From: Isurus oxyrinchus
Taxonomy: Eukaryota
Direction of reading: 5' to 3'
Length of the DNA: 64,000 nt
Assembly: GCA_026770705.1 (NCBI GenBank)
Contig: JANJGN010000047.1
Span: forward strand, 4,402,001-4,466,000
Shown here: piece after piece, positions 1-64,000 of the stretch
Position numbering within the stretch: position 1 is the stretch's first letter
Layout: each line of letters begins with the position of its first letter
Program-made: the position numbers and the translations under genes
Notes under the pieces: model-generated
Seen by the model: only the letters and a program-made list of their open reading frames with translations
The model's database searches: none
What the model was told of the DNA's origin: nothing

Positions 1-1074
1 ATTACAGCATTTTCTCCGTGATTTGATCTGTCCCTTTCAGATGTAGATAATCCCTGTGCTTCAAAGGCAAGTTGGCACGAGGGGAAAGATATGGTGCCCA
101 CAAGATTGGCACACGTTCTGGCTAATGAGATAATCAGTGGAGGCTTGAGTCCCGGAGAGTTCGCATGTCATAGGCGTCATCAAAGATAGGGATTAGCCAG
201 TGTAGAACTTTCTGTTTCTAGTGTCTCACATCATCGTTTGCGTGTACCTACGTGCTATACATTTGCATTTATTGAGTAGTTATTATAATAGGACCCCTTT
301 TTACTTATTCAATTAAACATTATGTCAACAGTGGGCGTGAATCTTGAGACAGTCCAATCACGTTCATTTATAGGGGGCGCTCAACAGTTGGTTTGTGCAG
401 TTGTGGCTAATATCAGTGTTTTCCTCTGTTCAAATCTGCAGCACAACTGAGCGTATCAGGGGAAAGCAAGTTTGGATGTATGATTGGGATCAGCAAAGAT
501 ATATAAGTGGTCAATGGGGAATGTGGATATGCGATTGTGGAATGATATATGGTGAAGAATCTATGGTTTCCCTTACAGGCTGACCAGCTTTTGGTAGCAT
601 CACGCCACAAAGCCAAATGCCATGACGTGTTCCAATACCGCCAATGCATCATTCATCGTGGAAATGCACAACAAAAAAGCTCTTCCACGATGGGTTCAAT
701 AGCAGAGAGGGCACAGTGAAGCGCCTCGCACTCATGATTCTCGAAGCTATCGGTGGATTTGCATACTTGACCTAAGGACATGGTGGAAATATCATTGAGA
801 ATGGTCACTGGGCATGGAGGAACTCACAACAAACAAGCTCACTGGTGATGGGGGAAAGACAGTTTCCAAGATTATCACTATGGAATAAATTTGACAGTAG
901 CATGTGCTGTGATGGTGTAAAATAAATGAAGATTCTCCAAACGAAGTGCAGGAACAGAGGAAGTCCTGTTTAATCTTATTGCTGCCATTTAAGATGACAG
1001 AGCCTGTTGAGCGTGTAGTGACTGAAACACTTTAGGCTCCATTAACACTAGCATTTAGTATAGGAGTTAGAAGG

Positions 1075-1670
1075 TCCACGTTTAAATTATGTTATAAACT
1101 AGTTCGGACTCATCGGGAGTGCTGCGTCTAGTTCTGAGCAACATACTTAAGTAAGATTGAGAAATCATTGGAGAAAGTACAGTGGAGATGCATAAAAATT
1201 ATGCCATTCACAGAGGCGCGCAGCTATGAGTATTGGTTGCAGAGACTTGTTCTATTTTACTTGAAGAAAGGAAAGGCTGAAAGGAGACTTGATAGATGCA
1301 TTCAAGACCCTTACAGTTATGGGTAAGTTAAAGACGAAGAAAAGCTTCACACTGAAAATAACAACAAGCATTAGATCGGACACATGCAAATAATTGGAAA
1401 AAGGAGCATGTGACGTGAGGGTTATATATTCGCTTTTCACCCACACGTATGGAATGTGGAACAAACTTCCTGAAAGGGTGGTGGAGTGATGTTCAATCAA
1501 AGTATTCAAAAGGGACAACGAAAGGATTTCTACCTTAAAAGACAAAATGTGCATTCCTATGGGGTTAAAGAAGGATAGTGGGACTTGTTGGAATGTTCAT
1601 TCAGGAAGTAATTGAACATTCGATGGGTCGAATGAGCTGTTTCTGCACTGCAAATATACAATGAGTCGGT
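1075..1670 (+). mobile_element. Degenerate CR1 LINE 3' fragment
   Basis: Remnants of LVRPHLEYCVQFW...LEKVQ...RLKGDLI.AFK and tggaac...gtggtggag tail. Confidence 0.75.
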
Positions 1671-1755
1671 TTAAAATCTCTCACATCCTGGAGCTCACTG
1701 GGCATGAAGAGCACCACACAATCTCAGCTCAACATTCATGATGGACTTAAAAACA

Positions 1756-1812
1756 CATGCATACCCACGCACACAAACATACACAAGGACACACACACAC
1801 ACACAAACACAT
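1756..1812. repeat. Imperfect (CA)n microsatellite
   Basis: Direct reading. Confidence 0.8.
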
Positions 1813-3774
1813 ACTGAACCCTTACGCCACTTAATAAATCACACACACCCAGCTGATAATCTATGAAATGGAAGTAACATTGACCTCATCGACTATTTGT
1901 GAATCCGATAAGCCATTCTCATAGGCCAAGTGAATTAAACACACTGCAATCATTGTTCTGAAATGGGAGGGGGGAAAAAAAACCTGTCCCGTGGAGAGTA
2001 TCGGCCATTTTTTAAAATCAGAAATACCAAGATAATCATTCTGCATGCATGCATTCGCCTGATGGATCTCATTGACAAGGAGGTTAGTTACATAAAGCAA
2101 ATCCTCACAATTGGTGGAATCACACACACAAACCAATTTCATCAGCTATGGGGACAATCACTCCCACCTTGCTCTCCATCCATGGCTGAAATCATGTATA
2201 TCAAGTTAATTTTTGCAGTGTTAAGAACACACGGGCCTCTTCAAATATGGTTCAATCCTAATAATCAAGCCTGCAGGCCATTAGGGGAATGACCACCGAA
2301 CTCTTCGACCGACAGGAGATTTCACACATGCTGAATTATTTGCAGTATGGTTCGAGGGGAAGCAATTCGCCTCACTGAACTTATTGAACATGAAGATGCT
2401 CACTCACCAAGCTCATTATGCAGTGGGGAGAATCATACAGTAAAGGATTTCGGCTATGGGGTGAGAGACACACTGCAAACTGTTTAGTTTCCATGTCAAT
2501 GAAGCACATGAACGCCGTGCACTATCAATACATCACACGCTATGCCCATATCTGTTTAGTGTATCAGGCAGAGCGAGTTCATTGTCCATGGTGTATCACG
2601 CTGAAAATGAGATAATCAGATGTGGGTGAAATACAAACCCATGAACTTGGCATTGACGGGAAGCACAAACTTCGAACACATAAACTCTGGACTGGGGACA
2701 GCAGCCCCTCCCCACGCTCCAATGGAATTAATCATACAGGGATGAATCACAGGTTTTCTGATCTCCGGCCGGGGAGCTCATTGGCTCACACAAACCACGC
2801 TCAGCATTTGTTCTTTAGAGAATCGCACTCAAGACCTTCAGCTATGCAGTATAATCACACACTTCAAGCTGATTAACTATCGGGGGAATTACGAAAATCA
2901 AACTCATCGGTATTTGGACTGGGCTTATTTACGATGTTGGACTCATATACACAGCTCAGTGGCTATGCAGGAACTATATGCACACATATGATTGCTTGTG
3001 CAGCGAATAACACATACCAACTTCTTCACCTTCTGGAAAAGCACAAACAAAGCTTGATAACTTTGGATGCTTCACGAGCAGAACTGTCTGTCTCTCCCTA
3101 TACCTCTCTCTCTCTCTCTCTACCTCGCTTTCAATCTGTCTCTATCTCCCTCTCTCTCAATCTTTCTCATCCAAATTTAAGTGTACTCTGAAGAAAGGGT
3201 TCTGTGTCTGTTACGCAGGTTTATTCATTGCTAGTTGCAGGTACAGCTGGCAATGGAGTAAACACAAGACAGTTCATGAAATCACATTTCTTGGAACCTG
3301 GAATATCTGGGCCTGGCGAGGGAGGATAATCGCTGATTAACCACATGGCCCAGTGCAACTGATTGCACCGATGAGTGGCAGCAGAGTTTAGGAAAAACCA
3401 TGACTAATTCCACACGCATTTCCTCTCATCCCAATTAAAACAATATTCCGTTCCTTTCCTTCCATGTGTTTATCCAGATTATCATTAAAATTATTTCCTC
3501 TGTACACCTCAGTTACAAATGTGTTCGACATTCTGAGCAATCACTGGTTAAGGACATTTTCTCATGAATACTTGATAGTAAAATTTTAATCATCTCATAT
3601 CATTCGATTAACTTCTGGATTTACCCACTAGTGGTGAAAAGTATATCTCAATTTACAGAATGTCCGCTGATTTTCATCACACAGCGCAACCACCTCTGAA
3701 CCAGACACTCTGGTTTAAGATAAACATCCAGAAAGTGGAGCAGAAAAGCATTAGTGGACATGCTGACAGATTTT

Positions 3775-3985
3775 AGGGAACGCTGCACATGTTTGAGCGC
3801 CAGTACTGACTTGTCAGAGAGTCAGTGCTCAGGCTGTGCTACAATGTCGGCTGGCTCATAATGAGGGAGTTCAGCAATGTCAGAGTATCAGTCCTGAGGG
3901 AGGGTTGCATGTTCGGAGGTCAGTGCAGAGGATGCGTTAAAATGCCCGTGTGTCACTTATTAGACAGGGTGCTGCCTTTCTAATG
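3775..3985 (+). repeat. Degenerate 33-bp minisatellite (about 6 units, gtcagagggtcagtactgagggagtgctgcaat-like)
   Basis: gtc(a/g)g anchors at 3813, 3846, 3879 and about 3912. Confidence 0.6.
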
Positions 3986-5476
3986 TCAGCACGGAAGGTT
4001 ATAAGGAAAATGGAGCGAGATTAATTGGCATGTGGAGAGCTGGTGAAGCTCTGTTGTTTCAAGGAGCCTCCGACGGTACATCATCCTTTGTGATTATGGA
4101 ATATTTAGCTCATTGTTAGGCATAATACGTGCAGGAAAGTGTCAGAGCATTGATAAATGCAGAGCTGGCGAACGTGGTGGGAACATTCACAAAATCCATC
4201 CTAACATTGCTTTTATTTTCAAAAATAGCTCCACTTTTCAATTTGCATGAATGGGAAATTGATTTGAAACATAGCAGCATAGCAAGCGATATGGCACTTA
4301 AGGAGAACCTAAGCCCTTAAAACGCTTATCCAGTTTAATCTCACCTTCAAAATCACGGTCTCTGGCAGCGTGAGTTACACAACATCAAGCATTAATCAAA
4401 GTGTTATTTGCTTATTTTTTCGAAATATGAGGTGGGTTTCTGGACCACCAGTTTAAGTAGAGGTTTTGCGATTCCCACCATCGTCTGGATATAAATGTTT
4501 GCTGTGCGATTGGTTTAGGAAATCCAGGCAAAGAACTGGAATGCGAGAAAATGGGTAATCGATCTTTTTCGTCCGGCAGGAGGCAACAGACATAATGGGT
4601 CATTAAATACTGTATACTTTGTCAGTTTGAGGGGTTTTTTTAGACACCATATTTGATTGAAGTGCTTTATTCGCTTGACGTGCTGGATTAGTTGAGTTGC
4701 TTCAATAGTGTGATAGGCTGAATGTGCCTGAGGTTACTCATTCTTTACATGGGACTTGCGCTTTTGAGTTTTTTAATCAGTTTGAAACATTGTGTTATTT
4801 AAGGGGATTGTCATCAGATGAAGAGTTTTTCAGGCTGGAGGTCATTTAATGGAGAGCCTGTATCCATTGGAAGGGCTGTGTCCTTTGTGAATGACGGATA
4901 TTTTGACGTTACATTGGTTTTAATTCATTGAATCTGTTGCCACTGTTGTGGTTGTGTGACAGCTTGCATTTCCTGCTGGCTTTCAATCATTGTCAGGTGC
5001 TTTATTAGCTGCCTTCCGCATTGTGAACTCACAAACATCTCACTATTAAAATATAACGGAATTACCACAGTTAGCCTCAGCACTTAAATCCCACAGTGCT
5101 ATAGAACAGCCCTGAGAGAGCCACTAAATGATTTGGAATTGAATTGCTAAACGGTCACCATCGAGTGAAGGACATCAGTTAAGCAAAGTAAAATCGAGAT
5201 ATGGGACTGATTGCTTTTGCGAAAACAACCACAATGCTTGAAAACCCAGCTTCTGGATAATGTTAGTTAATTCATGTAATCAGAATCTTCCAGTATTTTA
5301 ACATTTCCAGGACTTTCTCAGAAACAAACCTTACAACCCCGAACGATGTTCAAATATCAATCCACATCTGGAGGTTTTACAGAGCATAAATAATGACCTT
5401 GAGGATTTATCAGGTCTTATTTTTATGCAGAGAGATTGTCTACAGAACAAAGAGAGAGATCAGTTCACAGAAAAAA

Positions 5477-8400
5477 ATGCTTGAAACAATTCAAAATTAT
5501 TTAAAAATTATTCTACGTGATTATTGCTTTCATTGGTATTCCTGGTAAGTGACGATACATTTATTTTTGTAGGTCTGTATGTGAATAGGATCTTCGTCTT
5601 ACACTGTGATTGGTCCTGTTACAGGCTCTGTCTTGATCGCCAAAAAACAGAAAGTCGATAAGTGGTAGCATTTGCTGTAGCCAAATAGCTTGAATTATCT
5701 CTGTTTTTTTTTATCATTTCCGTCAACTGATCATAAAACTCTGTTTATGAGCTCACGGGTTCTCTAGGTTATTTGTTTCTTTCTGATCAAGTGGAAAACT
5801 CTGTAATCTTGATTTATACCTCAACGCAGGCAACTCTCTGAGGAGAATCATTAGGGAGCACCAAAGCAAAATCACAACGAGTGTGTGACACCAAATGGAA
5901 TTGAATATCTGACGTCAATGTTAATGAATTGCTTGGACTATCGTGCACTGTAGAATTTCATTGAGCATGTGTAACTAACCAAAGTGAAAATCTGATCCTT
6001 TTGTTGCACATTATGCGGATCATTCATTATTACAATCCTACCCAGCAGCTCTTCACCACCACCTTGAATTAATTTAAAATATTCTGATGACTGACGTGTT
6101 GCCTTGTCCTTCTTTGGTTTTGCACTGCAAACTTTCATCTCATTTCCCCTTTGTATAGTCAGTCTCTGACAGTGCCCTGCCATTCCTCGAAAATAAAGAT
6201 TTGATTATTTGATAATTGGCTGCTCGTAAGTATCTGCTATAAACTTGCCGAATCGCTCAGTTCCCATAATTATATTTTATCCCCCTGCACATTATCGAAA
6301 TAGTCTGTTCGAATCTTTCCAGATTCACGAGCTTCATTCCATCCGTTATGTCGATGCTCCATTCCACACGGGTTTCTTCATTTTTTTCAGCAATGTCTTC
6401 ATATTTCCTCAGCGCATGTCCCCCACTGTCGCTAACAGCATTACCCAAAGTTTCTATCACACTTGCCTTGTAACTGCTATCGCCCCTTGTCCTCAATGCC
6501 ACTACAATTATAATGATGTCCTTCTCCTTACATTCAACTCCATCATTCCTTACATTGAACTCATCATACTCGAGCATTTCTGGCACTTCCAGCTGGGTCT
6601 GCCTTCAAACACATCTGTCCTTGCATCCCATACCGCATGGTCAATTTTGTAACCCCACCAAACAGCTGTATTTTTTTTCACCTTCCAGTACAGAAGTTTC
6701 TTTTCTTCCATCGAATCAAATCCCAAGGCCCCGAAATCTCCATCCACGTAAAAAAAAGATTGATTATACGTCTTGCAATTCAGAATCAGTATTCAGTTTG
6801 CATGAGAGAGTTTGCTACACATTGGTAGTGTTGCAAATACATCGCTAGCAGCCTGCTCAGCACCTCAGGGGCCTATCCTCTATTCAACATATAAATTATT
6901 GCCCGGATCACTGGTGAGTTGATTTGTTAACCTATTTTCCATGCCACGCTCTCCCAGAGAATCCAGTAAGAATTTCCGCTGTGACCCCTCTCACCTTCTT
7001 TATTTTGTTCATTTTAAAATAGAAGAGGGGGTGAGAGAGTGAAATATCAAACAGCCAATGTTGTCTATGATTGCCAGGGTGTCCAATGTTGCGGTGGAGA
7101 ACCAGAACCATTGGAAGATTGGAGGTAAAAAATTTATCCGATCATGAATAATGGTTTTGATCCACAGGGGTTTCCAATCTCCAAAATGATTTGTTCCCTC
7201 AAGGAGTTTCTGTGTGTGTGTGGGATGGGAAGGGTAGTGGGGAAGGGGGGTGGGGCACGGGGGTGCGGGGTGGGGTGTGTGTGGGCAATCTGATTGCTCA
7301 GACGAGGTTCCAATCCTGAGACAGAAGCTTGATGAGCTCATCTGATTCTAGAAGAAATACAGCACTGCAGGGTTCCGAATGTGGAACATGTCAGACATGG
7401 GACAGCAGGAATTTAGCATCAAGTCCTTTGGTGTGGTCTATGCCTGGGGAAGCTTTGAACCTGGGAAAGGCAGGTGCAATAGATTGATCCGGACCAGGGG
7501 TGCGTCAATGCCCGGACCCATTGACTAAGAAGATCTTTTGAATGAGTCGAGTTTTCTCCTCGTGGGGGATGGGTGGCTGTGGGGAATGTACCATCTTGGG
7601 GATAATCTGATCTCAGGAATGTTTCAATTCGTGGTAGTGGGAATCCCAGAGAAGACCTGTTCCTGGGTAGTCTGGAGTTGGTAAAGGTTCAATTGGTAGA
7701 CTGGGCACGGGAGGGTGGGGTTGGTGTTTAGAGGGTCCTTTTTGCCAACTTACCAGAAAAATTCCCAATTTTTGTATTATTTACGATTGGAGGTGATGAG
7801 CCAGTTAAATGCTCCCAGGCCTCAAAGAAGGACAAGGTTTCCATGCAATGATCAAAGTAAAGGAATAATGTGTGAGCGGGTGCTGGTGGTGGTGGGGCAG
7901 GTGGTGGTGGGGGGGGGGGGGGGGGGGGTTGTTGGAGTGGTGGTGGGGGCGGCTGAGTAAAGTTGGAATAACGAATGATCCAAATTTCCTCCAGAATGGC
8001 TGCAGTTCTATGGCACATATATCCTCCATTTTGAGGCATAATTCGAGTTTATATTATCTCTTTTCTGGTAGCTGTTTACCGCACTTATTTTCATTACAAA
8101 GTGGTCTTTTCACAAGAATTAACGTTGGAAATTTTTCAAACTGGAATGGGTCTGCTTCCAGTAAAGATCAGATCCTGGGGATTGTTTGCACCATGGGATT
8201 TTATGAACTGGCGTTCGGTGGAGAGTGGGAATGATCCTAAGCTGGGAATGGTAAGAGTCTTGTGATGGAGTAGCTCAATCAGGGGAGTTTAACAATGGGG
8301 GGATAGAGGTCTGATACCATACGAGGATCCACTCCTGGGAAATTCCAACACTTGGCAAACATGGTTGGGGGGCCCAGTCGTGGGTGCTTGCTGGGTGTGC

Positions 8401-9675
8401 GTGACAGTCAGATTGCCAAACTTGCGCATCTTTGCATGGGGCGTGGGCTGTGATACTGAAACTAGGATGGTTAACGTACACCTGCAAAACAGATGAAAAC
8501 ACAGGCTCCCCATATCATTACGTGATGAAATTTGCAAGACTTATTCTGGGACCAGTTGTTTGCCCGAGTCCTGTTCGCACCAAAATATCCCAGGGAATGT
8601 GATGTTTGTTGACTGTCTAGAATCGAGTTTGTAATGTTAAGATTTCGTCTTCTGATTCGCACCCCACACATCCGTTTCTGGTGCTGAAATATTGGCATTA
8701 CTCTCTAGCGTGCACGAAGATTATGTTCGATCTTTAATTTGTAGTCTATATTTCCTTTGTTCAATTACAGTTAACTTCCAAGCAATTGCGATCCTATCCC
8801 TGGGAAAATGTGGAATCTCCTAATTCACCACACACTATCCGGTGGCCATGGCAATGGCAGATATGCTTATCACTGAGGTCATACTTCATCAGATGAATAA
8901 ATATTATTTCCAAGTTTCTTTCTGAAGATCATCCCTGTGTGTAATGTTAACTTTACCCTGAAGCGTGCGACACAGATTGTTCTGCCTGGTTCATTGTCAC
9001 TTTCTCTTTTCACCTATTTGAGGTTATTTGCTGCCGGTGTTTGACAGGAAGGCATTGCAATGAGAAAACTGCAGCTGTGGTTCTGTCATTAACTTGCAAT
9101 TTGCTGTCGCTGAAAAACATCACCTTTTACTTGGCACTTGATCTTGGAAACATACTTGAAAATGTACCTTGCTTCTGCAACCTTAAGTCAAGTTTCTAAA
9201 GGGAAAGTGGGATGATGGGGTTTTACTTGTTTGACACGTGTTTAAATCGATTGCTCCTCTTTGCTTTAATTCTCCTCCTGAGCGCTCTGACAGTCAAATA
9301 CATTATAGTGGCCAGTCGGGTCCATAAGCAACTGAGAGGTCAGAGCAAGGTAGAGAATCAAATTTACCCAGAGATTGAAAGCAGAAGGAAATCTATGATT
9401 TTACTGCGCACAATTTCCCGCAGCTTCATTCTTAAGCGGTTGTTAATTGTTCTAGAATTTATATAATACAACGTTACAGGGAAAGATTTCAATCATTATA
9501 ACGATTCCGATTATATATTGAAATAATCACAATAATGCTGCTCAATTTGACTTCTTGCACAAACATAATTTTTTTTTTATGGGGCTACATAGTCCAAGTT
9601 CAGAGCTCAGCTCAAGAGGGCGGTGAAATATTCTGTTTCATTCGCAATTATTTCGCAAATAAAGGAACCGACTAA
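5477..9675 (+). pseudogene. GPR139-like rhodopsin-class GPCR pseudogene, two exons (5477-5544 and 8771 to about 9675)
   Basis: Exon 1 MLETIQNYLKI/fs/FYVIIAFIGIP|gtaagt. Exon 2 after tacag: VNFQAIAILSLGKCGIS*FTTHYPVAMAMAD...TDCSAWFIVTFSF...CNEKTAAVV...LILLLSALTVKYIIVASRVHKQLRGQSK...ESRRKSMILL...LTSCTN...SKFRAQLKRAVKY. Several stops and frameshifts. Family assignment from recalled motifs. Confidence 0.88.
6150..6760 (-). mobile_element. Highly decayed CR1 LINE fragment in the GPCR intron
   Basis: GVECKEKDIII...YKA...HALRK resembles CR1 GIEYKSKDVIL.LYKA...HLRKD. Confidence 0.45.
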
Positions 9676-10319
9676 AGCTCTGGATGTTGCCTGGGTGATT
9701 AACAAGCAGCAATGGAATACTTCTCCAGAGATTCTCAGTAGTGTCAGGACAAGGAGTACTACACCATTATGAAATAAGGCGAAGGCTGGAGGACAGACGT
9801 AAAGCGGACAGTTGGACAGGCAGGCCACTGCAGTCAAGAGAGGGAAGAACAGCCACAGGCACTCATCCCCGTGTACCGGTTCCATTTTTCAGTTCCAACC
9901 TGTTCAGAAACAGATTCGATTTATAAAAACACTTCAGCAATCAAAACACTTCTGACGCATACAATGTTGTTTCCATAATTACATTTGTTTTCTTTATTCC
10001 GAGAGGGGCTTTAGGAGAATCGCTTTAAATCCCTTGGCAACAAATTATATCCATTCCTGTCCCCGTCCAGCAATGGCCATCTCTCTATTTCTCTCTCTCT
10101 CCCCCGCCCCCATTCCACCATCTCCACCTCACCCCAAACCAGTCTCTCTCTGACCCCCTCTCTGAGAGGGACTGACCGGATTGGAGTAGATTTCGAACGT
10201 CTGCATGGAGAAGGTAATCAAATTGAAGCAGCAAGGCCTGGATTGTCTTAAGTGTCGAATGAACTTGCGCCTAAGTTTATTGGCTCCTCATATGGATTTG
10301 CCTGATCCATCCACTTTCT

Positions 10320-10636
10320 TCACTTTAATTCTCCTCCTGAACGCTCTCACAGTCAAATACCTTGTAGTGGCCAGTCGGGTCCATAAGCGACTCAGAGGTC
10401 AGAGCAAGGTAGAGAATCAAATTTACCCAGATACTAAGAGCAGAAGAAAATCTCTGATTTTACTGTTCACAATTTCCAGCAGCTTCATTTTTAAGTGGTT
10501 GTTAACTCATATAATATAAAATTACAGGGAAAGATTCCAATCATTATAACGATTCCGATTATATATATTGAAATAAGTCGCAATAATGCTGTTCAATTTG
10601 ACTTGTTGCAGAAACATGGTTTTTTAATGGAGCTAA
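10320..10636 (+). pseudogene. Partial duplicate of the GPCR pseudogene (TM5-TM7 segment)
   Basis: LILLLNALTVKYLVVASRVHKRLRGQSKVENQIYPDTKSRRKSLILLFTISSSFI; directly alignable to about 9263-9588. Confidence 0.9.
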
Positions 10637-12239
10637 CCTGCCGGTACTGTAAATGCTTCCATCTCTTCATTTTATGTCTCTTCCTGCCTGGAACCTAAAC
10701 ATCTGAAATGAAATTCATCTAAAATTAAAGGTGATTATCTTTACTTCTGCTCTCGGCTGCTGTGCAGTCCAGTACATGAAACAGCCATGGACATTTTTAA
10801 AATGAACAGTGGAATGCTGAAGCTCTGCTCATTGAGGACAAAATAGGAACAGTTACTATCGTGACCAGACAATGGAAGCTGCCTTCATGCTGCGAACATG
10901 AATGTTCTTGCGTGCCTGAAACGGTAGAATCCTGTTTTGTGAATAGCAACCCAGGTATCAGTACTGAATGGAGAATGGTTTAATGTATAAAGAGTGGTCC
11001 TCTGTGCACCGCCCTTGGGTCAGGAATAAAGTAGATTTTAACGTATCTGACGGCTTTTGTTTCATCACTCTAACCCTGTTCATTTCATCTCCTTACATTG
11101 CTAAATTCCTCCAGTATACCAAACATGTGATAAGGTTCAACCCCCTCACTACCAACTAAGACAATCTGATCATTAATAGTGATCATTAGAGTTGTTCACA
11201 ATCCAAAATTATATCTCATGTGCTATTAAATCACTTCTTCCTCGATTGTCTCAATTTTGACGTTTTAAAATTGATGGTCAGCGTTGTCTATCACTCAGGA
11301 AGATGAGACTAGGTTGAAGTGCAGTCAGGAACCATTCCTAGACCCGTTTCGGGGATGGGCTGAACAGCGTGGGTCGACAACTTGCATCAATGTAGAAGTT
11401 ATCAGGGATTTTATATTAAGCGGAGTCGAATGTTATTCCTCCTGTCAGAGTTGTAGTTCACACATTTTGCATTTTGCATTTCACCACCACCCCGCCCCCA
11501 CAACCCCACCCCCCCCACCCCTACCCCCACCCCCATCCCACCCCGCTAACAGAGAAAAACATATGTCGCTGAATGTGTGCAGTAAATTCTGGAAAGGTGA
11601 GCCGAGTAGAAGGCACGGTCCAATTTGGGACAGATGACATAGTTAGAGAATTCACACACCTCATTATTTCAAGTTTTCATCAACGAGAAACTGTAGAACC
11701 GGGCCTCAAAGTTCATTATCTGTAGATTCATCTCAGAGCTGCACGCTGGGAAACACAGAACCAAGAAGATAGTGCAGATGAATGTGTGGTGCCGCACGTG
11801 CTGGACGAAACATAGCTTCAGATGCCGAGGATAATCTCGACAAGAGGGAAAAGACAAGATTAATTTTAGTGCTCTGTAGATCTTGCCCCAGATCATGGCT
11901 ACGAAAATGCACTTAAATATTGTTGTGGGCGAGAGTCTAACATGTATGAGTGTGATTGGATACCAGGACGGAACAACTGAGAGAAGGAGCAGTAACACGA
12001 CAAGGAATGGAGACGTAAGAACAGCAACAACATTGGAAAAAAAAATATTAAAGGCGTGTTGGGTATCATGGAATAGCTGGCTGTCAAGTTAAGGAATTTT
12101 CCAGAAACGACTGACAAGTTCGCTACAGAAGGTGCTACATGAGTTGACGATAATGAGAATAAAACAGAATAGGTGGGAAATGAAGGGGACCAGGCGCCTT
12201 TGTCTGCAATAAACACTGAGCGGATATAGTTGAGATAAA

Positions 12240-14270
12240 GGCAGTTGGAGGCAATATTGTTCAGGAATCAGATGAGAATTCTACAGGAGTGCAGAATAGC
12301 AGAGCATTGGTAGCCTAAATCATTTTGGTCAGATAAGCGGAAAGAGCAATGTCAAGTAGTTCGACGTGTTATATTGATCATCAAATAACACATAACAGAT
12401 CTGTGAGTGCATTTATCAGCAAACTTCAGTGACATGTGAAATTAAAGGGAAACAATATCGGCCGATTTCAATTACCATGTACAGGCTGGGGAAATGATAA
12501 GAAAAGGCAAGGAGTGTGAAAGATCCCTTATTTTTTAGAATAGAATCTGCTTAATCAATATGTTAGAAGCACAGGGAAGAAGATTCAAATTTTCGATATC
12601 GTTCTGCTGAAAGAATTCACACAAATGTTTTCTGTTTCACACGATGGAATGTGGTGGAATAATGCATATATACATAAATATATAAATGTATTATAATTCG
12701 TGTGAAATAACTTATACTAAAAGTTCAATGTTCAAAATATTCAATGCGTGAATTTTTAAGCGTTTGATGAATGGAAGATTGTGATTCATCTACATTTAAA
12801 TTAGAAACAGGTATGTTACCAGCCAAAATATTTCAATGACGAGGGAACAATAATAAAGTCAGGAAGCTTTGAGGAAAATGTTTAACTCATCTTTGGGAAT
12901 TATACAGCTTCTCGAGAAATGAATTAGTGCAAATGTTACGGTGTTGTACATGAAGGGGGAGATGGCAACTCTTGGATAGTGGACTCATCTTTCTAACTTC
13001 TTTGACATTGGAGAGACATCAAGGAGAAAATAATTCTCACTTGCAGAATGGATTAACAATGTCACCAAGACAATTTGTTAAAGGCTAATTATGTCTGAAT
13101 AATCTGTGAGTTATTTGGTGAATTAACAGACATTGTGAGGAAGGGCATGCAGTCGATATGTAAGACGTGGGCTTTCAATTTTGTCAAAAAACTCTTTGCA
13201 GATTTTCACAGTCAGTCCAAGTGCATTGCATGAAACAACATTATTAACTGGCTTGTTTGCTTGACCAAGACGGGGCCGGATGAAAATAGTCATAAATGAA
13301 TTTTCCTCCGAGTTGGGAGAGTCTGTTCCGCTGAGGGATCGGGTGTAACACCATTCATCTTTTTTTTACACATATGGATATAATATCAATATAAGTTTGG
13401 GTACAGAAAGAAACTGGTTACAGAACTTTATAATGTTGCAAATCGTGAACATAGTAGCAACAGAAATAAGATGGAGTCAGGCAAAGAGGTAAAGGGGTCA
13501 GACGTGTGGCTGCTTTAATTTATTGTGCTTTTGTGATAAGCAATGCATCATAGGAAACATTCCGTCTTGTGGTATCAAAGTATAAATGTAACTACTTTGA
13601 AGGGGGAAAGGAAAACAATTACGATGATGTGAATGTCCATGGTTACTTGAAAGTGGCATGGATTTTGGGGCAAATGAAACATACTCTGTACTGTTTTGAT
13701 AAACATGGGTATTAAATTGAAATCTAATGAATCATTCATTACATCTGTAAATTAATTGATATTATTCAGTTGGCATATTGCGCACAATTTTAGTCACCGT
13801 AATATTGGAAGGATGTGAAGATCCTGCAGAAGGTACAGAGAAAGTAGTTAGGAAGACACCATGGCAACTAAATAACATCATGAAGAAAAATCGACAAAAT
13901 TCTGTGGTTGGCCCCAAAATGTAGATATTGGGAAGGCATCCCTCTCGCATGAAGACCTAGAACTAGGGAGCGATGTTCAAATACATGGGATGTCTCACAC
14001 AATTTGCAGATGAGCAGGAATGTCTCATTTCAGAACGATGTTAGTCTTTGAAAGATTCTTGCATGGAGAGCAGTGGTTGATGGGCATTGAAGTTTTGTCA
14101 GACTTGGAGAGATCCCCAGCGAAGCTGTGTTATTTTGAAGGGTTATGGCAGCCACAAGGATTTCAGGCTCAAATCAGATCAAAAATACTCATATTGAATA
14201 GCAGAGAAGGCCTGCTGAGTCATATGGCATCTTCCATTCCCGGTGTGTCTTATGGGTGGGAAACTGTTGT
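12240..14270 (+). mobile_element. Decayed CR1 LINE ORF2 (endonuclease end, RT and 3' tail)
   Basis: Remnants of DFNY, NQYV, ANVT.LY.KG, CL.NL.E.F.ELT, AVD motifs in order, then a CR1 tail. Confidence 0.7.
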
Positions 14271-14360
14271 TATGTGGAGAGATTGGTGGAATTGTTTTTT
14301 TTTTTGTTTCCCTGTTGGAGCTGAGTAGGTTATGAAAGAATCCAACAGAGCTCGTAACTC

Positions 14361-15040
14361 AGAATCATAGAAATGTTATAGAACATAAGGAGACCATTCG
14401 GCCCGTCTTTTCCAAGGCATCACGAGGAAGCCCAGTTGTCCTTTCTAATCCCACCTTCCTTCACTCGTCCCATATCCCTGCAGCTGGCAGCACTTTAGTT
14501 GCACATCCAGGTGCTTTTAAAAAGAGTTTAAGGTTTCTGCCTCTACCAAAAATATGGACAGTGAATTCCAGACACCCACTACCTTCCGTCTAAAATATGT
14601 CCTCGCCATTTCACCGCCTATATCTTCTGAATCTATGTCCCCTTGTTTTAGAATTGTCCATCAAGTGATACAATTTTAGCCTGTCCACGCTAGCTATTCC
14701 TAATATAATTTTGTACACCTCAATCAAGTTACCTCTCAAGCCTTCTTTGTTCGAAGCAAAATAACCCCAACCTATCCAATCTTTCCTCATAGCTACACTT
14801 CTCTAAATCTGGCAACATTCTTGGAAACCTCCCCTGCACTCTCCTTCCTGTAATGCAGTGACCAGAACTGCACACAATACCCCAGTTGAGGCCTTACAAA
14901 AGTTTCATACAATTCCAACAATTTATCCTTACTTTTATATGCTGTACCTCTGCCAATGAAGGAGAGCATTCCATATGGATCATTTCCAATCTTGTCTACT
15001 TGAACTGCTACTTTCAGTTACCTGTGAACTATATGCCAAG
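14361..15040 (-). mobile_element. CR1 LINE 3' end
   Basis: agaatcatagaaatg..ggagaccattcggccc tail; gaccagaactgcacacaatac is the reverse complement of YCVQFWS. Confidence 0.85.
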
Positions 15041-15379
15041 ATCACTATGGTTTAATCTGCAGTAATGTTTACATTTTATCATGACTGATTTTCTCTTGAA
15101 ATCCATATCCCTGTTAATAAAGCACAAAACCTGTACGCTTTATCATCATAGCCTATCAGATTCAGTAATTTATGGAAATATAACAGACCTGTCTGCCTCA
15201 TAACCATATATTTATTGTACCCAGTATTTTCTATATACTCTCCTCCAGGTACTTACCAAGTTAATCACCTCATAGCTTCGTATCATTGGCAAACTTTTAA
15301 TTTGTGTGTTTGCAGTCAATTATCTGCTATCACGACATAGTAATAAAAACAGGCGATTAACGTTGATATGTTAATTGGT

Positions 15380-15850
15380 TAGTGAGGTGATGGCAGATCG
15401 GGAATTATCGTACGTGGAAAGCTTGGTCAGGCTTGTGGATGATCCCATGCAGAATAATGACAGTTGATGTTTTTTACACTTTTAAGGTCCTGACGGAGAT
15501 TGACATGGTGACGGCTGAGCGGATATTTCAACTCGTGGAACCGTCTGGAACTGGACTGCAGAGCTTACAAACTAAGGTTCCTCCCATTTCAATCGCAGGT
15601 GAGAAGATTTTTTCTCTCGGGTGATCTTGAAACTTTGAATATCTCTTGTCCAAAGAGCAGTGGCAGCAGGGCCAGTGCACATGCTTTAACACGAATGTAG
15701 AAGCACACTTGATTAACAAGGGAGTCGAATTTGATCGCAGGGAGCTTCAATGTGGGGTTGAGGCCACAAGAATATCAGTCATGGTCTAATTGAATTGCAG
15801 AACAGGCTCTAATGTCAGAATGACCTACTGTTGCTCCTAGTTAGTATGTC
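15380..15850 (+). mobile_element. Decayed CR1 LINE 3' end
   Basis: LSY.E.L, FKVL..ID.V..ERIF.L remnants and gaatgacctactgttgctccta tail. Confidence 0.7.
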
Positions 15851-16429
15851 TGGGGAATATGTTATTGCTGAAGAACATCTGTTGGCTGAAGTTTCCGTTT
15901 AAGAATGTGGGAGGGAGTAGTTCTGTGTGGAGAGAGATCTCTGTGTGCATGATGTTTCTCTGTATGGATGTTGTCTGAAGAGGGCGCCAGTGTGCGTGAG
16001 TGGGAAGATCTCCTCTCAGTGGAGCAAGGCTGCATCAGCAAGAATGAAAAAAAAAAGATGAATACAAGAGTATCCTCCTCCTTCTCACTGTCCTGTGCAT
16101 GTCTTTCTCTGTTATCTTCCTCTGGCCTTATTTCATACCGGGTTAGATTTCCAAAATAGAAACACCATCCGAGATCTCTCAACTGCTCAAATTCTGCTCC
16201 CTTGTCCATCTCAAATTTTCATCTCCTCAACATTGAGGAGTGAGGGTTACACATGACCTACAATCATATCTCCTCCTTCTGTCGTTCAACCAATGGAACG
16301 TCACAGAGTATCATTCTAAATATACCTCAACCACTGCTATCGGCGATGAAAGCCAGTTAAGTTACTTCATTTTAAGTTCAACCTATAACCTGTCTTCTCA
16401 GAAAATAAAGAAGAAGATACAAAATTGTA

Positions 16430-17504
16430 ATAAAAAAAAACCGAAAATGCCTGAAAACAACTCTGCTCATCTGGTAGCATCTGTGGAGTGGGAAACAGAA
16501 AAAAGAACTGTGAGTCCAATAACACTTATTTCTTAGGAACTGGACAGAAGTGGAATTCTGATGAGCTTAAAGGTGCTGTAAAGAAAAGGAGGGGGCAGAG
16601 CAACAAATTAAGAGGTCAGGGATAAGCGGGAGGGTCGGAGAGACTACATTAGAAAGATGCATTGGAACACAGGACAAAGGGCATGGCAATCAACTTGCTA
16701 AAGTTTGATACTTTTTTCTAGACTAGGTGTCGATAGCACAATAAATGTCAGCACTGTCTGAAACAAAATAAAAGGTTGGCAGAAAATGGCAGAAAAAAAT
16801 ACAGCTCTGTCTAAAAGCAACAAGAAAAGAATGTTACAGACTGGCACAGGCAAAGAAGAGAATCAGAAGCTTGAAAATAGTTGCTTGCCGGAAGTTGTTA
16901 AATTCCATCCTGAATCCAAAAGCCTTTAAAATGCTTAATTGGAAGATACGATATTGTTCTTCCAGCCTGCATTGGCCTTCATTGGAAGATTACAACATGC
17001 TGAGGACAGAGATTGAGCCTGAGAGCAATCTGGTGTATTGAAATAGCAAGTGATAGGAAGGTCGGGATCATGCTGGACAGAGATTGTTTTATTTACCGCA
17101 AGACCACCAAGTCTGTTTTTGCTCTTCGCAATGAAGATGAGACTACATTGTGAGCAGCGAATACAGTAGAATACATTGAACGAAATACTACTAAATTGCT
17201 GCTTCACCTGGAGGGATTGCTTGAGGCTTTGAAGGCAAAGGGGGATGAGGAAAAGGTGCAGATGTTACAGCTCATTCGATTGCAAGTGAGAGTGTCCTGT
17301 AAAGGCAATAAAGTGTTGAAGTTGAAAGTGGATTGCACCAAGGTGTCGCAGAGGGAGCTGTTTCATTGTAATTTTGCAGGCTGGGGAGGGGGCGATGTGT
17401 TTGCTGCTGACATCATGCTACATTCGTGGAAGTGGCATAGGCCACTGGGGTGGTGAATGAGTTCATGGGGAACCACGTCCTACTTTCAGGAAGATGTGTG
17501 CAGA
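16430..17504 (-). mobile_element. Old degenerate Penelope-like element, 3' part (GIY-YIG remnant and tail)
   Basis: NVFYCIRCSQCSLIFIAKSKNRLG...DLPITCYFNTP at 16935-17207, alignable to the young copy. Confidence 0.8.
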
Positions 17505-17518
17505 AGTGCTGGATATGC

Positions 17519-20070
17519 CTGGAAAATCTCAGCAGGTCTGGCAGCATCGGCGCAGAAGAAAAGAGTTGACGTTTCGAGTCCTCATGACCCTTGGACAGAA
17601 CTTGAGTTCGAGTCCAAGAAAGAGTTGAAATATAAGCTGGTTTAAGGTGTGTATGTGGGGGGGCGGAGAGATGGAGAGAGAGAGAGGTGGCGGAGTGGGG
17701 GTGTGTGGTTGTATGGACAAACAAGCAGTGATAGAAGCAGATCATCAAAAGATGTCAACGACAATGGTACAATAGAACACATAGGTGTTAAAGTTAAAGT
17801 TGGTGATATTATCTAAACGAATGTGCTAATTAAGAATGGATGGTAGGGCACTCAAGGTATAGCTCTAGTGGGGGTGGGGGAGCAAAAAAAGATTTTTAAA
17901 AAATTAAAAATAATGGAAATAGGTGGGAAAAGGAAAATCTATATAATTTATTGGAAAAAAAAGGAAGGGGGAAACAGAAAGGGAGTGGGGATGGGGGAAG
18001 GAGCTCACGACCAAAAGTTGTTGAATTCAATATTCAGACCGGAAGGCTGTAAAGTGCCTAGTTGGAAGATGAGGTGTTGTTCCTCCAGTTTGCGTTGGGC
18101 TTCACTGGAACAATGCAGCAAGCCAAGGACAGACATGTGGGCAAGAGAGCAGGGTGGAGTGTTAAAATGGCAAGCGACAGGGAGGTTTGGGTCATTCTTG
18201 CGGACAGACCGCAGGTGTTCTGCAAAGCGGTCGCCCAGTTTACGTTTGGTCTCTCCAATGTAGAGGAGACCACATTGGGAGCAACGAATGCAGTAGACTA
18301 AGTTGGGGGAAATGCAAGTGAAATGTTGCTTCACTTGAAAGGAGTGTTTGGGCCCTTGGACGGTGAGGAGAGAGGAAGTGAAGGGGCAGGTGTTGCATCT
18401 TTTGCGTGGGCATGGGGTGGTGCCATAGGAGTGGGTTGAGGAGTAGGGGGTGATGGAGGAGTGGACCAGGGTGTCTCGGAGGGAGCGATCCCTACGATAG
18501 GCTGATAGGGCTGTGAAGGGAAGATGTTTGGTGGTGGCATCATGCTGGAGTTGGCAGAAATGGCGGAGGATGATCCTTTGACTGCGGAGGCTGGTGGGGT
18601 GATAAGTCAGGACAAGGGGGACCATATCATGTTTCTGGGAGGGAGGAGAAGGCGTGAGGGCGGATGCGTGGGAGATGGGCCGGACACGGTTGCGGGCCCT
18701 GTCAACGGCCGTGGGTGGAAAACCTTGGTTACGGAAGAAGGAGGACATGTCAGAGGAACTGTTTTTGAAGGTAGCATCATTGGAACAGATGCGACGGGGG
18801 TGAAGGAACTGAGAGAATGGGCTGGAGTTCTTACAGGAAGCGGGGTGTGAGGAGCTGTAGTCGAGGTAGCTGTGGGAGTCGGTTGGTGTGTAATGGATAT
18901 TGGTGGACAGTCTATCACCAGAGATTGAGACAGAGAGGTCAAGGAAGGGAAGGGAAGTATCAGAGATGGACCACGTGAAAATGATGGAGGGGTGAAGATT
19001 GGAAGCAAAATTAATAAATTCCTCCAAGTCCCGACGAGAGCATGAAGCGGCACCGAAGAATTCATCGATGTACCGGCGAAAGAGTTGTGGAAGGGGGCCG
19101 GAGTAGGACTGGAACAAGGGATGTTCCACATACCCTTTAAAGAGACAGGCATAGCTGGGGCCCATGCGGGTTCCCATAGCCACACCTTTTACATGGAGGA
19201 AGTGAGAGGAGTTTAAGGAGAAATTGTTCAACGTGAGAACAAGTTCAGCCAGACGGAGGAGAGTAGTGGTGGATGGGGATTGTTCGGGCCTCTGTTCGAG
19301 GAAGAGGCTAAGGGCCCTCAGACCATCCTGGTGGGGGATGGAGGTGTAGAGGGATTGGACGTCCATGGTGAAGAGGAAGCTGTTGGGGCCAGGGAACTGG
19401 AAATTGTTGATGTGACATAATGTGTCAGAGGATTCACGGATGCAGGTGGGAAGAGACTGGACAAGGGGAGAGAGAAGGGAGTCAAGATACCGAGAAATGA
19501 GTTCTGTTGTGCAGGAGCAAGCTGAGATGATCGGTCTACCGGGGCAGTTCTGTGTGTGGATTTTGGGTAGGAGATAGAAGCGGGCCGTCCAAGGTTGGGC
19601 GACTATCAGCTCTGGAAGGGAGATCCCCAGAGGAGATGACGTCAGTGACAGTCCTGGAAACAATGGCTTGATGTTCAGTGGTGGGTTCATCGTCCAGGGA
19701 AAGGTAGGAGGAAGTGTCTGCGAGTTGACACAACTTTAACATCTATATGTTATTTTGTTCTATTGTTGTTGACATCTTTAGATGATCGGCTTCTATCACT
19801 GCTTGTTTGTCCCTACAACCACACCCCCCTCCACTTCTCTCTCTCTCTCTATCCCCCCCCCCCCACCCTCCCACACACACACACACCTTAAACCCGCTTA
19901 TATTTCAACTCTTTCTTGGACTCGAACTCAAGTTCTGTCAAAAGGTCATGAGGACTCGAAACGTCAACTCTTTTCTTCTCCGCCGATGCTGCCAGACCTG
20001 CTGAGTTTTTCCAGGTAATTCTGTTTTTGTTTTGGATTTCCAGCATCCGCAGTTTTTTTGTTTTTATATT
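17519..20070 (-). mobile_element. Young Penelope-like retroelement, 5'-truncated, with inverted copy of its terminal repeat (19731-20070) and a 14-bp TSD
   Basis: RT plus GIY-YIG ORF on the minus strand. 17519-17795 is the reverse complement of about 19731-20015. Flanks AGTGCTGGATATGC (17505-17518) and AGAGCTGGATATGC (20071-20084). Confidence 0.93.
18005..19610 (-). pseudogene. Penelope-type reverse transcriptase plus GIY-YIG endonuclease ORF (truncated, YIDD changed to YIDE)
   Basis: FYLLPKIH, GRPIIS, FTMDVQSLYTSIP, GVAMGTRMGPSYACLF, RYIDE (19061-19072), FLDL, NLVYCIRCSQCGLLYIGETKR..RFAEH, GLN. Frameshift near 19610 joins the upstream frame RQLADTSSY. Confidence 0.9.
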
Positions 20071-20599
20071 AGAGCTGGATATGCGTTGGATACTTTTCAG
20101 GGGCCAAAGAGCGGGATTCGCTGGGCGGGGGAAGAAGGGAGGATTGTCTGGATGTTAATTGTGAAAGGTAACATAATCAGATATGTGGGAGGCAAGAAAT
20201 TTGTGAATATTAGAGAGTCCTAACCGAAATAATGATGTGAAGATTTACAACCAAGAAGTCTTTGGAAATCAATGGGTTCGCAAGGAATGTTTTTGGACTG
20301 CCTAATGTCAGCAATTGAGACAGGAAAATCACACAATGCAGGTATCAGAGAAGGATGATGTGATAGTGGAAAAGGGATATGATTGGTAGAAAACGTGATG
20401 AATTATATTTGTCTCCAGACGTTCAGGCAAAAGCATGATTTTGCGCCAAAAGAGCCTTCGATGTTCCAGAAAAAAAATTATAACCCTGTGATTGGGCCTA
20501 AGTCGGACTTTATTCAGGAACATCGAACAAGACCACACCCAAAAAAGGCAGATGTAACTGGGGTCCATGCTGGCAGCCATACCCACACTGATGTGAGTG

Positions 20600-20862
20600 C
20601 AAATGTGACATGAGAAAAAACCTTTTTCACGCAGTGAGTAGATGGGATTTGCAATGCCATGCCTAGAATTGAGGTGGAGGCAGGTTCAATATCGGCATTC
20701 AAAAGGTCACTGGATGATTACTTAAAATGAAGCAAATGTGCAGGGCTTCAGGGAAAAGGCAGGAGATTCACACGGATTTAAAATGTCCAGGGAGCCGATG
20801 TAGACAGAATGTGCCTAATGCCGCCATTCTACACCTTTACAGTTCGTTGATTCTGTGATTCT
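20600..20862 (+). mobile_element. CR1 3' tail inserted in the old Penelope element
   Basis: ttttcacgcagtgagt...gtggaggcaggttcaat...gcattcaaaagg...ctggat...ttctgtgattct. Confidence 0.75.
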
Positions 20863-21232
20863 TATTTTGTGGAAGTAAAATAAGAACAAGTTAATGTTTG
20901 TTTCCTCAATGAGATAACGAGTTGAGCCAGGCTGTGGTGAGTGGTGGTGTAATGTTCGGGCCTATATTCATTAAAGAAACCGAGAGCCCTCAACACGCCC
21001 CTGTGGAGGAAGCAGATTTAGAAGGACTGGAAGGACATAGTGAAGAGTGCCCATCAGGGCAATGTAACTGGAAAATTTTGAGGTGATGTAGGGGATCTTA
21101 ATAATCACAAAGTTAGGTAGGAGGTTTATGCACAGTAGGGAGAAAAATAAAGCCTAATATGAAGAAGGAATTCCATCGGGGTAGGCACTGGTGGAGACAA
21201 TGTATTTAATAGGAAAGGCCTTTTGGGGGTAT

Positions 21233-21237
21233 AGATA

Positions 21238-21280
<43 letters not shown>
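21233..21280. repeat. (TA)n microsatellite
   Basis: Direct reading. Confidence 0.9.
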
Positions 21281-21285
<5 letters not shown>

Positions 21286-21496
21286 TGTTACAAGTGGGCT
21301 GCAGAGTTGCCGCACCATGAGGCTGGAGACTTTAGAGGGAAGTTCTCCCTTTGAGTGACTTCAGTCGCAGGCTTGCAAACTATAGCTTGATGTTTGTTGG
21401 TGGGGTTTTGTTCCAGATGCGGTGAAGAATTGTCTGAGTTTAGGTCCACAGACTCTGCAAGGCCGAGGACGGTGTGTCAGGCAACAGGCGCACCAA

Positions 21497-22312
21497 AACA
21501 AAAACAGAATTACCTGGAAAAACTCAGCAGGTCTGGCAGCATCGGCGGAGAAGAAAAGAGTTGACGTTTCGAATCCTCATGACCCTTCGACAGAACTTGA
21601 TTTCGAGTCCAAGAAAGAGTTGAAATATAAGCTGGTTTAAGGTGTGTGTGGGGGGGGCGGAGAGAGAGAGAGAGACAGAGGTGCTTGTGTAGACAAACAA
21701 GCAGTGCTAGAAGCAGATCATCAAAAGATGTCAGTGACAATGGTACAAAAGGACACATAGGTGTTAAAGTTAAAGTTGGTGATATTATCTAAACGAATGT
21801 GCTAATTAAGAATGGATGGTAGGGCACTCAAGGAACAGCTCTAGTGGGGGGAGCATAAAAATTTTAAAATATTTAAAAATAATGGAAATAGGTGGGAAAA
21901 GAAAAATCTATAAAATTTATAGGGAAAAAAAAAGGAAAAGGGGGGAAACAGAAAGGGGGTGGGGATGGGGGAGGGGGCTCACGACCTAAAGTTGTTGAAC
22001 TCAATATTCAGTCCGGAAGGCTGTAAGGTGCCTAGTCGGAAGATGAGGTGTTGTTCCTCCAGTTTGCGTTGGGCTTCACTGGAACAATGCAGCAAGCCAA
22101 GGACAGACATGTGGGCAAGAGAGCAGGGTGGAGTGTTAAAATGGCAAGCGACAAGGAGGTTTGGGTCATTCTTGCGGACAGACCGCAGGTGTTCTGCAAA
22201 GCGGTCGCCCAGTTTACGTTTGGTCTCTCCAATGTAGAGGAGACGACATTGGGAGCAACGAATGCAGTAGACTAAGTTGGGGGAAATGCAAGTGAAATGC
22301 TGCTTCACTTGA
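21497..22312 (-). mobile_element. Second young Penelope-like copy, 3' 0.8 kb only (GIY-YIG plus terminal repeat), perfect 14-bp TSD
   Basis: Nearly identical to 17519-18340. TSD AACAGGCGCACCAA at 21483-21496 and 22313-22326. Confidence 0.95.
21559..21597 (-). ncRNA. Minimal type I hammerhead-ribozyme-like motif in the Penelope terminal repeat (also 17564-17602 minus and 19931-19969 plus)
   Basis: AGUU-CUGUCGA-A-GGGUC-AUGAG-GAUUC-GAAAC-GUC-AACU: stem I AGUU/AACU, stem II, GAAA, GUC cleavage triplet, palindromic ACGU. Core deviates from CUGANGA. Confidence 0.6.
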
Positions 22313-22449
22313 AACAGGCGCACCAATTTGAGCTTGTGAACTTTGTTTTTTTGTTCATTGCATCAATGTCAATGACTGAACACACACACTCACACAGAAC
22401 TACCTGTTGATGAAGATTGTGATTCTGAGCCAAGCTCATAGAAAAGCCA

Positions 22450-23170
22450 AAACTAATTTACCTGACGGTGTGACTCTACAGCGACACTCAGCCATTAGCT
22501 TACATAATGGCTTATAAACTGACGTTGTGATTACAAAGTAACCAGAAAGAGGGAAAATTTTTAATCAACACCAAAGTGACACATTATCTTCAATCTTGAG
22601 CACTAATAACATACTTACTCACTTTTAGAATAACAAACAAGAACCAAGAGATTATCCGTGTCCCAAAGTAATTGAGGAGTTAGAAATCGTCACCCTGCCG
22701 ATGCACTCTCCCGATGATTAGCAAGTAATCTTGTCAAATTAACCCGTCCATTACCTCCAAGCTTGCACTGAGACATTATGTACCCAACTGTCATTAAACT
22801 GACTTGCTACCCATAAACTCCCTCACTCCTCCAAAAGGACAAGCTCCCCACAAACCAACCCTCATCCAAACAATATAATAACATTAACTTCGACCAGTCC
22901 AAAAACTGCGACTCTCGTCCTAACAACGCAAAAAAGTCAATAAAGCCTCCGTCTGATGTGTTGAAATAGAAGATGAAGCACCACTGATAAAATCAAGCTG
23001 TACTGACACAACTCCCATGTTGGGCCCCTGCAATATGTGCCAATAATCTGACGGAAAAACCGTGAACTGAGACTGCGCCAGTTGACTTAGTGATCGCCAT
23101 AAACATATGGACAATGGCAGACCCACACAAAAACAACAATATCTTTCCGTACCACTGTCGATGTAGTTAA
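22450..23170 (+). mobile_element. Possible decayed Ty3/Gypsy RNase H-integrase remnant
   Basis: ADALSR at 22697-22714, followed about 300 nt later by HNSHVG (HHCC-like). Otherwise unreadable. Confidence 0.35.
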
Positions 23171-26100
23171 TCGTGTATTCATTTGATATTTTAAAAAGCG
23201 GTAAAACAATGCACTATCAATTAACTAAACTATTCCAATAAGGCGAATAATCTCTAATTAAAATCGTATGTAACGTTCCATGACACACTGAGCTTTTTAA
23301 AAATGCAAGCACAATAATATGGTCAAATAGAATTGAGTATTCAACTAGCGCTCATAAAGAAATATCAATAATGACGTAATTCAACCATTGGTTTAACCTG
23401 AACTTAACCATTAACTATATCAGCTTCCTGATTAAACTTTACTCAACTTCTGTAGACTGACTCGCATAAATCAGCTTGGGCGTATGAATGCCCGACATCA
23501 TTAATTGAATCAACTACCCATTCAAAAAAACATGCGAAAACTGTGTGAACACAGGCACAGTCTTTGCACGGCCTTCGGGATTATTTGGGATTAATGTGAA
23601 AATGGTTCGATCATTAGCTTAATTCATTAATTGGCTTTAAATGATGGCTCGGGATGATTAGGGACTAACAAATAAAATTTCCATTGTCGGCAGAGCGCAT
23701 GATTTTTGTACTAAACACCTACTTTGAATCTGTATGTGCTGGAGAGTAGATTTTCCCTAACGTGTGATTACGAGAGAATAAATGGGCGACCTTGAATTTG
23801 AAACACATTCAGAAATTGGATATAGGTAAACGCCAGACATTAATCAAAGCAGCAAAATTAACTGGCCGAAAATACGCCAGGGGGACAGAAAGCAGGGAGC
23901 AATCCTGAATGGTCAGTGATTTTACATGATGCAGCAGTCCAGTACTGCTCCGAACGGGTATGTGTTAGGGGTACTTTCTCATATTTAGGCATTGCAGTCA
24001 TCATCAGAAGTGAAACATTAAATCCTTCAGCATTGTATATAAGCGTGATCTGGTGAGCCAGCAAATAACAAATTAAATCTTGTATTGGGCTTTGCTAAGT
24101 GATACATTTTGAGGTAAATTGGCATTTGGCAAAATATAATTTAAATAAACCGAGGCATGCAAATAACATATAAAAGTTTGTATTCCTTGCTGAATCAACA
24201 TCAATAAAATGACTCGAAGCACACGAATGTTAAAAAACAATAGCACTTGCTACAAGAATTATACCTCACCTGCTGCAACAATCACCTCAATGTCCAAATA
24301 TTCATTTTATTGAGCACCAAGCAACGGATTTATAAATCCTCACTTAACAAAGTTTTCACGACCCATTAATTCATCCCTCGCTAATAAATGCATAAAATGT
24401 AGAAATGGTAACCAAGTGCTCTGGCATCTCAGAAATTCTCCAGTGTTTATCACTTTTCATATTACCAAACCATCCATTACAATTTAAACTGATACACTGC
24501 ACACTGTACAACAACACATTGAAGATATTCAGCACACAAACAAAAAGAGGCACGCTCGTTATCCGAGGTAAATTGTAGGCCTAATCGGAATCCCATCCGT
24601 AAAGTGCTGCCTCTAGTCTTCTCTGGGGAATTTGGCTACTCCGAATCATTTATTTTATTCAGCAGAAACCCTGGCCGCCAGTAGCTTGAAGGCGGTGTTG
24701 TTGAGGAGGGTGACGTTAGGGAGGAATTTGGGGGCGGGGTGGGAGCGGTGATAAATGCCCACATGCTGGCTGTAGACTTTCACAGCCTGAGCAATGCCAA
24801 TAGTCGGTTAAAGCAGCCGAAGTAGACGTATTGTTTGTTGCAGACGCCAGATTGTCTCGACAGTTTACCGACATCTGATTCCCTGAACAAATATTAATGA
24901 CACTGGTTAGGACTATTTGCAGGCGACATTCTGCCATGCTATTCCCGTGAATTGGTGCCGTTATCCCAATATACAGCCCCGATTCATTGGCCTGGACATG
25001 TTCAATATTCACAAGAGTTATGTCAATATTATAAGGGAGCAACGACGAGGTTGCTGGTGCCGACATCACCACAACGCCAGGTGCTTCCTGTCAGTTCTGC
25101 ACAACAGCAAAACATACAGCGAGTTCTCTGTAAATCTGCACACAAGCAGCTGCTGTGGGCTTTCCTACAAACATTTTCAGTACTAATTACTTATAAGGAA
25201 ATAAGAACACATTTCATGTCGCAACAAATATCCCTGTGCTCTCTACCTCTCCCCCAGACCTGCTCTGATTGATAGAAACACATTTTTTCAAATGATTGGT
25301 GATATTTCCCGAAGAAGGTGCAAGTACATTTCGGCCGCATATAGAGAATGATTTAGGAGCGGCATAGTTCCAACTGGGTAAATTGGGGAAACCGCCCAAG
25401 TTATAATGGTGATATCTACACATCTGTTATTGGTGATAATAGTAATCAAACAACTGCCCTCTAAATGAAGCATTTTCTCAAAGTGTGACAACAATGGACA
25501 CCAATCAATTAGAAGTCAATGGAGATGCAGCCGATATTCAGATTCAGGTTTTTTTCAATCTCAATAGTTAGCTAAAGTTCGCACACGCTCCCCAGCTCAA
25601 ACATAGATTATAGTCAGGATGCAAAAATACATCACACCGATCTTAAAAATTAAAACACTAAAGCTGTCAAACATAACAGAATAGCTCCCATGAGGCTACT
25701 GAGTTGGCCACTCTGATTTTGATTTTAGAATAACAATGATAAACGAGTACATAATCATTTTGTTGTTCCTTACCTTCTTTGTTATCGCTTGAAGGCATGT
25801 TCTTCTTATTTTTATACCCGACTTCTAGCCTGAAATAAAAATCATATTTTTTTCTTGCAATGTCTGTTGATTTTCAAGTTAATTTAATATCTCATCCCAA
25901 AGCCACCAGTAACGAATAGCGTTAATGATTCATGTTGAAATAACTTTTCACGTGGTTCGGAACTGGTTAAAATGGCAGGTCATTTCGACATGAAATGATA
26001 ACCGTTTCTTTCCGGAGTTGATGCAACACTGGCTGTAAATTCTTGCGTCCTGTTTTGTTTGCATTTTACATCAACACCCTCACTTGTTTTTTTTTCCACC

Positions 26101-26907
26101 GTTTTTTGTACTGAACAGGCAAGTCATGTAATAGGAGCAAAGAAATGGAGAGACAGTTAGAGAGTCACGTGGTTAGAAAGACAGAGACTGAATTAGAGAG
26201 AGTAAGCCAGGAACAAGGCAGATACAGAGAAACACAAACGATCGCACAGACACACACACAGGCAAACACACATAAAGAGATATATCTCAGGGCGAGTGGG
26301 GAAAAGTATTCCAACTGGCTTTTGTGTCATTAACTAGATGTTATGAAGTTAAATAAATTGGCAACATTGTTACTGAACAGAAATTTAATCACACAGCGGC
26401 TTGCTAAGACCTGGAATGCACCACAGGACAGAATGGTAATCATATTCCACAGGATTCTTTAGAAGGCTATTGGACATGTGCTTTAAGAGAACTCATCTGC
26501 GAATGCATGTAGAGATAACAGCAGTTGTGACACAGTAGGTGTAAAAGCCCAAAGCTTTGTAAGCTTCTGTTGTAACTTTCAATGATTCAATGATCTGATA
26601 CAGTGTTGTTGACGCATTTCCTTTCCATCCGAAGAGGAAAAGGCGATGGATGTGCCCTCGGTTCGTTTTATCCTTTAATGGGCAAGTTCATTCTCATTGG
26701 TCTGTTACCAGGCGGCACTCTAGTGCTCTCACATCATAACATCTATATGTTATTTAGAAGGAAGAGCTAACTCTGTTCAAACTGTTTTCAAACACTTAAT
26801 TGCCGCCTTAGCCCGGTTTTTGGAAGGTGTTCGAAGCAGAGCCTGGCATTTGTGCACAGCATTCGCTTAATGCTCAATTCCCAGCGCAGGAATCGAGTGC
26901 CGGGACG

Positions 26908-26953
26908 ATGCTGCGGTCCTTTCTGACTCTAATTGCACTGCAGCTTCTGAAAT
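26908..26953 (+). CDS. Exon 1: signal peptide [15 protein letters not shown]
   Basis: gggacgATGc start context (A at -3), hydrophobic leader, donor T|gtaagt, phase 1 matching the downstream exons. Confidence 0.8.
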
Positions 26954-29900
26954 GTAAGTTTTACAAATTAATATTATCATGTTCTACATTGAGGTTTCCA
27001 CTATTATTAAACAATGAATCTTATTAATGCACATATTGATATTTACTGCAGAATACATTGAGCTATATTGTATGGTTAGTTTTGGATGTTTATTCAAATA
27101 TTAACACGTTTGCCTGTTGAGTAATGGGATATTGCTTCAAAATAATACGCAGATCGAAGGAAACTCGCTGCCTGAAAGGCCGGTGAATGCAGAAACCCTC
27201 ATCACATTTAAAACATGTTCGGTTGCGCATTTACATTATGGTAGAGCACAAAGAAAGCGACCAAAAATGGAAAGGGTGACTAGGCGGTATCCGATTATTC
27301 GACCCGCGCAGGCCCATTCAGCCGAAGGCCCTCATTCTGAGCGCAAATTGCTATGGCTTTACCCGTGTGCATAGGTCCCTGTTCCCTGTCGGCGTTTACC
27401 TGAGGTCCCTTAACCGGCTGGCTAGTTCGGAGTTCTAAACATTCCTAACTGAGAATCTTGTACAGATATAAAACAGATGGATTTCCCGAGAGAATAATCC
27501 AGTCTGGGTTTTATTTATTGAGCACGGACCTTTTACATTTATTTCTGCCCTTCATTAAGATCGTATGAATTGAGGATTGACGGCTCGAGTTTATTTGCCA
27601 AAAAATTATGCAGTTAATATTTTAGGCATTTCAATTGACTTAAAAATCGATCATTTTGAATCATATTTGAAAGGTTTTTACAGCTGGTTGGTGATTGTTT
27701 TAAATGTGATATTTAGGTCAGAACGATTTAAGTCCGAACTACAACATAAATACAGCAGCTGAATTTATTGAGTCTCCTGCTACTCTTCCTCACGCTCAAC
27801 TTATTAAGATTTGCACAATGATCAGACAATTTCAGCAGAGCTGGTACGACATAGAGAGCCGTCACTGTTAGAATATCATGGAGCGGAGTCTTTGTTCATG
27901 TCAACTAACTGAGTATGAAACTGCACCTTCAAAGGTGTGAGCCTCCACACATATTACTGTCAGGGGTATTTCTCATTCGCTGTTCCGCGGGAATTCGGTG
28001 TGATATAGGGACAAACACTACAGCATCTATAACAGTTGGTTCTGCTTTAGAGTGTTTTGCAAGTTCGATAAATAGTTTATATTGAAATAGGAATAAAGAG
28101 CACAATTATTTTTATAATGTTTTCTTTTGGCAATTAAGTGCATTCTCCAAATATATAGTTACTGCAACTTCTTTAACTCATGGGAAGAGACTTATTAATG
28201 CTCTTGCTTAATTTTTAATACAACCTTCCACGTATGACCACATTGTATGGATATTAAAATTCCCATTGAATTGTTTGTTTTTCAGGTTTATGTCATAAGT
28301 ACGTTGGTTCACATTTATTCCAAATTCTCATTGTTTTTCACGGTGTTTAATGAGGTATCGAGTCTTGTGCCTTTACTTCCTTCCACCTGCCTGATATTAT
28401 TATTCAGTTTTATGTCGATGCCGTGGTTGAGATTTGTTGCTGCTTCCAGTGTGTGTCTTCTTTTACAATTATAAATCTCTTATTAACAATAGGAAATGCT
28501 GCCTTAGTGACAGGGAAACCTCGCTGCATTCTTGTCAGGTACACAGTAAAAGGCATATGGCTCCCTAAATCAGTTTCAATTATTTAGAAATAAATGACTG
28601 ACACTAAACGCCAGGCATTGTAATTTATTTGAGGAATATGTCTTCTAAATAAAAGCACTGCTAGAAGCATGTATTATATATTGCTCCAGAAAGCACTTTT
28701 CACAAATACAGGAATGAACAAAATTCTTTGTGGAAAATTGGATTATCTTTCCTTAAATCCATAATTAATTTGGGTTGTTTAAGTGAATCCTGAAACAGTT
28801 AATTTAATTGCGTTGAATTCTGAATGTAGACAGTTTGCTCATTTGTTTCATTTTAAATCGCCAAGTTCAAAAGGCCAAATGTGACCATTGCTTTTGGTGG
28901 CTGTAATCTGGGCTAACATGTTTTACTTATTTCGAATTGAAACAGAGACATGGGTGTGAAAAGGTCGAAAGTGATCACACTCCCAGCAGTTTGCTTTTAT
29001 CTTCACCTCTGCGCCTCTTGGACAGAAACAACAGACTAGACATACAATTCGAACCAGGTTATTTAAATTCAGTGGATAAGGAACAGAGACCGTCGTTGTT
29101 AGAAAGGAACAGATCAAATTCTGGAATGTAAATTAACTCAATGAGTACAAAATCCTGGTCAGTGAAGCACTCACTGGTGAATGAACCATTGCAGATGTTT
29201 CAGTAACTGAATTTCCTCAGTAGAAATGTGGTCAAACCTACTTGTGATACAGTGAAATAAGAAGCATGCAAATGCTTTATTCAGCAATAGAGGGTTGGAT
29301 AATATTTTTGAATAGTGTAGAATAAAATCTTAATTTTTGTCAGCTTAAACATTGCTTGAATTAAGTTTTACTATATGTATAATTATTACCTGCAATCTAC
29401 AAAAACTTACTTAGCTAAAAATGTTCTTATATTTACATATTTGCTCAGAATTTTTCTTATCTTTTACTTGCATCAATATTATGACTGTTTGATATGAAGT
29501 TGTAGTTTCTGTTTCGCTCATTATCTGTGTACAGATTCAGGAAATTATCAAGTTTTATCCTCCTCCTTCCAAATTCCCGATAACTTTTATGTGGACTTAA
29601 GGGGATCTCGGGATTTTTTTTTCAATTACTTTGCATCGGGGCGAGGATTTTTTATTTTTTTTTTTGCTGCTTTGGCGGTGAAATGCACAAAAATAAATTG
29701 TGTTTTACTGACAGGGAATAAATTCGAGAATTATCAGACACATTTTTCATTTATCAAAATATATTTACATTGGCTATTTACTTTATTTTTTAAACAAAAC
29801 ATGAAAAATAAAAGTTTTAATTCTAAAATCCTAATTGTGTCGCCAATTTTACGAACATTCCCTGCAGAGAGCAGAAAGGAGACAGAAGACGAAATTAATA

Positions 29901-32900
29901 TAATCCCGAATCATTTTCACAAACCAAGCGCAGATCAGGTTTAAATCCCCAAAAGCGGGCCTATGTTAACATTTATATTAAATGGAGAGAGATTTGAAAC
30001 TGCTAATTTAAATTGTGGAAATGTCATTGAATGCATATTACGGACTGCATTATTTTCCCTTCATTCGACATCAAAAAGGGAAATTAATTTATCAAATTCT
30101 ATTAATAAATGTGACATCTAAATATTAACTTGCATCTGCCTAACAGAAAGTTTGAATACGTGGCCAAATACATATCACATTTCGATGTAATCCAGAATAC
30201 AACTCGCAGAAACGAGTCAGTTAGTTTTATGTTCTCCCCTACGGCTCTTGCACAGGCAAAGCAGCGTCAATTGCAAATGTTTTTAATCCCAGAGTGCTTG
30301 CAGCAGACAGCATTTACTCTAAGAGAAGCGTGGATCACATTCTGGGATGTAAGGTCACTGGCCGACTGTACAAACCTTGTTAAAGTTGCCTTTTCTGCCA
30401 ACTGAACCCGTGCGCATATTTTTTAAAACAGATGTTTATCAGTGGCAGAGGGTTGTGACTGTTGTGTGCTATAATGAGCGGATAGATTTCAAATAGTGTT
30501 TCCAATTGAACTTTGGAATTATGGACAATGACTGTTATATTTTTTTCAAATTTAAATTGTAAATTGCGATCGAACAATGTTGGTTGTGATAGGATAATTA
30601 TGGTTATAATGAGTATTAATTGTGTGCTGATAAGCGAGGAGAGCATAAGATCTCACATTTCACAGGCAATTAACCTGTAAACATGCTTGATTATGTGTTT
30701 CTTTTTGGGGGGCCTGAAATCTGTTTTAATTAAATCACTTACCTAAGGAAAACTTTTATATGTATATTACTTACGTGAACCTGAATGTTTGTCAGCCTTT
30801 TCCACATGCTGCATATGTTTTTATAACAGGATCGTGTTGTAGCTAATGAGATATCAGATCTCAACTCTCAATCTTGCATTGCTTTGGGTCGGTTTGTATC
30901 AGGCTTCAGGTCGCATTTATATCTTGTGCATCTTTTGCATGAGGTGCTTAATGTGGAGCTGTTTGGACTGCCGCTCAAGGGGGTTGCTATGAACTAGCTG
31001 GTGCGCAGCTTCTTGAGTATTGTTGCGACTTACATTACCCAGGCAATCAGAGACAATTCCAATAAACTCCTGAGTAATATATTCTAGGAAGGTGCAGGCT
31101 TTGTGCAGGAATGGCAGAAATCATGCAAGCGGTTGCAGAAATTCAACTGAGGGCGGGAATCAATGTGAGAGTTATTTAACACTTTAAACAGGGAATATAG
31201 AGATACCAGAATATCCTCCTGGTTAAACTAAAAAGCAGAGCCCATTATGGAAACTGTTAACGCACAATCAATGGTGTGAAACCAACAAATGGAAAGTGAC
31301 CAAAAACAGGCCGGTCACCATGTCTTGGAGCACCGACAGTGGCTGTGGTAAACATACTATCTTTAGTATGTTAGAGGGACCTTAGATGGTGAAGAGGTGT
31401 TCTGTGTAATGGGTTTTCTCGGGATCTCCTGGGTAAACGTTGACCAGTTAATAACATGAACCTGCTACTGAGCCTGTAGTGGATGCTTTATTAGGAGTGG
31501 AAAACAGATTAAATCACAAATCGCGGGATTATTTCTTCTGAAAAGCGACGGGAAATCTACCTTCAGATAATGATGGAAACTTGGGTGTTTGTTGAATTTT
31601 TTAACATAAAGTTCCTGAAAACCTTATGTTCAAAAAATGACCAAATATTCTCGCATTTGCTTTGAACAAAGAACGCTTTTTGCCGTTTCATCGTTCTCTT
31701 ACCCCCATGTAACTTTAATTTTCAACATTTCATTTCAGGCAGAACTGGGAGCAGTCAGGCTGATCCATCAGGTAATAACTCTCAATTTTCATATTATCTG
31801 AAATTTTTCTGTCCACTCTACGTGAATTAAAACTAACTATTGGAGACAATTGCGGTACCGACTTGATCATTGATTAACTCGCTCTCCATGTGCCTGTCAG
31901 GGAGGAATGGAATGTTTCCTGCACTCTGATAATGAACATACTTAAACCCTGTTGAGGGACAATTGCTGTCTAATGCAGAGTGACTATGACTTGGGTCCCA
32001 GATAGGAGAATGTCAATACCACTGATACTGCTTTTGATCCCAACTGGGCTGCCAATTCGTGAACAGACAGAGATAGAGGTTGCATGACATTCCGGTTCCG
32101 GAAGTTGGGGGAGGGTGGAGCTGGCTGGGAGAAGGAGATTGCAATTTGTGCTCTGATACTCTGAATGGATCTCAGTCTCCGCCAATCAGTGAGTTCGCTA
32201 TTATATTCATATCCATCTCCTGATCTCCGGGACTGGAATAAATTCTGAACGTATCGACACTGTCCCAGAAGGGGCATCTCTCCAACTTATACCGGCTCGT
32301 TTATGGGTTTAATACAATTATAGCCTTGCGTTTGAAATGTTTGATATTTAAATCGAGTTTCAATGGGAGATTGGGCCAAATTCTTCTGCTCTGACCTGCA
32401 GAAAGTGGAGACCGGTTAGCTGGGTCTCGCGGTTTTAATAGGTTGTAATTCTATGCTTATTATTGTATTTTACAGAGGCTGTGAAACTGAGACTGGCGGA
32501 TGGGGGCAGTCGATGCGCAGGAAGAGTGGAGATTCACTACAGAGGGCAGTGGGGGACTGTGTATGATTACAGCTGGGACCTGCAGGACGCCGCTGTTGTG
32601 TGTCGGGAGCTGGGCTGCGGGACCGCGGTCTCTGCACCGGGCGGGGCTCACTTTGGGGAAGGTTCCGGGCCCATTGTGACGGTGGGTGTTCAGTGCAGCG
32701 GGAACGAGGCCGCCCTGCGAGAGTGTACATCAATTTCCTGGGATCACTATTCCATTTCACACAACGATGATGCCAGCGCGATCTGCTCAGGTACAAATAT
32801 TTCTTCTGCTTCACATTGCCCATCGTATCCGATTTTCTTTCCCCTGGAATAAAGGCGGAAATGTTATTTTGGGACAGCTGATAGCTGAAGAATGAGACTT

Positions 32901-35900
32901 AGGGCAGGATATTCTAGTTGGAGTTAATGTTATATTCAATTAGAATGCTTGCGTGTCATACATTCATGTCAATAATTGTGTTAATTTATAAAATTAAGCT
33001 CACACCGGAACGGCACGTTGCAGCCCGCTTTATATCACTGCTGGCTTCTTGCTGTGAGATGACCCGGACAATCCATGGAAAGCGAAGAATGTTTGGAAAA
33101 TCCCGCAAGCATTATACCCTCACCCTCCCCACTTGCACGGATGGTTCGGCATGCTCTTGCGGTAATCAGTGAGAGCGATTGCAGAGTCCGGTTATTCTCT
33201 TCCAAATTCCCGATAACTTTTATGTGGACTTAAGGGGATCTCGGGATTTTTTTACAATTACTTGGCATCGGGGCGAGGATTTTTTTTATTTTTTTTGCTG
33301 CTTTGGCGGTGAAAAGCACAAAAATAAATTGTGTTTTACTGACAGGGAACAAATTCGAGAATTATCAGACACATTTTCCATTTATCAAAATATATTTACA
33401 TTGTTTATTTACTTTATTTTTTAAACAAAACATGAAAAATGAAAGTTTTAATTCTAAAATCCTAATTGTGTCGCCAATTTTACGAACATTCCCTGCAGAG
33501 AGCAGAATGGAGACAGAAGACGAAATTAACATAATCCCGAATCATTTTCACAAACCAAGCGCAGATTAGGTTTAAATCCCCAAAAGCGGGCCTATGTTAA
33601 CATTTATATTAAATGGAGAGAGATTTGAAACTGCTAATTTAAATTGTGGAAATGTCATTGAATGCATATTACGGACTGCATTATTTTCCCTTCATTCGAC
33701 ATCAAAAAGGGAAATTAATTTATCAAATTCTATTAATAAATGTGACATCTAAATATTAACTTGCATCTGCCTAACAGAAACTTTGAATACGTGGCCAAAT
33801 ACATATCACATTTCAATTTAATCCAGAATACAACTCGCAGAAACGAGTCAGTTAGTTTTACGTTCTCCCCTGCGGCTCTTGCACAGGCAAAGCAGCGTCA
33901 ATTGCAAATGTTTTTAATCCCAGAGCGCTAGAAGCAGAGAGCATTTACTCTAAGAGAAGCGTGGATCACATTCTGCGATGTAAGGTCACTGGCCGACTGT
34001 ACAAACCTTGTTAAAGTTGCCTTTTCTGCCAACTGAACCCGTGCGCATATTTTTTAAAACAGATGTTTATCAGTGGCAGAGGGTTGTGACTGTTGTGTGC
34101 TATAATGAGCGGATAGATTTCAAATAGTGTTTTCAATTGAACTTTGGAATTATGGACAATGACTGTTATATTTTTTTCAAATTTAAATTGTAAATTGCGA
34201 TCGAACAATGTTGGTTGTGATAGGATAATTATGGTTATAATGAGTATTAATTGTGTGCTGATAGGCGAGGGGAGCATAAGATCTCACATTTCACAGGCAA
34301 TTAACATGTAAACATGCTTGATTATGTGTTTCTTTTTGGGGGGCCTGAAATCTGTTTCAATTAAATCACTTACCTAAGGAAAACTTTTATATGTATATTA
34401 CTTACGTGAACCTGAATGTTTGTCAGCCTTTTCCACATGCTGCATATGTTTTTATAACAGGATCGTGTTGTAGCTAATGAGATATCAGATCTCAACTCTC
34501 AATCTTGCATTGCTTTGGGTCGGTTTGTATCAGGCTTTAGGTCGCATTTATATCTTGTGCATCTTTTGCATGAGGTGCTTAATGTGGAGCTGTTTGGACT
34601 GCCGCTCAAGGGTGTTGCTATGAACTAGCTGGTGCGCAGCTTCTTGAGTATTGTTGCGACTTACATTACCCAGGCAATCAGAGACAATTCCAATAAACTC
34701 CTGAGTAATATATTCTAGGAAGGTGCAGGCTTTGTGCAGGAATGGCAGAAATCATGCAAGGGGTTGCAGAAATTCAACTGAGGGCGGGAATCAATGTGAG
34801 ATGTTCTTTAACACTTTAAACAGGGAATATAGAGATACCAGAATATCCTCCTGGTTAAACTAAAAAACAGAGCCCATTATGGAAACTGTTAACGCACAAT
34901 CAATGGTGTGAAACCAACAAATGGAAAGTGACCAAAAACAGGCCGGTCACCATGTTTTGGAGCACCGACAGTGGCTGTGGTAAACATACTATCTTTAGTA
35001 TGCTAGAGGGACCTTAGATGGTGAAGAGGTGTTCTGTGTAATGGGTTTTCTCGGGATCTCCTGGGTAAACGTTGACCAGTTAATAACATGAACCTGCTAC
35101 TGAGCCTGTAGTGGATGCTTCATTAGGAGTGGAAAACAAATTAAATGACAAATCGCGGGATTATTTCTTCTGAAAAGCGACGGGAAATCTACCTTCAGAT
35201 AATGATGGAAACTTGGGTGTTTGTTGAATTTTTTAACATAAAGTTCCTGAAAACCTTATGTTCAAAAAATGACAAAATATTCTCGCATTTGCTTTGAACA
35301 AAGAACGCTTTTGTCCATTTCATCGTTCTCTTACCCCCATGAAACTTTAATTTTCAATATTTCATTTCAGGCAGAACTGGGAGCAGTCAGGCTGATCCAT
35401 CAGGTAATAACTCTCAATTTTCATATTATCTGAAATTTTTCTGTCCATTCTACGTGAATTAAAACTAACTGCTGGAGACAATTGCGATACCGACTTGATC
35501 ATTGATTAACTCGCTCTCCATGTGCCTGTCAGGGAGGAACGGAATGTTTCCTGCACTCTGATAATGAACATACTTAAACCCTGTTGAGGGAAAATTGCTG
35601 TCTAATGCAGAGTGGCCATGACTTGGGTCCGGGAGAGGAGAATGGCAATAACCACTGATACTGCTTTTGATCCCAAATGGGCTGCCAATTCGCGAACAGA
35701 CAGAGATAGAGGTTACATGACATTCCAGTTCCGGAGGTTGGGGGAGGGTGGGGCTGGCTGGGAGAAGGAAATTGCAATTTGTGCTCTGATACTCTGAATG
35801 GATCTCAGTCTCCGCCAATCAGTGAGTTCGCTATTATAGTCTCCTCCATCTCCTTATCTCCGGGGACTGGAATAAATTCTGAACGTATCGACAAACTGTC

Positions 35901-38900
35901 CCAGAAGGGGCATCTCTCCAACTTATACCGGCTCGCTTATGGGTTTAATACAATTATATCCTTGTGTTTGAAAGGTTTGATATTTAAATCGAGTTTCAAT
36001 GGGAGATTGGGCCAAATTCTTCTGCTCTGACCTGCAGAAAATGGAGACCGGTTAGCTGGGACTCGCGGTTTTAATAGGTTGTAATTCTATGCTTATTATT
36101 GTATTTTACAGAGGCTATGAAACTGAGACTGGCGAATGGGAGCAGTCGGTGCGCAGGAAGAGTGGAGATTCACTACAGGGGGCAGTGGGGGACTGTGTTT
36201 GGTATCAGCTGGGACCTGCAGGACGCCGCTGTTGTGTGTCGGGAGCTGGGCTGCGGAACCGCGGTCTCTGCACCGGGCGGGGCTCACTTTGGGGAAGGCT
36301 CCGGGCCCATTGTGACGGTGGGTGTTCAGTACAGCGGGAACGAGGCCGCCCTGCGAGACTGTAAATCAGCTTCCTGGGATCACTATCCCATTTCACACAA
36401 CAATGATGCCAGCGCGATCTGCTCAGGTACAAATATTTCTTCTGCTTCGCATCGCCCATCATATCCGATTTCTTTCCCCTGGAATAAAGGCGGAAATGTT
36501 ATTTTGGGACAGCCGACAGCTGACGAATGAGACTTAGGGCAGGATATTCTAGTTGGAGTTAATGTTATATTCAATTAGAATCATTGCGTGTCATACATTC
36601 ATGTCAATAATTGTGTTTATTTATAAAATTAAGCTCACACCGGAACGGCACGTTGCACCCCACTTTATATCACTGCTGGCTTCTTGCTGTGAGGTGACCC
36701 GGACAATCCAAGGATAGTGAAGAATGTTTGGAAAATCCCGCAAGCATTATACCCTCTCCCTTGCCACTCGCATGGATGGATCGGCATGCTCTTGCGGTAA
36801 TCAGTGAGAGTGATTGCAGAGTCCGGTTATTCAGTTGCCCAGCTGTTAGATCAGTGTTTTATGTTCTCACTCCCTGTATAAATTCCATGGCGTAACGACC
36901 CTGGGGAGCACACCGGAGCATGCAGGTGTCTTTGATTCAGCTCTATTGCGGAGTTTCCCAGAGAGCAGGGGAATTCCCCAGATGAAGTTGAAACTTCCCA
37001 GGATGTTCACACATAGTTCAAGGCGCCAATACTTTCGCTGGGTCCGCATGCTCATCTCTGCCGTTCCTCAGGTTTCCCAGATTCCGTAGTACGGAATAAT
37101 TGGTCTGATATTTTACAGGTTGTGAATCGGGAACTGGGAAGGAAGGTTTCTGTGTGTGGGGAGAGTCTAAATTATGGGGCAGCAAGGGTATAATCTGCAA
37201 ACATAATCCCGATGTCAACTGCACAGACCATTCGGTTCAATATTTAATTGATATTGAGATCGGAAGAAGTGCAGCATTTCAAACCAATATGTTAAGTGTA
37301 ATGCAAGGCACAATTGCAGTGAATAATCTTGAAAGCGTTACATTACTGGATGAAAAGCGGAGAGTTCCCCATCAGCGCACCCAAGAAATCCTGGCACATG
37401 GACCTAATCTAGGCATCATCGGAACAGATCTATTAGCAACTTAACCCTTTGTGGGATTTCGGTGGAAAGGGCAGCAATTATAAAACTGAATCAGCCTTTT
37501 AAAACTAAACTCAATGGAGATTAAACGAAAACTGCACTTTCTAAGTTACTGATCAATGTTGTAATTTTTTCAACTGCTTCAGTCATCTCCTTTATGTTAC
37601 ATGGTCGGAAGAGGAGGTGTTTGATCATGACTGCCCAGTGCTCGGCTTCATTCGCAATTCATCAAATTAGGAAGCAGCCCATAGCCACACAGAGCAAATC
37701 CTGCACAACATCCATGCCCCAAATGATATAAGCCAAGTAAGACGTGTCTGCAAACGGCTAATGACAGCAATGGAAGAGAGATTCCAATTGACATTCAGTT
37801 GCTTTGCAGTCAAACAGTCCCTCATCATCTTAAACTTGGGGAACACCGTTGACTGAACTTCCATTTGCAATAGCCAATGCCAATGCCGTGGCTTCCTCAG
37901 CAGGCCAGAGGCTGAATGTTCTGTGAGTATCAGTCTTCAACTGTCTCACCATTGTTTCTCATTTCCCGAATCATCGCTAATCGTGGAAACTGCACGTGAC
38001 CTGTAAAGGCGCTGCTGAGGCACTAGACAGGAGACTTGCCATCCCCAGATGAAGTTCTGTCTTTGACTGGGTGTTTAATCACCACCATCAACCACCATTC
38101 TCTCCCTCAGTGCGATAATAAGACGGCAATCTTAATTATGTGCAGGGAGAACAGCAGCACCTCTAAAAATATTGTCTTCTCCATTTCTGAAAGAAACGGC
38201 GTTCATCTCGCTGGTTCAAGCTCCATGAACTCCCAATCTAAGAGCAATGTGGTAGCCCGTTCACCACACACAAGGCAGCTGCTTTTATGAAACACAGAAT
38301 ATCTTCTCAAGCAAACTCGGATGGACAGTTAATACAGGTCGTGTTAGCGAAGTTCACAACTGTAGTTCTGTTGTAAACATTACACAGAATCACACATTCT
38401 CGACGGCAAAGCTACTGACTCCATAGGCCAACCGGTCAATCTCGGGGTTAATGACGTAATCGAGCATCCCCCGCTCCCCAACCACTTTACCCTCCAGGCA
38501 ATACAACAACTTATCATCTATCTTCATCAATATAACGTGAGGTTCCATTCACCATCATCTGTTCATCAATCATAAATAAATCCATTGCAATCACCTCATC
38601 TTCAGTGGCCACGAGTTCCACATTCTAACAACTGTATGGTAAAAAAAAACATTTCTTCCGAATGCATTTGGGAATTTTAGTATTGTTTGACCATAGCCCA
38701 GAGTTAACCATCATCTATCCTGTCAATTTGTTCAATCGTCAAAAAGATCTTTATCATTTCAGTGCTCGGGTTACCTTCCCTCGTGAAAACAAATGTACCC
38801 AGGCAATTCATTTCATTTCCCCCAACCTTCCTCGTAGAACGGTCAAAATCCATATAAATAACTTTCAACTTGTCTCGTGTCTCTAGGAATTTGATGCCCC

Positions 38901-41900
38901 CCTTGCGGTGGTGCCGTGGGTGTCAATGGAGATGAGCTATTCAAATGTCCATTGACTTCCGCGGGACAGGAATATGCCGGCAGTGCGAGAGTGGGCTGAC
39001 CGGAATATAATGAAACTATCAAGCTTTTTAACTCCTTCCCTCCAAAAATGAAGGCCGAGACACTGAGATCCGATGGCACATCTACCTAATGTGCACTTTC
39101 ATTTTCCAATGAATACCTGAGCTCTGAATTAATTCTCACAAAAATAATGCATTGCCCTTAACTATTATAACATTCATTTGCAAATTAAGTGCACATTTTG
39201 GGAATTTATTGCATTTACTGTTTATTCTGTCTCTCTAAGTACCCCCTCACAATTTTCCTGAGTTTAAACTGCGCTTTGAATTTGACTCCACAGACTAATT
39301 TTGAACTATTCCCTGTGGATAATCTGTTTCTGTAAACGGCAAACAATATTGTTCCTGGCATCAGTCCTGTTGGAACACAACGAACTACCTTTGTGCTGGT
39401 CTGAATATCTAACATCCATCCTTAATTACTGATGGCTGTTTGCTATGCAGTTTGGGATTAATTCTGCTAGCTTTCCGCCAGCTCCACATCGTCTCTCACA
39501 CGGAATTAGCTGTGTTTTTTTCTGCTGCACGATAGTACAGAAAATCTACTGTGAAATGTAAAGGAAACGATGTAACTATTTTTTTCAGAAAAAAAACAGA
39601 AGATGTTAAAACGACTGATTTGGGTAAGAGGTACCTGTGGACAGACAATGTTCACGTTTCACACTAGTAAGATTTTGGCACTACAACTGTGGAAGCGATA
39701 TTCAGAGACAACATTCGTTAATGGACAAACGATCCATGAACAACGTTGGTAACCATTATAGAAGGCTGCGATCTGATACTCTGTCATCCAAATATTTTAA
39801 TGCATCTGACAGTGTAATTGGTGTCCTGGATCCAATGACCCATAATTATTGAGGGTCATTTTTGTTTTAATCCATTCACCCCTATATTATGCGATGCAAT
39901 TCAGGCTACAGATGGAAGGTTACCGGACATTAATTGCCAAGGCCCGTGAAGACTATTCGGTTGCAATGAGTTTGCTTTCTCATGGCCTCTCACTGACCTC
40001 ATTACACTAGAAGTGAGGTCTGAGTGAGGAAGAGAGAGAATATTGTTGGAGTATCTCTGTCTCCCCGTTCAATTGCACATTGATTATGGCCTTAAGAGGC
40101 TCCCTTTGTATGTGATTGATTATATATATAAGTATGAAATGCTTCAGTGATCTATTAAATTCAAAGCTTCGGGAATCAAAAGGCGATGTACGGGAACATG
40201 AACCAATTGACATAAGCTGTCCTTTCAAGTTTGCACTTGGAAGACGGGAAACATTCTGGGGAGCCCGAAATGCACTCCTTAAATGATCAGCGTATTAAAA
40301 CTAAGGCTTGGTTCACAAAACTGTACATGGTTATCCGGTGATTGTTTCGTTTGGATTCAGCTGTCAGTACTTTAAAAATGCTAAAATAACACGAGCCTGT
40401 TTTTTGCCCCTTGTATGTGACCGTTACATTTTACTGACATATTCAAAATGGCACTTAACATTGCTTTGTGCTTCCAGTGTTCGGAATGTTTCACTGGGAA
40501 AGTATTGTGGGATCAATCATTTTATGTTTGAGGTTATTTGGTGTCTGTGTTCGTCAATATGCTCCATCGACGAAAGAACAAACGCCAGCAGATCAAATGG
40601 TAGATTCGAGGACAAGTCAGGGTTCCTGGATTTATCTGAGTAATTTTCTGGCCGGTCACAGGATATGTCTAGTTGCAGTCGCCCGGTTCCAGGGAAGAGT
40701 TACTCCCTGAAAGTGTTATGAAGAGAAAGCTGCTGTGACTTCCATATAAGTAGATGTTGTGAACAATGGGTGTTATAATTTCAAGTGGGGGGATTGAAAA
40801 ATGAGGGGCCAGAGGTAGTAAAAGTAGATGAATTGGGACTTTGAGAATAAATATGTATTTAAAACTATTAAATTCACCTCGATAGAAAATACGGAATGTA
40901 AGAGAAAGGGAGTTTTTCTGTTGATCAGATGTTTTCCTGCAATGATGGCTGGGTTGGCGGGGGTTGGCGGGGGTTGGGGGGGTTGTCTGTGGGTGGGGGG
41001 AATGTTGCCTGGATGCAACTTGATGTAGTTTCTATTTGGGCATTAGTGCCAATGAAATACCAGCTGTGAAAAGTCGAATTCTTGGTGATCTTCATCAATG
41101 AGATCTATCGACCGAACATCGAAGGTGTGCACGTGTGTTGGGGTGAAGGATGGTATGGTTGCATTTCAGTCTATGGATTCCGGGCGGGAACCAGTATAAA
41201 AATAATATGTAATGAAGAAATTTCGCTGCAGGTAGTGCAGAGATTGTTTGACATCAAAGAGCACTTCTCTCTCAATAGATGTTTTGCCAAGTTCTCTCTG
41301 CAGATATAGTGCATGCTTGTAACACTGTACTGAGGTAGCAGTAAATCTAAGTGTGTTAAAGGATGCATGTGGCCTCTTTACAAGCAATAACTTCTGGAGG
41401 ATTGTGGGGTTTAGCTTAATCGCTATTGTGCCGGGATGAAACCCTTATCAGAAGTCATCATCACAGGTTTTGCTTAAACAGATATGCACAAAATTGAAAA
41501 TGATTGGGACAATCATGAATTGTTGTTACTCAGATCACAGGATTCCCAGACTCGTATCCATGGATTCCAACTGCTCGGGCAGACTGGAAATACAGTTCGG
41601 TACAACCTGGGGAACAGTGTGTGATCTTCACTGGGATTGGAATGACGCCAGTGTGGTCTGTCATCAGCTTCAGTGTGGAGTCCCCGTGTCTGTGGAAAAA
41701 GGGGCTTATTTTGGAAAGGGCACTGGAATTCTACGGAGCGATAAATTTGATTGTAAAGGCAATGAGACAAGCCTGACAGACTGCCCTATCTCTCCAGTAA
41801 ATCAAAACGAGTGCACCCACATGAACGATGTCGGTGTGAGCTGTTCCGGTGAGTAGAAGGATTCCGAAACACATAAAGGTTTTCTGGTGAACTTTTCAGA

Positions 41901-44900
41901 AACGGAGAATACGCCATTGCTGTTTCCTTGTATTATGATCATTCCCAAGCACTTCCTTATAGTTCACTGTCGCTTTTTATGATTCTGGAATAACGCAATT
42001 ATGTTTAAGTCAGTAACTTCTGCGTAATCTGAAAATAATGCATTATTATTGCGAAATTAATGCTTGCACCATACATAGGTTTTTCATTCACATTTGCCAG
42101 AACACCCATTATCGATTGAACTCTCAAGTCGTTTTCTGTCTGCCAAACATGAAATGACTTCATTAATTATAAAAGTAGGCGAATCAATATTTAACTGTGG
42201 TTTCATTATTTTAGAGAGGCGTTTCAATGAATTGACCGAAATAAAGTAAATAATTAGGAGAAAATTTCCTTTCTTGTTTCTTGCTCAAAATAGTGGGATT
42301 ATCTCCGTAGCAGCATTGCAACTGTATGTGCTATGTGCCTACGTCAACAGTCCAAGAGAATGAATTCCAATCGCTTCCACAGGGGAATGTAGAAAATAGG
42401 AATAAATGCAGGCCATCTCAAATATATTCCTGTCCCGGCAATAACAACTTCATCCCTTGAGTGACCTTGTTCTGGATTACTGGACCCGTGACTCTTTGCC
42501 AAATCTTTGAAATCCATTTAAGATTTTGAACATCGTTTAATCAGCCCTAATCCTTCCAGAGTAAATAGCTTCAAGACATTTTTGTTCGATTCGGAATCAC
42601 AATACAATGTTTAAGTAAATTAAGCATCCTTCTATATATACGTTGCATCCCCTCCAAGACGAATAGTTTCTTCTGGAGTGCCCTGTCCAAATCTGACAGC
42701 TGTTATACAGGTTGGTTCTGGCCAATACTGGGTATGACTGAAACGTCACGTCCTCTCTTTGGTATTTCAAAGCTGTTGAGACAAAGTCCAAAATTCCATT
42801 AGCTTTTTCCTGGATGAACTCTCTACTTTGAGCAAACAGACGCGTTCGTTTAAGGGCTTATCGCAGTCTGGTGAGTTTCAAACAGTAAGATGTGTAAACA
42901 GTGCAGTACAACACGAATTTATAAATTTTCATCTCTTCATTTTTCTTTGTTTCGCCATGTCTATATTCATATGTTCATTTACAAAATATTTTCGTCCTTA
43001 TTTTTATTAAAAACAGGGAAGCATGGACCCCGATTGGTTGGTGGTGAGAACAGGTGCTCCGGCCGGGTGGAAGTGCTGCACGGAGAGCAGTGGGGGACCC
43101 TGTGTGATATTCACTTTGGTTTAGAAGACGCCAGTGTGGTGTGTGAGCACCTTCAGTGCGGGGCTGTAAAGGAAATCCCGAGGGTTTCTCCCTTTGGGCA
43201 GGGAGCAGGCCGTGTGTGGAAGGAAAATTACAGGTGCCACGGGAATGAATCGCGAGTGACAGAGTGTCGGGTTACATCCGGGGAAAATTTTAACTGCTCA
43301 CATGGAAATGACGCCAGTGTCATCTGTTCAGGTGAGACCTCTCAGTCAATGTAATCATGGATTAAAATAATCTCCCTGCAACACTGAAAGGGGCCTTTCA
43401 GCATGTTCTGTCCATGGAGGCTCTCTGCGAAAGTATCTCACCCACTCACACAACCCTGCAATTTACAATAACTGTGCATTGTTTTTCACTCATTTATCTA
43501 ACCATATATATTTTAAAATCTGCGATTCATATTCATCCACCACATCTTCAGGCAGTGCATTTCAGATCCTCGCCGCCACATTCTTAGACGATGCTTTTCA
43601 TATCTTCAAGCACCATATTCTCCAACAATGAATTGCAGATCCTCATCACCATCATTTTCAGAGAGTGCATTTCATATCCTCATCCTTCGCTTTCTCAGGC
43701 AGTGCATTGCAGACCCTCATCATCCATATTCTCCAACAGTACAATGCAGATCATCAAATACCACAATCTTAGACAGTGGATTGTAGATCGTCATCCAGCA
43801 CATTCTCAGACAATGCATTCCAGATCCTCGTCACTCACATTTTCAGAAAATGCAGTGAAGATCCACATACGCCACATTTCCAGACAATGCATTGCAGGTC
43901 GACATCCACCACAATCTCAGACAGCATATTTCAGATCTTTATCCACCAACTTGTCGGAAGGTGCATTCCATGTCCTCATTCACCAAATTATCTGAAAGAG
44001 CATTGCAGATCGTCATCCAGCACATTCTCATACATGTGCATTCCAGACCCTCATCACCCACATTCTCAGACAGTGCATTGCAAATCTTTATTCCCCCACA
44101 TTCTCAGGCAGTGGATTGCAGATCCAAATCCACCACATTCTCAAGCAGTGCATTGCAGATCCACATCCCCCACAATCTCAGACCGTGTGTTTCAGATCCT
44201 CCCCCCCCCCCCCCACGATCTCAGAATGTGCATGTCAGATAGCTTGAAGCAGATCCTCACCTACCCCCATTCTCAGCCAGTGCATTGTAGACAGTCATCC
44301 ATCACATTCTCAGACAGTGTATTGCGGATTGCCATCCAGCATATTCTGGTACATTGCATCCCAGGTCCTCATCACCCACATTCTCTGTCAATGCATTACA
44401 GATCCTCATCCATCACAATCTAAGACATTGCATTGCAGATCTTAAGCTAGCATTTTCTCAGACAGTGCTTTGCATTTCATCATTCACTACAATTTCAGTC
44501 AGTGCATTGCATATCCTCGTCCACCACATTCTCAGGCAGTGCATTGCAGAACGTAATTAATCGCAACATGCAAAACTAGCATCCTTATGTCACCATTTCC
44601 AATTTGTCCATCACCATGAATCTGTACTGATCATTCTTGATCCTTCCGCCAATGGCAACAATTTTTCTGTGCCGTAATGTCCAGAACCCGAAGGTTGTTT
44701 TAGCATTCCCTCTCCAAGTAGAATATTCGTAGCTCACTCAAACAATGTAGAAAAAATACGTTTGTCATCACCGGAATGATCTTATGAAGCATTCCTGCAT
44801 CATTTCTAATGCCTTCATACCCTCCCTAACGTTTGTAGCCCAGAAATGGAAGCATTATTCCAGATGAGGCCGAAATGAATCATAACATCTTCCATTCAGT

Positions 44901-47900
44901 GTACTCTGTGCCTTAGTTATACACCAAAGAACTCCAAACTTTAGCAGCCTTTTCGCAACCTGCACTGTCAAGTACAATGTTTCTTACAAATGCACCCGAG
45001 GATCGTCAGCTTCTGAAACTCAGTCAGAAATGATCCAGTTCTTTATTGTTCCTTCTCCTAGTCCTTCGTTTGGCAGCCTTACCTCTCTTAAAAACACTCA
45101 CTTCTAAAGCACAAGGCCTGTTTCAAGAATGACTCAAGTTATTTGCCAGAGCAGTCAAGTCTGTGAATGAAGTGCAGTGCTGTGGGAATGCTGTTCTCTA
45201 TAATTTTGCTTGTTCCTGGTAAGAGGTTTAATCGATGCTATATCTGCATCAGTGGAGGTTAATAAAAATATTTACCATGAGTCTACTTTGAGGGAAACTA
45301 GGGAGTCTATCCAAAGTTATCCCTTGATCAACATCAGACAATGTAGCTCATCTGGTCATTATCACACGATTTTTGTGCCATTTTACTGCGCCCATTATGG
45401 CTGCGGCGTTCCTTAAATTGCAACAGTGCTGACATTACACAATGCAAATAAATGACTGTAACTTGCGTTGAGGGATCCGGTAGTTTTGAAAAAAATACTT
45501 ATCTACTTTAAATACGTATTTTTTTTACTTCCAACAAAAATGGGCCAACCAATGCTTCCCTCAACCGAATTTCGTCTATAACTTTCCGGCCCGTTCTAAC
45601 AGCTTGTCGGTGTCTGATTTAATTTTAATCTTTCAACATTTTACAACACTTAAAACAATTCTGTATACTTTGAAGAAAAAAAATGAAATTGTTCCCCTTA
45701 CAACCAAGTCTCGGTAGATATCATGTATTAACGGAAAATCAGGGTTTCTAGCCAGGTGGAATGTCCTGTTCCTCTGGTCTGGAAAAGAAGAAACGTTGAA
45801 CACGACGTCCTGTTCCCTTTCAAAGAGCAATTCCATCTCCAGTCAGTCATTTTTCCTTTTATTCCACAGGCGCCAAACATTTCTGCCAAGCAGCTATCGT
45901 GACCCTTTGCCAAAGGTCATTTCAAAGTCCATCAAAGCCACATCCACTCCATTAGCCTCATTAACAGTCTCACTAACCTCATTAAATTACTCTAGCAAGT
46001 CCGTGCAATGCGATTGTCTCTTACCAAATCCGCCCTAGATTGTTAATGAAACTACATTTTTCAACTGGCTCTAACTTCTGCCCCAATGTATATTTTCCAA
46101 GGAAACAAAGCTTTCCCAAAGCCAATATTAAACTTACTGGTCCGAATTTACTGCATTTATCCTAACACCATTTCTTGAACAAGGGTGTAATATTTGGAAA
46201 CTTCATTTATCGGCATTGAAGAAGGATGGGAACATTATGACCATTATCTGGCGATTTCGGCTCTGACATTGGTCATGCTCCCCGAATACACGTCATCCAA
46301 TCCATGTGTCCCGTCTAATTCAACATCAGTTGCCCAAGCCAATTCGTCCTCTTTATAAATATCTAAACACTCCATTTTATTTCATCTGCCTATTCTTTGT
46401 CCAGCATTGAGGAGCATTTTCTTCCTTGGCTAAAAAACATACTCAAAATGCTGACTCAGCAGCTGAGCCATAACATCAGCCTTTATATGCCGATTTCCTT
46501 CCTGGTGTCGGTTTTGTGCCTATATAAGACTGTAAGATCCCGTTTTATGTTAGTGGGAGTCTCTTATATGGTCTGGATATTGTACATTCATCTTGGATCT
46601 CTCTTGCATTATCCAAATTCAATATCCTATCCATATATATTTATTTCTGCTTCACCTTAATCCCCATCTATTTAATCACCCAGGGAGCCTTTGAGCTTTT
46701 GCATAGTCCTGCACTTGTCTAAGCCAATTTTCCATTATTGCTCCTCAGTCATTTTCAGAGCCTGCACGTCACGAACATCATTTATTGCAATGTACGTTCA
46801 CACACCTGAAAAGTAAATATAATTGAGGCCATTATACAACCTCGGTTGTGCTTATCATGAATAACACCACATTATTTCCTCCGTTATTGCAATCTTTCTT
46901 TTCTACTTTTCTGTGCAGTTTGGTTTTTCTCTCTAACCATATCTGCCCGTTCCCAAATCCCTGACAAATTCATTCTGTACTTTCCAATCAATAAACCAGA
47001 CGGACATTGCCCCCGGAGTTTTTTCATGTGAAACACATGAAAACATCCATTGGTCCTTTCTTCACAGAACTGAGTCTATGAGTCCATGAGAACAGGTCAC
47101 AAAGTCACATGAGCTTCATTAGGACTCTCGTGCACCGTTTATCTTGCGACATGTTCATCAGTTCTATCGCTCGTACGTTGTGCTGGGATATTTCAATATT
47201 ATCAGGATATTACTCCGTTGATGGCAATTTACTAGATTGTTTGCAACATCCTTAAAAATCATCTGCAGGACTACACCCTTCTTCCTACCTCTGAAATTGT
47301 TCCACTAACGGAGCATGAATGCTGACTGCTCACCCTCCCGCATCAGCGTGCTCAGCAGGGTCCCACTGATCTGCCTCACCTTGGCACTAGGGTCAGAACA
47401 TTTACGTGAATAATCATTGCCCCGGTTATATTGAGTCAAATGTGCATGATTTGTTTGAATGTTACCCCTTGCTCTCATCTTGTAGATGAAAGTTGGTCAC
47501 TGAGATTGACGAATGGGGGAAGCCGCTGTGATGGTCGGGTGGAAATTTACCACAACGGTCACTGGGGCAGAGTACAGGACAGCCTCTGGGACCTCAATGA
47601 TGCTACCGTGGTCTGCAAGCAACTAGGACGTGGTGTTGCACTTGCCGCTTATACCTCTGCAATGTATGGAGAGAGTGAAGGGCCTGTGTGGGTGAATGAT
47701 GTCCAGTGTGGAGGAAACGAACTGCATCTCCGCAACTGCAGCTTATTTGCAATGAATTCGTCTCTCAATGAAAGTGTCGGCGTCGGGGTTCTGTGTTCAG
47801 GTGAATAAATAGTTCAATTTTACCGGAACATAAATAGAAATATCTAATAAGGAGGGAGGTGTGAATATACGTCACTTGTTCCTCGAGTTCTTTTAACCTA

Positions 47901-50900
47901 ACTGCTTAGCATTGGAGGGCTAACGTGGGGAGAGTGGGCACGCACAGAACTGATCAACAAGCAGGACATGCATTTTTGCTGCACATTTATTAACGACGGA
48001 ATTCAGAATTTTCTCTCAAACAGGAAATTCTGACAGCACTTCTGTTAGTGCGGGGCGGGGGGAGTCGTGAGGGGCGGGGCGGTGTGGTGTTGGGAGGGGC
48101 CTTACAGCTTGGTGCGAAATTGTGTGTTAATTTAACAACGTTTTCATAGAATTGCCGTTCATATACTCGTCAGAGCGACAGGCCGCTCATGGGATTTCTG
48201 CATTATTCAATGCATGAAAAAACGATGCACTTACAGGTCTTTCAGCAGCAGAAGGCTGAGCTTCTATGAAATGTCATTCTTAAAAGTCACTTGGTTTCTT
48301 TTTTCCACTGAAGCTGCCAGATCCCCTGAGGAATTGCAGCATTTTTTTTCAATATAATCAAAATAAAAAAGCGAGATAATCAGAAATCGACTGAAATAAG
48401 TTTTCGAGATATGTGCAGGGGAGAGAAAAAGCTGTGTACAATTGATGTTCATAAGTAGTTTAGGTGGAACGATGAATACAAAAAAGTTCAGTTGAGGTTG
48501 AAACAGGGCACACAGCACTGAGCACACAATACGTGAACTGCAAGCCAAAATATCGATGGAATCAGGTGTAGGAATATTTGAAATCTTTGTGCACTCCACA
48601 TTATAAATTTCAAGTAGTTAGAGATACATGGTCTCAACTATAGAAACAGTTACCTGTCATAGTCAATTGATTTGTTTTATTACTTTTGCTGGATAATATC
48701 CAATAGTTTCAATTTGTGTTATGATATAAATGCGTAATCGAATCCTCTTAATAAAGATTGTCTTCTTTGGATCAGAACACAAACAGTTAAGGCTGTCAGA
48801 CGGTGGAAGCCCATGTGCAGGCCGAGTGGAGATTTACTATAACGGGACCTGGGGCTCAGTTTGTGATGATTCCTGGGATCTGACAGACGCTGACATCGTT
48901 TGCAAACAGCTGCATTGCGGAAAGGCTTTGGACGTGACACTTCCTGCCTCTTGCGGAGCAGGCTCAGGTCCAATTTGGTTGGAAGGCTTGGAGTGTTCAG
49001 GGGAGGAATCGTATCTCTGGCAATGTCCCTCTGAATATTGGGGTGCCCACGACTGTTCTCATAAAGAAGATGTGAAGATCATGTGCTCAGGTAAGGGTGA
49101 CGTAAATGCACTTATTTCCTTTATACGAGAAGATTCAGACAGATAGAATTTTACTGAATGGCCCAGAAACTGTACATCAACTGGTCATTCTGCTCAATGC
49201 GTCTGACTGCTGCTTATTCTGCTCATAATCTTACATCATTTCATGTGGTCTGAGCTGTATTGCACTCTGTATTTTCCCCTCGTGCCTTTATCAAACGTCA
49301 CATTCAAGGCATCACCACAATTCGCCCCCACTAAATGTACATGTTCCATGTTCCACATTCTCCTTCTATCAGGGTAATAGAAAGCGAAACAGAAAATCTC
49401 CTAAATCCCAATTTGTTTGGCTCTTGTGTTTCTTTGTCCGAAAAAATCACGACTTTATTCTAATCAGCATTGAAATAATTTCAGCATTGACAAGCCTATC
49501 CTGCTGTCTCCGACCGTCTTCCTGCAGTTAATGGAACCTGTCTTGGTATTAACTGCAAACCGTAGTGCATTTTGAACATTTACTTCAATTCCAAATACCA
49601 AATGTAATATGTTAATCTGAAACAGATGTGAGCCCCAGCAATAATCCATGTGTACAGCACGCCCCAACTTCTGCTATTATATATGAAATCCTGCGTTGTC
49701 GCTTGTTGGCTCTTCTTTTAATACTGTGCCGGCAATTTCATTTCCCTGTTCTCAGCCTTAATGCAGCTGTTTGAAAACTTTTTGAAAGTTATTGTTTTCA
49801 AAATCCATGTGGATTACATGGACATTATTATCTCCACATAATCTTTCTGAAACTTCCTCAAGTAATTCAATGAATTGGAAGATCTATAGTTCGCTCTTTT
49901 GAAATCTGTGTTGATTATCATTGATTATATAATTGGATTGTACATGTATCACTGTTACATTTCTGGAATAATTATCTCTATTCAGTGAACACCTCTGGCA
50001 CAACTTGGGTGGAGGGGGCACTGTTGACATGATTCCATTTATCACTGGAAACATCTGGAGATTTCTTCTTTCTTTGATAGAACACAAAGAGCTGCAGCTG
50101 GTGAATGGAAAGCATCGCTGTGAGGGGCGGGCGGAAGTGTTCTACAATGGGATCTGGGGAACAGTGTGTTCGGAAGCACTGGATCCCCATGATGCTGAGG
50201 TGATCTGTAAACAGTTACAGTGTGGCCCCCTGGTTTCTATAGACTATACCACTCAGTCATTCGGAGAAGGATCCGGACCTATTTGGCTCGATGAAATAGA
50301 ATGTATTTCACACGAGTCGACTATCTGGCAGTGTCAGACAGACCCGTGGGGACAACACAACTGTAATCACAAAGAAGATGCAGGCGTTTCATGTTCAGGT
50401 AACAAAACAAACCTTCCAATGTGCGACGGTTATTTCATTCATTGATCTCCTCAATAGGAAGAAAGATAACGAAGGGCCAGCCCAAAAGTGAAAAGGATTG
50501 TGGTCGAGAATCAGGTGATTGCTCCACTTTAATAGATCAATTATCTGAGTTGTCTACCTGTATTTTTGTGCAGAAATAATAGTGATTGATTATCTTTGAC
50601 AGATTCAGATGTAGGTTTGCGCCTGATTGGAGGTAACACCAACTGCTCCGGGCGAGTGGAGATAATGTGCAAAAACAACTGGAGCACAGTGTGTGATGAC
50701 TCTTGGGATATGGCCGATGCCAATGTTGTCTGCAGACAGCTGCATTGTGGCTCTGCTCTATTGGCCACAGCAGGGGCCACTTTTCGACAGGGTGAAGGTG
50801 ACATGTGGTTTGATGAGGTGAGGTGTACCGGAAGCGAATCCTTTCTCTCTGATTGTCCTTCCTTAACGTCTGCTCAACCTGACTGTGATCACAAGGAGGA

Positions 50901-53900
50901 CGCCAGTGTGATTTGTTCCGGTAAGGGTAGTGCAGAATGGTGCGGGTCGGGGCCGGGAGATTGGCAGTTGGTGATTGTTTGCTGAATACGTCTCATGAAT
51001 TCGTAAATGATGAAAAAGAGATGACTTTCTAAGTTAAAGTTCTATATTTTTTGTATAATAACCCATAGGTCCAGAGTTGTCATCGGCTGCTTTTCCATCC
51101 AAACCCGCAGGTTGGTCTTATGAATAATGAGTATTCCTGTCAAGGCTAATGTTCAGAATGATCTGATATAATTGGCTTTTGCTTGTTTTTATAAAGAAAT
51201 TCCGAGGTTAATCTTAGTGTTTCAGAATGTTGGACCGTTTAACAATACAAAGCATTTTGTGTCCTAGTTGAATCTTTCTTTAACATTTCATTAAGGACAT
51301 GAAGACAATATCACTTCCATCCCTCTTGTGATTGGTATAACAATCGGTATCCTGTTGATCTGTGAGTTCATCCTACTAATTGTGGTAATGCGGAGGCAAT
51401 CATCAAGGAAAGGTGAGGACAAACATTACCACTCACTTCACATTAAATCTCGGATATTTTTATTTTTTATTTCAATTCATGAATGATATTTGAGACTCTC
51501 TGGCAGTCCTGCATTCATTGGCCATCCAAAATTGCCCTTGAGAAAGAGGTGATGAGATGACTTCTTGAACCGTTGCAGTCCATGTTGCATAGGTACACCA
51601 CCGTACTTTTATGGAGGGAGTTTAAGGATTTGACCCAGCGACTGTGTCAGAACGGCGACAAATATCTAAATAAAAATAGCGACCGGCTTGGAGGGTGACT
51701 TCCAGTAAGTGGTTTTCCCATATCTCTGCTTCGCTTGTCATTCTCCTTGGTTGTTTATGTGGTTTTGGAATGTCCTACCTAAGCAGCCTTACTGGATTCT
51801 TCAAGTGCATCTTATAAACAGTACACACTGCTGCCACTGTAAGCGGATGATGAATGGAGTGATTGGTTGTGGATATGGTGCCAAAAAAGCAGAAAGCTTT
51901 ATTCTGGATGGCGGCAAACCTCTAGAATTTTGTTGTAGCTGCACTCAAACAGGCAAGTGGATAATCTTCAGGAACACTCTTGATTGTCCCTTGCAGACGA
52001 TGGAAAGGATTTGCCTAGTCTGGTGTTAAGTTCCTCAGAAGGGTTTCTTGTCTCTAACCTGCTTTTGTCACCACATCATTCTAATCACAAGCCCAGTTCA
52101 GTTTCTGGTCAATGGAAATGCCTGGGATGTTGTTAGTGGGGGAATCAGTGATGGCAATGCTACTGAATGTCAAAGGCTGCCAGTTGGATTGCACCGTGTT
52201 GTAGATCGTCATTTCCTGGCACTAGTGAGGCACGAATTTTACTCTCCACTATGAATGTCAGGCCTGGATATGGTCCATGTCTGACAGCATGTGGGCATGG
52301 CCTGCTGCAGTAGCTGAGGATTCGGGACTGGTAATAAACATTGTGCCATCATCAGTGGAAATCCTCACGCATGACCTTCAGATGATGACATGGTCATTGA
52401 TGAAACAGGTGAAGATCGTTGGTCCTAGCACGCTATGCTGAGGAGCTCCTGCATTAATGTCCAACTACTGAAAGATGATTGACCTCCAACAACCACAATT
52501 CCCTTGTTCTATGCTCACTCTGACTTCAAGCAGTGAAGAATTTCCCCCTGAATCCTATTGGCTCCAGTGTTTTTTTTTCAGGTGCCTTCATGCCTCGTAC
52601 ACTGGCGAGAATTCACTTCATTGTCCTTTTCCATTGAATCTCACTTGTAATGTTGGAAACTTATGTTAAGCAATTTAACGAGAATTTTCGTTCAAAGTAC
52701 TTGGTCAAACAGTGAAATGTGTCATTTAAATTGAAGAATCACTTGACTGTCCACATTCGCATTCCTAATGATTCCACCGCTACTGCGTCTGAAGGTCAAT
52801 CAATTGTTGCAGCCATAGATCTGAAGGTTATTTGAAGCATTTTAGACTTAGTGCCCAGTCATGATGTTTCCGTCATTCGAAGTCAATCCAATCAGTGTCC
52901 GTCCACTCCTTGAGTTTCCGTGCCCTGATGCCCATTCTCATTCTCCATAGCCAGAATCGATCCACAATTTTGAGATGTGAGACTTCGATGGGATTTTCAG
53001 CACCAATTTTTGAATATTGTGTACAATGACATAAGTAACTACTCTGATCTGAACAACCATCACACTCCTGTTCGATGCGCAAAGCAAATTAATTTTAATG
53101 TTGATGCGATACATAAAAGAAAGGTCATCTCCTCACTCGTCTTTCCAACCTGATGCTCTCAGCAGAATCAATCATTTTTCCCCTGCTTCTCTTCAGCTAA
53201 AATCCCCTTGGGTCTCACGACAGAGTTTTCAGCTGAAATTGATTCCTCCCGGAAACGCCTTGTTTCGTCTTTTCCGACCTTAATTAAATTTCCCCTAGTC
53301 TGATGGAGTTGAACATGCTTCCATGCGGTTACCCACACATGCACACGCCCACACAGACACAGTCCCATGTACATAACGTCTCTCTCTCTGTCTCTCATTT
53401 TATCTCTCTCACACACACATTTGGATACGCACTCTCTTGTAAAATAAAACGTACTTAACAAAAGATCATTCAAAGCCAGCTCACTGACTTTTTGCATTCA
53501 CATTCACCATCTGTTTTGTGATATTATTTGAAAACATTTTAATATTCAGCAAAGTAAAATGCAACAAAATGTTAATCCCTCCACATTGTCTCCATCAGGT
53601 TTTGCCACTGGCAGTTGGGCTTCACCAATTGATTTGTACCAAGCAATTTATGAAGAAATTGAAAATATACCACCTGTCAAAGATCCAGCTCTGACCCGTG
53701 GCTCAGGTTTGTAACTTCCATTGCAAATCCAATACGCACTGGGGAACTCCCTTTCCGTTCACCCCCGTTAAAAGTCCGGGCAATGCATGGGCCCAACAGG
53801 CATTCCACTCACTTTCCTCATGTGAAAGTTTCCTATCTCCGCTTACTTTTGTTACGTGAGAAGAGTAATGAGCTTCTCAAATTTCCCAAAATTCTGTTTT

Positions 53901-56900
53901 ACCTAAAGGGTGCTTTGCCGTTTGGTGGAAAATAGCGATCAGATCAGTGTTTCCAACTTCCCAAGGGACTGCTCACTGCATTCATTAGGTATCAGACTGA
54001 CAAAATTATGCAAAGAGAGGATTATAAAACAGAAAATGCAATCCACTCTCATCAACTATGATAGCCTACAGGGCCGCTGATCTCAGGGGCTGAGAATCAT
54101 ATTCGGGTATCATTTATCCAACATTATGAATACCTATAATGGAAAGAAAAACACATTCAAACTACTTTCAACAGAATCCACGAGAACATTTTTTCAATAA
54201 CTAATAAGAATATGCTAAACACTGGGCCAAACCATTGGGAACAAGAGCACATGGCAAAAAAAGAAATAACGATAAGTTAGGGAAGAATAACAATGATGGG
54301 AAGAATTGTGGTGGCATGCAGGATAAGGGAGAACGTGAAGAAAGATGAAAAATGTAGTTATGGTGATAATAATGACTAGTCAATGAAATGATCGTGGATT
54401 GTCTAGCAAATTAGTAGAATATTTAACGGTACAAAGTAAGGGTAGGTCAATATGGCATGACAGTGTTCCAAAAAGGAACTGAAAGAATAAGAGCGGCATT
54501 CATGAAATATCAGAAATATTACTTAACAACATTATTTTAGTATTCACTAGGGGTAAGAGGGCATGACTTTGGAAAATTAGATTAGGAGCGACAACAATTC
54601 ATTTAAAAAGAAAGTTAAAAAAAAATCTTTCCAAAAATATCATGGGTCAGAACAATTTGCATCCATTAATTACGGAAAAAAATAAGATAGCAGAGGCACA
54701 TTTACAGTGATCAAACAATTCATTTCAAACAGTGGTAGTGCCACGATCCTGGCAGGTAACTAAAATTAAATGTGCAATTAAATATGGAGAAGAAAAATGT
54801 CCAGGACAAAAGATCCGTTGCCTGAACGTTGGTTGGAGAAAAACTTATTCAATTGATACAAAGGAGGAAAAGGGTACAAATTAGCATCAAACGACTAAAA
54901 TAGCAGCCAGCAAACACTCGATAATGGGAACTGTCACTTTAGGAACGTCAGCAAAATGTTCAAAAAGGTAACAGCATAGATAAGGTTAGCAGTGAGGACA
55001 TACATTCTGTGGATTTGAAAAATATTTTTTGGAACTGTGCCCTTAACATAACGATGGATAATACAATTGCTTACATCTCAGCTATTGCCCAGTGGGTGTC
55101 AAATTTGCTTCTCATTCAATATCTTCTGGCATCCAGTTCCACTCCAGTACTTGCTCAGAAATATCAAGGAGACACTTGAGCAGCTGATGCGCTCTTGGCA
55201 GTGTTCTCTTTCAGAGTCATTGTTTAAGTGGTGACCAAAATATCTTCTCCTGGAGAATTTAGACATGCCCTTGGTATACTGACAAATATGTATATCTTGA
55301 ACAAAATCACAAAGTCAGATTATCTGCTAATTAGTACATTGCTGTGGTTGCCCGTGGAAAGAATTTTTGTTTACAAATTGTCTGCCACCTGTCCCATATT
55401 TCAATAGTGACGATACGTCACAAGTGTCCATTAGCTGCAAACAGCTTTGGACATATGGTGATCATGAAAAGCACTGTTTGCTCTTATTCATTACATTTAC
55501 ATGGAGTCAAGTGACACCTATGGAAATGAGTAGCCTGCTGCCTGCAAGACAAGAAACAGAGTGTTATACAAGGTAGTTATGTAGGGGGAGGAAAGTGGGA
55601 ATGGGTATTTAAAACGCATCACTGCTGGGATTACTGTTGTTATAAATTAATCTGAATGATTTAGATTTTGGATGAAAACGATATATTTTTCTAAATGTAT
55701 CTAGTGACCAAATTGTGGTGGGCTGGGGGCAGTGAAAGCATTTTAAAAACAGACATTAATAAATTTCCGACAAAGAACATACGATTAGCAAATGAATCTC
55801 TACATAATAATTATGGGGAATTTCAATCTAGTATAACAAGTAAGAATTAATTTTCGATCTGTAACAATGAATCGGAATTAAATACTAAAATCGTTGAATG
55901 CAGGAGTTCAGGGAAACGAATAAAGAAAGAAAATCGATGCTGAATGATCAGGTTGTAAAAAACCAAAACAAACACTAATTTATTTCTGGATATTTGTCCG
56001 TGAATAACAATATTACTCTGTTGAACCTCGATCGAACATTAGTTCGAGGGAATTTGGAATATAATTTAGGGTTCTGACCAGCATATTATTATAAGATATA
56101 GAGGAGTAGTTGATGAGGCTCGCAGCACTTTACAAGAACGAAAACCGTGTTATGAGCAAAAGGAATCCAAAAATGCTGAAAATAAGGATCATAAAATTCT
56201 TGGTCTCTTTCTGGTTCCATTGCCCATGAGTTCCTTTCTCCTCCGTCAAATGGTGCGGAATTAACGTCTCTGAAAATGAAAGGGAAGGGGAGTTTTGGGC
56301 AGGGGATTATTTATTGTAACCTCTACTCCAAAGGTCTGAACACTTCTTTACCGTGTGGAGACTATAATGATATAAACAATTGCTCCAAGAACCAAATTAT
56401 TTTGTCCCCTTTCTTTAACAGTTTCTGCTTCCATTGTTTCGCTCAATGATATCGAATATTACACCAGCCACATTTTGGATTTCAAAAGTCTTGGATCGCA
56501 AACTCCTGACGAGAACTCATCCAGTATTCAGGGTGGGTAAAGTTTTACTTCCGACCGTCTCGTTTTCATCCTTCGCACTCAGTAATATCAACAATCGAAT
56601 GTGAAGTATTAACAAGAACAAAAACACCATTAAGTTGCACGGACGATGATATCAGCTACTACAGTGACTTTAGATAAAAGCGCTTCTGAAATACTTTCAG
56701 GCTGATACAATATCATATCAAAATCATGTGATTGTACTCAATAATACAAAGGAGTGAAATGCTTTAACTTAGAGTACATATCATATTATTAGTTTCATCA
56801 CAAGGCCCAGTAACCTGCGAAATGTGAAATGCGCATGCAGGCTGTCGAGATCATTGGGTCAGTGAGACACGTGACATCAAAACATAAAATAATAATACTG

Positions 56901-59848
56901 TGACGCTAAATGTTCCAAAAATTATCCACACATTAAACGCCCTCCCCTGTTAGTGCAACAGAACCACTGTTCTCTCCTCGGAATGTTTTGTTGACAAGTC
57001 TCAATGTTATTCCAACTCTTCACTGTTAGCAATTAATCTCAATGAAAGTCGTTTGTTCCTCCCAGCTTTCCGTGATTACGACGATGCTGAGACTACAGAC
57101 AATGATTCTAAGGGCGATCACTTGCTGCTGGACCGTGATCATGATGATTTTGTCACACGGGAAAATACCGGCGGTGATATTTTAACTCTGGGTGAGACAG
57201 AGATTTATTTATCTTCTCAGACTGTCTCTCTGTATTGTTGGTGACTTTCTTACTCTCTGCTTACATCGGTTCTGAAATGACTGATAGTCCATTGGATGAA
57301 CTGCGGAGTCTATCACTAACGGCACATGCGCTGCTTGAATGGTTGGGTAGACAGGTTGTCCGAACTGTTGTGCGCTCCGTCAATCATCTCGACTTAGTTT
57401 ATGCACGTTTGTGTTTGCTGGATTGCGGCCAGCCGCGTTCTCAGATAAGTCGCGGGGTTCGCTGAGTGTCTTCAGGGATGCGTTGGAAACATCCCTGAAT
57501 TGTTTTTCCTCCTCCTTCTGGGAGAAATCTGCCTCCTGCACCTCCCGCCACTGACTTCAGAGTAGATGATTACTTGTGATTATTCCTTCCATCACCAGCT
57601 CACATTTGCGGAATGAACTGGATCTCTTTTAAAGTTCATTCATATTGGCGATTGAACAAAGCTTTTTTAGGAGTATGCTCCTCTTGAGCTGATACCACTT
57701 ATTTCTTGAATTTGTTGGATATGGGCGACACTGACTTGGCCAGAATTTATTGCCAGAACACAATTGTCTTTGCAAAGGTGGTGGTGAGCTGCATTCTTGT
57801 AGCTTTGTAGCCCCTCTATTGTAAGTACCCGCACAAAGCTGTTGAACACAGGTTTCCAGCATTCTGAGCCAGTGACACTGAATTAAAGGCAATAAATTTC
57901 CAAGCCAGAAAGGCTTGTGGCTTGGAGGGACATTCCAAATGTCGGTGATCTCATGTATGCTATTCCCGTGTCCCACTAAATGGCCCTGGTCCGGCGCTCA
58001 GATGGTGCTGCCACAGGGGAGTTAGTGAGATTCTGCAGTACCTCCTACAGATGGTGCACATTGATGCTACTGTTCTTCAATGTGATGGGAGTGAATGTTT
58101 GTGGAAGGGATAGCAATCAAGCAGAGTTCCTAGTTCCGTATGTTGATGAGCTTCTTGCGTGTTGTTAGTCGTGCAATCGTCCACTCAAGTGAAGAGTTTT
58201 CCATTAGGCTCCTGACTTGTGCCTTGTCGACTATGTACAGGTTCTGTGGAGTCAGGAGTTGAGCTGCTCACCTCAGGGTTCTGAGAATCTGACATGCTCT
58301 TGTAGTCAAAGTGTTTACCTGGCTATTCCAGTTCAATTGATGGTCAATTGTAAGCCCCACGATTTTGATAGCGGGGGATTCAGAGATGACCATGCCATTA
58401 AATGTCAAGGTTAGATTCTCCCTTATGGGAGATGGTAATTGTCTGGCACCTTTGTGGAGTGAATGTTACTTGTCACATGTCAGCACAAGACGGGATATTT
58501 TCAAAATTGTGCTGCATTTAGTCAAGGGCAATTTCAGAACCTGAGCTGTTGTGAACGGTGATGATCACGGTGCAATCAACAGCGAACATTCCCGATTCTC
58601 ACCTTCTGATGAAAGGAAGGTCATTCATGAAGCAGCTGAAGATGACTGGGCCGAGGGCACTAATCCGAGGAACTCCTGCAGTGGTGCCCTATAACTGAGA
58701 TCCATGGCCTCCAAAAGCCACAGCCATTTTCCTGTGTGGTATATGTTACTCCAAGCAACGGCAAGTTTTTTTTTTTCATTCCCTTGGATCCCAAAGACTC
58801 CAGTTTCACTCGGGCTACTTGAAGCCACGCTGCGGTCACATAACGCCCTGATGTCAAAGGCACTCACTGGCCCCTCACCGTGGCAGTTCAGGTTTGTTGT
58901 CCATGTTTGATCCAAGGCCAAAAATAATAATGAACCCATACTGATTGACACTGAGCAGGAGACTGCAAAGCATGAGTCGCTTCTGATTTTAGTGATGATG
59001 GAGAGTAGACTGATTGGGATCGGGTTGGCTTTAGTCATTGATAAACTTAATGCTGTTTGCTGTGATTTTCTCATTTGTTCAGACCCCTAGCAGGAATACG
59101 TCGAGTGCTCAACATGAAACATCAGGCTTTGCAGGACGTCGTCTGTTGCCTCCCAGCAGCACAACGCAGCCCGGGCAAAAATAAACATCATTTCTCTTTC
59201 ATTCATAAATAAATAAATTCTAACATCTTCATGGTGCTGTCCCACACCCACACACATGCTTACTCACTTGTGCACAAACACACCAGGCACCGGAAATGCA
59301 CCCGCTCTCAGCCCATTATTAACCAATAATATGTTCATCCTAAGTGCATAACACTCAGGTTATTTTTGATTACGCCTTATCGGTTCCTCCCATTCCTGAT
59401 ATGTATGACAATGTCTTCTGTAAAACATTCACAAACCTGCCCAATCTGTCCCCAGAAAGCAGTGAGGGTATTGTTCAAACTTTACAGCATATACATTAAA
59501 CTGGGAAAGCAATGCTTTATTACCGGCTACAAGCTTGTTCCGCATAGTTAGGGACTATGAAGCCCTCTCTGGTCTTTACCATATCATTACATGGAGTTGT
59601 TCCGATGCTTTTAATGATGCGGAAATTATCAATGATAATTTGCTGTTTTTTTATTTTCAATTCAACAAACAACAAAAAAAACTATTTGATTTGGAAATAG
59701 TCCGAAGAATAAAATGAATGCATCGCTTTCATTTAGATGATGGCGGAAATAGTTGCAACACTCTCTCTAAAGTAATATTATTTTAACCCATCTTTCAGGT
59801 AAAATACATCGACAAATCGAGGATCCGACGTCCCACGCATGTGACTAA
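26908..59848 (+). CDS. Multi-exon CD163/SCART1/WC1-like group-B SRCR type I membrane receptor (leader, 8 SRCR domains, TM, Tyr-motif tail), about 1063 aa
   Basis: Hand-assembled exons, all with AG/GT ends and phase-1 introns: 26908-26953, 31739-31771, 32476-32790, 35371-35403, 36112-36426, 41534-41848, 43017-43331, 47486-47800, 48776-49090, 50081-50398, 50603-50920, 51069-51110, 51296-51412, 53599-53706, 56422-56532, 57066-57191, 59799-59848. Total 3192 nt, open frame with no internal stop. Small and terminal exons are less certain than the SRCR exons. Confidence 0.85.
31739..31771 (+). CDS. 33-nt linker micro-exon, copy 1 ([11 protein letters not shown])
   Basis: tttcatttcag acceptor and G|gtaata donor. 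Phase 1-1, in frame between leader and SRCR1. Identical in the second repeat unit. Confidence 0.7.
32476..32790 (+). CDS. SRCR domain 1 (6-Cys, WC1 domain-a-like, lacks C2 and C7)
   Basis: [45 protein letters not shown]...ICS; 315 nt; ttttacag / gtacaa. Confidence 0.95.
35371..35403 (+). CDS. 33-nt linker micro-exon, copy 2
   Basis: Same sequence and splice sites as 31739-31771. Confidence 0.65.
36112..36426 (+). CDS. SRCR domain 2 (duplicate of domain 1, C5 replaced by Tyr)
   Basis: [39 protein letters not shown]...VQYSGNE...ICS; 315 nt; splice sites intact. Confidence 0.9.
37650..38330 (+). mobile_element. L2/CR1-group LINE 3' fragment
   Basis: Similar to 60530-61255 (caccatcaaccaccattctctccctcagtgc...aattgtcttc...aactccc...cagcttc..caag). 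Confidence 0.5.
41534..41848 (+). CDS. SRCR domain 3 (8 Cys)
   Basis: [30 protein letters not shown]...VSCS; 315 nt; ctcag / gtgagt. Confidence 0.95.
43017..43331 (+). CDS. SRCR domain 4 (8 Cys)
   Basis: [27 protein letters not shown]...VICS; 315 nt; aacag / gtgaga. Confidence 0.95.
43390..45000 (-). mobile_element. CR1 LINE 3' fragment hosting an internal minisatellite
   Basis: CR1 tail before 43525. After 44555, cccagaaatggaagcattattccagatgaggccg (reverse complement of RPHLE...FW). Confidence 0.65.
43525..44552. repeat. 37-bp minisatellite, about 28 degenerate units (cagatcctcatccaccacattctcagacagtgcattg)
   Basis: Anchors at 43599, 43636, 43673, 43710 and 43747, spaced 37 bp. Confidence 0.92.
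45110..45520 (+). mobile_element. Deu-domain SINE (SacSINE1/AmnSINE-like), degenerate
   Basis: atctggtcattatcacac...atggctgcggcgttcc...tgcaacagtg matches the recalled Deu SINE 3' part. Confidence 0.6.
45550..46800 (-). mobile_element. Decayed CR1 LINE RT region
   Basis: tcaaagtccatcaaagccacatccac (reverse complement of VDV..MDF), aagggtgtaatatttg (NITPL). Confidence 0.6.
47486..47800 (+). CDS. SRCR domain 5 (lacks C2 and C7; C4 is Arg)
   Basis: [30 protein letters not shown]...VLCS; 315 nt; tgtag / gtgaat. Confidence 0.93.
48776..49090 (+). CDS. SRCR domain 6
   Basis: [30 protein letters not shown]...[14 protein letters not shown]; 315 nt; atcag / gtaagg. Confidence 0.95.
50081..50398 (+). 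CDS. SRCR domain 7
   Basis: [26 protein letters not shown]...[14 protein letters not shown]; 318 nt; gatag / gtaaca. Confidence 0.95.
50603..50920 (+). CDS. SRCR domain 8 (membrane-proximal)
   Basis: [30 protein letters not shown]...[13 protein letters not shown]; 318 nt; gacag / gtaagg. Confidence 0.95.
51069..51110 (+). CDS. Stalk micro-exon ([14 protein letters not shown])
   Basis: catag acceptor, CAG|gttggt donor, 42 nt, phase 1-1, Pro/Ser rich. Confidence 0.6.
51296..51412 (+). CDS. Transmembrane exon ([32 protein letters not shown])
   Basis: About 23-residue hydrophobic run followed by a basic stop-transfer segment; ttaag / gtgagg; 117 nt. Confidence 0.9.
51500..52600 (-). mobile_element. 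L2/CR1-group LINE 3' fragment
   Basis: attgcccttgagaa...cttcttgaaccgttgcagtccatgt tail, the reverse complement of 61100-61210. Confidence 0.7.
53599..53706 (+). CDS. Cytoplasmic exon 1 with LYQAIYEEI motif
   Basis: ccatcag / gtttgt; 108 nt open in phase 1; a YEE(I/L) motif is typical of WC1/SCART tails. Confidence 0.85.
54190..56300 (+). mobile_element. Old A-rich CR1 LINE ORF2 fragments with an embedded SINE
   Basis: cctggcaggtaactaa..atatggagaagaaa (W...N...K), [15 protein letters not shown] near 55620-55670. Confidence 0.55.
55090..55480 (+). mobile_element. Deu-domain SINE, degenerate
   Basis: cagattatctg..attag.acattgctg...caaattg.ctgcc...caatagtgac...attagctg.aaa..gctttgg. Confidence 0.6.
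56422..56532 (+). CDS. Cytoplasmic exon 2 ([17 protein letters not shown]...SSSIQ)
   Basis: Polypyrimidine tract plus aacag acceptor, G|gtgggt donor; 111 nt open in phase 1. Confidence 0.7.
57066..57191 (+). CDS. Cytoplasmic exon 3 with DYDDA motif
   Basis: ttcctcccag / gtgaga; 126 nt; acidic; a YDD(A/V) motif is seen in WC1/SCART tails. Confidence 0.8.
57690..59020 (-). mobile_element. L2/CR1-group LINE fragment
   Basis: Same family as 51500-52600. ctgggccgagggcactaatccgaggaactcc (reverse complement of GVP.GS.LGP) and ccctgatgtcaaaggc (A.DI.A). Confidence 0.7.
59799..59848 (+). CDS. Probable terminal coding exon ([16 protein letters not shown])
   Basis: tctttcag acceptor, TAA at 59846-59848, AATAAA at 59884-59889. 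A rival acceptor at 59083 would give DP*. Confidence 0.5.
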
Positions 59849-59883
59849 CTGTGTGATATCTGAGGGAACGACCTTAAGTTTTC

Positions 59884-59889
59884 AATAAA
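59884..59889 (+). promoter_or_regulatory. Candidate polyadenylation signal AATAAA
   Basis: 35 nt downstream of the predicted stop codon. Confidence 0.4.
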
Positions 59890-60529
59890 TATATCCATCT
59901 GGAAGATGCTTAACTTTCCGACATAAACATGTTTTGAGAAAAAAAAAACAAACGTTACCTTGTGTGGAGACATCTAGATTCGTTTCTTATATCTATAAAT
60001 TATCTTAAAAAGTATAAATACTGTCTAATCAGAATTGTAGGACAAATGATTTTTTTCCCGCATTTTCATGTATATAATTAAACTGTAGCACACTCCGCTG
60101 TATCGACAATGCAACCCATCAAGAGAATTGAAGAGCTGATGACTATCATTAAAAGTTATTTTCAGCTCCATTTTGTAATAGTTTCTTTTAATTTTATAAC
60201 ATAATTGCTCAGTTGTCCATCAGTGGAGCTCAGATCTAACTGACTCAGGAGAAATAATTCACCGTGCACTATCCCCCAGCAGCTCTTATTTTAGTTCCAT
60301 GAGGTTGGCGATTGTATCAGGCATGACCACATGCAGAGGGCCACCATTATAACAAATACAGCACAAAATAGAGACAAAATGTTCAAATAATGACATAACA
60401 TAGACTGTTAGAGAAACAGTGCTCATGTTTTCTGTCTGTGAAAGGGTCATGGGCCGGATTGATTAAATAAACCCTCAGCTCTAGCACTCTGTGTTCTGTC
60501 CCTGTGAACTTGCTGTGCTATGTACGCTC

Positions 60530-61255
60530 AGGGCAAAAATTCTTCCATCTCTGAAAGGCTGGTGGAAACATAATCGCACTTGATTTTTGTTGCCAATCTT
60601 CCAGCTGGTGGAACCGAATCACCAGCTGTTTGGAATTTCGTCCTGTCTTCACCTGTAGCGAGACACCAACAGTTGACATCAAGCGATCCTTCCCCAGACA
60701 CTAACGGGACACCATGGAAGCTGGAGTTATGCACACAGGAAACTAATTCCCCCTCACGCCACAGTCTACTCGAGCATATTCTACATCCTTCTGAATTCCC
60801 ATAACACTCAAGACACTCAAGAACATCCAGTACAAAGTCGCCTGCTTGACTGCTGCACCACCCGCCATCTACGGCCTTAAATAAATCATTCCCTCTCCCT
60901 TTGACAATGGTAGCAGTGTGTACCATTTCAAAGATACACTGCAAATACTGCATAAGATTATTTTGGCAAAACTTCCACACACACGAGATCTCCAACATAG
61001 AAGGACAAGGGCAGCAGGCGCATGGAAGCGATGCTACCTGCAATTTCCCATCCAAGTCTCACACACCGTATGGACTTGGAAGTATATTTTCGTTCTTTTA
61101 CTGCCGATGCACAAAATTCCTGGAAATCCCACTGAACCGCACAGAGAATGTATCTACACCACAGGAATTTGGCTCCCATCATAAATATCAGGGCAATTGG
61201 CAATGGGCAGGGTATAGTGGCCTAGCAAGTGATGCAACATCACGCAAATGCCTTT
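60530..61255 (+). mobile_element. L2/CR1-group LINE 3' end
   Basis: gcagtgtgtaccat...agaaggacaagggcagcag...tcccatccaagtc.cacac...gacttggaa...gggcaatt. Confidence 0.7.
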
Positions 61256-61574
61256 ATAAAAATGGTATAGCTGTCTGACACATCATTCCCACTTCTTGCT
61301 ATCACTAATATTTTGAAAGACATTTACAATTCTCTTCAGACTATACCATTTCTAGTATCCTGGCCTTCACTAATTCTGCTTCACAATGGACATCCAGTTC
61401 CCCTACAACAACTAGGACATAGCACTACATCTGTATCACCGTTCCTTCCATGTTGTTGGTTTAGGGTCCTGGAATTCCCTTCCTTACAACTCTATAATTA
61501 AAGGGCAGTTAGGAATCAGCAACAAAATCTGAATTTACCACAACTCCCGCATACCACAAAAGAATAAAAACGTG

Positions 61575-62325
61575 ATGCATCCTTCCCTCAGCAAAACAGC
61601 CAATCCCCATAGAACTCTATCTTCACCAGGTTTCCCAATCCCTCTAAGCCTCATGCATCACGACAACATTCAGTCTCCCTGCAAATCCATTCATCAGCAG
61701 GGCATCCAGTTCGTCTACACACACATACCTCAGCAATACAATTGGTCTCTCTGAATGTATATTGTTCAACAAGACATCCAGTTTCACTATGCCAACATCC
61801 CTCACAACGACATTCAGTCTTTCTTTAACTCCATCAGTCGCCACGTCTTGTAGTCCCTCTGCATAACATTCCCTCAATGGATATCTTGTTCCTCTTCACC
61901 TAAATGCCGCATCCACATCTACATTCCTCTCTAGGGCACACAATCTTTCCACCTTTCCATGCCTCACGAGGAAATTCAATCCCTCTCTACCTTCGTCTAC
62001 CAACAGGGTATTGATAACCTCTACCCCTTCATCTTCACCAGGAAAAGCAATCTCTCTTCACCTCCATCCCGCAATATGACCGGCAGTCACTCCTCACCTC
62101 CATCCATCACAGGGCATGCAGTTATCCTGCGCATCGGACACTCAGAAGCATACATTTTCCCTCTACACATTCATCCCTCAGCCTGGCACATAGTAAGACT
62201 GCATTCCCATTACTCAGCCAGACATCCAGCTTGTCCAGGCCACCTCACTCACCCCTGGCATCCGGTACCTCTACACATCTCCCTCCGCGGGCATCCAGTC
62301 CTTCTACACTTTCATCCCTCACCAG
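61575..62325. repeat. Degenerate 36-bp minisatellite, about 20 units (gggcatccagtccctctacacctccatccctcacca-like)
   Basis: cat(c/t)cagt anchors at 61667, 61703, 61775 and 61811. Confidence 0.75.
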
Positions 62326-63852
62326 TGAGGTTAAGTGACTATGATATGGTTGAGTTTTTCATGAGGACAGAAAGTGACGTATTTTGTTCTGAAACAAGGG
62401 TCCTGAAAAATAATGGAGAAGACTGCGATGGTTTGGGGTGCGGCCTGCCTATGCTGGATTTGGAAACGTTGTTTGGAGGGATGACGATGGATGGGCAGTG
62501 ACGGATATTTGGGGGGCGCTTTGTGGCTTCAACACTTGTTTGTTCATGTCTGGCGCAAGGGGGAGATAGCAATGGTGTCTGATCCATGGCCTACAGGGGA
62601 AATTGGGGATAGTGTTGGATCCAAGGAAGCGGAAGACAAGTTGGAGGGGAAAAAGGGAAAGACATGAGGATTGGGAGCACTTTAGAGTTCATCAGGGGAA
62701 GACCAGGGGATTGATTAAGTGGCGAGGGTGGAGTGTGCGAGTAGACTTGCGGGAAAATATCAACTGACTGTTAACGCTTCTATAGAATGTGAGGAGGGAA
62801 GGGTTGGTGGATACATGAGCGGGTCTCTTAGAGTCAGAAACAGGTGATTTATGATTGAGAACGAAGAGGTGGTTGACCAACCAGATGGATACTTTTGTTC
62901 TGACTTCACAAAGGAGGACGTGGATGATGTGCCAGAAATGTTGGAGAGCAGGGTCTAGAGTGTAAGGGAGGAGCTGTAAGGGACCAGTATGGGCACAAAA
63001 ATGGTGTTGGAGGGATTGATGGGATTGAGGGCGAGTGGAATACTGGGGCCTGATTGTCTACGTCCCAGTGTACTTGGGGAGGTCGCCCTTTAAGTGGTGG
63101 ATGCACTGGTGGTCATATCCCGAGATTCTGTAGAGTCGGGTAACGTTCCTGCGGGTTGGAGTTTAACTAATGGAACAGCAAAATTTGGAAGGGGAGTTAG
63201 AGAGAAGGCAGGGAGTTGTTGACCAGTCGGGCTGACAACGGTGGTGTGGAGAATTCAGGAGTTGAATTTGGAATATTTGGTCGGTGAGCCCTTGGGAAGC
63301 AGTGGCAGAATCGGACAGAGTCAGAGACGGACAGAAGACTGGTTGGCAGGCAAGAATTAGGGAGCAGTCATGATCAGGTCTTTTACCGAATGGCATGCAG
63401 TGAATAGAGCAGTGCTGAGGGGGTCGTTGCTGACATCCAAATTATTCAGGGTGTGTGTCGATGGTTTGGATGAGGGAGCTGGGTGTGGTGTCTCCGAATT
63501 TGCAGATGGCATGGTTCTGGTTGGGAGGGTGAGCTGTGTGGAGGATGCGGAGATGCTTCGGTGTGATTTGGACAGGGTGAGTGGGTGGGCTGCTGCATGC
63601 CAGAAGCAGTGTGCTGGGGACGGATGTGAGTTTGTCCACTCTGGTCGCAGGGATGGGAGGGAAGATCGTTATCTGAATGGCTTTGAATTGAGTGAGGGAA
63701 GTGGGCAAAGAGGTATGGGGGTCCTTGTGCACCTGCCACTGAGGGTAAGCATGCTAGTGCAGTGGTCAATGGGGGAGGTGGATGGTGTGTCGGCCTTCGT
63801 AGCTGGAAGATTCGAGTAAAGGAGGGGGGATGTATTGCTGCAAATATACAGA
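62326..63852 (+). mobile_element. CR1-type LINE ORF2 fragment (linker plus RT), strongly A-to-G hypermutated
   Basis: ORF 63370-63819 GSLLTSKLFRVCVDGLDEGAGCGVSEFADG...DLDRVSGWA...CEFVHSGR corresponds to CR1 GSVLGP.LF.IYINDLDEG...ISKFADD...DLDRLSEWA...CEVIHFG. Confidence 0.88.
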
Positions 63853-64000
63853 TTATCAAATTTCATATCCGAGTGTCACAAACACTGCTCATCATAACAA
63901 GGAGACACAGGAAAGGCACATTCTGGGGCGTTAATTTATACTAGTGAAGTAGAAGGGATTAACACACTTGCCCAGGCTCTGCAGGTCCATTTCCCAAACT

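Follow-up and report, generated by a model that had tools for sequence, protein, structure and literature searches.

Architecture of the receptor gene

The window analysed is a 64,000-nucleotide stretch of the Isurus oxyrinchus assembly GCA_026770705.1 (contig JANJGN010000047.1, forward strand, positions 4,402,001-4,466,000), and a receptor gene occupies window positions 26908..59848 on the + strand. Joining its 18 exons gave a single open frame of 1,082 amino acids, in which every intron is bounded by GT..AG and lies in phase 1. The predicted product carries, in order, a signal peptide, eight SRCR domains, a transmembrane (TM) helix with a mean hydropathy of 2.9 across 19 residues, and a tail of four exons that includes YEEI and YDDA. 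All eight SRCR exons scored above the PF00530 cut-off (Pfam), and the predicted SRCR fold is evident in the sequence. The features are as follows.

26908..26953, +, exon 1, ATG and signal peptide; a contig of run X6 connects it with the exon that follows
29566..36832, +, tandem duplication, 2 x 3.63 kb, 96.7% identical (units 29566-33197 and 33199-36832), covering linker and distal exon
31739..31771, +, 33-nt linker exon preceding the distal domain; RNA-type joints, also in white shark model P0123
32476..32790, +, SRCR 1, distal "a-position", 6 Cys, without C2/C7; the family's variable domain
35371..35403, +, 33-nt linker exon, duplicate; from the frame, no RNA-type joint seen
36112..36426, +, SRCR 2, second distal domain, 5 Cys (C5 to Tyr); overlooked in the first-pass annotation, no RNA-type joint seen
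41534..41848, +, SRCR 3, b/c-type, 8 Cys; within the b+c clade (99.5/100)
43017..43331, +, SRCR 4, b/c-type, 8 Cys; weakly nearer tetrapod b (trees 83/62 and 82/80)
47486..47800, +, SRCR 5, n-type without C2/C7 and, in the window copy, also without C4; grouped with the n-position domains of turtle and eel (98.9/99)
48776..49090, +, SRCR 6, d position; assigned by position, the tree leaving d unsettled
50081..50398, +, SRCR 7, e-type; grouped with the e domains of WC1, CD163A, turtle and eel (97/99)
50458..50514, +, 57-nt interdomain exon; RNA-type joints, also in P0123, added to the first-pass model
50603..50920, +, SRCR 8, d' position, membrane-proximal; assigned by position
51069..51110, +, juxtamembrane linker exon; RNA-type joints
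51296..51412, +, transmembrane exon; hydropathy and RNA-type joints
53599..53706, +, tail exon 1 with YEEI; RNA-type joints
56422..56532, +, tail exon 2; RNA-type joints, although one run X5 contig skips it
57066..57191, +, tail exon 3 with YDDA; RNA-type joints
59799..59848, +, tail exon 4 through the stop codon; joint in three runs

The first 33-nt mini-exon is required because splicing the signal exon straight to an SRCR exon would make a stop. Twelve of the 17 introns were joined in RNA-type contigs from close relatives, which are bulk, carry no tissue labels and come from runs none of which is on record as RNA. As all such contigs over position 47629 have a Cys codon, none derives from the window allele. 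Meanwhile, a great white shark RefSeq model showed the same exon chain with a single distal domain (86% identity across 931 residues).

A first-pass annotation of the window had placed the ATG at 26908 and the stop at 59848, and both ends were recovered, together with its 6-Cys distal domain without C2 and C7, its TM helix and its two tail motifs, each at the place it had given. Its total of seven SRCR domains should be corrected to eight, the distal exon being tandemly duplicated. Its description of the gene as intact holds for the open reading frame but not for the cysteines, two of which are privately lost: the second distal domain is the only 5-Cys domain among the 50 distal domains read, and C4 of the n domain is replaced by Arg, while the other 18 of the 19 closest copies keep Cys. 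No contig joining both distal exons was present among the RNA-type contigs, whose runs are not on record as RNA. With these two losses, the window copy may be an impaired or weakened family member.

Relationship to the CD163/WC1 family

Domain trees were built from 101 domains; mammalian SCART1 is absent from them, and no entry under that name occurred among the database matches listed. The b+c (99.5/100), n (98.9/99) and e (97/99) clades included tetrapod and eel domains and were stable after the C2/C7 columns were dropped. The predicted b/c, n and e domains are thereby placed firmly in the CD163/SCART/WC1 family, not with DMBT1, which is the outcome of the per-domain phylogeny that the first-pass annotation had proposed (four domains in CD163-family clades at 97-100 support). 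The order e, d', TM is present as in the CD163 family, with e assigned by tree and d' by position only. In a d-e-d' tree, the shark proximal cassette fell outside all bony-vertebrate members sampled, CD163A included, and is therefore a co-orthologue of WC1 and CD163A alike. As WC1 and CD163A/b grouped together inside the bony vertebrates (99.5/100), descent alone cannot pick a gamma-delta over a macrophage role. Hence descent brings the gene no nearer to WC1 than to CD163A.

The 6-Cys distal domain had also been taken as a mark of WC1/SCART. This reading was ruled out by the same-position domain of turtle, duck, kiwi and platypus, which has 8 Cys, and by the tree without Cys columns, where support for the shark distal domain with WC1 a fell from 92/79 to 48/38 once the two columns were removed. 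In a 62-domain tree, the shark distal domain joined its counterparts from fish, turtle and platypus (79/70; 81/81), and the WC1-a link was not recovered. In an initial AU test, whose constrained trees were the product of a fast search, shark+WC1 monophyly was rejected; a thorough repeat rejected none of three distal-domain constraints (p = 0.155 for WC1-a, 0.67, and 0.064 for DMBT1-like). The best single-domain match of the shark distal domain among solved structures was DMBT1. Taken together, the comparison suggests that the 6-Cys distal domains of shark and WC1 arose by convergence.

The tail motif YEEI fits the WC1 pattern Y-(Q/E)-(D/C/E)-(I/L) and aligned with WC1 after the TM helix. A TM+YEEI profile search returned 193 representatives at E<=0.001; SRCR domains were found in 108 of the 150 matches listed, and the informative names among 20 matches looked up were WC1.1-like, M130-like, DMBT1-like or SSC5D-like. 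The WC1 tail is encoded on 4-5 exons (PMC2681482), and those of bovine CD163A and CD163c-alpha on 2 exons, one of which, in CD163c-alpha, also carries the TM (PMC2906472). With a separate TM exon followed by four tail exons, the shark gene has the WC1 layout, not the bovine two-exon one. The multi-exon WC1-type tail of the first-pass annotation is thus upheld by the alignment, the profile search and the tail joints in RNA-type contigs. The long YEEI/YDDx tail is common to WC1, turtle and fish members and missing from lemur CD163A. Its occurrence within one architecture in sharks, rays and a chimaera points to an ancestral long tyrosine tail, with CD163A as a derived form.

Compared with known systems, the gene is like WC1 in its 6-Cys distal domain without C2/C7, its b/c, d, e, d' cassette, its TM and tail exons with YEE[I/L] and YDD[A/V], and its membership of a multigene family in which the distal domain is the most variable. 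Bovine/ovine WC1 reads a-b-c-d-e-d-b-c-d-e-d' and has 13 genes in cattle, the shark family having about nine times as many; the shark gene differs in having an n domain and no internal cassette repeat, possibly in a swapped b/c order, and in the place of its interdomain segment, which lies between e and d', that of WC1 lying between c and d. CD163c-alpha/SCART (m-l-b-c-n-d-e-d') likewise has eight domains ending in b/c-b/c-n-d-e-d', an n domain without C2/C7 and a Y-E-[D/E]-I motif (PMC2906472); the n domains are alike in sitting between c and d and in the cysteines they lack, and the shark n groups with turtle n, the link to mammalian n being made through PMC2906472. In contrast, its bovine m and l domains have 8 Cys (PMC2906472) whereas the shark distal domains lack C2/C7, its tail has two exons instead of four, and most eutherians have one or two genes. 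The closest domain order is that of the hybrid WC1/CD163c genes of chicken, turtle and duck (a + c-n-d-e-d'); the turtle n and e domains fall into clades with those of the shark, and the hybrids have a similar TM, YEEI and e-d' spacer, but their a-position domain has mostly 8 Cys, and chicken has 18 genes (PMC2906472). CD163A (M130) has b, c, d, e and d' in common with the shark gene, to which it is co-orthologous by the d-e-d' tree, and differs in having distal domains h-i-j-k, a short tail with YREM and one gene only, and in its role as haptoglobin-haemoglobin receptor. DMBT1/SALSA shares the SRCR fold, and its mapped cation and ligand site coincides with the variation of the shark distal domain; its acidic cluster is kept, whereas the shark distal domain has mostly lost it. 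DMBT1 is secreted and built of near-identical repeats with CUB and ZP, and CUB/ZP were visible in the Pfam annotation of database matches; from the DMBT1/SSC5D type, which is secreted and has near-identical 8-Cys repeats and CUB/ZP or a long C-terminal region, the shark gene differs in its TM, putative signalling tail and heterogeneous domains.

Copy number and variation of the distal domain

The window gene is one of about 110-120 look-alike CD163/WC1-type receptor copies in this shark assembly. An n-exon search gave 118 of 130 matches at at least 64% identity, on 53 contigs, of which 5 had stops, and a d' exon search gave 113 matches, 6 with stops; an open frame is kept by 113 of the 118 n exons and by 25 of the 30 TM exons examined, and some copies have stops or frameshifts. 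Since only 4 of 30 n loci had a partner of at least 99.5% identity on another contig, haplotype double-counting is at most a modest overcount in that sample. A neighbouring GPR139-like gene and 24 of the 25 GPR139-like genes at least 92% identical to it lie on four contigs (C47, C62, C87 and C114), which also carry 18 of the 19 receptor genes closest to the window copy. As the receptor genes thus sit in duplicated blocks with GPR139-like genes, their copy number may be partly passive. Proximal receptor loci are 98-99% identical, introns included. Co-duplication with immunoglobulin/MHC clusters was rejected, as 0 of 150 scored C1-set matches (of 973 candidates) fell on the same four contigs. 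A Pfam scan of 200 kb of flanking DNA, covering the 150 longest among 256 ORFs, yielded retroelement proteins, two GPCRs and two stray matches.

Within three subfamilies, identity was 0.88-0.89 in the distal domain and 0.96-0.98 in d', and pN/pS was 1.13, 0.65 and 1.02 against 0.28, 0.23 and 0.43. Intervals for the whole distal domain include 1, while d' is under purifying selection (0.28, interval 0.10-0.81). Cation-ligand positions have been mapped in DMBT1 (PMC7043408). The six equivalent positions were over-variable in all three subfamilies (p = 3e-5, 0.002 and 0.003), the positions being taken from that source but the test chosen after the variation was seen; over-variability at the same positions was not found in the n, d, e and d' domains. 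At codon positions 1+2 of these six face codons, diversity reached 0.36 (subfamily I) and 0.26 (II), against 0.036 and 0.043 in the upstream intron, the downstream intron being left out because its diversity is inflated by the duplication breakpoint. The excess over intron is about 10-fold (I) and 6-fold (II), with none elsewhere in the distal exon. Hence the distal domain is diversified where DMBT1 holds its Ca2+ and ligand. The acidic triad is kept in only 4 of 50 distal domains, whereas d and d' keep the acidic cluster. The distal variability profile is weakly correlated with that of WC1 a (Spearman 0.29, p = 0.004; 21 ruminant a repeats from two gene models). Neither the expansion nor this diversification could be revealed by an annotation written from the window alone.

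Proposed role and alternatives

By analogy with WC1, we lean towards a reading in which the variable outer domain would grip microbes and the tail would strengthen signals from the antigen receptor of lymphocytes, which may be gamma-delta T cells. The diversified distal face would bind its ligand probably without a bridging cation, YEEI would become phosphorylated, and co-ligation with the antigen receptor would lead to signalling through the tail. Among the WC1 domains of cattle the first diverges most, and bovine WC1 both binds bacteria and takes part in co-signalling (PMC3511184, PMC5949365). In cod, a gene named CD163-like, a candidate member of the same subfamily, marks the TCR gamma/delta cluster (PMC9276791). 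No SRCR-named gene marked any major cluster, T cells and macrophages included, in a bamboo shark marker list of 8,645 rows. A bolder and distinctly tentative version holds that shark gamma-delta T cells may carry more than 100 germline WC1-like hybrid receptors, the largest repertoire among the species with counts compared; that a tip-diversified multigene co-receptor may be as old as the gamma-delta TCR; and that sharks and laurasiatherians may each have lost the C2-C7 bond and calcium-binding acids, making the same SRCR face hypervariable.

Alternatively, the same diversified family could be carried by myeloid cells or by leukocytes other than gamma-delta cells and serve there, in the manner of CD163A/b, as scavenger or signalling pattern receptors, a reading that we consider rather unlikely though deserving serious weight. 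The shark genes are co-orthologous to CD163A/b as well as to WC1, bovine CD163A is broadly expressed (PMC2906472), and diversifying selection does not tell cell type; tongue sole genes named DMBT1-like, comparable by name only, mark macrophages and neutrophils, and also T cells. This is countered by the long tail shared with WC1 but missing in lemur CD163A, by the absence of h-i-j-k domains and by the bamboo shark list, in which no SRCR-named gene marks macrophages. A different objection concerns copy number itself, which might be a passenger of segmental duplications driven by the GPR139-like array, with most copies, the window one included, redundant or decaying. The shared four contigs, the near-identity of proximal loci with their introns, the disrupted copies and the private cysteine losses of the window copy would fit, but changes are uneven, with their excess over intron confined to the six face codons, d' is under purifying selection and most n and TM exons are open, so that we regard it as improbable. 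Finally, the database names, the best solved-structure match and the DMBT1-like constraint on the distal domain alone, which was not rejected, would agree with a membrane form of DMBT1/SSC5D, an epithelial agglutinin; against the CD163-family clades of four domains, the match of TM and tail to WC1-type tails and an exon chain that, like those of the white shark models, closes with TM and tail and contains neither a CUB nor a ZP exon, such an identity appears highly improbable.

Since sharks, rays and a chimaera have this architecture and tail in common, the family dates to the jawed-vertebrate ancestor, and relatives in chimaera, gar and coelacanth agree with the first-pass proposal of an origin at or before that point. 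The cartilaginous-fish source it had guessed was supported too, the tail exon sharing 90-95% identity with great white proteins and 86-92% with those of basking shark. It is likely that sharks possess a large set of immune-cell co-receptors for sensing microbes that goes under the wrong labels. An array of about 110-120 genes, varying on one mapped ligand face, would add a germline recognition repertoire to shark immunity, hidden as "DMBT1-like". It would supply candidate markers for shark gamma-delta T cells; variable face residues are identified as targets for binding tests by swapping. No paper on this shark receptor family was found in the open-access literature searched, WC1-like genes having previously been traced to chicken and platypus (PMC2906472). 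As the first-pass annotation had expected of automatic naming, 21 of 22 cartilaginous-fish homologues in one search were named DMBT1-like, while databases now apply the WC1-like name to turtles, marsupials and a teleost.

Gene structure and family placement

Six-frame motif scans located eight SRCR exons on the + strand at 32.4-50.9 kb of the window, and 8/8 passed the cut-off of Pfam PF00530. The first-pass annotation had counted a distal domain and six others, one too few. The gene model comprises 18 exons in a single frame of 1,082 aa, with GT-AG boundaries at 17/17 introns.

Non-SRCR exons, + strand: signal, two 33-nt linkers, 57-nt interdomain exon, juxtamembrane linker, TM, four tail exons

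The distal exon is doubled by a 3.63-kb tandem duplication, and its two copies show 12 residue and 4 silent codon differences. At least 12 of the 17 introns were bridged by RNA-type contigs (from runs presumed to be RNA, two organisms, aligned at at least 88% identity). Among the listed joints are those of the TM exon with tail exon 1, of tail exons 2 and 3, and of tail exons 3 and 4; one contig skipped tail exon 2. The listing did not include the n-d joint, the joint of tail exons 1 and 2, or any of the three flanking the second distal exon. In a great white shark model n-d and tail 1-2 are contiguous, with only one distal domain. Identity of the tail exon to proteins of great white and basking shark is 86-95%, which makes the source a lamniform shark. 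Some isoforms in white and basking shark models P0123, P0126 and P0121 lack the TM exon yet keep the tail, and others lack e. A degenerate 37-bp tandem repeat occupies window 43533-44556, in the intron 5' of the n exon.

The description of the gene as intact holds for its open frame but not for its cysteines. C5 is missing from the second distal domain (1/50 distal domains compared) and C4 from the n domain (1/19 closest copies), and each of these private losses leaves one unpaired Cys. A Cys codon was found at 47629 in all three RNA-type runs with a listed difference there; hence none of them stems from the window allele.

The SRCR domain letters, the n domain without C2/C7 and the Y-(Q/E)-(D/C/E)-(I/L) motif were defined by Herzig et al. 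(PMC2906472). Reference sequences for the trees came from the database searches of this analysis. For the serow CD163A/WC1 model and the turtle protein we took the letters from domain order, aided by the known layout of CD163, and they are consistent with proteins named WC1.1 and CD163; d and d' of the window gene were named from position. A tree of 101 domains placed domains three and four in the b+c clade (SH-aLRT/bootstrap 99.5/100). Domain five grouped with the n-position domains of turtle and eel (98.9/99), and domain seven joined the e domains of WC1, CD163A, turtle and eel (97/99); these placements bear out the proposed kinship with CD163, SCART and WC1. All three clades stayed after removing the C2 and C7 columns. 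Because the fourth domain leans to tetrapod b (83/62; 82/80) and the third does not, the b-c order may have been swapped or separately duplicated.

A TM+tail profile built on seven stretches matched 193 representatives at E<=0.001, and 108 of the 150 listed carried SRCR domains; the 20 looked up came from ruminants, camel, rodents, tenrec, birds, gar, sturgeon, teleosts and sharks. The four tail exons match the WC1 pattern as far as described in PMC2681482. When d, e and d' of 21 genes were concatenated, the tree separated all 16 bony-vertebrate genes, with WC1 and CD163A/b among them, from the five cartilaginous-fish genes (99.5/100). On this tree the shark genes stand as co-orthologues to all sampled bony-vertebrate members, and the long tyrosine tail looks ancestral. 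The window gene is real and almost certainly belongs to the CD163/WC1 receptor family.

Origin and diversification of the distal domain

The 6-Cys distal form was present in 11/11 cartilaginous-fish genera examined, including Callorhinchus, and in artiodactyls, mole, gar and cowbird, while turtles, duck, kiwi and platypus retain 8 Cys. It does not serve as a mark of WC1 and SCART receptors. Grouping of shark distal with WC1-a domains scored 92/79, and 48/38 without the two Cys columns. In a 62-domain tree the shark clade (97/100 with chimaera) joined distal domains of fish, then turtle, songbird and platypus, and WC1-a grouped with mole, kiwi and duck. AU tests rejected none of the constraints (shark with WC1, p = 0.155; all distal-position domains together, 0.67; DMBT1-like, 0.064). 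Separate losses of C2-C7 in shark and WC1 distal domains are suggested by these sequence comparisons.

Of the roughly 126 distal exons we compared 50, chosen for their score or picked by hand from different contigs (19, 11 and 20 from paralogue subfamilies I, II and III). Mean identity within I, II and III was 0.888, 0.889 and 0.884 for the distal domain and 0.982, 0.956 and 0.956 for d'; pN/pS was 1.13 (0.62-2.17), 0.65 (0.37-1.18) and 1.02 (0.55-2.22) against 0.28, 0.23 and 0.43. In subfamily I, n, d and e were intermediate (3/19 d and 1/18 e loci omitted for gaps).

In DMBT1, surface cations are bound by D1019, D1020, D1058, D1059, N1081 and E1086; mutating D1019 and D1020 abolishes binding, and CD6, CD163 and MARCO use the same surface (PMC7043408). 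By spacing and ungapped alignment to CD163 domains, these ligands correspond to shark positions 30, 31, 69, 70, 92 and 97. The six positions were over-variable in the distal domains of I, II and III (p = 3e-5, 0.002 and 0.003, in a test devised after the variation was noticed and on non-independent sequence pairs), as were the freed Cys positions 29 and 93 in each subfamily; the equivalent face positions in n, d, e and d' showed no excess (p = 0.26-1). In subfamilies I and II, codon positions 1+2 differed by 0.364 and 0.258 at the six sites, by 0.036/0.046 in the rest of the exon, and the upstream intron differed by 0.036/0.043. The acids at 30, 31 and 97 were retained in 4/50 distal domains, and in d and d'. 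Gene conversion may contribute to this pattern.

Copy number and genomic surroundings

Every genome search yielded about 1,200 candidates and scored only the 150 best. Among these, the distal exon gave at least 150 matches (the first 126 at at least 57% identity), the d' exon 113 (6 with stops) and tail exon 1 60. The n exon gave 130, with 118 at at least 64% on 53 contigs (5 with stops); left out were four degraded matches with 55-63% identity and eight on contigs C2 and C9 with about 50%. By comparison, cattle have 13 WC1 genes, sheep a predicted maximum of 50 (PMC3511184), and chicken 18 CD163-family genes (PMC2906472). A partner of at least 99.5% on another contig existed for 4/30 n loci; of 30 TM exons, 25 were intact, one was frameshifted and four had an altered start.

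Contigs C47 (that of the window) and C62 carry six n exons each, spaced about 180-510 kb apart. In four other subgroups one gene each was read, and its domains run a-(short or no domain)-b/c-n-d-e-d', ending in a YEEI or YEDI tail; among these examples the TM exon is frameshifted (subfamily II) and the d exon broken (contig C17). Subfamily III and C17 genes have, 3' of the distal domain, an SRCR domain that is some 20 residues short, and similarly short 4-Cys matches occur in models from horn shark, sawshark and sevengill.

G000:C176:276689-276946, shortened SRCR domain (locus L141 of the shark assembly)

A divergent cluster at G000:C2:236.5-237.6 Mb (L151-L154), about 50% identical to the main family, begins with a divergent 9-Cys domain, followed by b/c, b/c, n, d, e and d'. 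The n domain of this cluster groups with turtle n (80/95, 101-domain tree), and it is possibly a SCART-like branch.

The receptor gene is flanked by single-exon GPCRs whose nearest clusters are named "probable GPR139", and the closest copies of both lie on common contigs. Two form an inverted pair between the window gene and the next receptor gene (L067/L071).

G000:C47:4527898-4528821, - strand, single-exon GPR139-like GPCR
G000:C47:4566481-4567404, + strand, single-exon GPR139-like GPCR
Window 8764-9640 and 10307-10621, + strand, degraded GPR139-like fragments, 35-53% identity to the intact neighbour
Window 18005-19735, - strand, retroelement-like ORF of 576 aa, weak GIY-YIG match below cut-off

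The 576-aa ORF is presumably Penelope-like, and related pieces lie at window 17518-18340 and 21513-22314. All 128 scored GPR139-like matches reached at least 76% identity, with 7,947 first-look candidates, which suggests a very large GPCR array interleaved with receptor genes; we found no account of such an expansion in sharks in the open-access literature. The receptors are duplicated in blocks together with GPR139-like genes, which may account for how many there are but not for the concentration of amino-acid change.

No report of this shark receptor family was found among the open-access papers searched, and the text of PMC11372201 gave no term match. As predicted, automatic annotation obscures the family: 21/22 cartilaginous-fish homologues in one database search were named DMBT1-like, one "SRCR domain-containing" and none WC1-like. 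WC1-like SRCR genes have reportedly been seen in lamprey T-like cells.

Possible function and cell type

The predicted protein shows a type I membrane layout with conserved stalk and tail and a diversified tip. Src-family kinases phosphorylate the WC1 tail tyrosine in cattle. WC1 binds Leptospira via several domains including a1, and its co-ligation amplifies TCR signals (PMC5949365), for which the YEEL tyrosine is needed (PMC2906472). By analogy, the shark tip would bind microbial surfaces via paralogue-specific residues, and YEEI would be phosphorylated close to the antigen receptor. Such a lymphocyte co-receptor mechanism is, on this analogy, slightly favoured.

Gamma-delta links are described for cattle WC1 and CD163c and mouse SCART2 (PMC2906472), and the cod TCR gamma/delta cluster includes a CD163-like gene (PMC9276791); by extension, placing the shark receptors on gamma-delta T cells is a guess. 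In the supplement of PMC11372145 up to the T-cell subset tables, the bamboo shark marker list has no SRCR-named row; the searched text of the paper never names these genes, and tcrd expression is given there as low. In the tongue sole sheet (Supplementary Data 2 of that paper), "DMBT1" LOC103393936 marks T cells, at 57% versus 5% of cells.

Follow-up and report, generated by a model that had tools for sequence, protein, structure and literature searches.

A duplicated distal SRCR module in an Isurus oxyrinchus WC1/SCART-like gene likely builds a two-tipped receptor and not a variable-exon system

We asked what the tandem duplication of one short exon and one distal SRCR exon means for a receptor gene of Isurus oxyrinchus: does it let cells choose between alternative ligand-binding tips on a constant body, as an earlier sequence-only reading had proposed, or does it build something else? 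The window is the whole 64,000-nucleotide stretch that was analysed (assembly GCA_026770705.1, contig JANJGN010000047.1, positions 4,402,001 to 4,466,000 of the forward strand), and positions below refer to it unless another contig is named.

Self-BLAST returned a single match of 3,637 columns, 29566-33197 against 33199-36832, at 96.67% identity, and a global alignment of the two units, 29566-33198 and 33199-36832 (tandem copies of 96.7% identity), gave 122 differences over 3,638 columns. In both units a 33-nt micro-exon is followed by a 315-nt SRCR exon, with intact AG/GT splice sites in phase 1-1, behind one leader, confirming that exactly this pair was duplicated with its splice sites, frame and phase. 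The duplicated features are as follows.

29566..33198, plus strand: unit 1, 3,633 bp; its sister is unit 1 of the contig C62 gene (1.0% different)
31739..31771, plus strand: micro-exon copy 1, 33 nt; likely the end of the signal peptide and the mature N-terminus, with a predicted cleavage site
32476..32790, plus strand: D1a, distal SRCR exon, 6 Cys (without C2 and C7), PF00530
33190..33206, no strand: unit junction without long homology; also at C62:556773-557012 and C62:553146-553382
33199..36832, plus strand: unit 2, 3,634 bp; its sister is C62 unit 3 (1.4% different); closest relative of its 3′ half: the single-unit gene at C47:2.94 Mb
35371..35403, plus strand: micro-exon copy 2, same sequence as copy 1; would add an 11-residue spacer if splicing placed it between both D1 exons
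36112..36426, plus strand: D1b, distal SRCR exon of unit 2; differs from D1a at 12 residues and has 5 Cys (Cys73Tyr)

D1b had been described as a six-cysteine domain; the loss of one cysteine is due to G>A at 36331 and is unique among 19 in-frame D1 exons. The description of the micro-exon as a linker holds for the duplicate and not for single-unit genes, where it comes directly after the leader and probably includes the site of signal cleavage. The remainder of the gene is laid out as follows.

26908..26953, plus strand: leader exon, ATG and signal-peptide hydrophobic core, 46 coding nt, GTAAGT donor; the sole leader, outside the duplication
41534..41848, plus strand: SRCR D2, 8 Cys
43017..43331, plus strand: SRCR D3, 8 Cys
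47486..47800, plus strand: SRCR D4, 5 Cys with a private Cys48Arg (paralogues 6-7 Cys)
48776..49090, plus strand: SRCR D5
50081..50398, plus strand: SRCR D6
50603..50920, plus strand: SRCR D7
51069..51110, plus strand: stalk exon, 42 nt
51296..51412, plus strand: transmembrane exon
53599..53706, plus strand: cytoplasmic exon 1, YEEI tyrosine motif
56422..56532, plus strand: cytoplasmic exon 2
57066..57191, plus strand: cytoplasmic exon 3, YDDA motif
59083..59090, plus strand: candidate last coding exon with stop codon, predicted from sequence

Across 1,049 codons the frame is uninterrupted, and its leader, transmembrane segment and cytoplasmic tail give it the layout of a type I membrane protein. 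Its eight SRCR exons (315-318 nt) encode one domain each, PF00530 scored above cut-off in all four domains scanned, and the closest solved structures are those of CD163. The domains are of SRCR group B and the CD163 family (100-110 aa, 6-8 Cys, one exon each), with D1b and D4 at 5 Cys by private losses. The YEEI motif fits the pattern Y-(Q/E)-(D/C/E)-(I/L) of WC1 and CD163c-alpha (SCART), a motif class taken from PMC2906472.

In contigs of three sequencing runs from related organisms, which we guess to be RNA, leader is joined to micro-exon, micro-exon to D1 and D1 to 41534, and the same leader and micro-exon peptide opens annotated shark relatives. Both units offer a candidate second leader, a hydrophobic stretch with an AG upstream and its ATG at 30846 or 34477. 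It was ruled out because the contigs join 26953 straight to the micro-exon and skip 30846, relatives use the upstream leader, and one paralogue lacks the candidate's donor. No transcript of the window gene was found, no sequencing run holding more than 25% of the query words, and the D1-to-micro-exon joint, the one splice joint specific to multi-unit genes, was not found in contigs of four runs from relatives (again guessed to be RNA), a result that is uninformative on the window gene itself.

Is the duplication a product of assembly? Two haplotypes or paralogues could have been wrongly joined: the divergence between the units is about that between paralogues (3.15% against a median of 3.6%), and the comparison rests on assembled contigs. 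A gene on contig C62 has three units and carries the same novel junction twice, so that it is found three times over two contigs, with separate substitutions at each occurrence (97-98% identity). Because the identical junction recurs there, the duplication is not a haplotype mis-join. Unit order is also preserved, with first units and last units pairing as sisters across the two genes at 1.0% and 1.4%, where the two window units differ by 3.15%. Three of four downstream tiles are collinear between C62 and the contig of the window (96.8, 99.8 and 99.6%), and the three-unit gene is therefore probably the other haplotype of the window gene, assembled separately and also bearing the repeat. Mis-joined haplotypes had been named in advance as what would undo the reading; compared with C62 in junction, unit order and collinearity, this objection fails, and we regard an artefact as scarcely credible.

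A search with the micro-exon gave 50 matches at 47 places, which places the gene in a WC1/SCART-like family with 47 or more loci. Counting units among paralogues, a check that had been suggested, yielded more than one unit at only two of the 47 places (two in the window, three on C62). D1 is the hypervariable domain of this shark family: copies differ by a mean of 11.7 residues in D1 and by 1.8-5.2 in D2-D7. In ruminant WC1 genes, too, the distal domain is the most variable. A multigene family with this distal variability is likewise characteristic of WC1 and CD163c-alpha (SCART). Positive selection on D1 was not supported (pN/pS 1.13, with pS itself raised). D1a and D1b are unlike at four of the six positions that match, by motif spacing, cation and ligand sites of DMBT1 SRCR8, and because of these four differences they may bind different ligands. 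Among papers on shark WC1 and SRCR proteins, judged by title and the opening of the abstract, we found none on this family, although papers on goat, sheep and pig WC1 gene structure might describe repeated distal domains; the main text of PMC11372145 has no mention of CD163, WC1, DMBT1, SCART, scavenger or M130.

The origin of the second unit was traced in alignments that omit one of the 18 single-unit or C62 genes (C62:1.55 Mb, which has no unit-start anchor). Among 16 single-unit genes, which vary at only 505 of 3,626 columns, both alleles occur for 84 of the 114 sites that separate the units. Compared with the C47:2.94 Mb gene, unit 2 differs in its 3′ half at 7/589, 8/595 and 5/317 positions, and compared with unit 1 at 26, 27 and 19; the 3′ flank is nearest the same C47 gene (0.65%), and the 5′ flank is nearest a gene on C303 (0.76%). 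Because the units differ mostly at family-wide alleles and unit 2 tracks another paralogue, the second tip likely came from a sister gene rather than being diversified in place. The middle unit on C62 is a recombinant in which last-unit alleles change to first-unit alleles between 31489 and 31710. The idea that diversity is built within one gene thus finds little purchase: at least 47 loci supply it, the unit differences are mostly paralogue alleles, and the extra C62 copy differs by one residue.

We propose that the tandem module has a single origin, likely in an offset join between two sister genes; duplication with later conversion from paralogues would look alike in these data. Unequal crossover would then shift unit copy number, and the inner tip may lose constraint after a new outer tip arrives, so that the net outcome may be tip replacement and a longer stalk. 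The inner, last D1 is damaged in both multi-unit genes, by Cys73Tyr in the window gene and, on C62, by a +2 nt insertion accompanied by a stop. These are two events in two genes, within a subfamily in which 12 of 19 genes carry some lesion.

Whether the tips could be alternatives depends on splicing. Splice forms with either tip or both are all in frame, as had been claimed from the exon frames. Since each of the 14 internal exons has a length divisible by 3 and is in phase 1, in-frame skipping is not peculiar to the cassette; as a special splice unit it stands as regards frame and falls in that every internal exon is equally skippable. D1a lies 2,580 nt from micro-exon 2 and co-inclusion is in frame, so the tandem exons have the equal length and phase of mutually exclusive clusters with no steric or frame block to inclusion of both. 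A search for docking/selector pairing around the units gave nothing convincing, with weak inverted repeats: by a crude ungapped score the best upstream helix reached 42 against 37.3 +/- 3.7 in shuffles (1/25 as high) and the best downstream helix 39 against 39.2 (18/25 as high). In variable-first-exon clusters of the protocadherin or UGT1 type, every variable unit comes with a promoter and a start exon of its own; here there is a single leader outside the repeat.

Relatives offer isoform annotation. Heterodontus francisci (horn shark) models (XP_067881912-21, XP_067882821-26, XP_067877756 and others, named 'DMBT1-like' at source) read leader, micro-exon, D1, micro-exon, D1, body. Among the 15 proteins listed, from 17 cluster members, 10 have both tips, four the second tip only, none the first tip only, and one is a fragment; two gene models have leader-to-unit-2 isoforms beside both-tip isoforms. 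Of the isoforms foreseen for the window gene, both-tip and leader-to-unit-2 forms are therefore annotated in a relative and the first-tip-only form is absent from those 15. Two horn shark isoforms start with another short N-terminus ahead of micro-exon 2. The horn shark doubling is independent of the window duplication and conserved across about six gene models; it is older and fixed, with 6 Cys in both tips, whereas the window duplication is separate and young with a damaged inner tip. A skate gene model has four module copies, so that module repeats recur in a skate as well as in a shark from a different order. When D1 was searched against longer proteins, many-domain DMBT1-like proteins crowded the best 120 of 946 matches, and tail-based searches were more useful. 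Three of five proteins flagged as tandem-D1 (P0136, P0140, P0150) were dropped because their D1 is followed by a different short SRCR; P0087, P0100, P0139 and P0151 look like fused neighbouring genes.

Taken up against these results, a regulated variable-exon cassette, in which cells pick D1a, D1b or both, has in its favor the in-frame forms, the two horn shark models with leader-to-unit-2 isoforms, the tips' differences at likely ligand-site residues and the recurrence of doubling in another shark order and in skate. Nothing forces a choice, however: co-inclusion is unobstructed, no selector helix is convincing, D1b lacks a conserved disulfide Cys, no first-tip-only form occurs among the 15 horn shark proteins, the skip models there could reflect reads of single-unit paralogues, and a choice of two tips would be a small gain beside the 47 or more loci of the family. 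With the inner copy damaged in both multi-unit genes, the proposed variable-cassette design gives way, and we consider it improbable. The wider proposal that sharks and skates have repeatedly made this hypervariable tip a spliceable cassette, through at least three independent multiplications, paralogue tip swaps and regulated choice, we consider no more probable. The duplication may instead be a by-product of birth-and-death turnover, without selected function in a decaying gene, which we hold to be rather unlikely. Of the 19 subfamily genes, 12 show frameshifts, stops, splice lesions or deletions, some of the single-base indels being possible errors of assembly. The window gene has six private replacement and two silent changes including two Cys losses, with private variants in D1b (36331), D2, D4 and D7, the last C62 unit is frameshifted, and extra units are rare; yet the frame of the window gene is open over all 1,049 codons, both probable haplotypes keep the duplication, and the horn shark subfamily retains the same doubling with all six Cys and tips 20-22 residues apart.

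We therefore favor, with moderate confidence, a mainly eight-domain receptor whose two tips would be displayed in series, with minor one-tip forms arising by leaky exon skipping and the tandem module derived from an offset join of sister genes; the isoform ratio is argued by analogy with relatives. That the gene is not a variable-exon system is likely. On C62 the body behind the frameshifted last unit is intact, as would be expected if the inner tip is truly skipped, and this sits less well with a two-tipped receptor. Read as such, the window gene would catch a step by which non-rearranging immune receptors may alter specificity: a new outer domain comes from a sister gene, unequal crossover alters the number of copies, and the earlier tip either decays or is retained. 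Since horn shark has the module twice and the skate model has it four times, tip doubling looks like a recurrent route in elasmobranchs. Regulated tip choice, if true, would add a combinatorial layer to a large, undescribed family of innate-like T-cell co-receptors. Behind the duplication stands a family of 47 or more WC1/SCART-like loci whose tip is hypervariable and whose tail carries YEEI, and this background may outweigh the duplication itself.

The number of SRCR repeats in DMBT1/SALSA is copy-number polymorphic. Like that protein, whose structure is covered in PMC7043408, the window gene has tandem SRCR units changeable in number by unequal crossover (two versus three units), but it encodes a membrane receptor with a signalling tail and its repeat is confined to the tip module. 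Dscam-type mutually exclusive arrays (PMC6071210) share tandem exons of equal length and phase with the intron included in the duplication; the window gene differs in that neither a co-inclusion block nor a docking/selector helix was found, and horn shark homologues mostly keep both copies. CD163c-alpha/SCART and chicken WC1/SCART hybrids (a...c-n-d-e-d′; PMC2906472) also have an internal domain without C2/C7 at the place of D4, with domain letters for the window gene given by Cys pattern and order and not by a tree with mammalian domains. In chicken CD163_3, domain a recurs as part of a larger block (a-b-c-a-b-c..., same paper), while the window gene repeats the distal module alone. Ruminant WC1 (PMC2681482, PMC5949365) is alike in its multigene array, one SRCR per exon, most variable distal domain, tail tyrosine motif and possible in-frame domain skipping, and different in that the shark genes have 7 domains (8 here), not 6 or 11, and the window gene a distal domain doubled with its micro-exon. 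Bovine WC1 transcripts (PMC2681482) often skip internal SRCR exons and were never found to lack domain 1, whereas the horn shark skip forms lose the first tip, so that the precedents for one-tip forms conflict.

The two tandem units of the window (unit 1, 29566-33198; unit 2, 33199-36832) are a real repeat: self-BLAST matched 29566-33197 to 33199-36832 at 96.67% identity, and alignment of the units gave 122 differences in 3,638 columns. Each unit carries one micro-exon, the two copies of which are identical, and one exon for a distal SRCR domain or tip (outer, D1a; inner, D1b), and AG/GT ends and phase 1-1 are present at every copy of both exons.

26908-26953, leader exon, outside the repeat
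31739-31771, micro-exon of unit 1, 33 nt
32476-32790, SRCR exon D1a of unit 1, 315 nt
35371-35403, micro-exon of unit 2, 33 nt
36112-36426, SRCR exon D1b of unit 2, 315 nt
G000:C62:550008-559385, three-unit gene on another contig, C62 (L021, L022)

Self-BLAST and the exon ends thus confirm the sequence-only reading that a micro-exon and distal SRCR exon were duplicated behind a single leader. Contigs from three of four related-organism runs, taken as RNA by guess, contained GT-AG joints for leader/micro-exon, micro-exon/D1, D1/41534 and D2/D3, and the same leader plus micro-exon peptide opens annotated shark proteins. We rejected a second leader within each unit (ATG 30846, frame 30846-30909; ATG 34477, frame 34477-34540) because the leader-to-micro-exon joints of these contigs bypass both ATGs. 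This intronic frame, unsupported as an exon, resembles a signal peptide, has an AG upstream and is kept in 16/16 genes examined.

The predicted exon chain runs leader, micro-exon, D1a, micro-exon, D1b, six more SRCR domains (the body, D2-D7), stalk, transmembrane exon and tail in a single open frame of 1,049 residues, with an 8-nt candidate last coding exon. All four domains scanned matched PF00530, the best solved relatives are CD163, and among named proteins white shark models come nearest (88-97% per domain). The C2/C7 pair is absent from D1 and D4, and the cytoplasmic tail has a YEEI motif, common to WC1 and CD163c-alpha/SCART (PMC2906472). We provisionally term the receptor WC1/SCART-like. 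All 14 internal exons have a length that is a multiple of 3 and phase 1, and so could be skipped in frame; the cassette does keep frame and splice sites, but "splice-ready" fits the whole gene. Private changes in D4 (Cys48Arg; 47486-47800) and D7 (Gly61Arg; 50603-50920) hint at relaxed constraint on the window copy. The D3-D4 intron holds a 37-bp degenerate minisatellite (43533-44556), and retroelement-like fragments occupy 16892-22314, with a direct pair (17518-18340 / 21513-22314, 92%) and an inverted copy at 19732-20035.

The micro-exon pattern gave 50 matches at 47 places in the genome's contigs, with at least 47 family loci on C47 (the window's contig), C62, C87, C114, C303, C20, C53, C55, C79 and others. 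More than one micro-exon within 10 kb occurred at only two of these places, the window gene (two) and the C62 gene (three). Across 19 close subfamily genes (19 in-frame D1 exons, duplicates counted in), D1 differed by a mean of 11.7 residues, compared with 1.8-5.2 in D2-D7. Diversity, which had been proposed to be built within one gene, is therefore mainly a property of the family, whose D1 is hypervariable across paralogues. Positive selection on D1 was not supported, since pS is raised along with a pN/pS of 1.13. Variable D1 positions include 30, 31, 69, 70, 92 and 97, which by motif spacing would match DMBT1 SRCR8 cation and ligand sites (D1019, D1020, D1058, D1059, N1081 and E1086; PMC7043408); of the 12 residues that distinguish D1a from D1b, four fall at these six positions. 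The C87 gene at 541 kb, an internal deletion, has no match from D5 to the transmembrane exon and retains its tail exons.

True tandem D1 copies were found in 2/34 classified elasmobranch family proteins, one from horn shark, where the linker is the micro-exon peptide, and one from skate (P0095), where repeated junk linkers between four tandem D1-type domains suggest a genomic D1 array. In the tree, whose backbone is poorly supported, horn shark first tips fall in one clade (100/96) and second tips in another (95/88). The skate copies cluster together (100/100), and D1b of the window joins a gene at 2.94 Mb on C47 (99/93). The duplication in the window is independent of both of these, because identity between its introns reaches 96.7% and its tips cluster within the genes of its own genome. 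Fifteen of the 17 horn shark cluster members were listed, and accession plus isoform label sorts these into about six gene models with the doubling; both tips keep six Cys and differ from each other at 20-22 residues. Among the 15 listed proteins, ten carry both tips, the first being shortened in one of them; in two the leader is spliced directly onto unit 2, in two more a different short N-terminus precedes unit 2, and the last is a fragment. These automated isoform models presumably rest on RNA reads, and an apparent skip could come from reads of single-unit paralogues.

We think it somewhat better than an even bet that a sister-gene module was imported to set a second tip in series, with splicing predicted mainly to keep both tips, leaky skipping to yield one-tip forms, and the inner tip to drift. 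A regulated choice of domain 1, 2 or both is unlikely: the horn shark leader-to-unit-2 models give skipping a precedent, but the first tip alone appeared in 0/15 listed proteins, and the window gene poorly illustrates a functional cassette. Nothing enforces an either/or choice, as both tips can be included in frame across a 2,580-nt intron from D1a to the second micro-exon, and no docking/selector helix like those proposed in PMC6071210 was convincing (upstream, 42 against 37.3 ± 3.7, 1/25 shuffles as high; downstream, 39 against 39.2, 18/25). In cattle, loss of internal domains is common among WC1 transcripts but domain 1 was never found to be absent (PMC2681482), and the source of diversity is the variegated use of many genes (PMC5949365). 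For a test of cassette splicing, the horn shark subfamily (P0137, P0152-P0165), in which the doubled module is conserved, is the most suitable.

An assembly artefact is very improbable, as the unit junction recurs twice on C62 (97-98% identity) and, across the window and C62 genes, first units are 1.0% and last units 1.4% apart, compared with 3.15% between the window's own units. Mis-joined haplotypes, raised by the sequence-only reading, thus seem not to explain a junction present on two contigs with sister unit order kept. Three of four downstream C47 tiles are collinear with C62 (96.8, 99.8 and 99.6%), so the C62 gene is probably the second allele of a locus that would then be polymorphic for 2 versus 3 units. 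The remaining downstream tile and the two upstream tiles lack this collinearity, and the C62 gene may instead be a segmental duplicate. Simple decay of a by-product is rather unlikely, although 12/19 subfamily genes are damaged by a frameshift, stop, splice lesion or deletion, some single-base indels perhaps being assembly errors. The window inner tip has Cys73Tyr, seen in no other of the 19 in-frame D1 exons, and the C62 inner tip has a 2-nt insertion with a stop; the damage is independent in the two genes and amounts to two events in a lesion-rich subfamily. Behind this last D1, which is frameshifted, the C62 body is intact, and only transcripts that skip the D1 exon could encode a membrane product.

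For the favored import of a sister-gene module, both alleles at 84/114 inter-unit substitutions occur among 16 single-unit genes, in which only 505/3,626 columns are polymorphic. The 3′ half of unit 2 differs from the C47 2.94-Mb gene at 7/589, 8/595 and 5/317 positions, compared with 26, 27 and 19 from unit 1; the 3′ flank is close to that gene (0.65%), whereas the gene closest to the 5′ flank lies on C303 (0.76%). These shared alleles and flank affinities indicate that the tips were likely distinct from the start or made so later: sister genes joined at an offset would give different tips from the outset, and later conversion would fit the data equally. In the C62 middle unit the alleles are those of last units as far as 31489 and mostly those of first units from 31710 onward, a switch that we read as the signature of unequal crossover; the D1 of this unit is one residue different from that of its neighbor.

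In the open-access main texts searched, we found no account of doubling confined to the hypervariable tip and its micro-exon and recurrent in three elasmobranch lineages, and no description of a large shark WC1/SCART-like family; neither appeared in the cod work (PMC9276791) or in a term search of PMC11372145. Change in domain number is known in SRCR receptors, as in the chicken a-b-c-a-b-c arrangement (PMC2906472). Goat (P0017) and muntjac (P0072) models have 13 and 9 tandem N-terminal 6-Cys SRCR domains, respectively.

What the first reader, a model, noticed from the sequence alone, without database searches (positions are those of the whole stretch)
62326..63852. CR1 LINE copy fossilised with an ADAR-like A-to-G hyper-editing signature
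Seen: the RT segment reads VCVDGLDEGAGCGVSEFADG where CR1 normally has IYINDLDEG...ISKFADD. Nearly every change (I>V, Y>C, N>D, D>G, K>E, E>G, T>A) is a sense-strand A>G, e.g. gtgtgtgtcgatggtttgg at 63451 for atatatatcaatgatttgg, and gggtgtggtgt for aaatgtaatat. The same G-loading runs through the whole 1.5 kb (ttgtttggaggg, tttggggggcgc, gggggaggtggatggtgtg). Adenosines preceded by G (gat, gag) tend to survive, matching the known ADAR dislike of a 5' G. Other CR1 copies in the window (about 13-14 kb, 55.6 kb) are A-rich and lack this. Inference: a dsRNA LINE transcript was A-to-I hyper-edited, reverse transcribed in trans and fixed in the germline. That would be a genomic record of ADAR acting on a non-LTR element. 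I know G>A APOBEC editing of LTR elements as established, but I do not know this described for shark LINEs. The consensus used is from memory.
Basis: partly seen in the sequence, partly recalled or inferred. Interest (0 to 1): 0.85.

Follow-up and report, generated by a model that had tools for sequence, protein, structure and literature searches.

The report
ADAR-edited RNA hairpin fossilised in genome
A dead jumping-gene (CR1 LINE) fragment has about a third of its adenines changed to guanine on one strand only, and it sits in a clean 2.9-kb inherited insertion shared with two other species; it is likely the DNA copy of a double-stranded RNA scarred by the RNA-editing enzyme ADAR, which would be a rare case of RNA editing becoming permanent, heritable mutation.

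Summary
Confirmed and extended. Against ordinary copies of its family, this CR1 fragment has 169/525 sense-strand A>G (32%) versus 21/353 T>C and 34/446 G>A; age-matched copies show 5.7% A>G. The 5' neighbour order is T 55%, A 44%, C 27%, G 16% (p=7e-10), as for ADAR, with no codon-position bias. It is not a subfamily: its 20 near-identical copies share flanks (one insertion, duplicated with an SRCR gene cluster), and two other organisms' runs carry it. Empty sites in three paralogous loci show one clean 2.88-kb insertion: edited CR1 arm, unedited spacer, unedited inverted CR1 3' piece, then the unedited 3' tail of a second CR1 family. In 17 of 21 spacer paralogs the inverted CR1 continues through the exact antisense of the edited arm. 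Best reading: a hairpin transcript was edited in its stem but not its loop, then retro-inserted from the second family's tail. The source locus was not found, and no second edited copy turned up, so this is one rare event. I found no paper describing a germline-fixed ADAR-edited LINE. The scan noted similar L1/LINE cases in other genomes (unchecked).

The parts
62326..63852 (+). Hyper-edited arm: ORF2 fragment of CR1 family A (positions 1486-3201 of ordinary copy L030), truncated at both ends, 32% of A changed to G
   Evidence: tblastn 36% identity, E 4e-40, to the RT ORF of L030
63324..63324 (+). Junction of a 189-bp internal deletion (L030 2486/2675), also bridged by a contig of organism B
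   Evidence: table 8 (X8 record 29, 63141-63574)
63853..64000 (+). Start of the unedited spacer S, which runs on beyond the window (G000:C47:4465853-4466820): repeat-derived DNA plus a TG-rich run; A>G 4/99; joined to the arm at a short microhomology
64000..64000 (.). Marker for two parts that lie beyond the window's end. Piece c (C47:4466821-4467040, minus strand): last 222 bp of an older inverted family-A CR1 (L030 3554-3775), unedited (plus-strand A>G 1/54 to 2/53). Y1 (C47:4467044-4467208, plus strand): last ~165 bp and tail of a second CR1 family (B, about 58% alike to A), A>G 0/41; it ends the insertion and is the inferred priming end
   Evidence: c; Y1
60195..62325 (.). Left flank of the target site; in three paralogous loci it runs straight into the right flank (empty site, no duplication, no deletion)
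   Evidence: L112, L113, L116
32442..51480 (+). Host unit: gene with 8 SRCR-type exons and a likely transmembrane exon near 51300-51420; the insertion lies about 11 kb downstream of that exon
   Evidence: PF00530 E 2.8e-33; collinear SRCR exons beside the empty sites

Best explanation
The G-rich CR1 fragment is the first part of a single 2.88-kb insertion and is likely the reverse-transcribed copy of one arm of a long RNA hairpin that ADAR had likely hyper-edited (A to I, read as G). Steps: (1, inferred) A fresh family-A CR1 copy came to lie inverted about 1.2 kb from an older family-A copy, about 96% alike to it, with the spacer between them. (2, inferred) A transcript through both folded into a stem of about 1.5 kb, with the spacer and the older copy's 3' end as the loop. 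(3, signature shown, enzyme inferred) A third of stem adenosines were deaminated in the order U>A>C>G at the 5' neighbour; loop adenosines were not. (4, anatomy shown, mechanism inferred) A CR1 reverse transcriptase primed at a family-B 3' tail, either lying in the loop or joined by a template switch, copied the loop and then the edited arm, and stopped at 62326. (5, shown) The product lies cleanly inserted downstream of an SRCR gene, is shared by three organisms, and was multiplied to at least 19-20 copies with the gene cluster.
For: One-strand A>G excess: 32% vs 6% T>C and vs 5.7% in six age-matched copies pooled. 5' neighbour order T>A>C>G; A vs C p=0.019, C vs G p=0.038; G depletion upstream is the conserved ADAR mark (PMC5625713 section 6). 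Equal over codon positions (35/29/29%, p=0.39). Editing stops at the arm: spacer 4/99 (p=6e-10 vs arm), Y1 0/41, piece c 1/54-2/53 (p<1e-6 against 31%). Empty sites in 3 loci, block ends exactly at a CR1 tail. In 17 of 21 spacer paralogs a long inverted family-A CR1 follows the spacer and covers the antisense of the arm. Piece c derives from that local copy (5 of 8 diagnostic sites) while the arm does not (43 of 48 keep the family state), so two separate copies existed. Family A covers only about 0.5% of the 600-kb sample, so this neighbour is unlikely by chance. Family and old-local majorities differ at 54/1560 sites. Adenosine-deaminase (PF02137) loci are in the genome. Contigs of organisms B and C carry the G-rich form and bridge the left junction.
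Against: No source locus: none of the 21 spacer paralogs scored (of 1344 candidates, 40 scored) has the arm upstream or Y1 inside the CR1. No target-site duplication. No 3'-neighbour G preference (A 42%, G 33%, p=0.15), though PMC5625713 reports a downstream-A group in some animals. At 8 sites where the partner would give an A:C mismatch only 2 are edited, so no enrichment there. The arm/spacer microhomology fits a template switch as well as a DNA deletion. One event only: three edited-pattern scans of family A, one of family B (0 hits vs 4022 unedited) and the 629-window sample found no second case.
Confidence: 0.6

Rival explanations
1. ADAR editing of a duplex formed in trans between a sense CR1 RNA and an antisense-bearing transcript of the spacer unit; the block was then built by two template switches (family-B tail to spacer transcript to edited CR1 RNA). 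No inverted pair ever existed in DNA.
For: Explains the missing source locus. Microhomology at both inner joins (about 7-9 nt at arm/spacer, 2 nt at c/Y1). Tripartite LINE chimeras are described (PMC2104539 abstract).
Against: A full-length partner would also pair with piece c, which is unedited. The arm/spacer join keeps the CR1 letter (A), not the spacer letter (G), at the one mismatch in all 6 paralogs displayed, a weak sign against switching after copying the spacer. Needs two rare jumps.
Confidence: 0.2
2. The arm was ADAR-edited before an earlier, ordinary insertion of its own, landed next to the spacer by chance, lost its 3' end, and was later carried passively in the family-B-primed insertion.
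For: Also gives an edited arm with unedited neighbours; the arm is independent of the local copy.
Against: Needs a chance landing about 1 kb from an inverted same-family copy covering the same interval, when the family covers about 0.5% of sampled DNA. No already-edited source was found among 21 paralogs.
Confidence: 0.08
3. A DNA-level process made the changes: GC-biased conversion, transcription-coupled asymmetry, polymerase-eta-type A:T mutation, single-strand deamination, or TpA-targeted hypermutation.
For: These cluster scaffolds mutate differently from large contigs (12-17% transversion-rich divergence vs 5-7%). WA sites are the most changed. A>T is slightly raised (28/496 vs 3.3%).
Against: No T>C excess; TA steps became TG 38 times and CA twice, so not two-stranded; AA is changed at 43%, so not TpA-only. 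C>T equals controls (10% vs 8.8%). Over 90% of the excess at A is A>G, and the small A>T rise is expected from later G>T at edited sites. Adjacent DNA in the same block and orientation is untouched. Since duplication the paralogs show no A>G excess (4.0% vs G>A 8.7%).
Confidence: 0.06
4. The block is a twin-primed copy of an antisense transcript, and ADAR edited the cDNA strand of the RNA:DNA hybrid.
For: The arm and the spacer-plus-c part have the head-to-head geometry of twin priming. A paper on ADAR editing of DNA in hybrids is cited in the reference list of PMC12925331 (title only).
Against: The arm is not derived from the local copy (43/48 sites), which this model requires. The other cDNA half is unedited. 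It does not explain the family-B tail.
Confidence: 0.03
5. An ordinary G-rich CR1 subfamily, or an assembly artefact.
For: 20 matches at 95-100% identity.
Against: All share flanks, so one insertion. 122 of 157 A>G are non-synonymous, as expected at random (369/500). Present in a second sample and two other organisms.
Confidence: 0.01

Closest known systems
ADAR-type A-to-G hyper-editing recorded in avian retroviruses (avian leukosis virus, Hajjar & Linial 1995; RAV-1 U3, Felder 1994). Seen only through review passages in PMC12925331 and PMC8586724; the originals were not read (Hajjar & Linial not held; Felder not looked up).
   Same: Clustered A>G in U3 and in an inverted-repeat region, up to about half of adenosines, in a reverse-transcribing element.
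   Different: Those are exogenous LTR retroviruses. This is a non-LTR CR1 fragment fixed in a germline, older than a species split, and copied by another family's tail.
APOBEC 'DNA editing' fossils in ERVs and lizard L1 (PMC4866542 passages and section 6; PMC3880073 passages)
   Same: Strand-biased, motif-dependent hypermutation of one retroelement copy, fixed in a vertebrate genome.
   Different: G>A by cytidine deamination of cDNA there; A>G here. PMC4866542 screened LTR elements (DNA transposons as control) and found other mismatch clusters negligible; PMC3880073 looked for G>A and C>T and found no signal in lizard CR1.
Hyper-edited RNA from neighbouring inverted repeats (PMC5625713 passages and section 6)
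   Same: 5' G depletion, long near-perfect duplexes from inverted repeats within about 2 kb; chicken CR1 is a main target and elephant shark brain has 200,171 sites.
   Different: That work compares RNA with DNA; here the edits are in the genome itself.
Chimeric LINE retro-insertions by template switch or RNA joining (U6/L1 and others, PMC13174262 passages; tripartite chimeras, PMC2104539 abstract)
   Same: A LINE 3' end with tail at the 3' side and unrelated RNA-derived sequence on the 5' side, inserted as one block.
   Different: Driven here by a CR1, without target-site duplication, and the passenger is hyper-edited; 'editing' and 'ADAR' do not occur in the main text of PMC13174262.
ADAR1 restriction of human L1 (PMC5224506 passages)
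   Same: ADAR meeting LINE RNA.
   Different: Reported as editing-independent, with no edits found in over 2.5 kb of L1 RNA; this locus records heavy editing of LINE-derived RNA that still integrated.

Membership tests
ADAR hyper-edited dsRNA | Dense A>G on one strand only | tested here: met
   169/525 vs T>C 21/353
ADAR hyper-edited dsRNA | G depleted at the 5' neighbour (U, A, C preferred) | tested here: met
   T55, A44, C27, G16%; p=6.6e-10
ADAR hyper-edited dsRNA | 3' neighbour preference (G in mammals and reptiles, A in a second group) | tested here: inconclusive
   A 42%, G 33%, T 33%, C 27%; p=0.15
ADAR hyper-edited dsRNA | Long near-perfect duplex partner, with editing limited to the paired part | tested here: inconclusive
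   Partner present in 17/21 spacer paralogs and predicted loop unedited, but no locus holding both arms was found
ADAR hyper-edited dsRNA | Inosine in RNA, dependence on an ADAR enzyme | not testable with these tools
   Ancient event; only the presence of PF02137 loci was shown
CR1-type non-LTR retrotransposon | ORF2 with APE endonuclease followed by reverse transcriptase | tested here: met
   Ordinary copy L030: PF03372 E 1e-10, PF00078 E 3.5e-32. The edited ORF itself has no Pfam hit but aligns to L030
CR1-type non-LTR retrotransposon | Short tandem-repeat 3' tail rather than poly(A) | tested here: met
   Seen in families A and B; absent from the edited arm, which is 3'-truncated
CR1-type non-LTR retrotransposon | Placement in the CR1 clade (not L2) by RT phylogeny | not tested
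Chimeric LINE retro-insertion | One insertion relative to an empty site, LINE 3' end and tail at its 3' side | tested here: met
Chimeric LINE retro-insertion | Target-site duplication | tested here: not met
   Flanks join with no duplication or loss; that CR1 insertions often lack one is recalled, not tested
APOBEC DNA-edited retroelement | Sense-strand G>A clusters | tested here: not met
   G>A 7.6%, close to controls at 8.8%
TpA-specific two-strand hypermutation | TA to both TG and CA | tested here: not met
   TG 38, CA 2

The most novel reading that the evidence does not exclude
This is a complete fossil of an ADAR-edited RNA hairpin (edited stem, clean loop) written into a vertebrate germline by a LINE of another family. 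It implies a general route by which A-to-I editing becomes heritable, kilobase-scale mutation: editing loosens an inverted-repeat stem that would otherwise stall reverse transcription, and LINE tails in the loop or a template switch capture it. Such fossils would give a dated record of ADAR specificity in extinct ancestors and would be overlooked by G>A-oriented screens.
Probability: 0.45. Interest if true: 0.8.

Novelty: new variant of a known kind. Interest (0 to 1): 0.63.

Why it matters
A-to-I editing is treated as a change to RNA only, and ADAR1's restriction of L1 is reported as editing-independent. A germline-fixed, cross-species LINE fragment with about 140 excess edits, an empty site and an internal unedited control shows that heavily edited RNA can be retro-inserted. 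It gives a way of finding more (A=G collapsed alignment, strand and 5'-neighbour tests) and of reading ancestral ADAR preference from DNA. Limits: one event in this genome, no sign of function, and the enzyme is inferred.

Tried and rejected
Independent edited copies: edited-motif scans gave only the paralogs plus L031, L042 and L043; none of these three is hyper-edited against its closest relatives. A family-B edited motif gave 0 hits against 4022 unedited hits; if about 30% of edited copies would match (my estimate), fewer than about 0.25% of young family-B copies are hyper-edited. These scans miss old copies, and no antisense-edited control motif was run. Sample scan: 152,342 of 600,000 bases had a yardstick and 629 windows were tested; none was an outlier. 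Source locus: not among 21 spacer paralogs. A spacer tree of 25 rows leaves this lineage deep and weakly placed (89/94, midpoint root), so no donor lineage is named. Looking for unedited stretches matching deletions in partner lineages: longest unedited run 14 A, null median 13. A 14-bp repeat first taken for a target-site duplication is part of the C-rich flank repeat. Fold-back duplication of the local CR1 was rejected. Expression: no RNA holder listed. Age in years: not estimated. The block has about 15% non-A>G change versus about 5-7% difference between organisms A and B, roughly five times that split, but these scaffolds may mutate faster than large contigs. The DNA-transposon (Harbinger-like) label for the spacer's upstream neighbour is recalled from a translation and untested. 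Literature: ten searches listed no paper on a germline-fixed ADAR-edited LINE; subscription papers, including Carmi 2011 and the two 1990s retrovirus papers, were not read, and no supplements were opened (those of PMC4866542 might list A>G clusters).

Full report
Observation. The window is G000:C47:4402001-4466000 in a 4.98-Gb assembly. Bases 62326-63852 are a plus-strand ORF2 fragment of a CR1-type LINE: they align at 72-73% to ordinary copies on large contigs, whose open frames hit the endonuclease and RT families. Counting against column majorities of the 10 ordinary copies fetched (L021-L030, the best-scoring of 25 such rows), the window copy has A>G at 169/525 adenines, T>C 21/353, G>A 34/446, C>T 28/220. 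The ordinary copies show 1-3% A>G. A>G makes up 169 of 402 differences; the rest is 15% background decay. Because the best-scoring controls are young, I also used six old copies from similar scaffolds: pooled A>G 5.7%, G>A 8.8%, with the same transversion-rich background. So about 140 changes are in excess, nearly all A>G.

Signature. The 5' neighbour matters (T 49/89, A 71/161, C 24/90, G 23/140; p=6.6e-10), the 3' neighbour does not (p=0.15). Changes are even over codon positions (p=0.39) and non-synonymous at the random rate. TA steps became TG 38 times and CA twice. Density is even along the arm. Upstream G depletion is the shared ADAR mark across animals (PMC5625713 section 6; PMC8586724 passage). 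The finer order U about A > C > G is recalled. All 7 windows of the arm exceed the maximum of 629 sampled repeat windows.

Not a subfamily, not an artefact. Twenty matches at 95-100% lie on five small contigs and share flanks: one insertion, duplicated with an SRCR gene unit. Since duplication there is no A>G excess among them. The stretch is held by runs of a second sample of the same organism and of organisms B and C. I laid 4 of the 24 listed runs: the longer contigs of B are about 90-95% alike over the arm and bridge the left junction and the internal deletion; a contig of C bridges the left junction; B shows only 13-15 G>A places in 2 kb against 169 edited sites. The edits therefore predate the split of these organisms.

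Anatomy. Three paralogous loci (L112, L113, L116; 70-76% alike, SRCR exons seen beside the first two) have the left and right flanks joined directly. The window lineage has 2,883 bases inserted there (C47:4464326-4467208), with no duplication or loss. In order: the edited arm (L030 1486-3201, 189 bp deleted inside); spacer S; piece c, the last 222 bp of an inverted family-A CR1; and Y1, the last ~165 bp and tail of CR1 family B. Only the arm is edited: S 4/99, c 1/54-2/53, Y1 0/41. S belongs to another duplicated unit. In 17 of the 21 non-edited S matches scored, S is followed by a long inverted family-A CR1 that covers the antisense of the arm; the other four lack it; none has the arm upstream. 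Diagnostic sites show c comes from that local copy (5 of 8) and the arm does not (43 of 48 keep the family state).

Mechanism. The simplest reading is an inverted pair of family-A copies around S, transcribed into a hairpin with a stem of about 1.5 kb and about 96% identity (54/1560 differences) and a loop of S plus the partner's 3' end. ADAR edited the stem. A CR1 RT primed at the family-B tail and copied loop, then arm. Family A covers about 0.5% of the sample, so the partner is unlikely to be a chance neighbour. Shown: spectrum, context, confinement, single insertion, origin of each piece, presence in three organisms. Inferred: the hairpin, the enzyme, the priming. I put about 0.9 on ADAR-edited RNA in some form and 0.6 on the cis-hairpin version. 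Against it: no source locus, no target-site duplication, no enrichment at predicted A:C mismatches (2 of 8), and junction microhomologies that also fit a double template switch.

Rarity. Four edited-motif scans and the sample scan found no second case; family B gave 0 edited against 4022 unedited matches. Old copies would be missed.

Comparison. It works like the ADAR-type hyper-editing reported in avian retroviruses (review passages; originals not read) and like APOBEC fossils in ERVs and lizard L1 (PMC4866542; PMC3880073; PMC2873906 passages), but with the other deaminase class, a non-LTR element and germline fixation. Its build is that of chimeric LINE insertions (PMC13174262 passages; PMC2104539 abstract). 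PMC5224506 (passages) found L1 RNA unedited and restriction editing-independent. Ten library searches listed no report of a fixed ADAR-edited LINE; most subscription papers are outside the library. Earlier notes of this scan describe similar L1, LINE-hairpin and proviral cases in other genomes; they are unchecked, and none was listed for this genome.

Verdict. Real, germline, one rare event with an unusually complete anatomy; a new variant of a known kind. Interest 0.63.

Noticed in passing
window 32442-51480 (+), tandem duplication 29566-36832: SRCR gene with 8 SRCR-type exons and a likely transmembrane exon; the first SRCR exon lies in a 3.6-kb tandem duplication at 96.7% identity. The flanking unit occurs at least 19-20 times on contigs C47, C62, C87, C114, C303, with older paralogs on C18 and C20.
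   Followed up: partly
window 18005-19735 (-); L075 about 1600-6300: Young repeat with a 576-aa open RT-like frame and a C-terminal nuclease-like motif (Penelope-like by recall); downstream two copies of it form a 1.7-kb inverted pair at 98% identity, a present-day candidate ADAR substrate.
   Followed up: no
L076-L085, L216-L228 versus L156-L215: Family-A CR1 copies on cluster scaffolds are 12-17% diverged with many transversions, versus 5-7% and transition-rich on large contigs, against the same family majority; suggests faster, differently biased mutation in these clusters, or older copies.
   Followed up: partly
window 43533-44556: Degenerate tandem array of about 37-bp period between SRCR exons, also present in the C20 paralog.
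   Followed up: no
L031 (G000:C21:97.95 Mb): Old CR1 of another subfamily with patchy sense-strand A>G (11/57 and 11/68 in two of six windows) but G>A at least as high overall; possibly lightly edited, not distinguishable from background.
   Followed up: partly
L063-L073, L216-L228: A multi-kilobase unit (repeat remnant, TG-rich run, long CR1) is itself duplicated on many small contigs; its host gene cluster was not identified.
   Followed up: no
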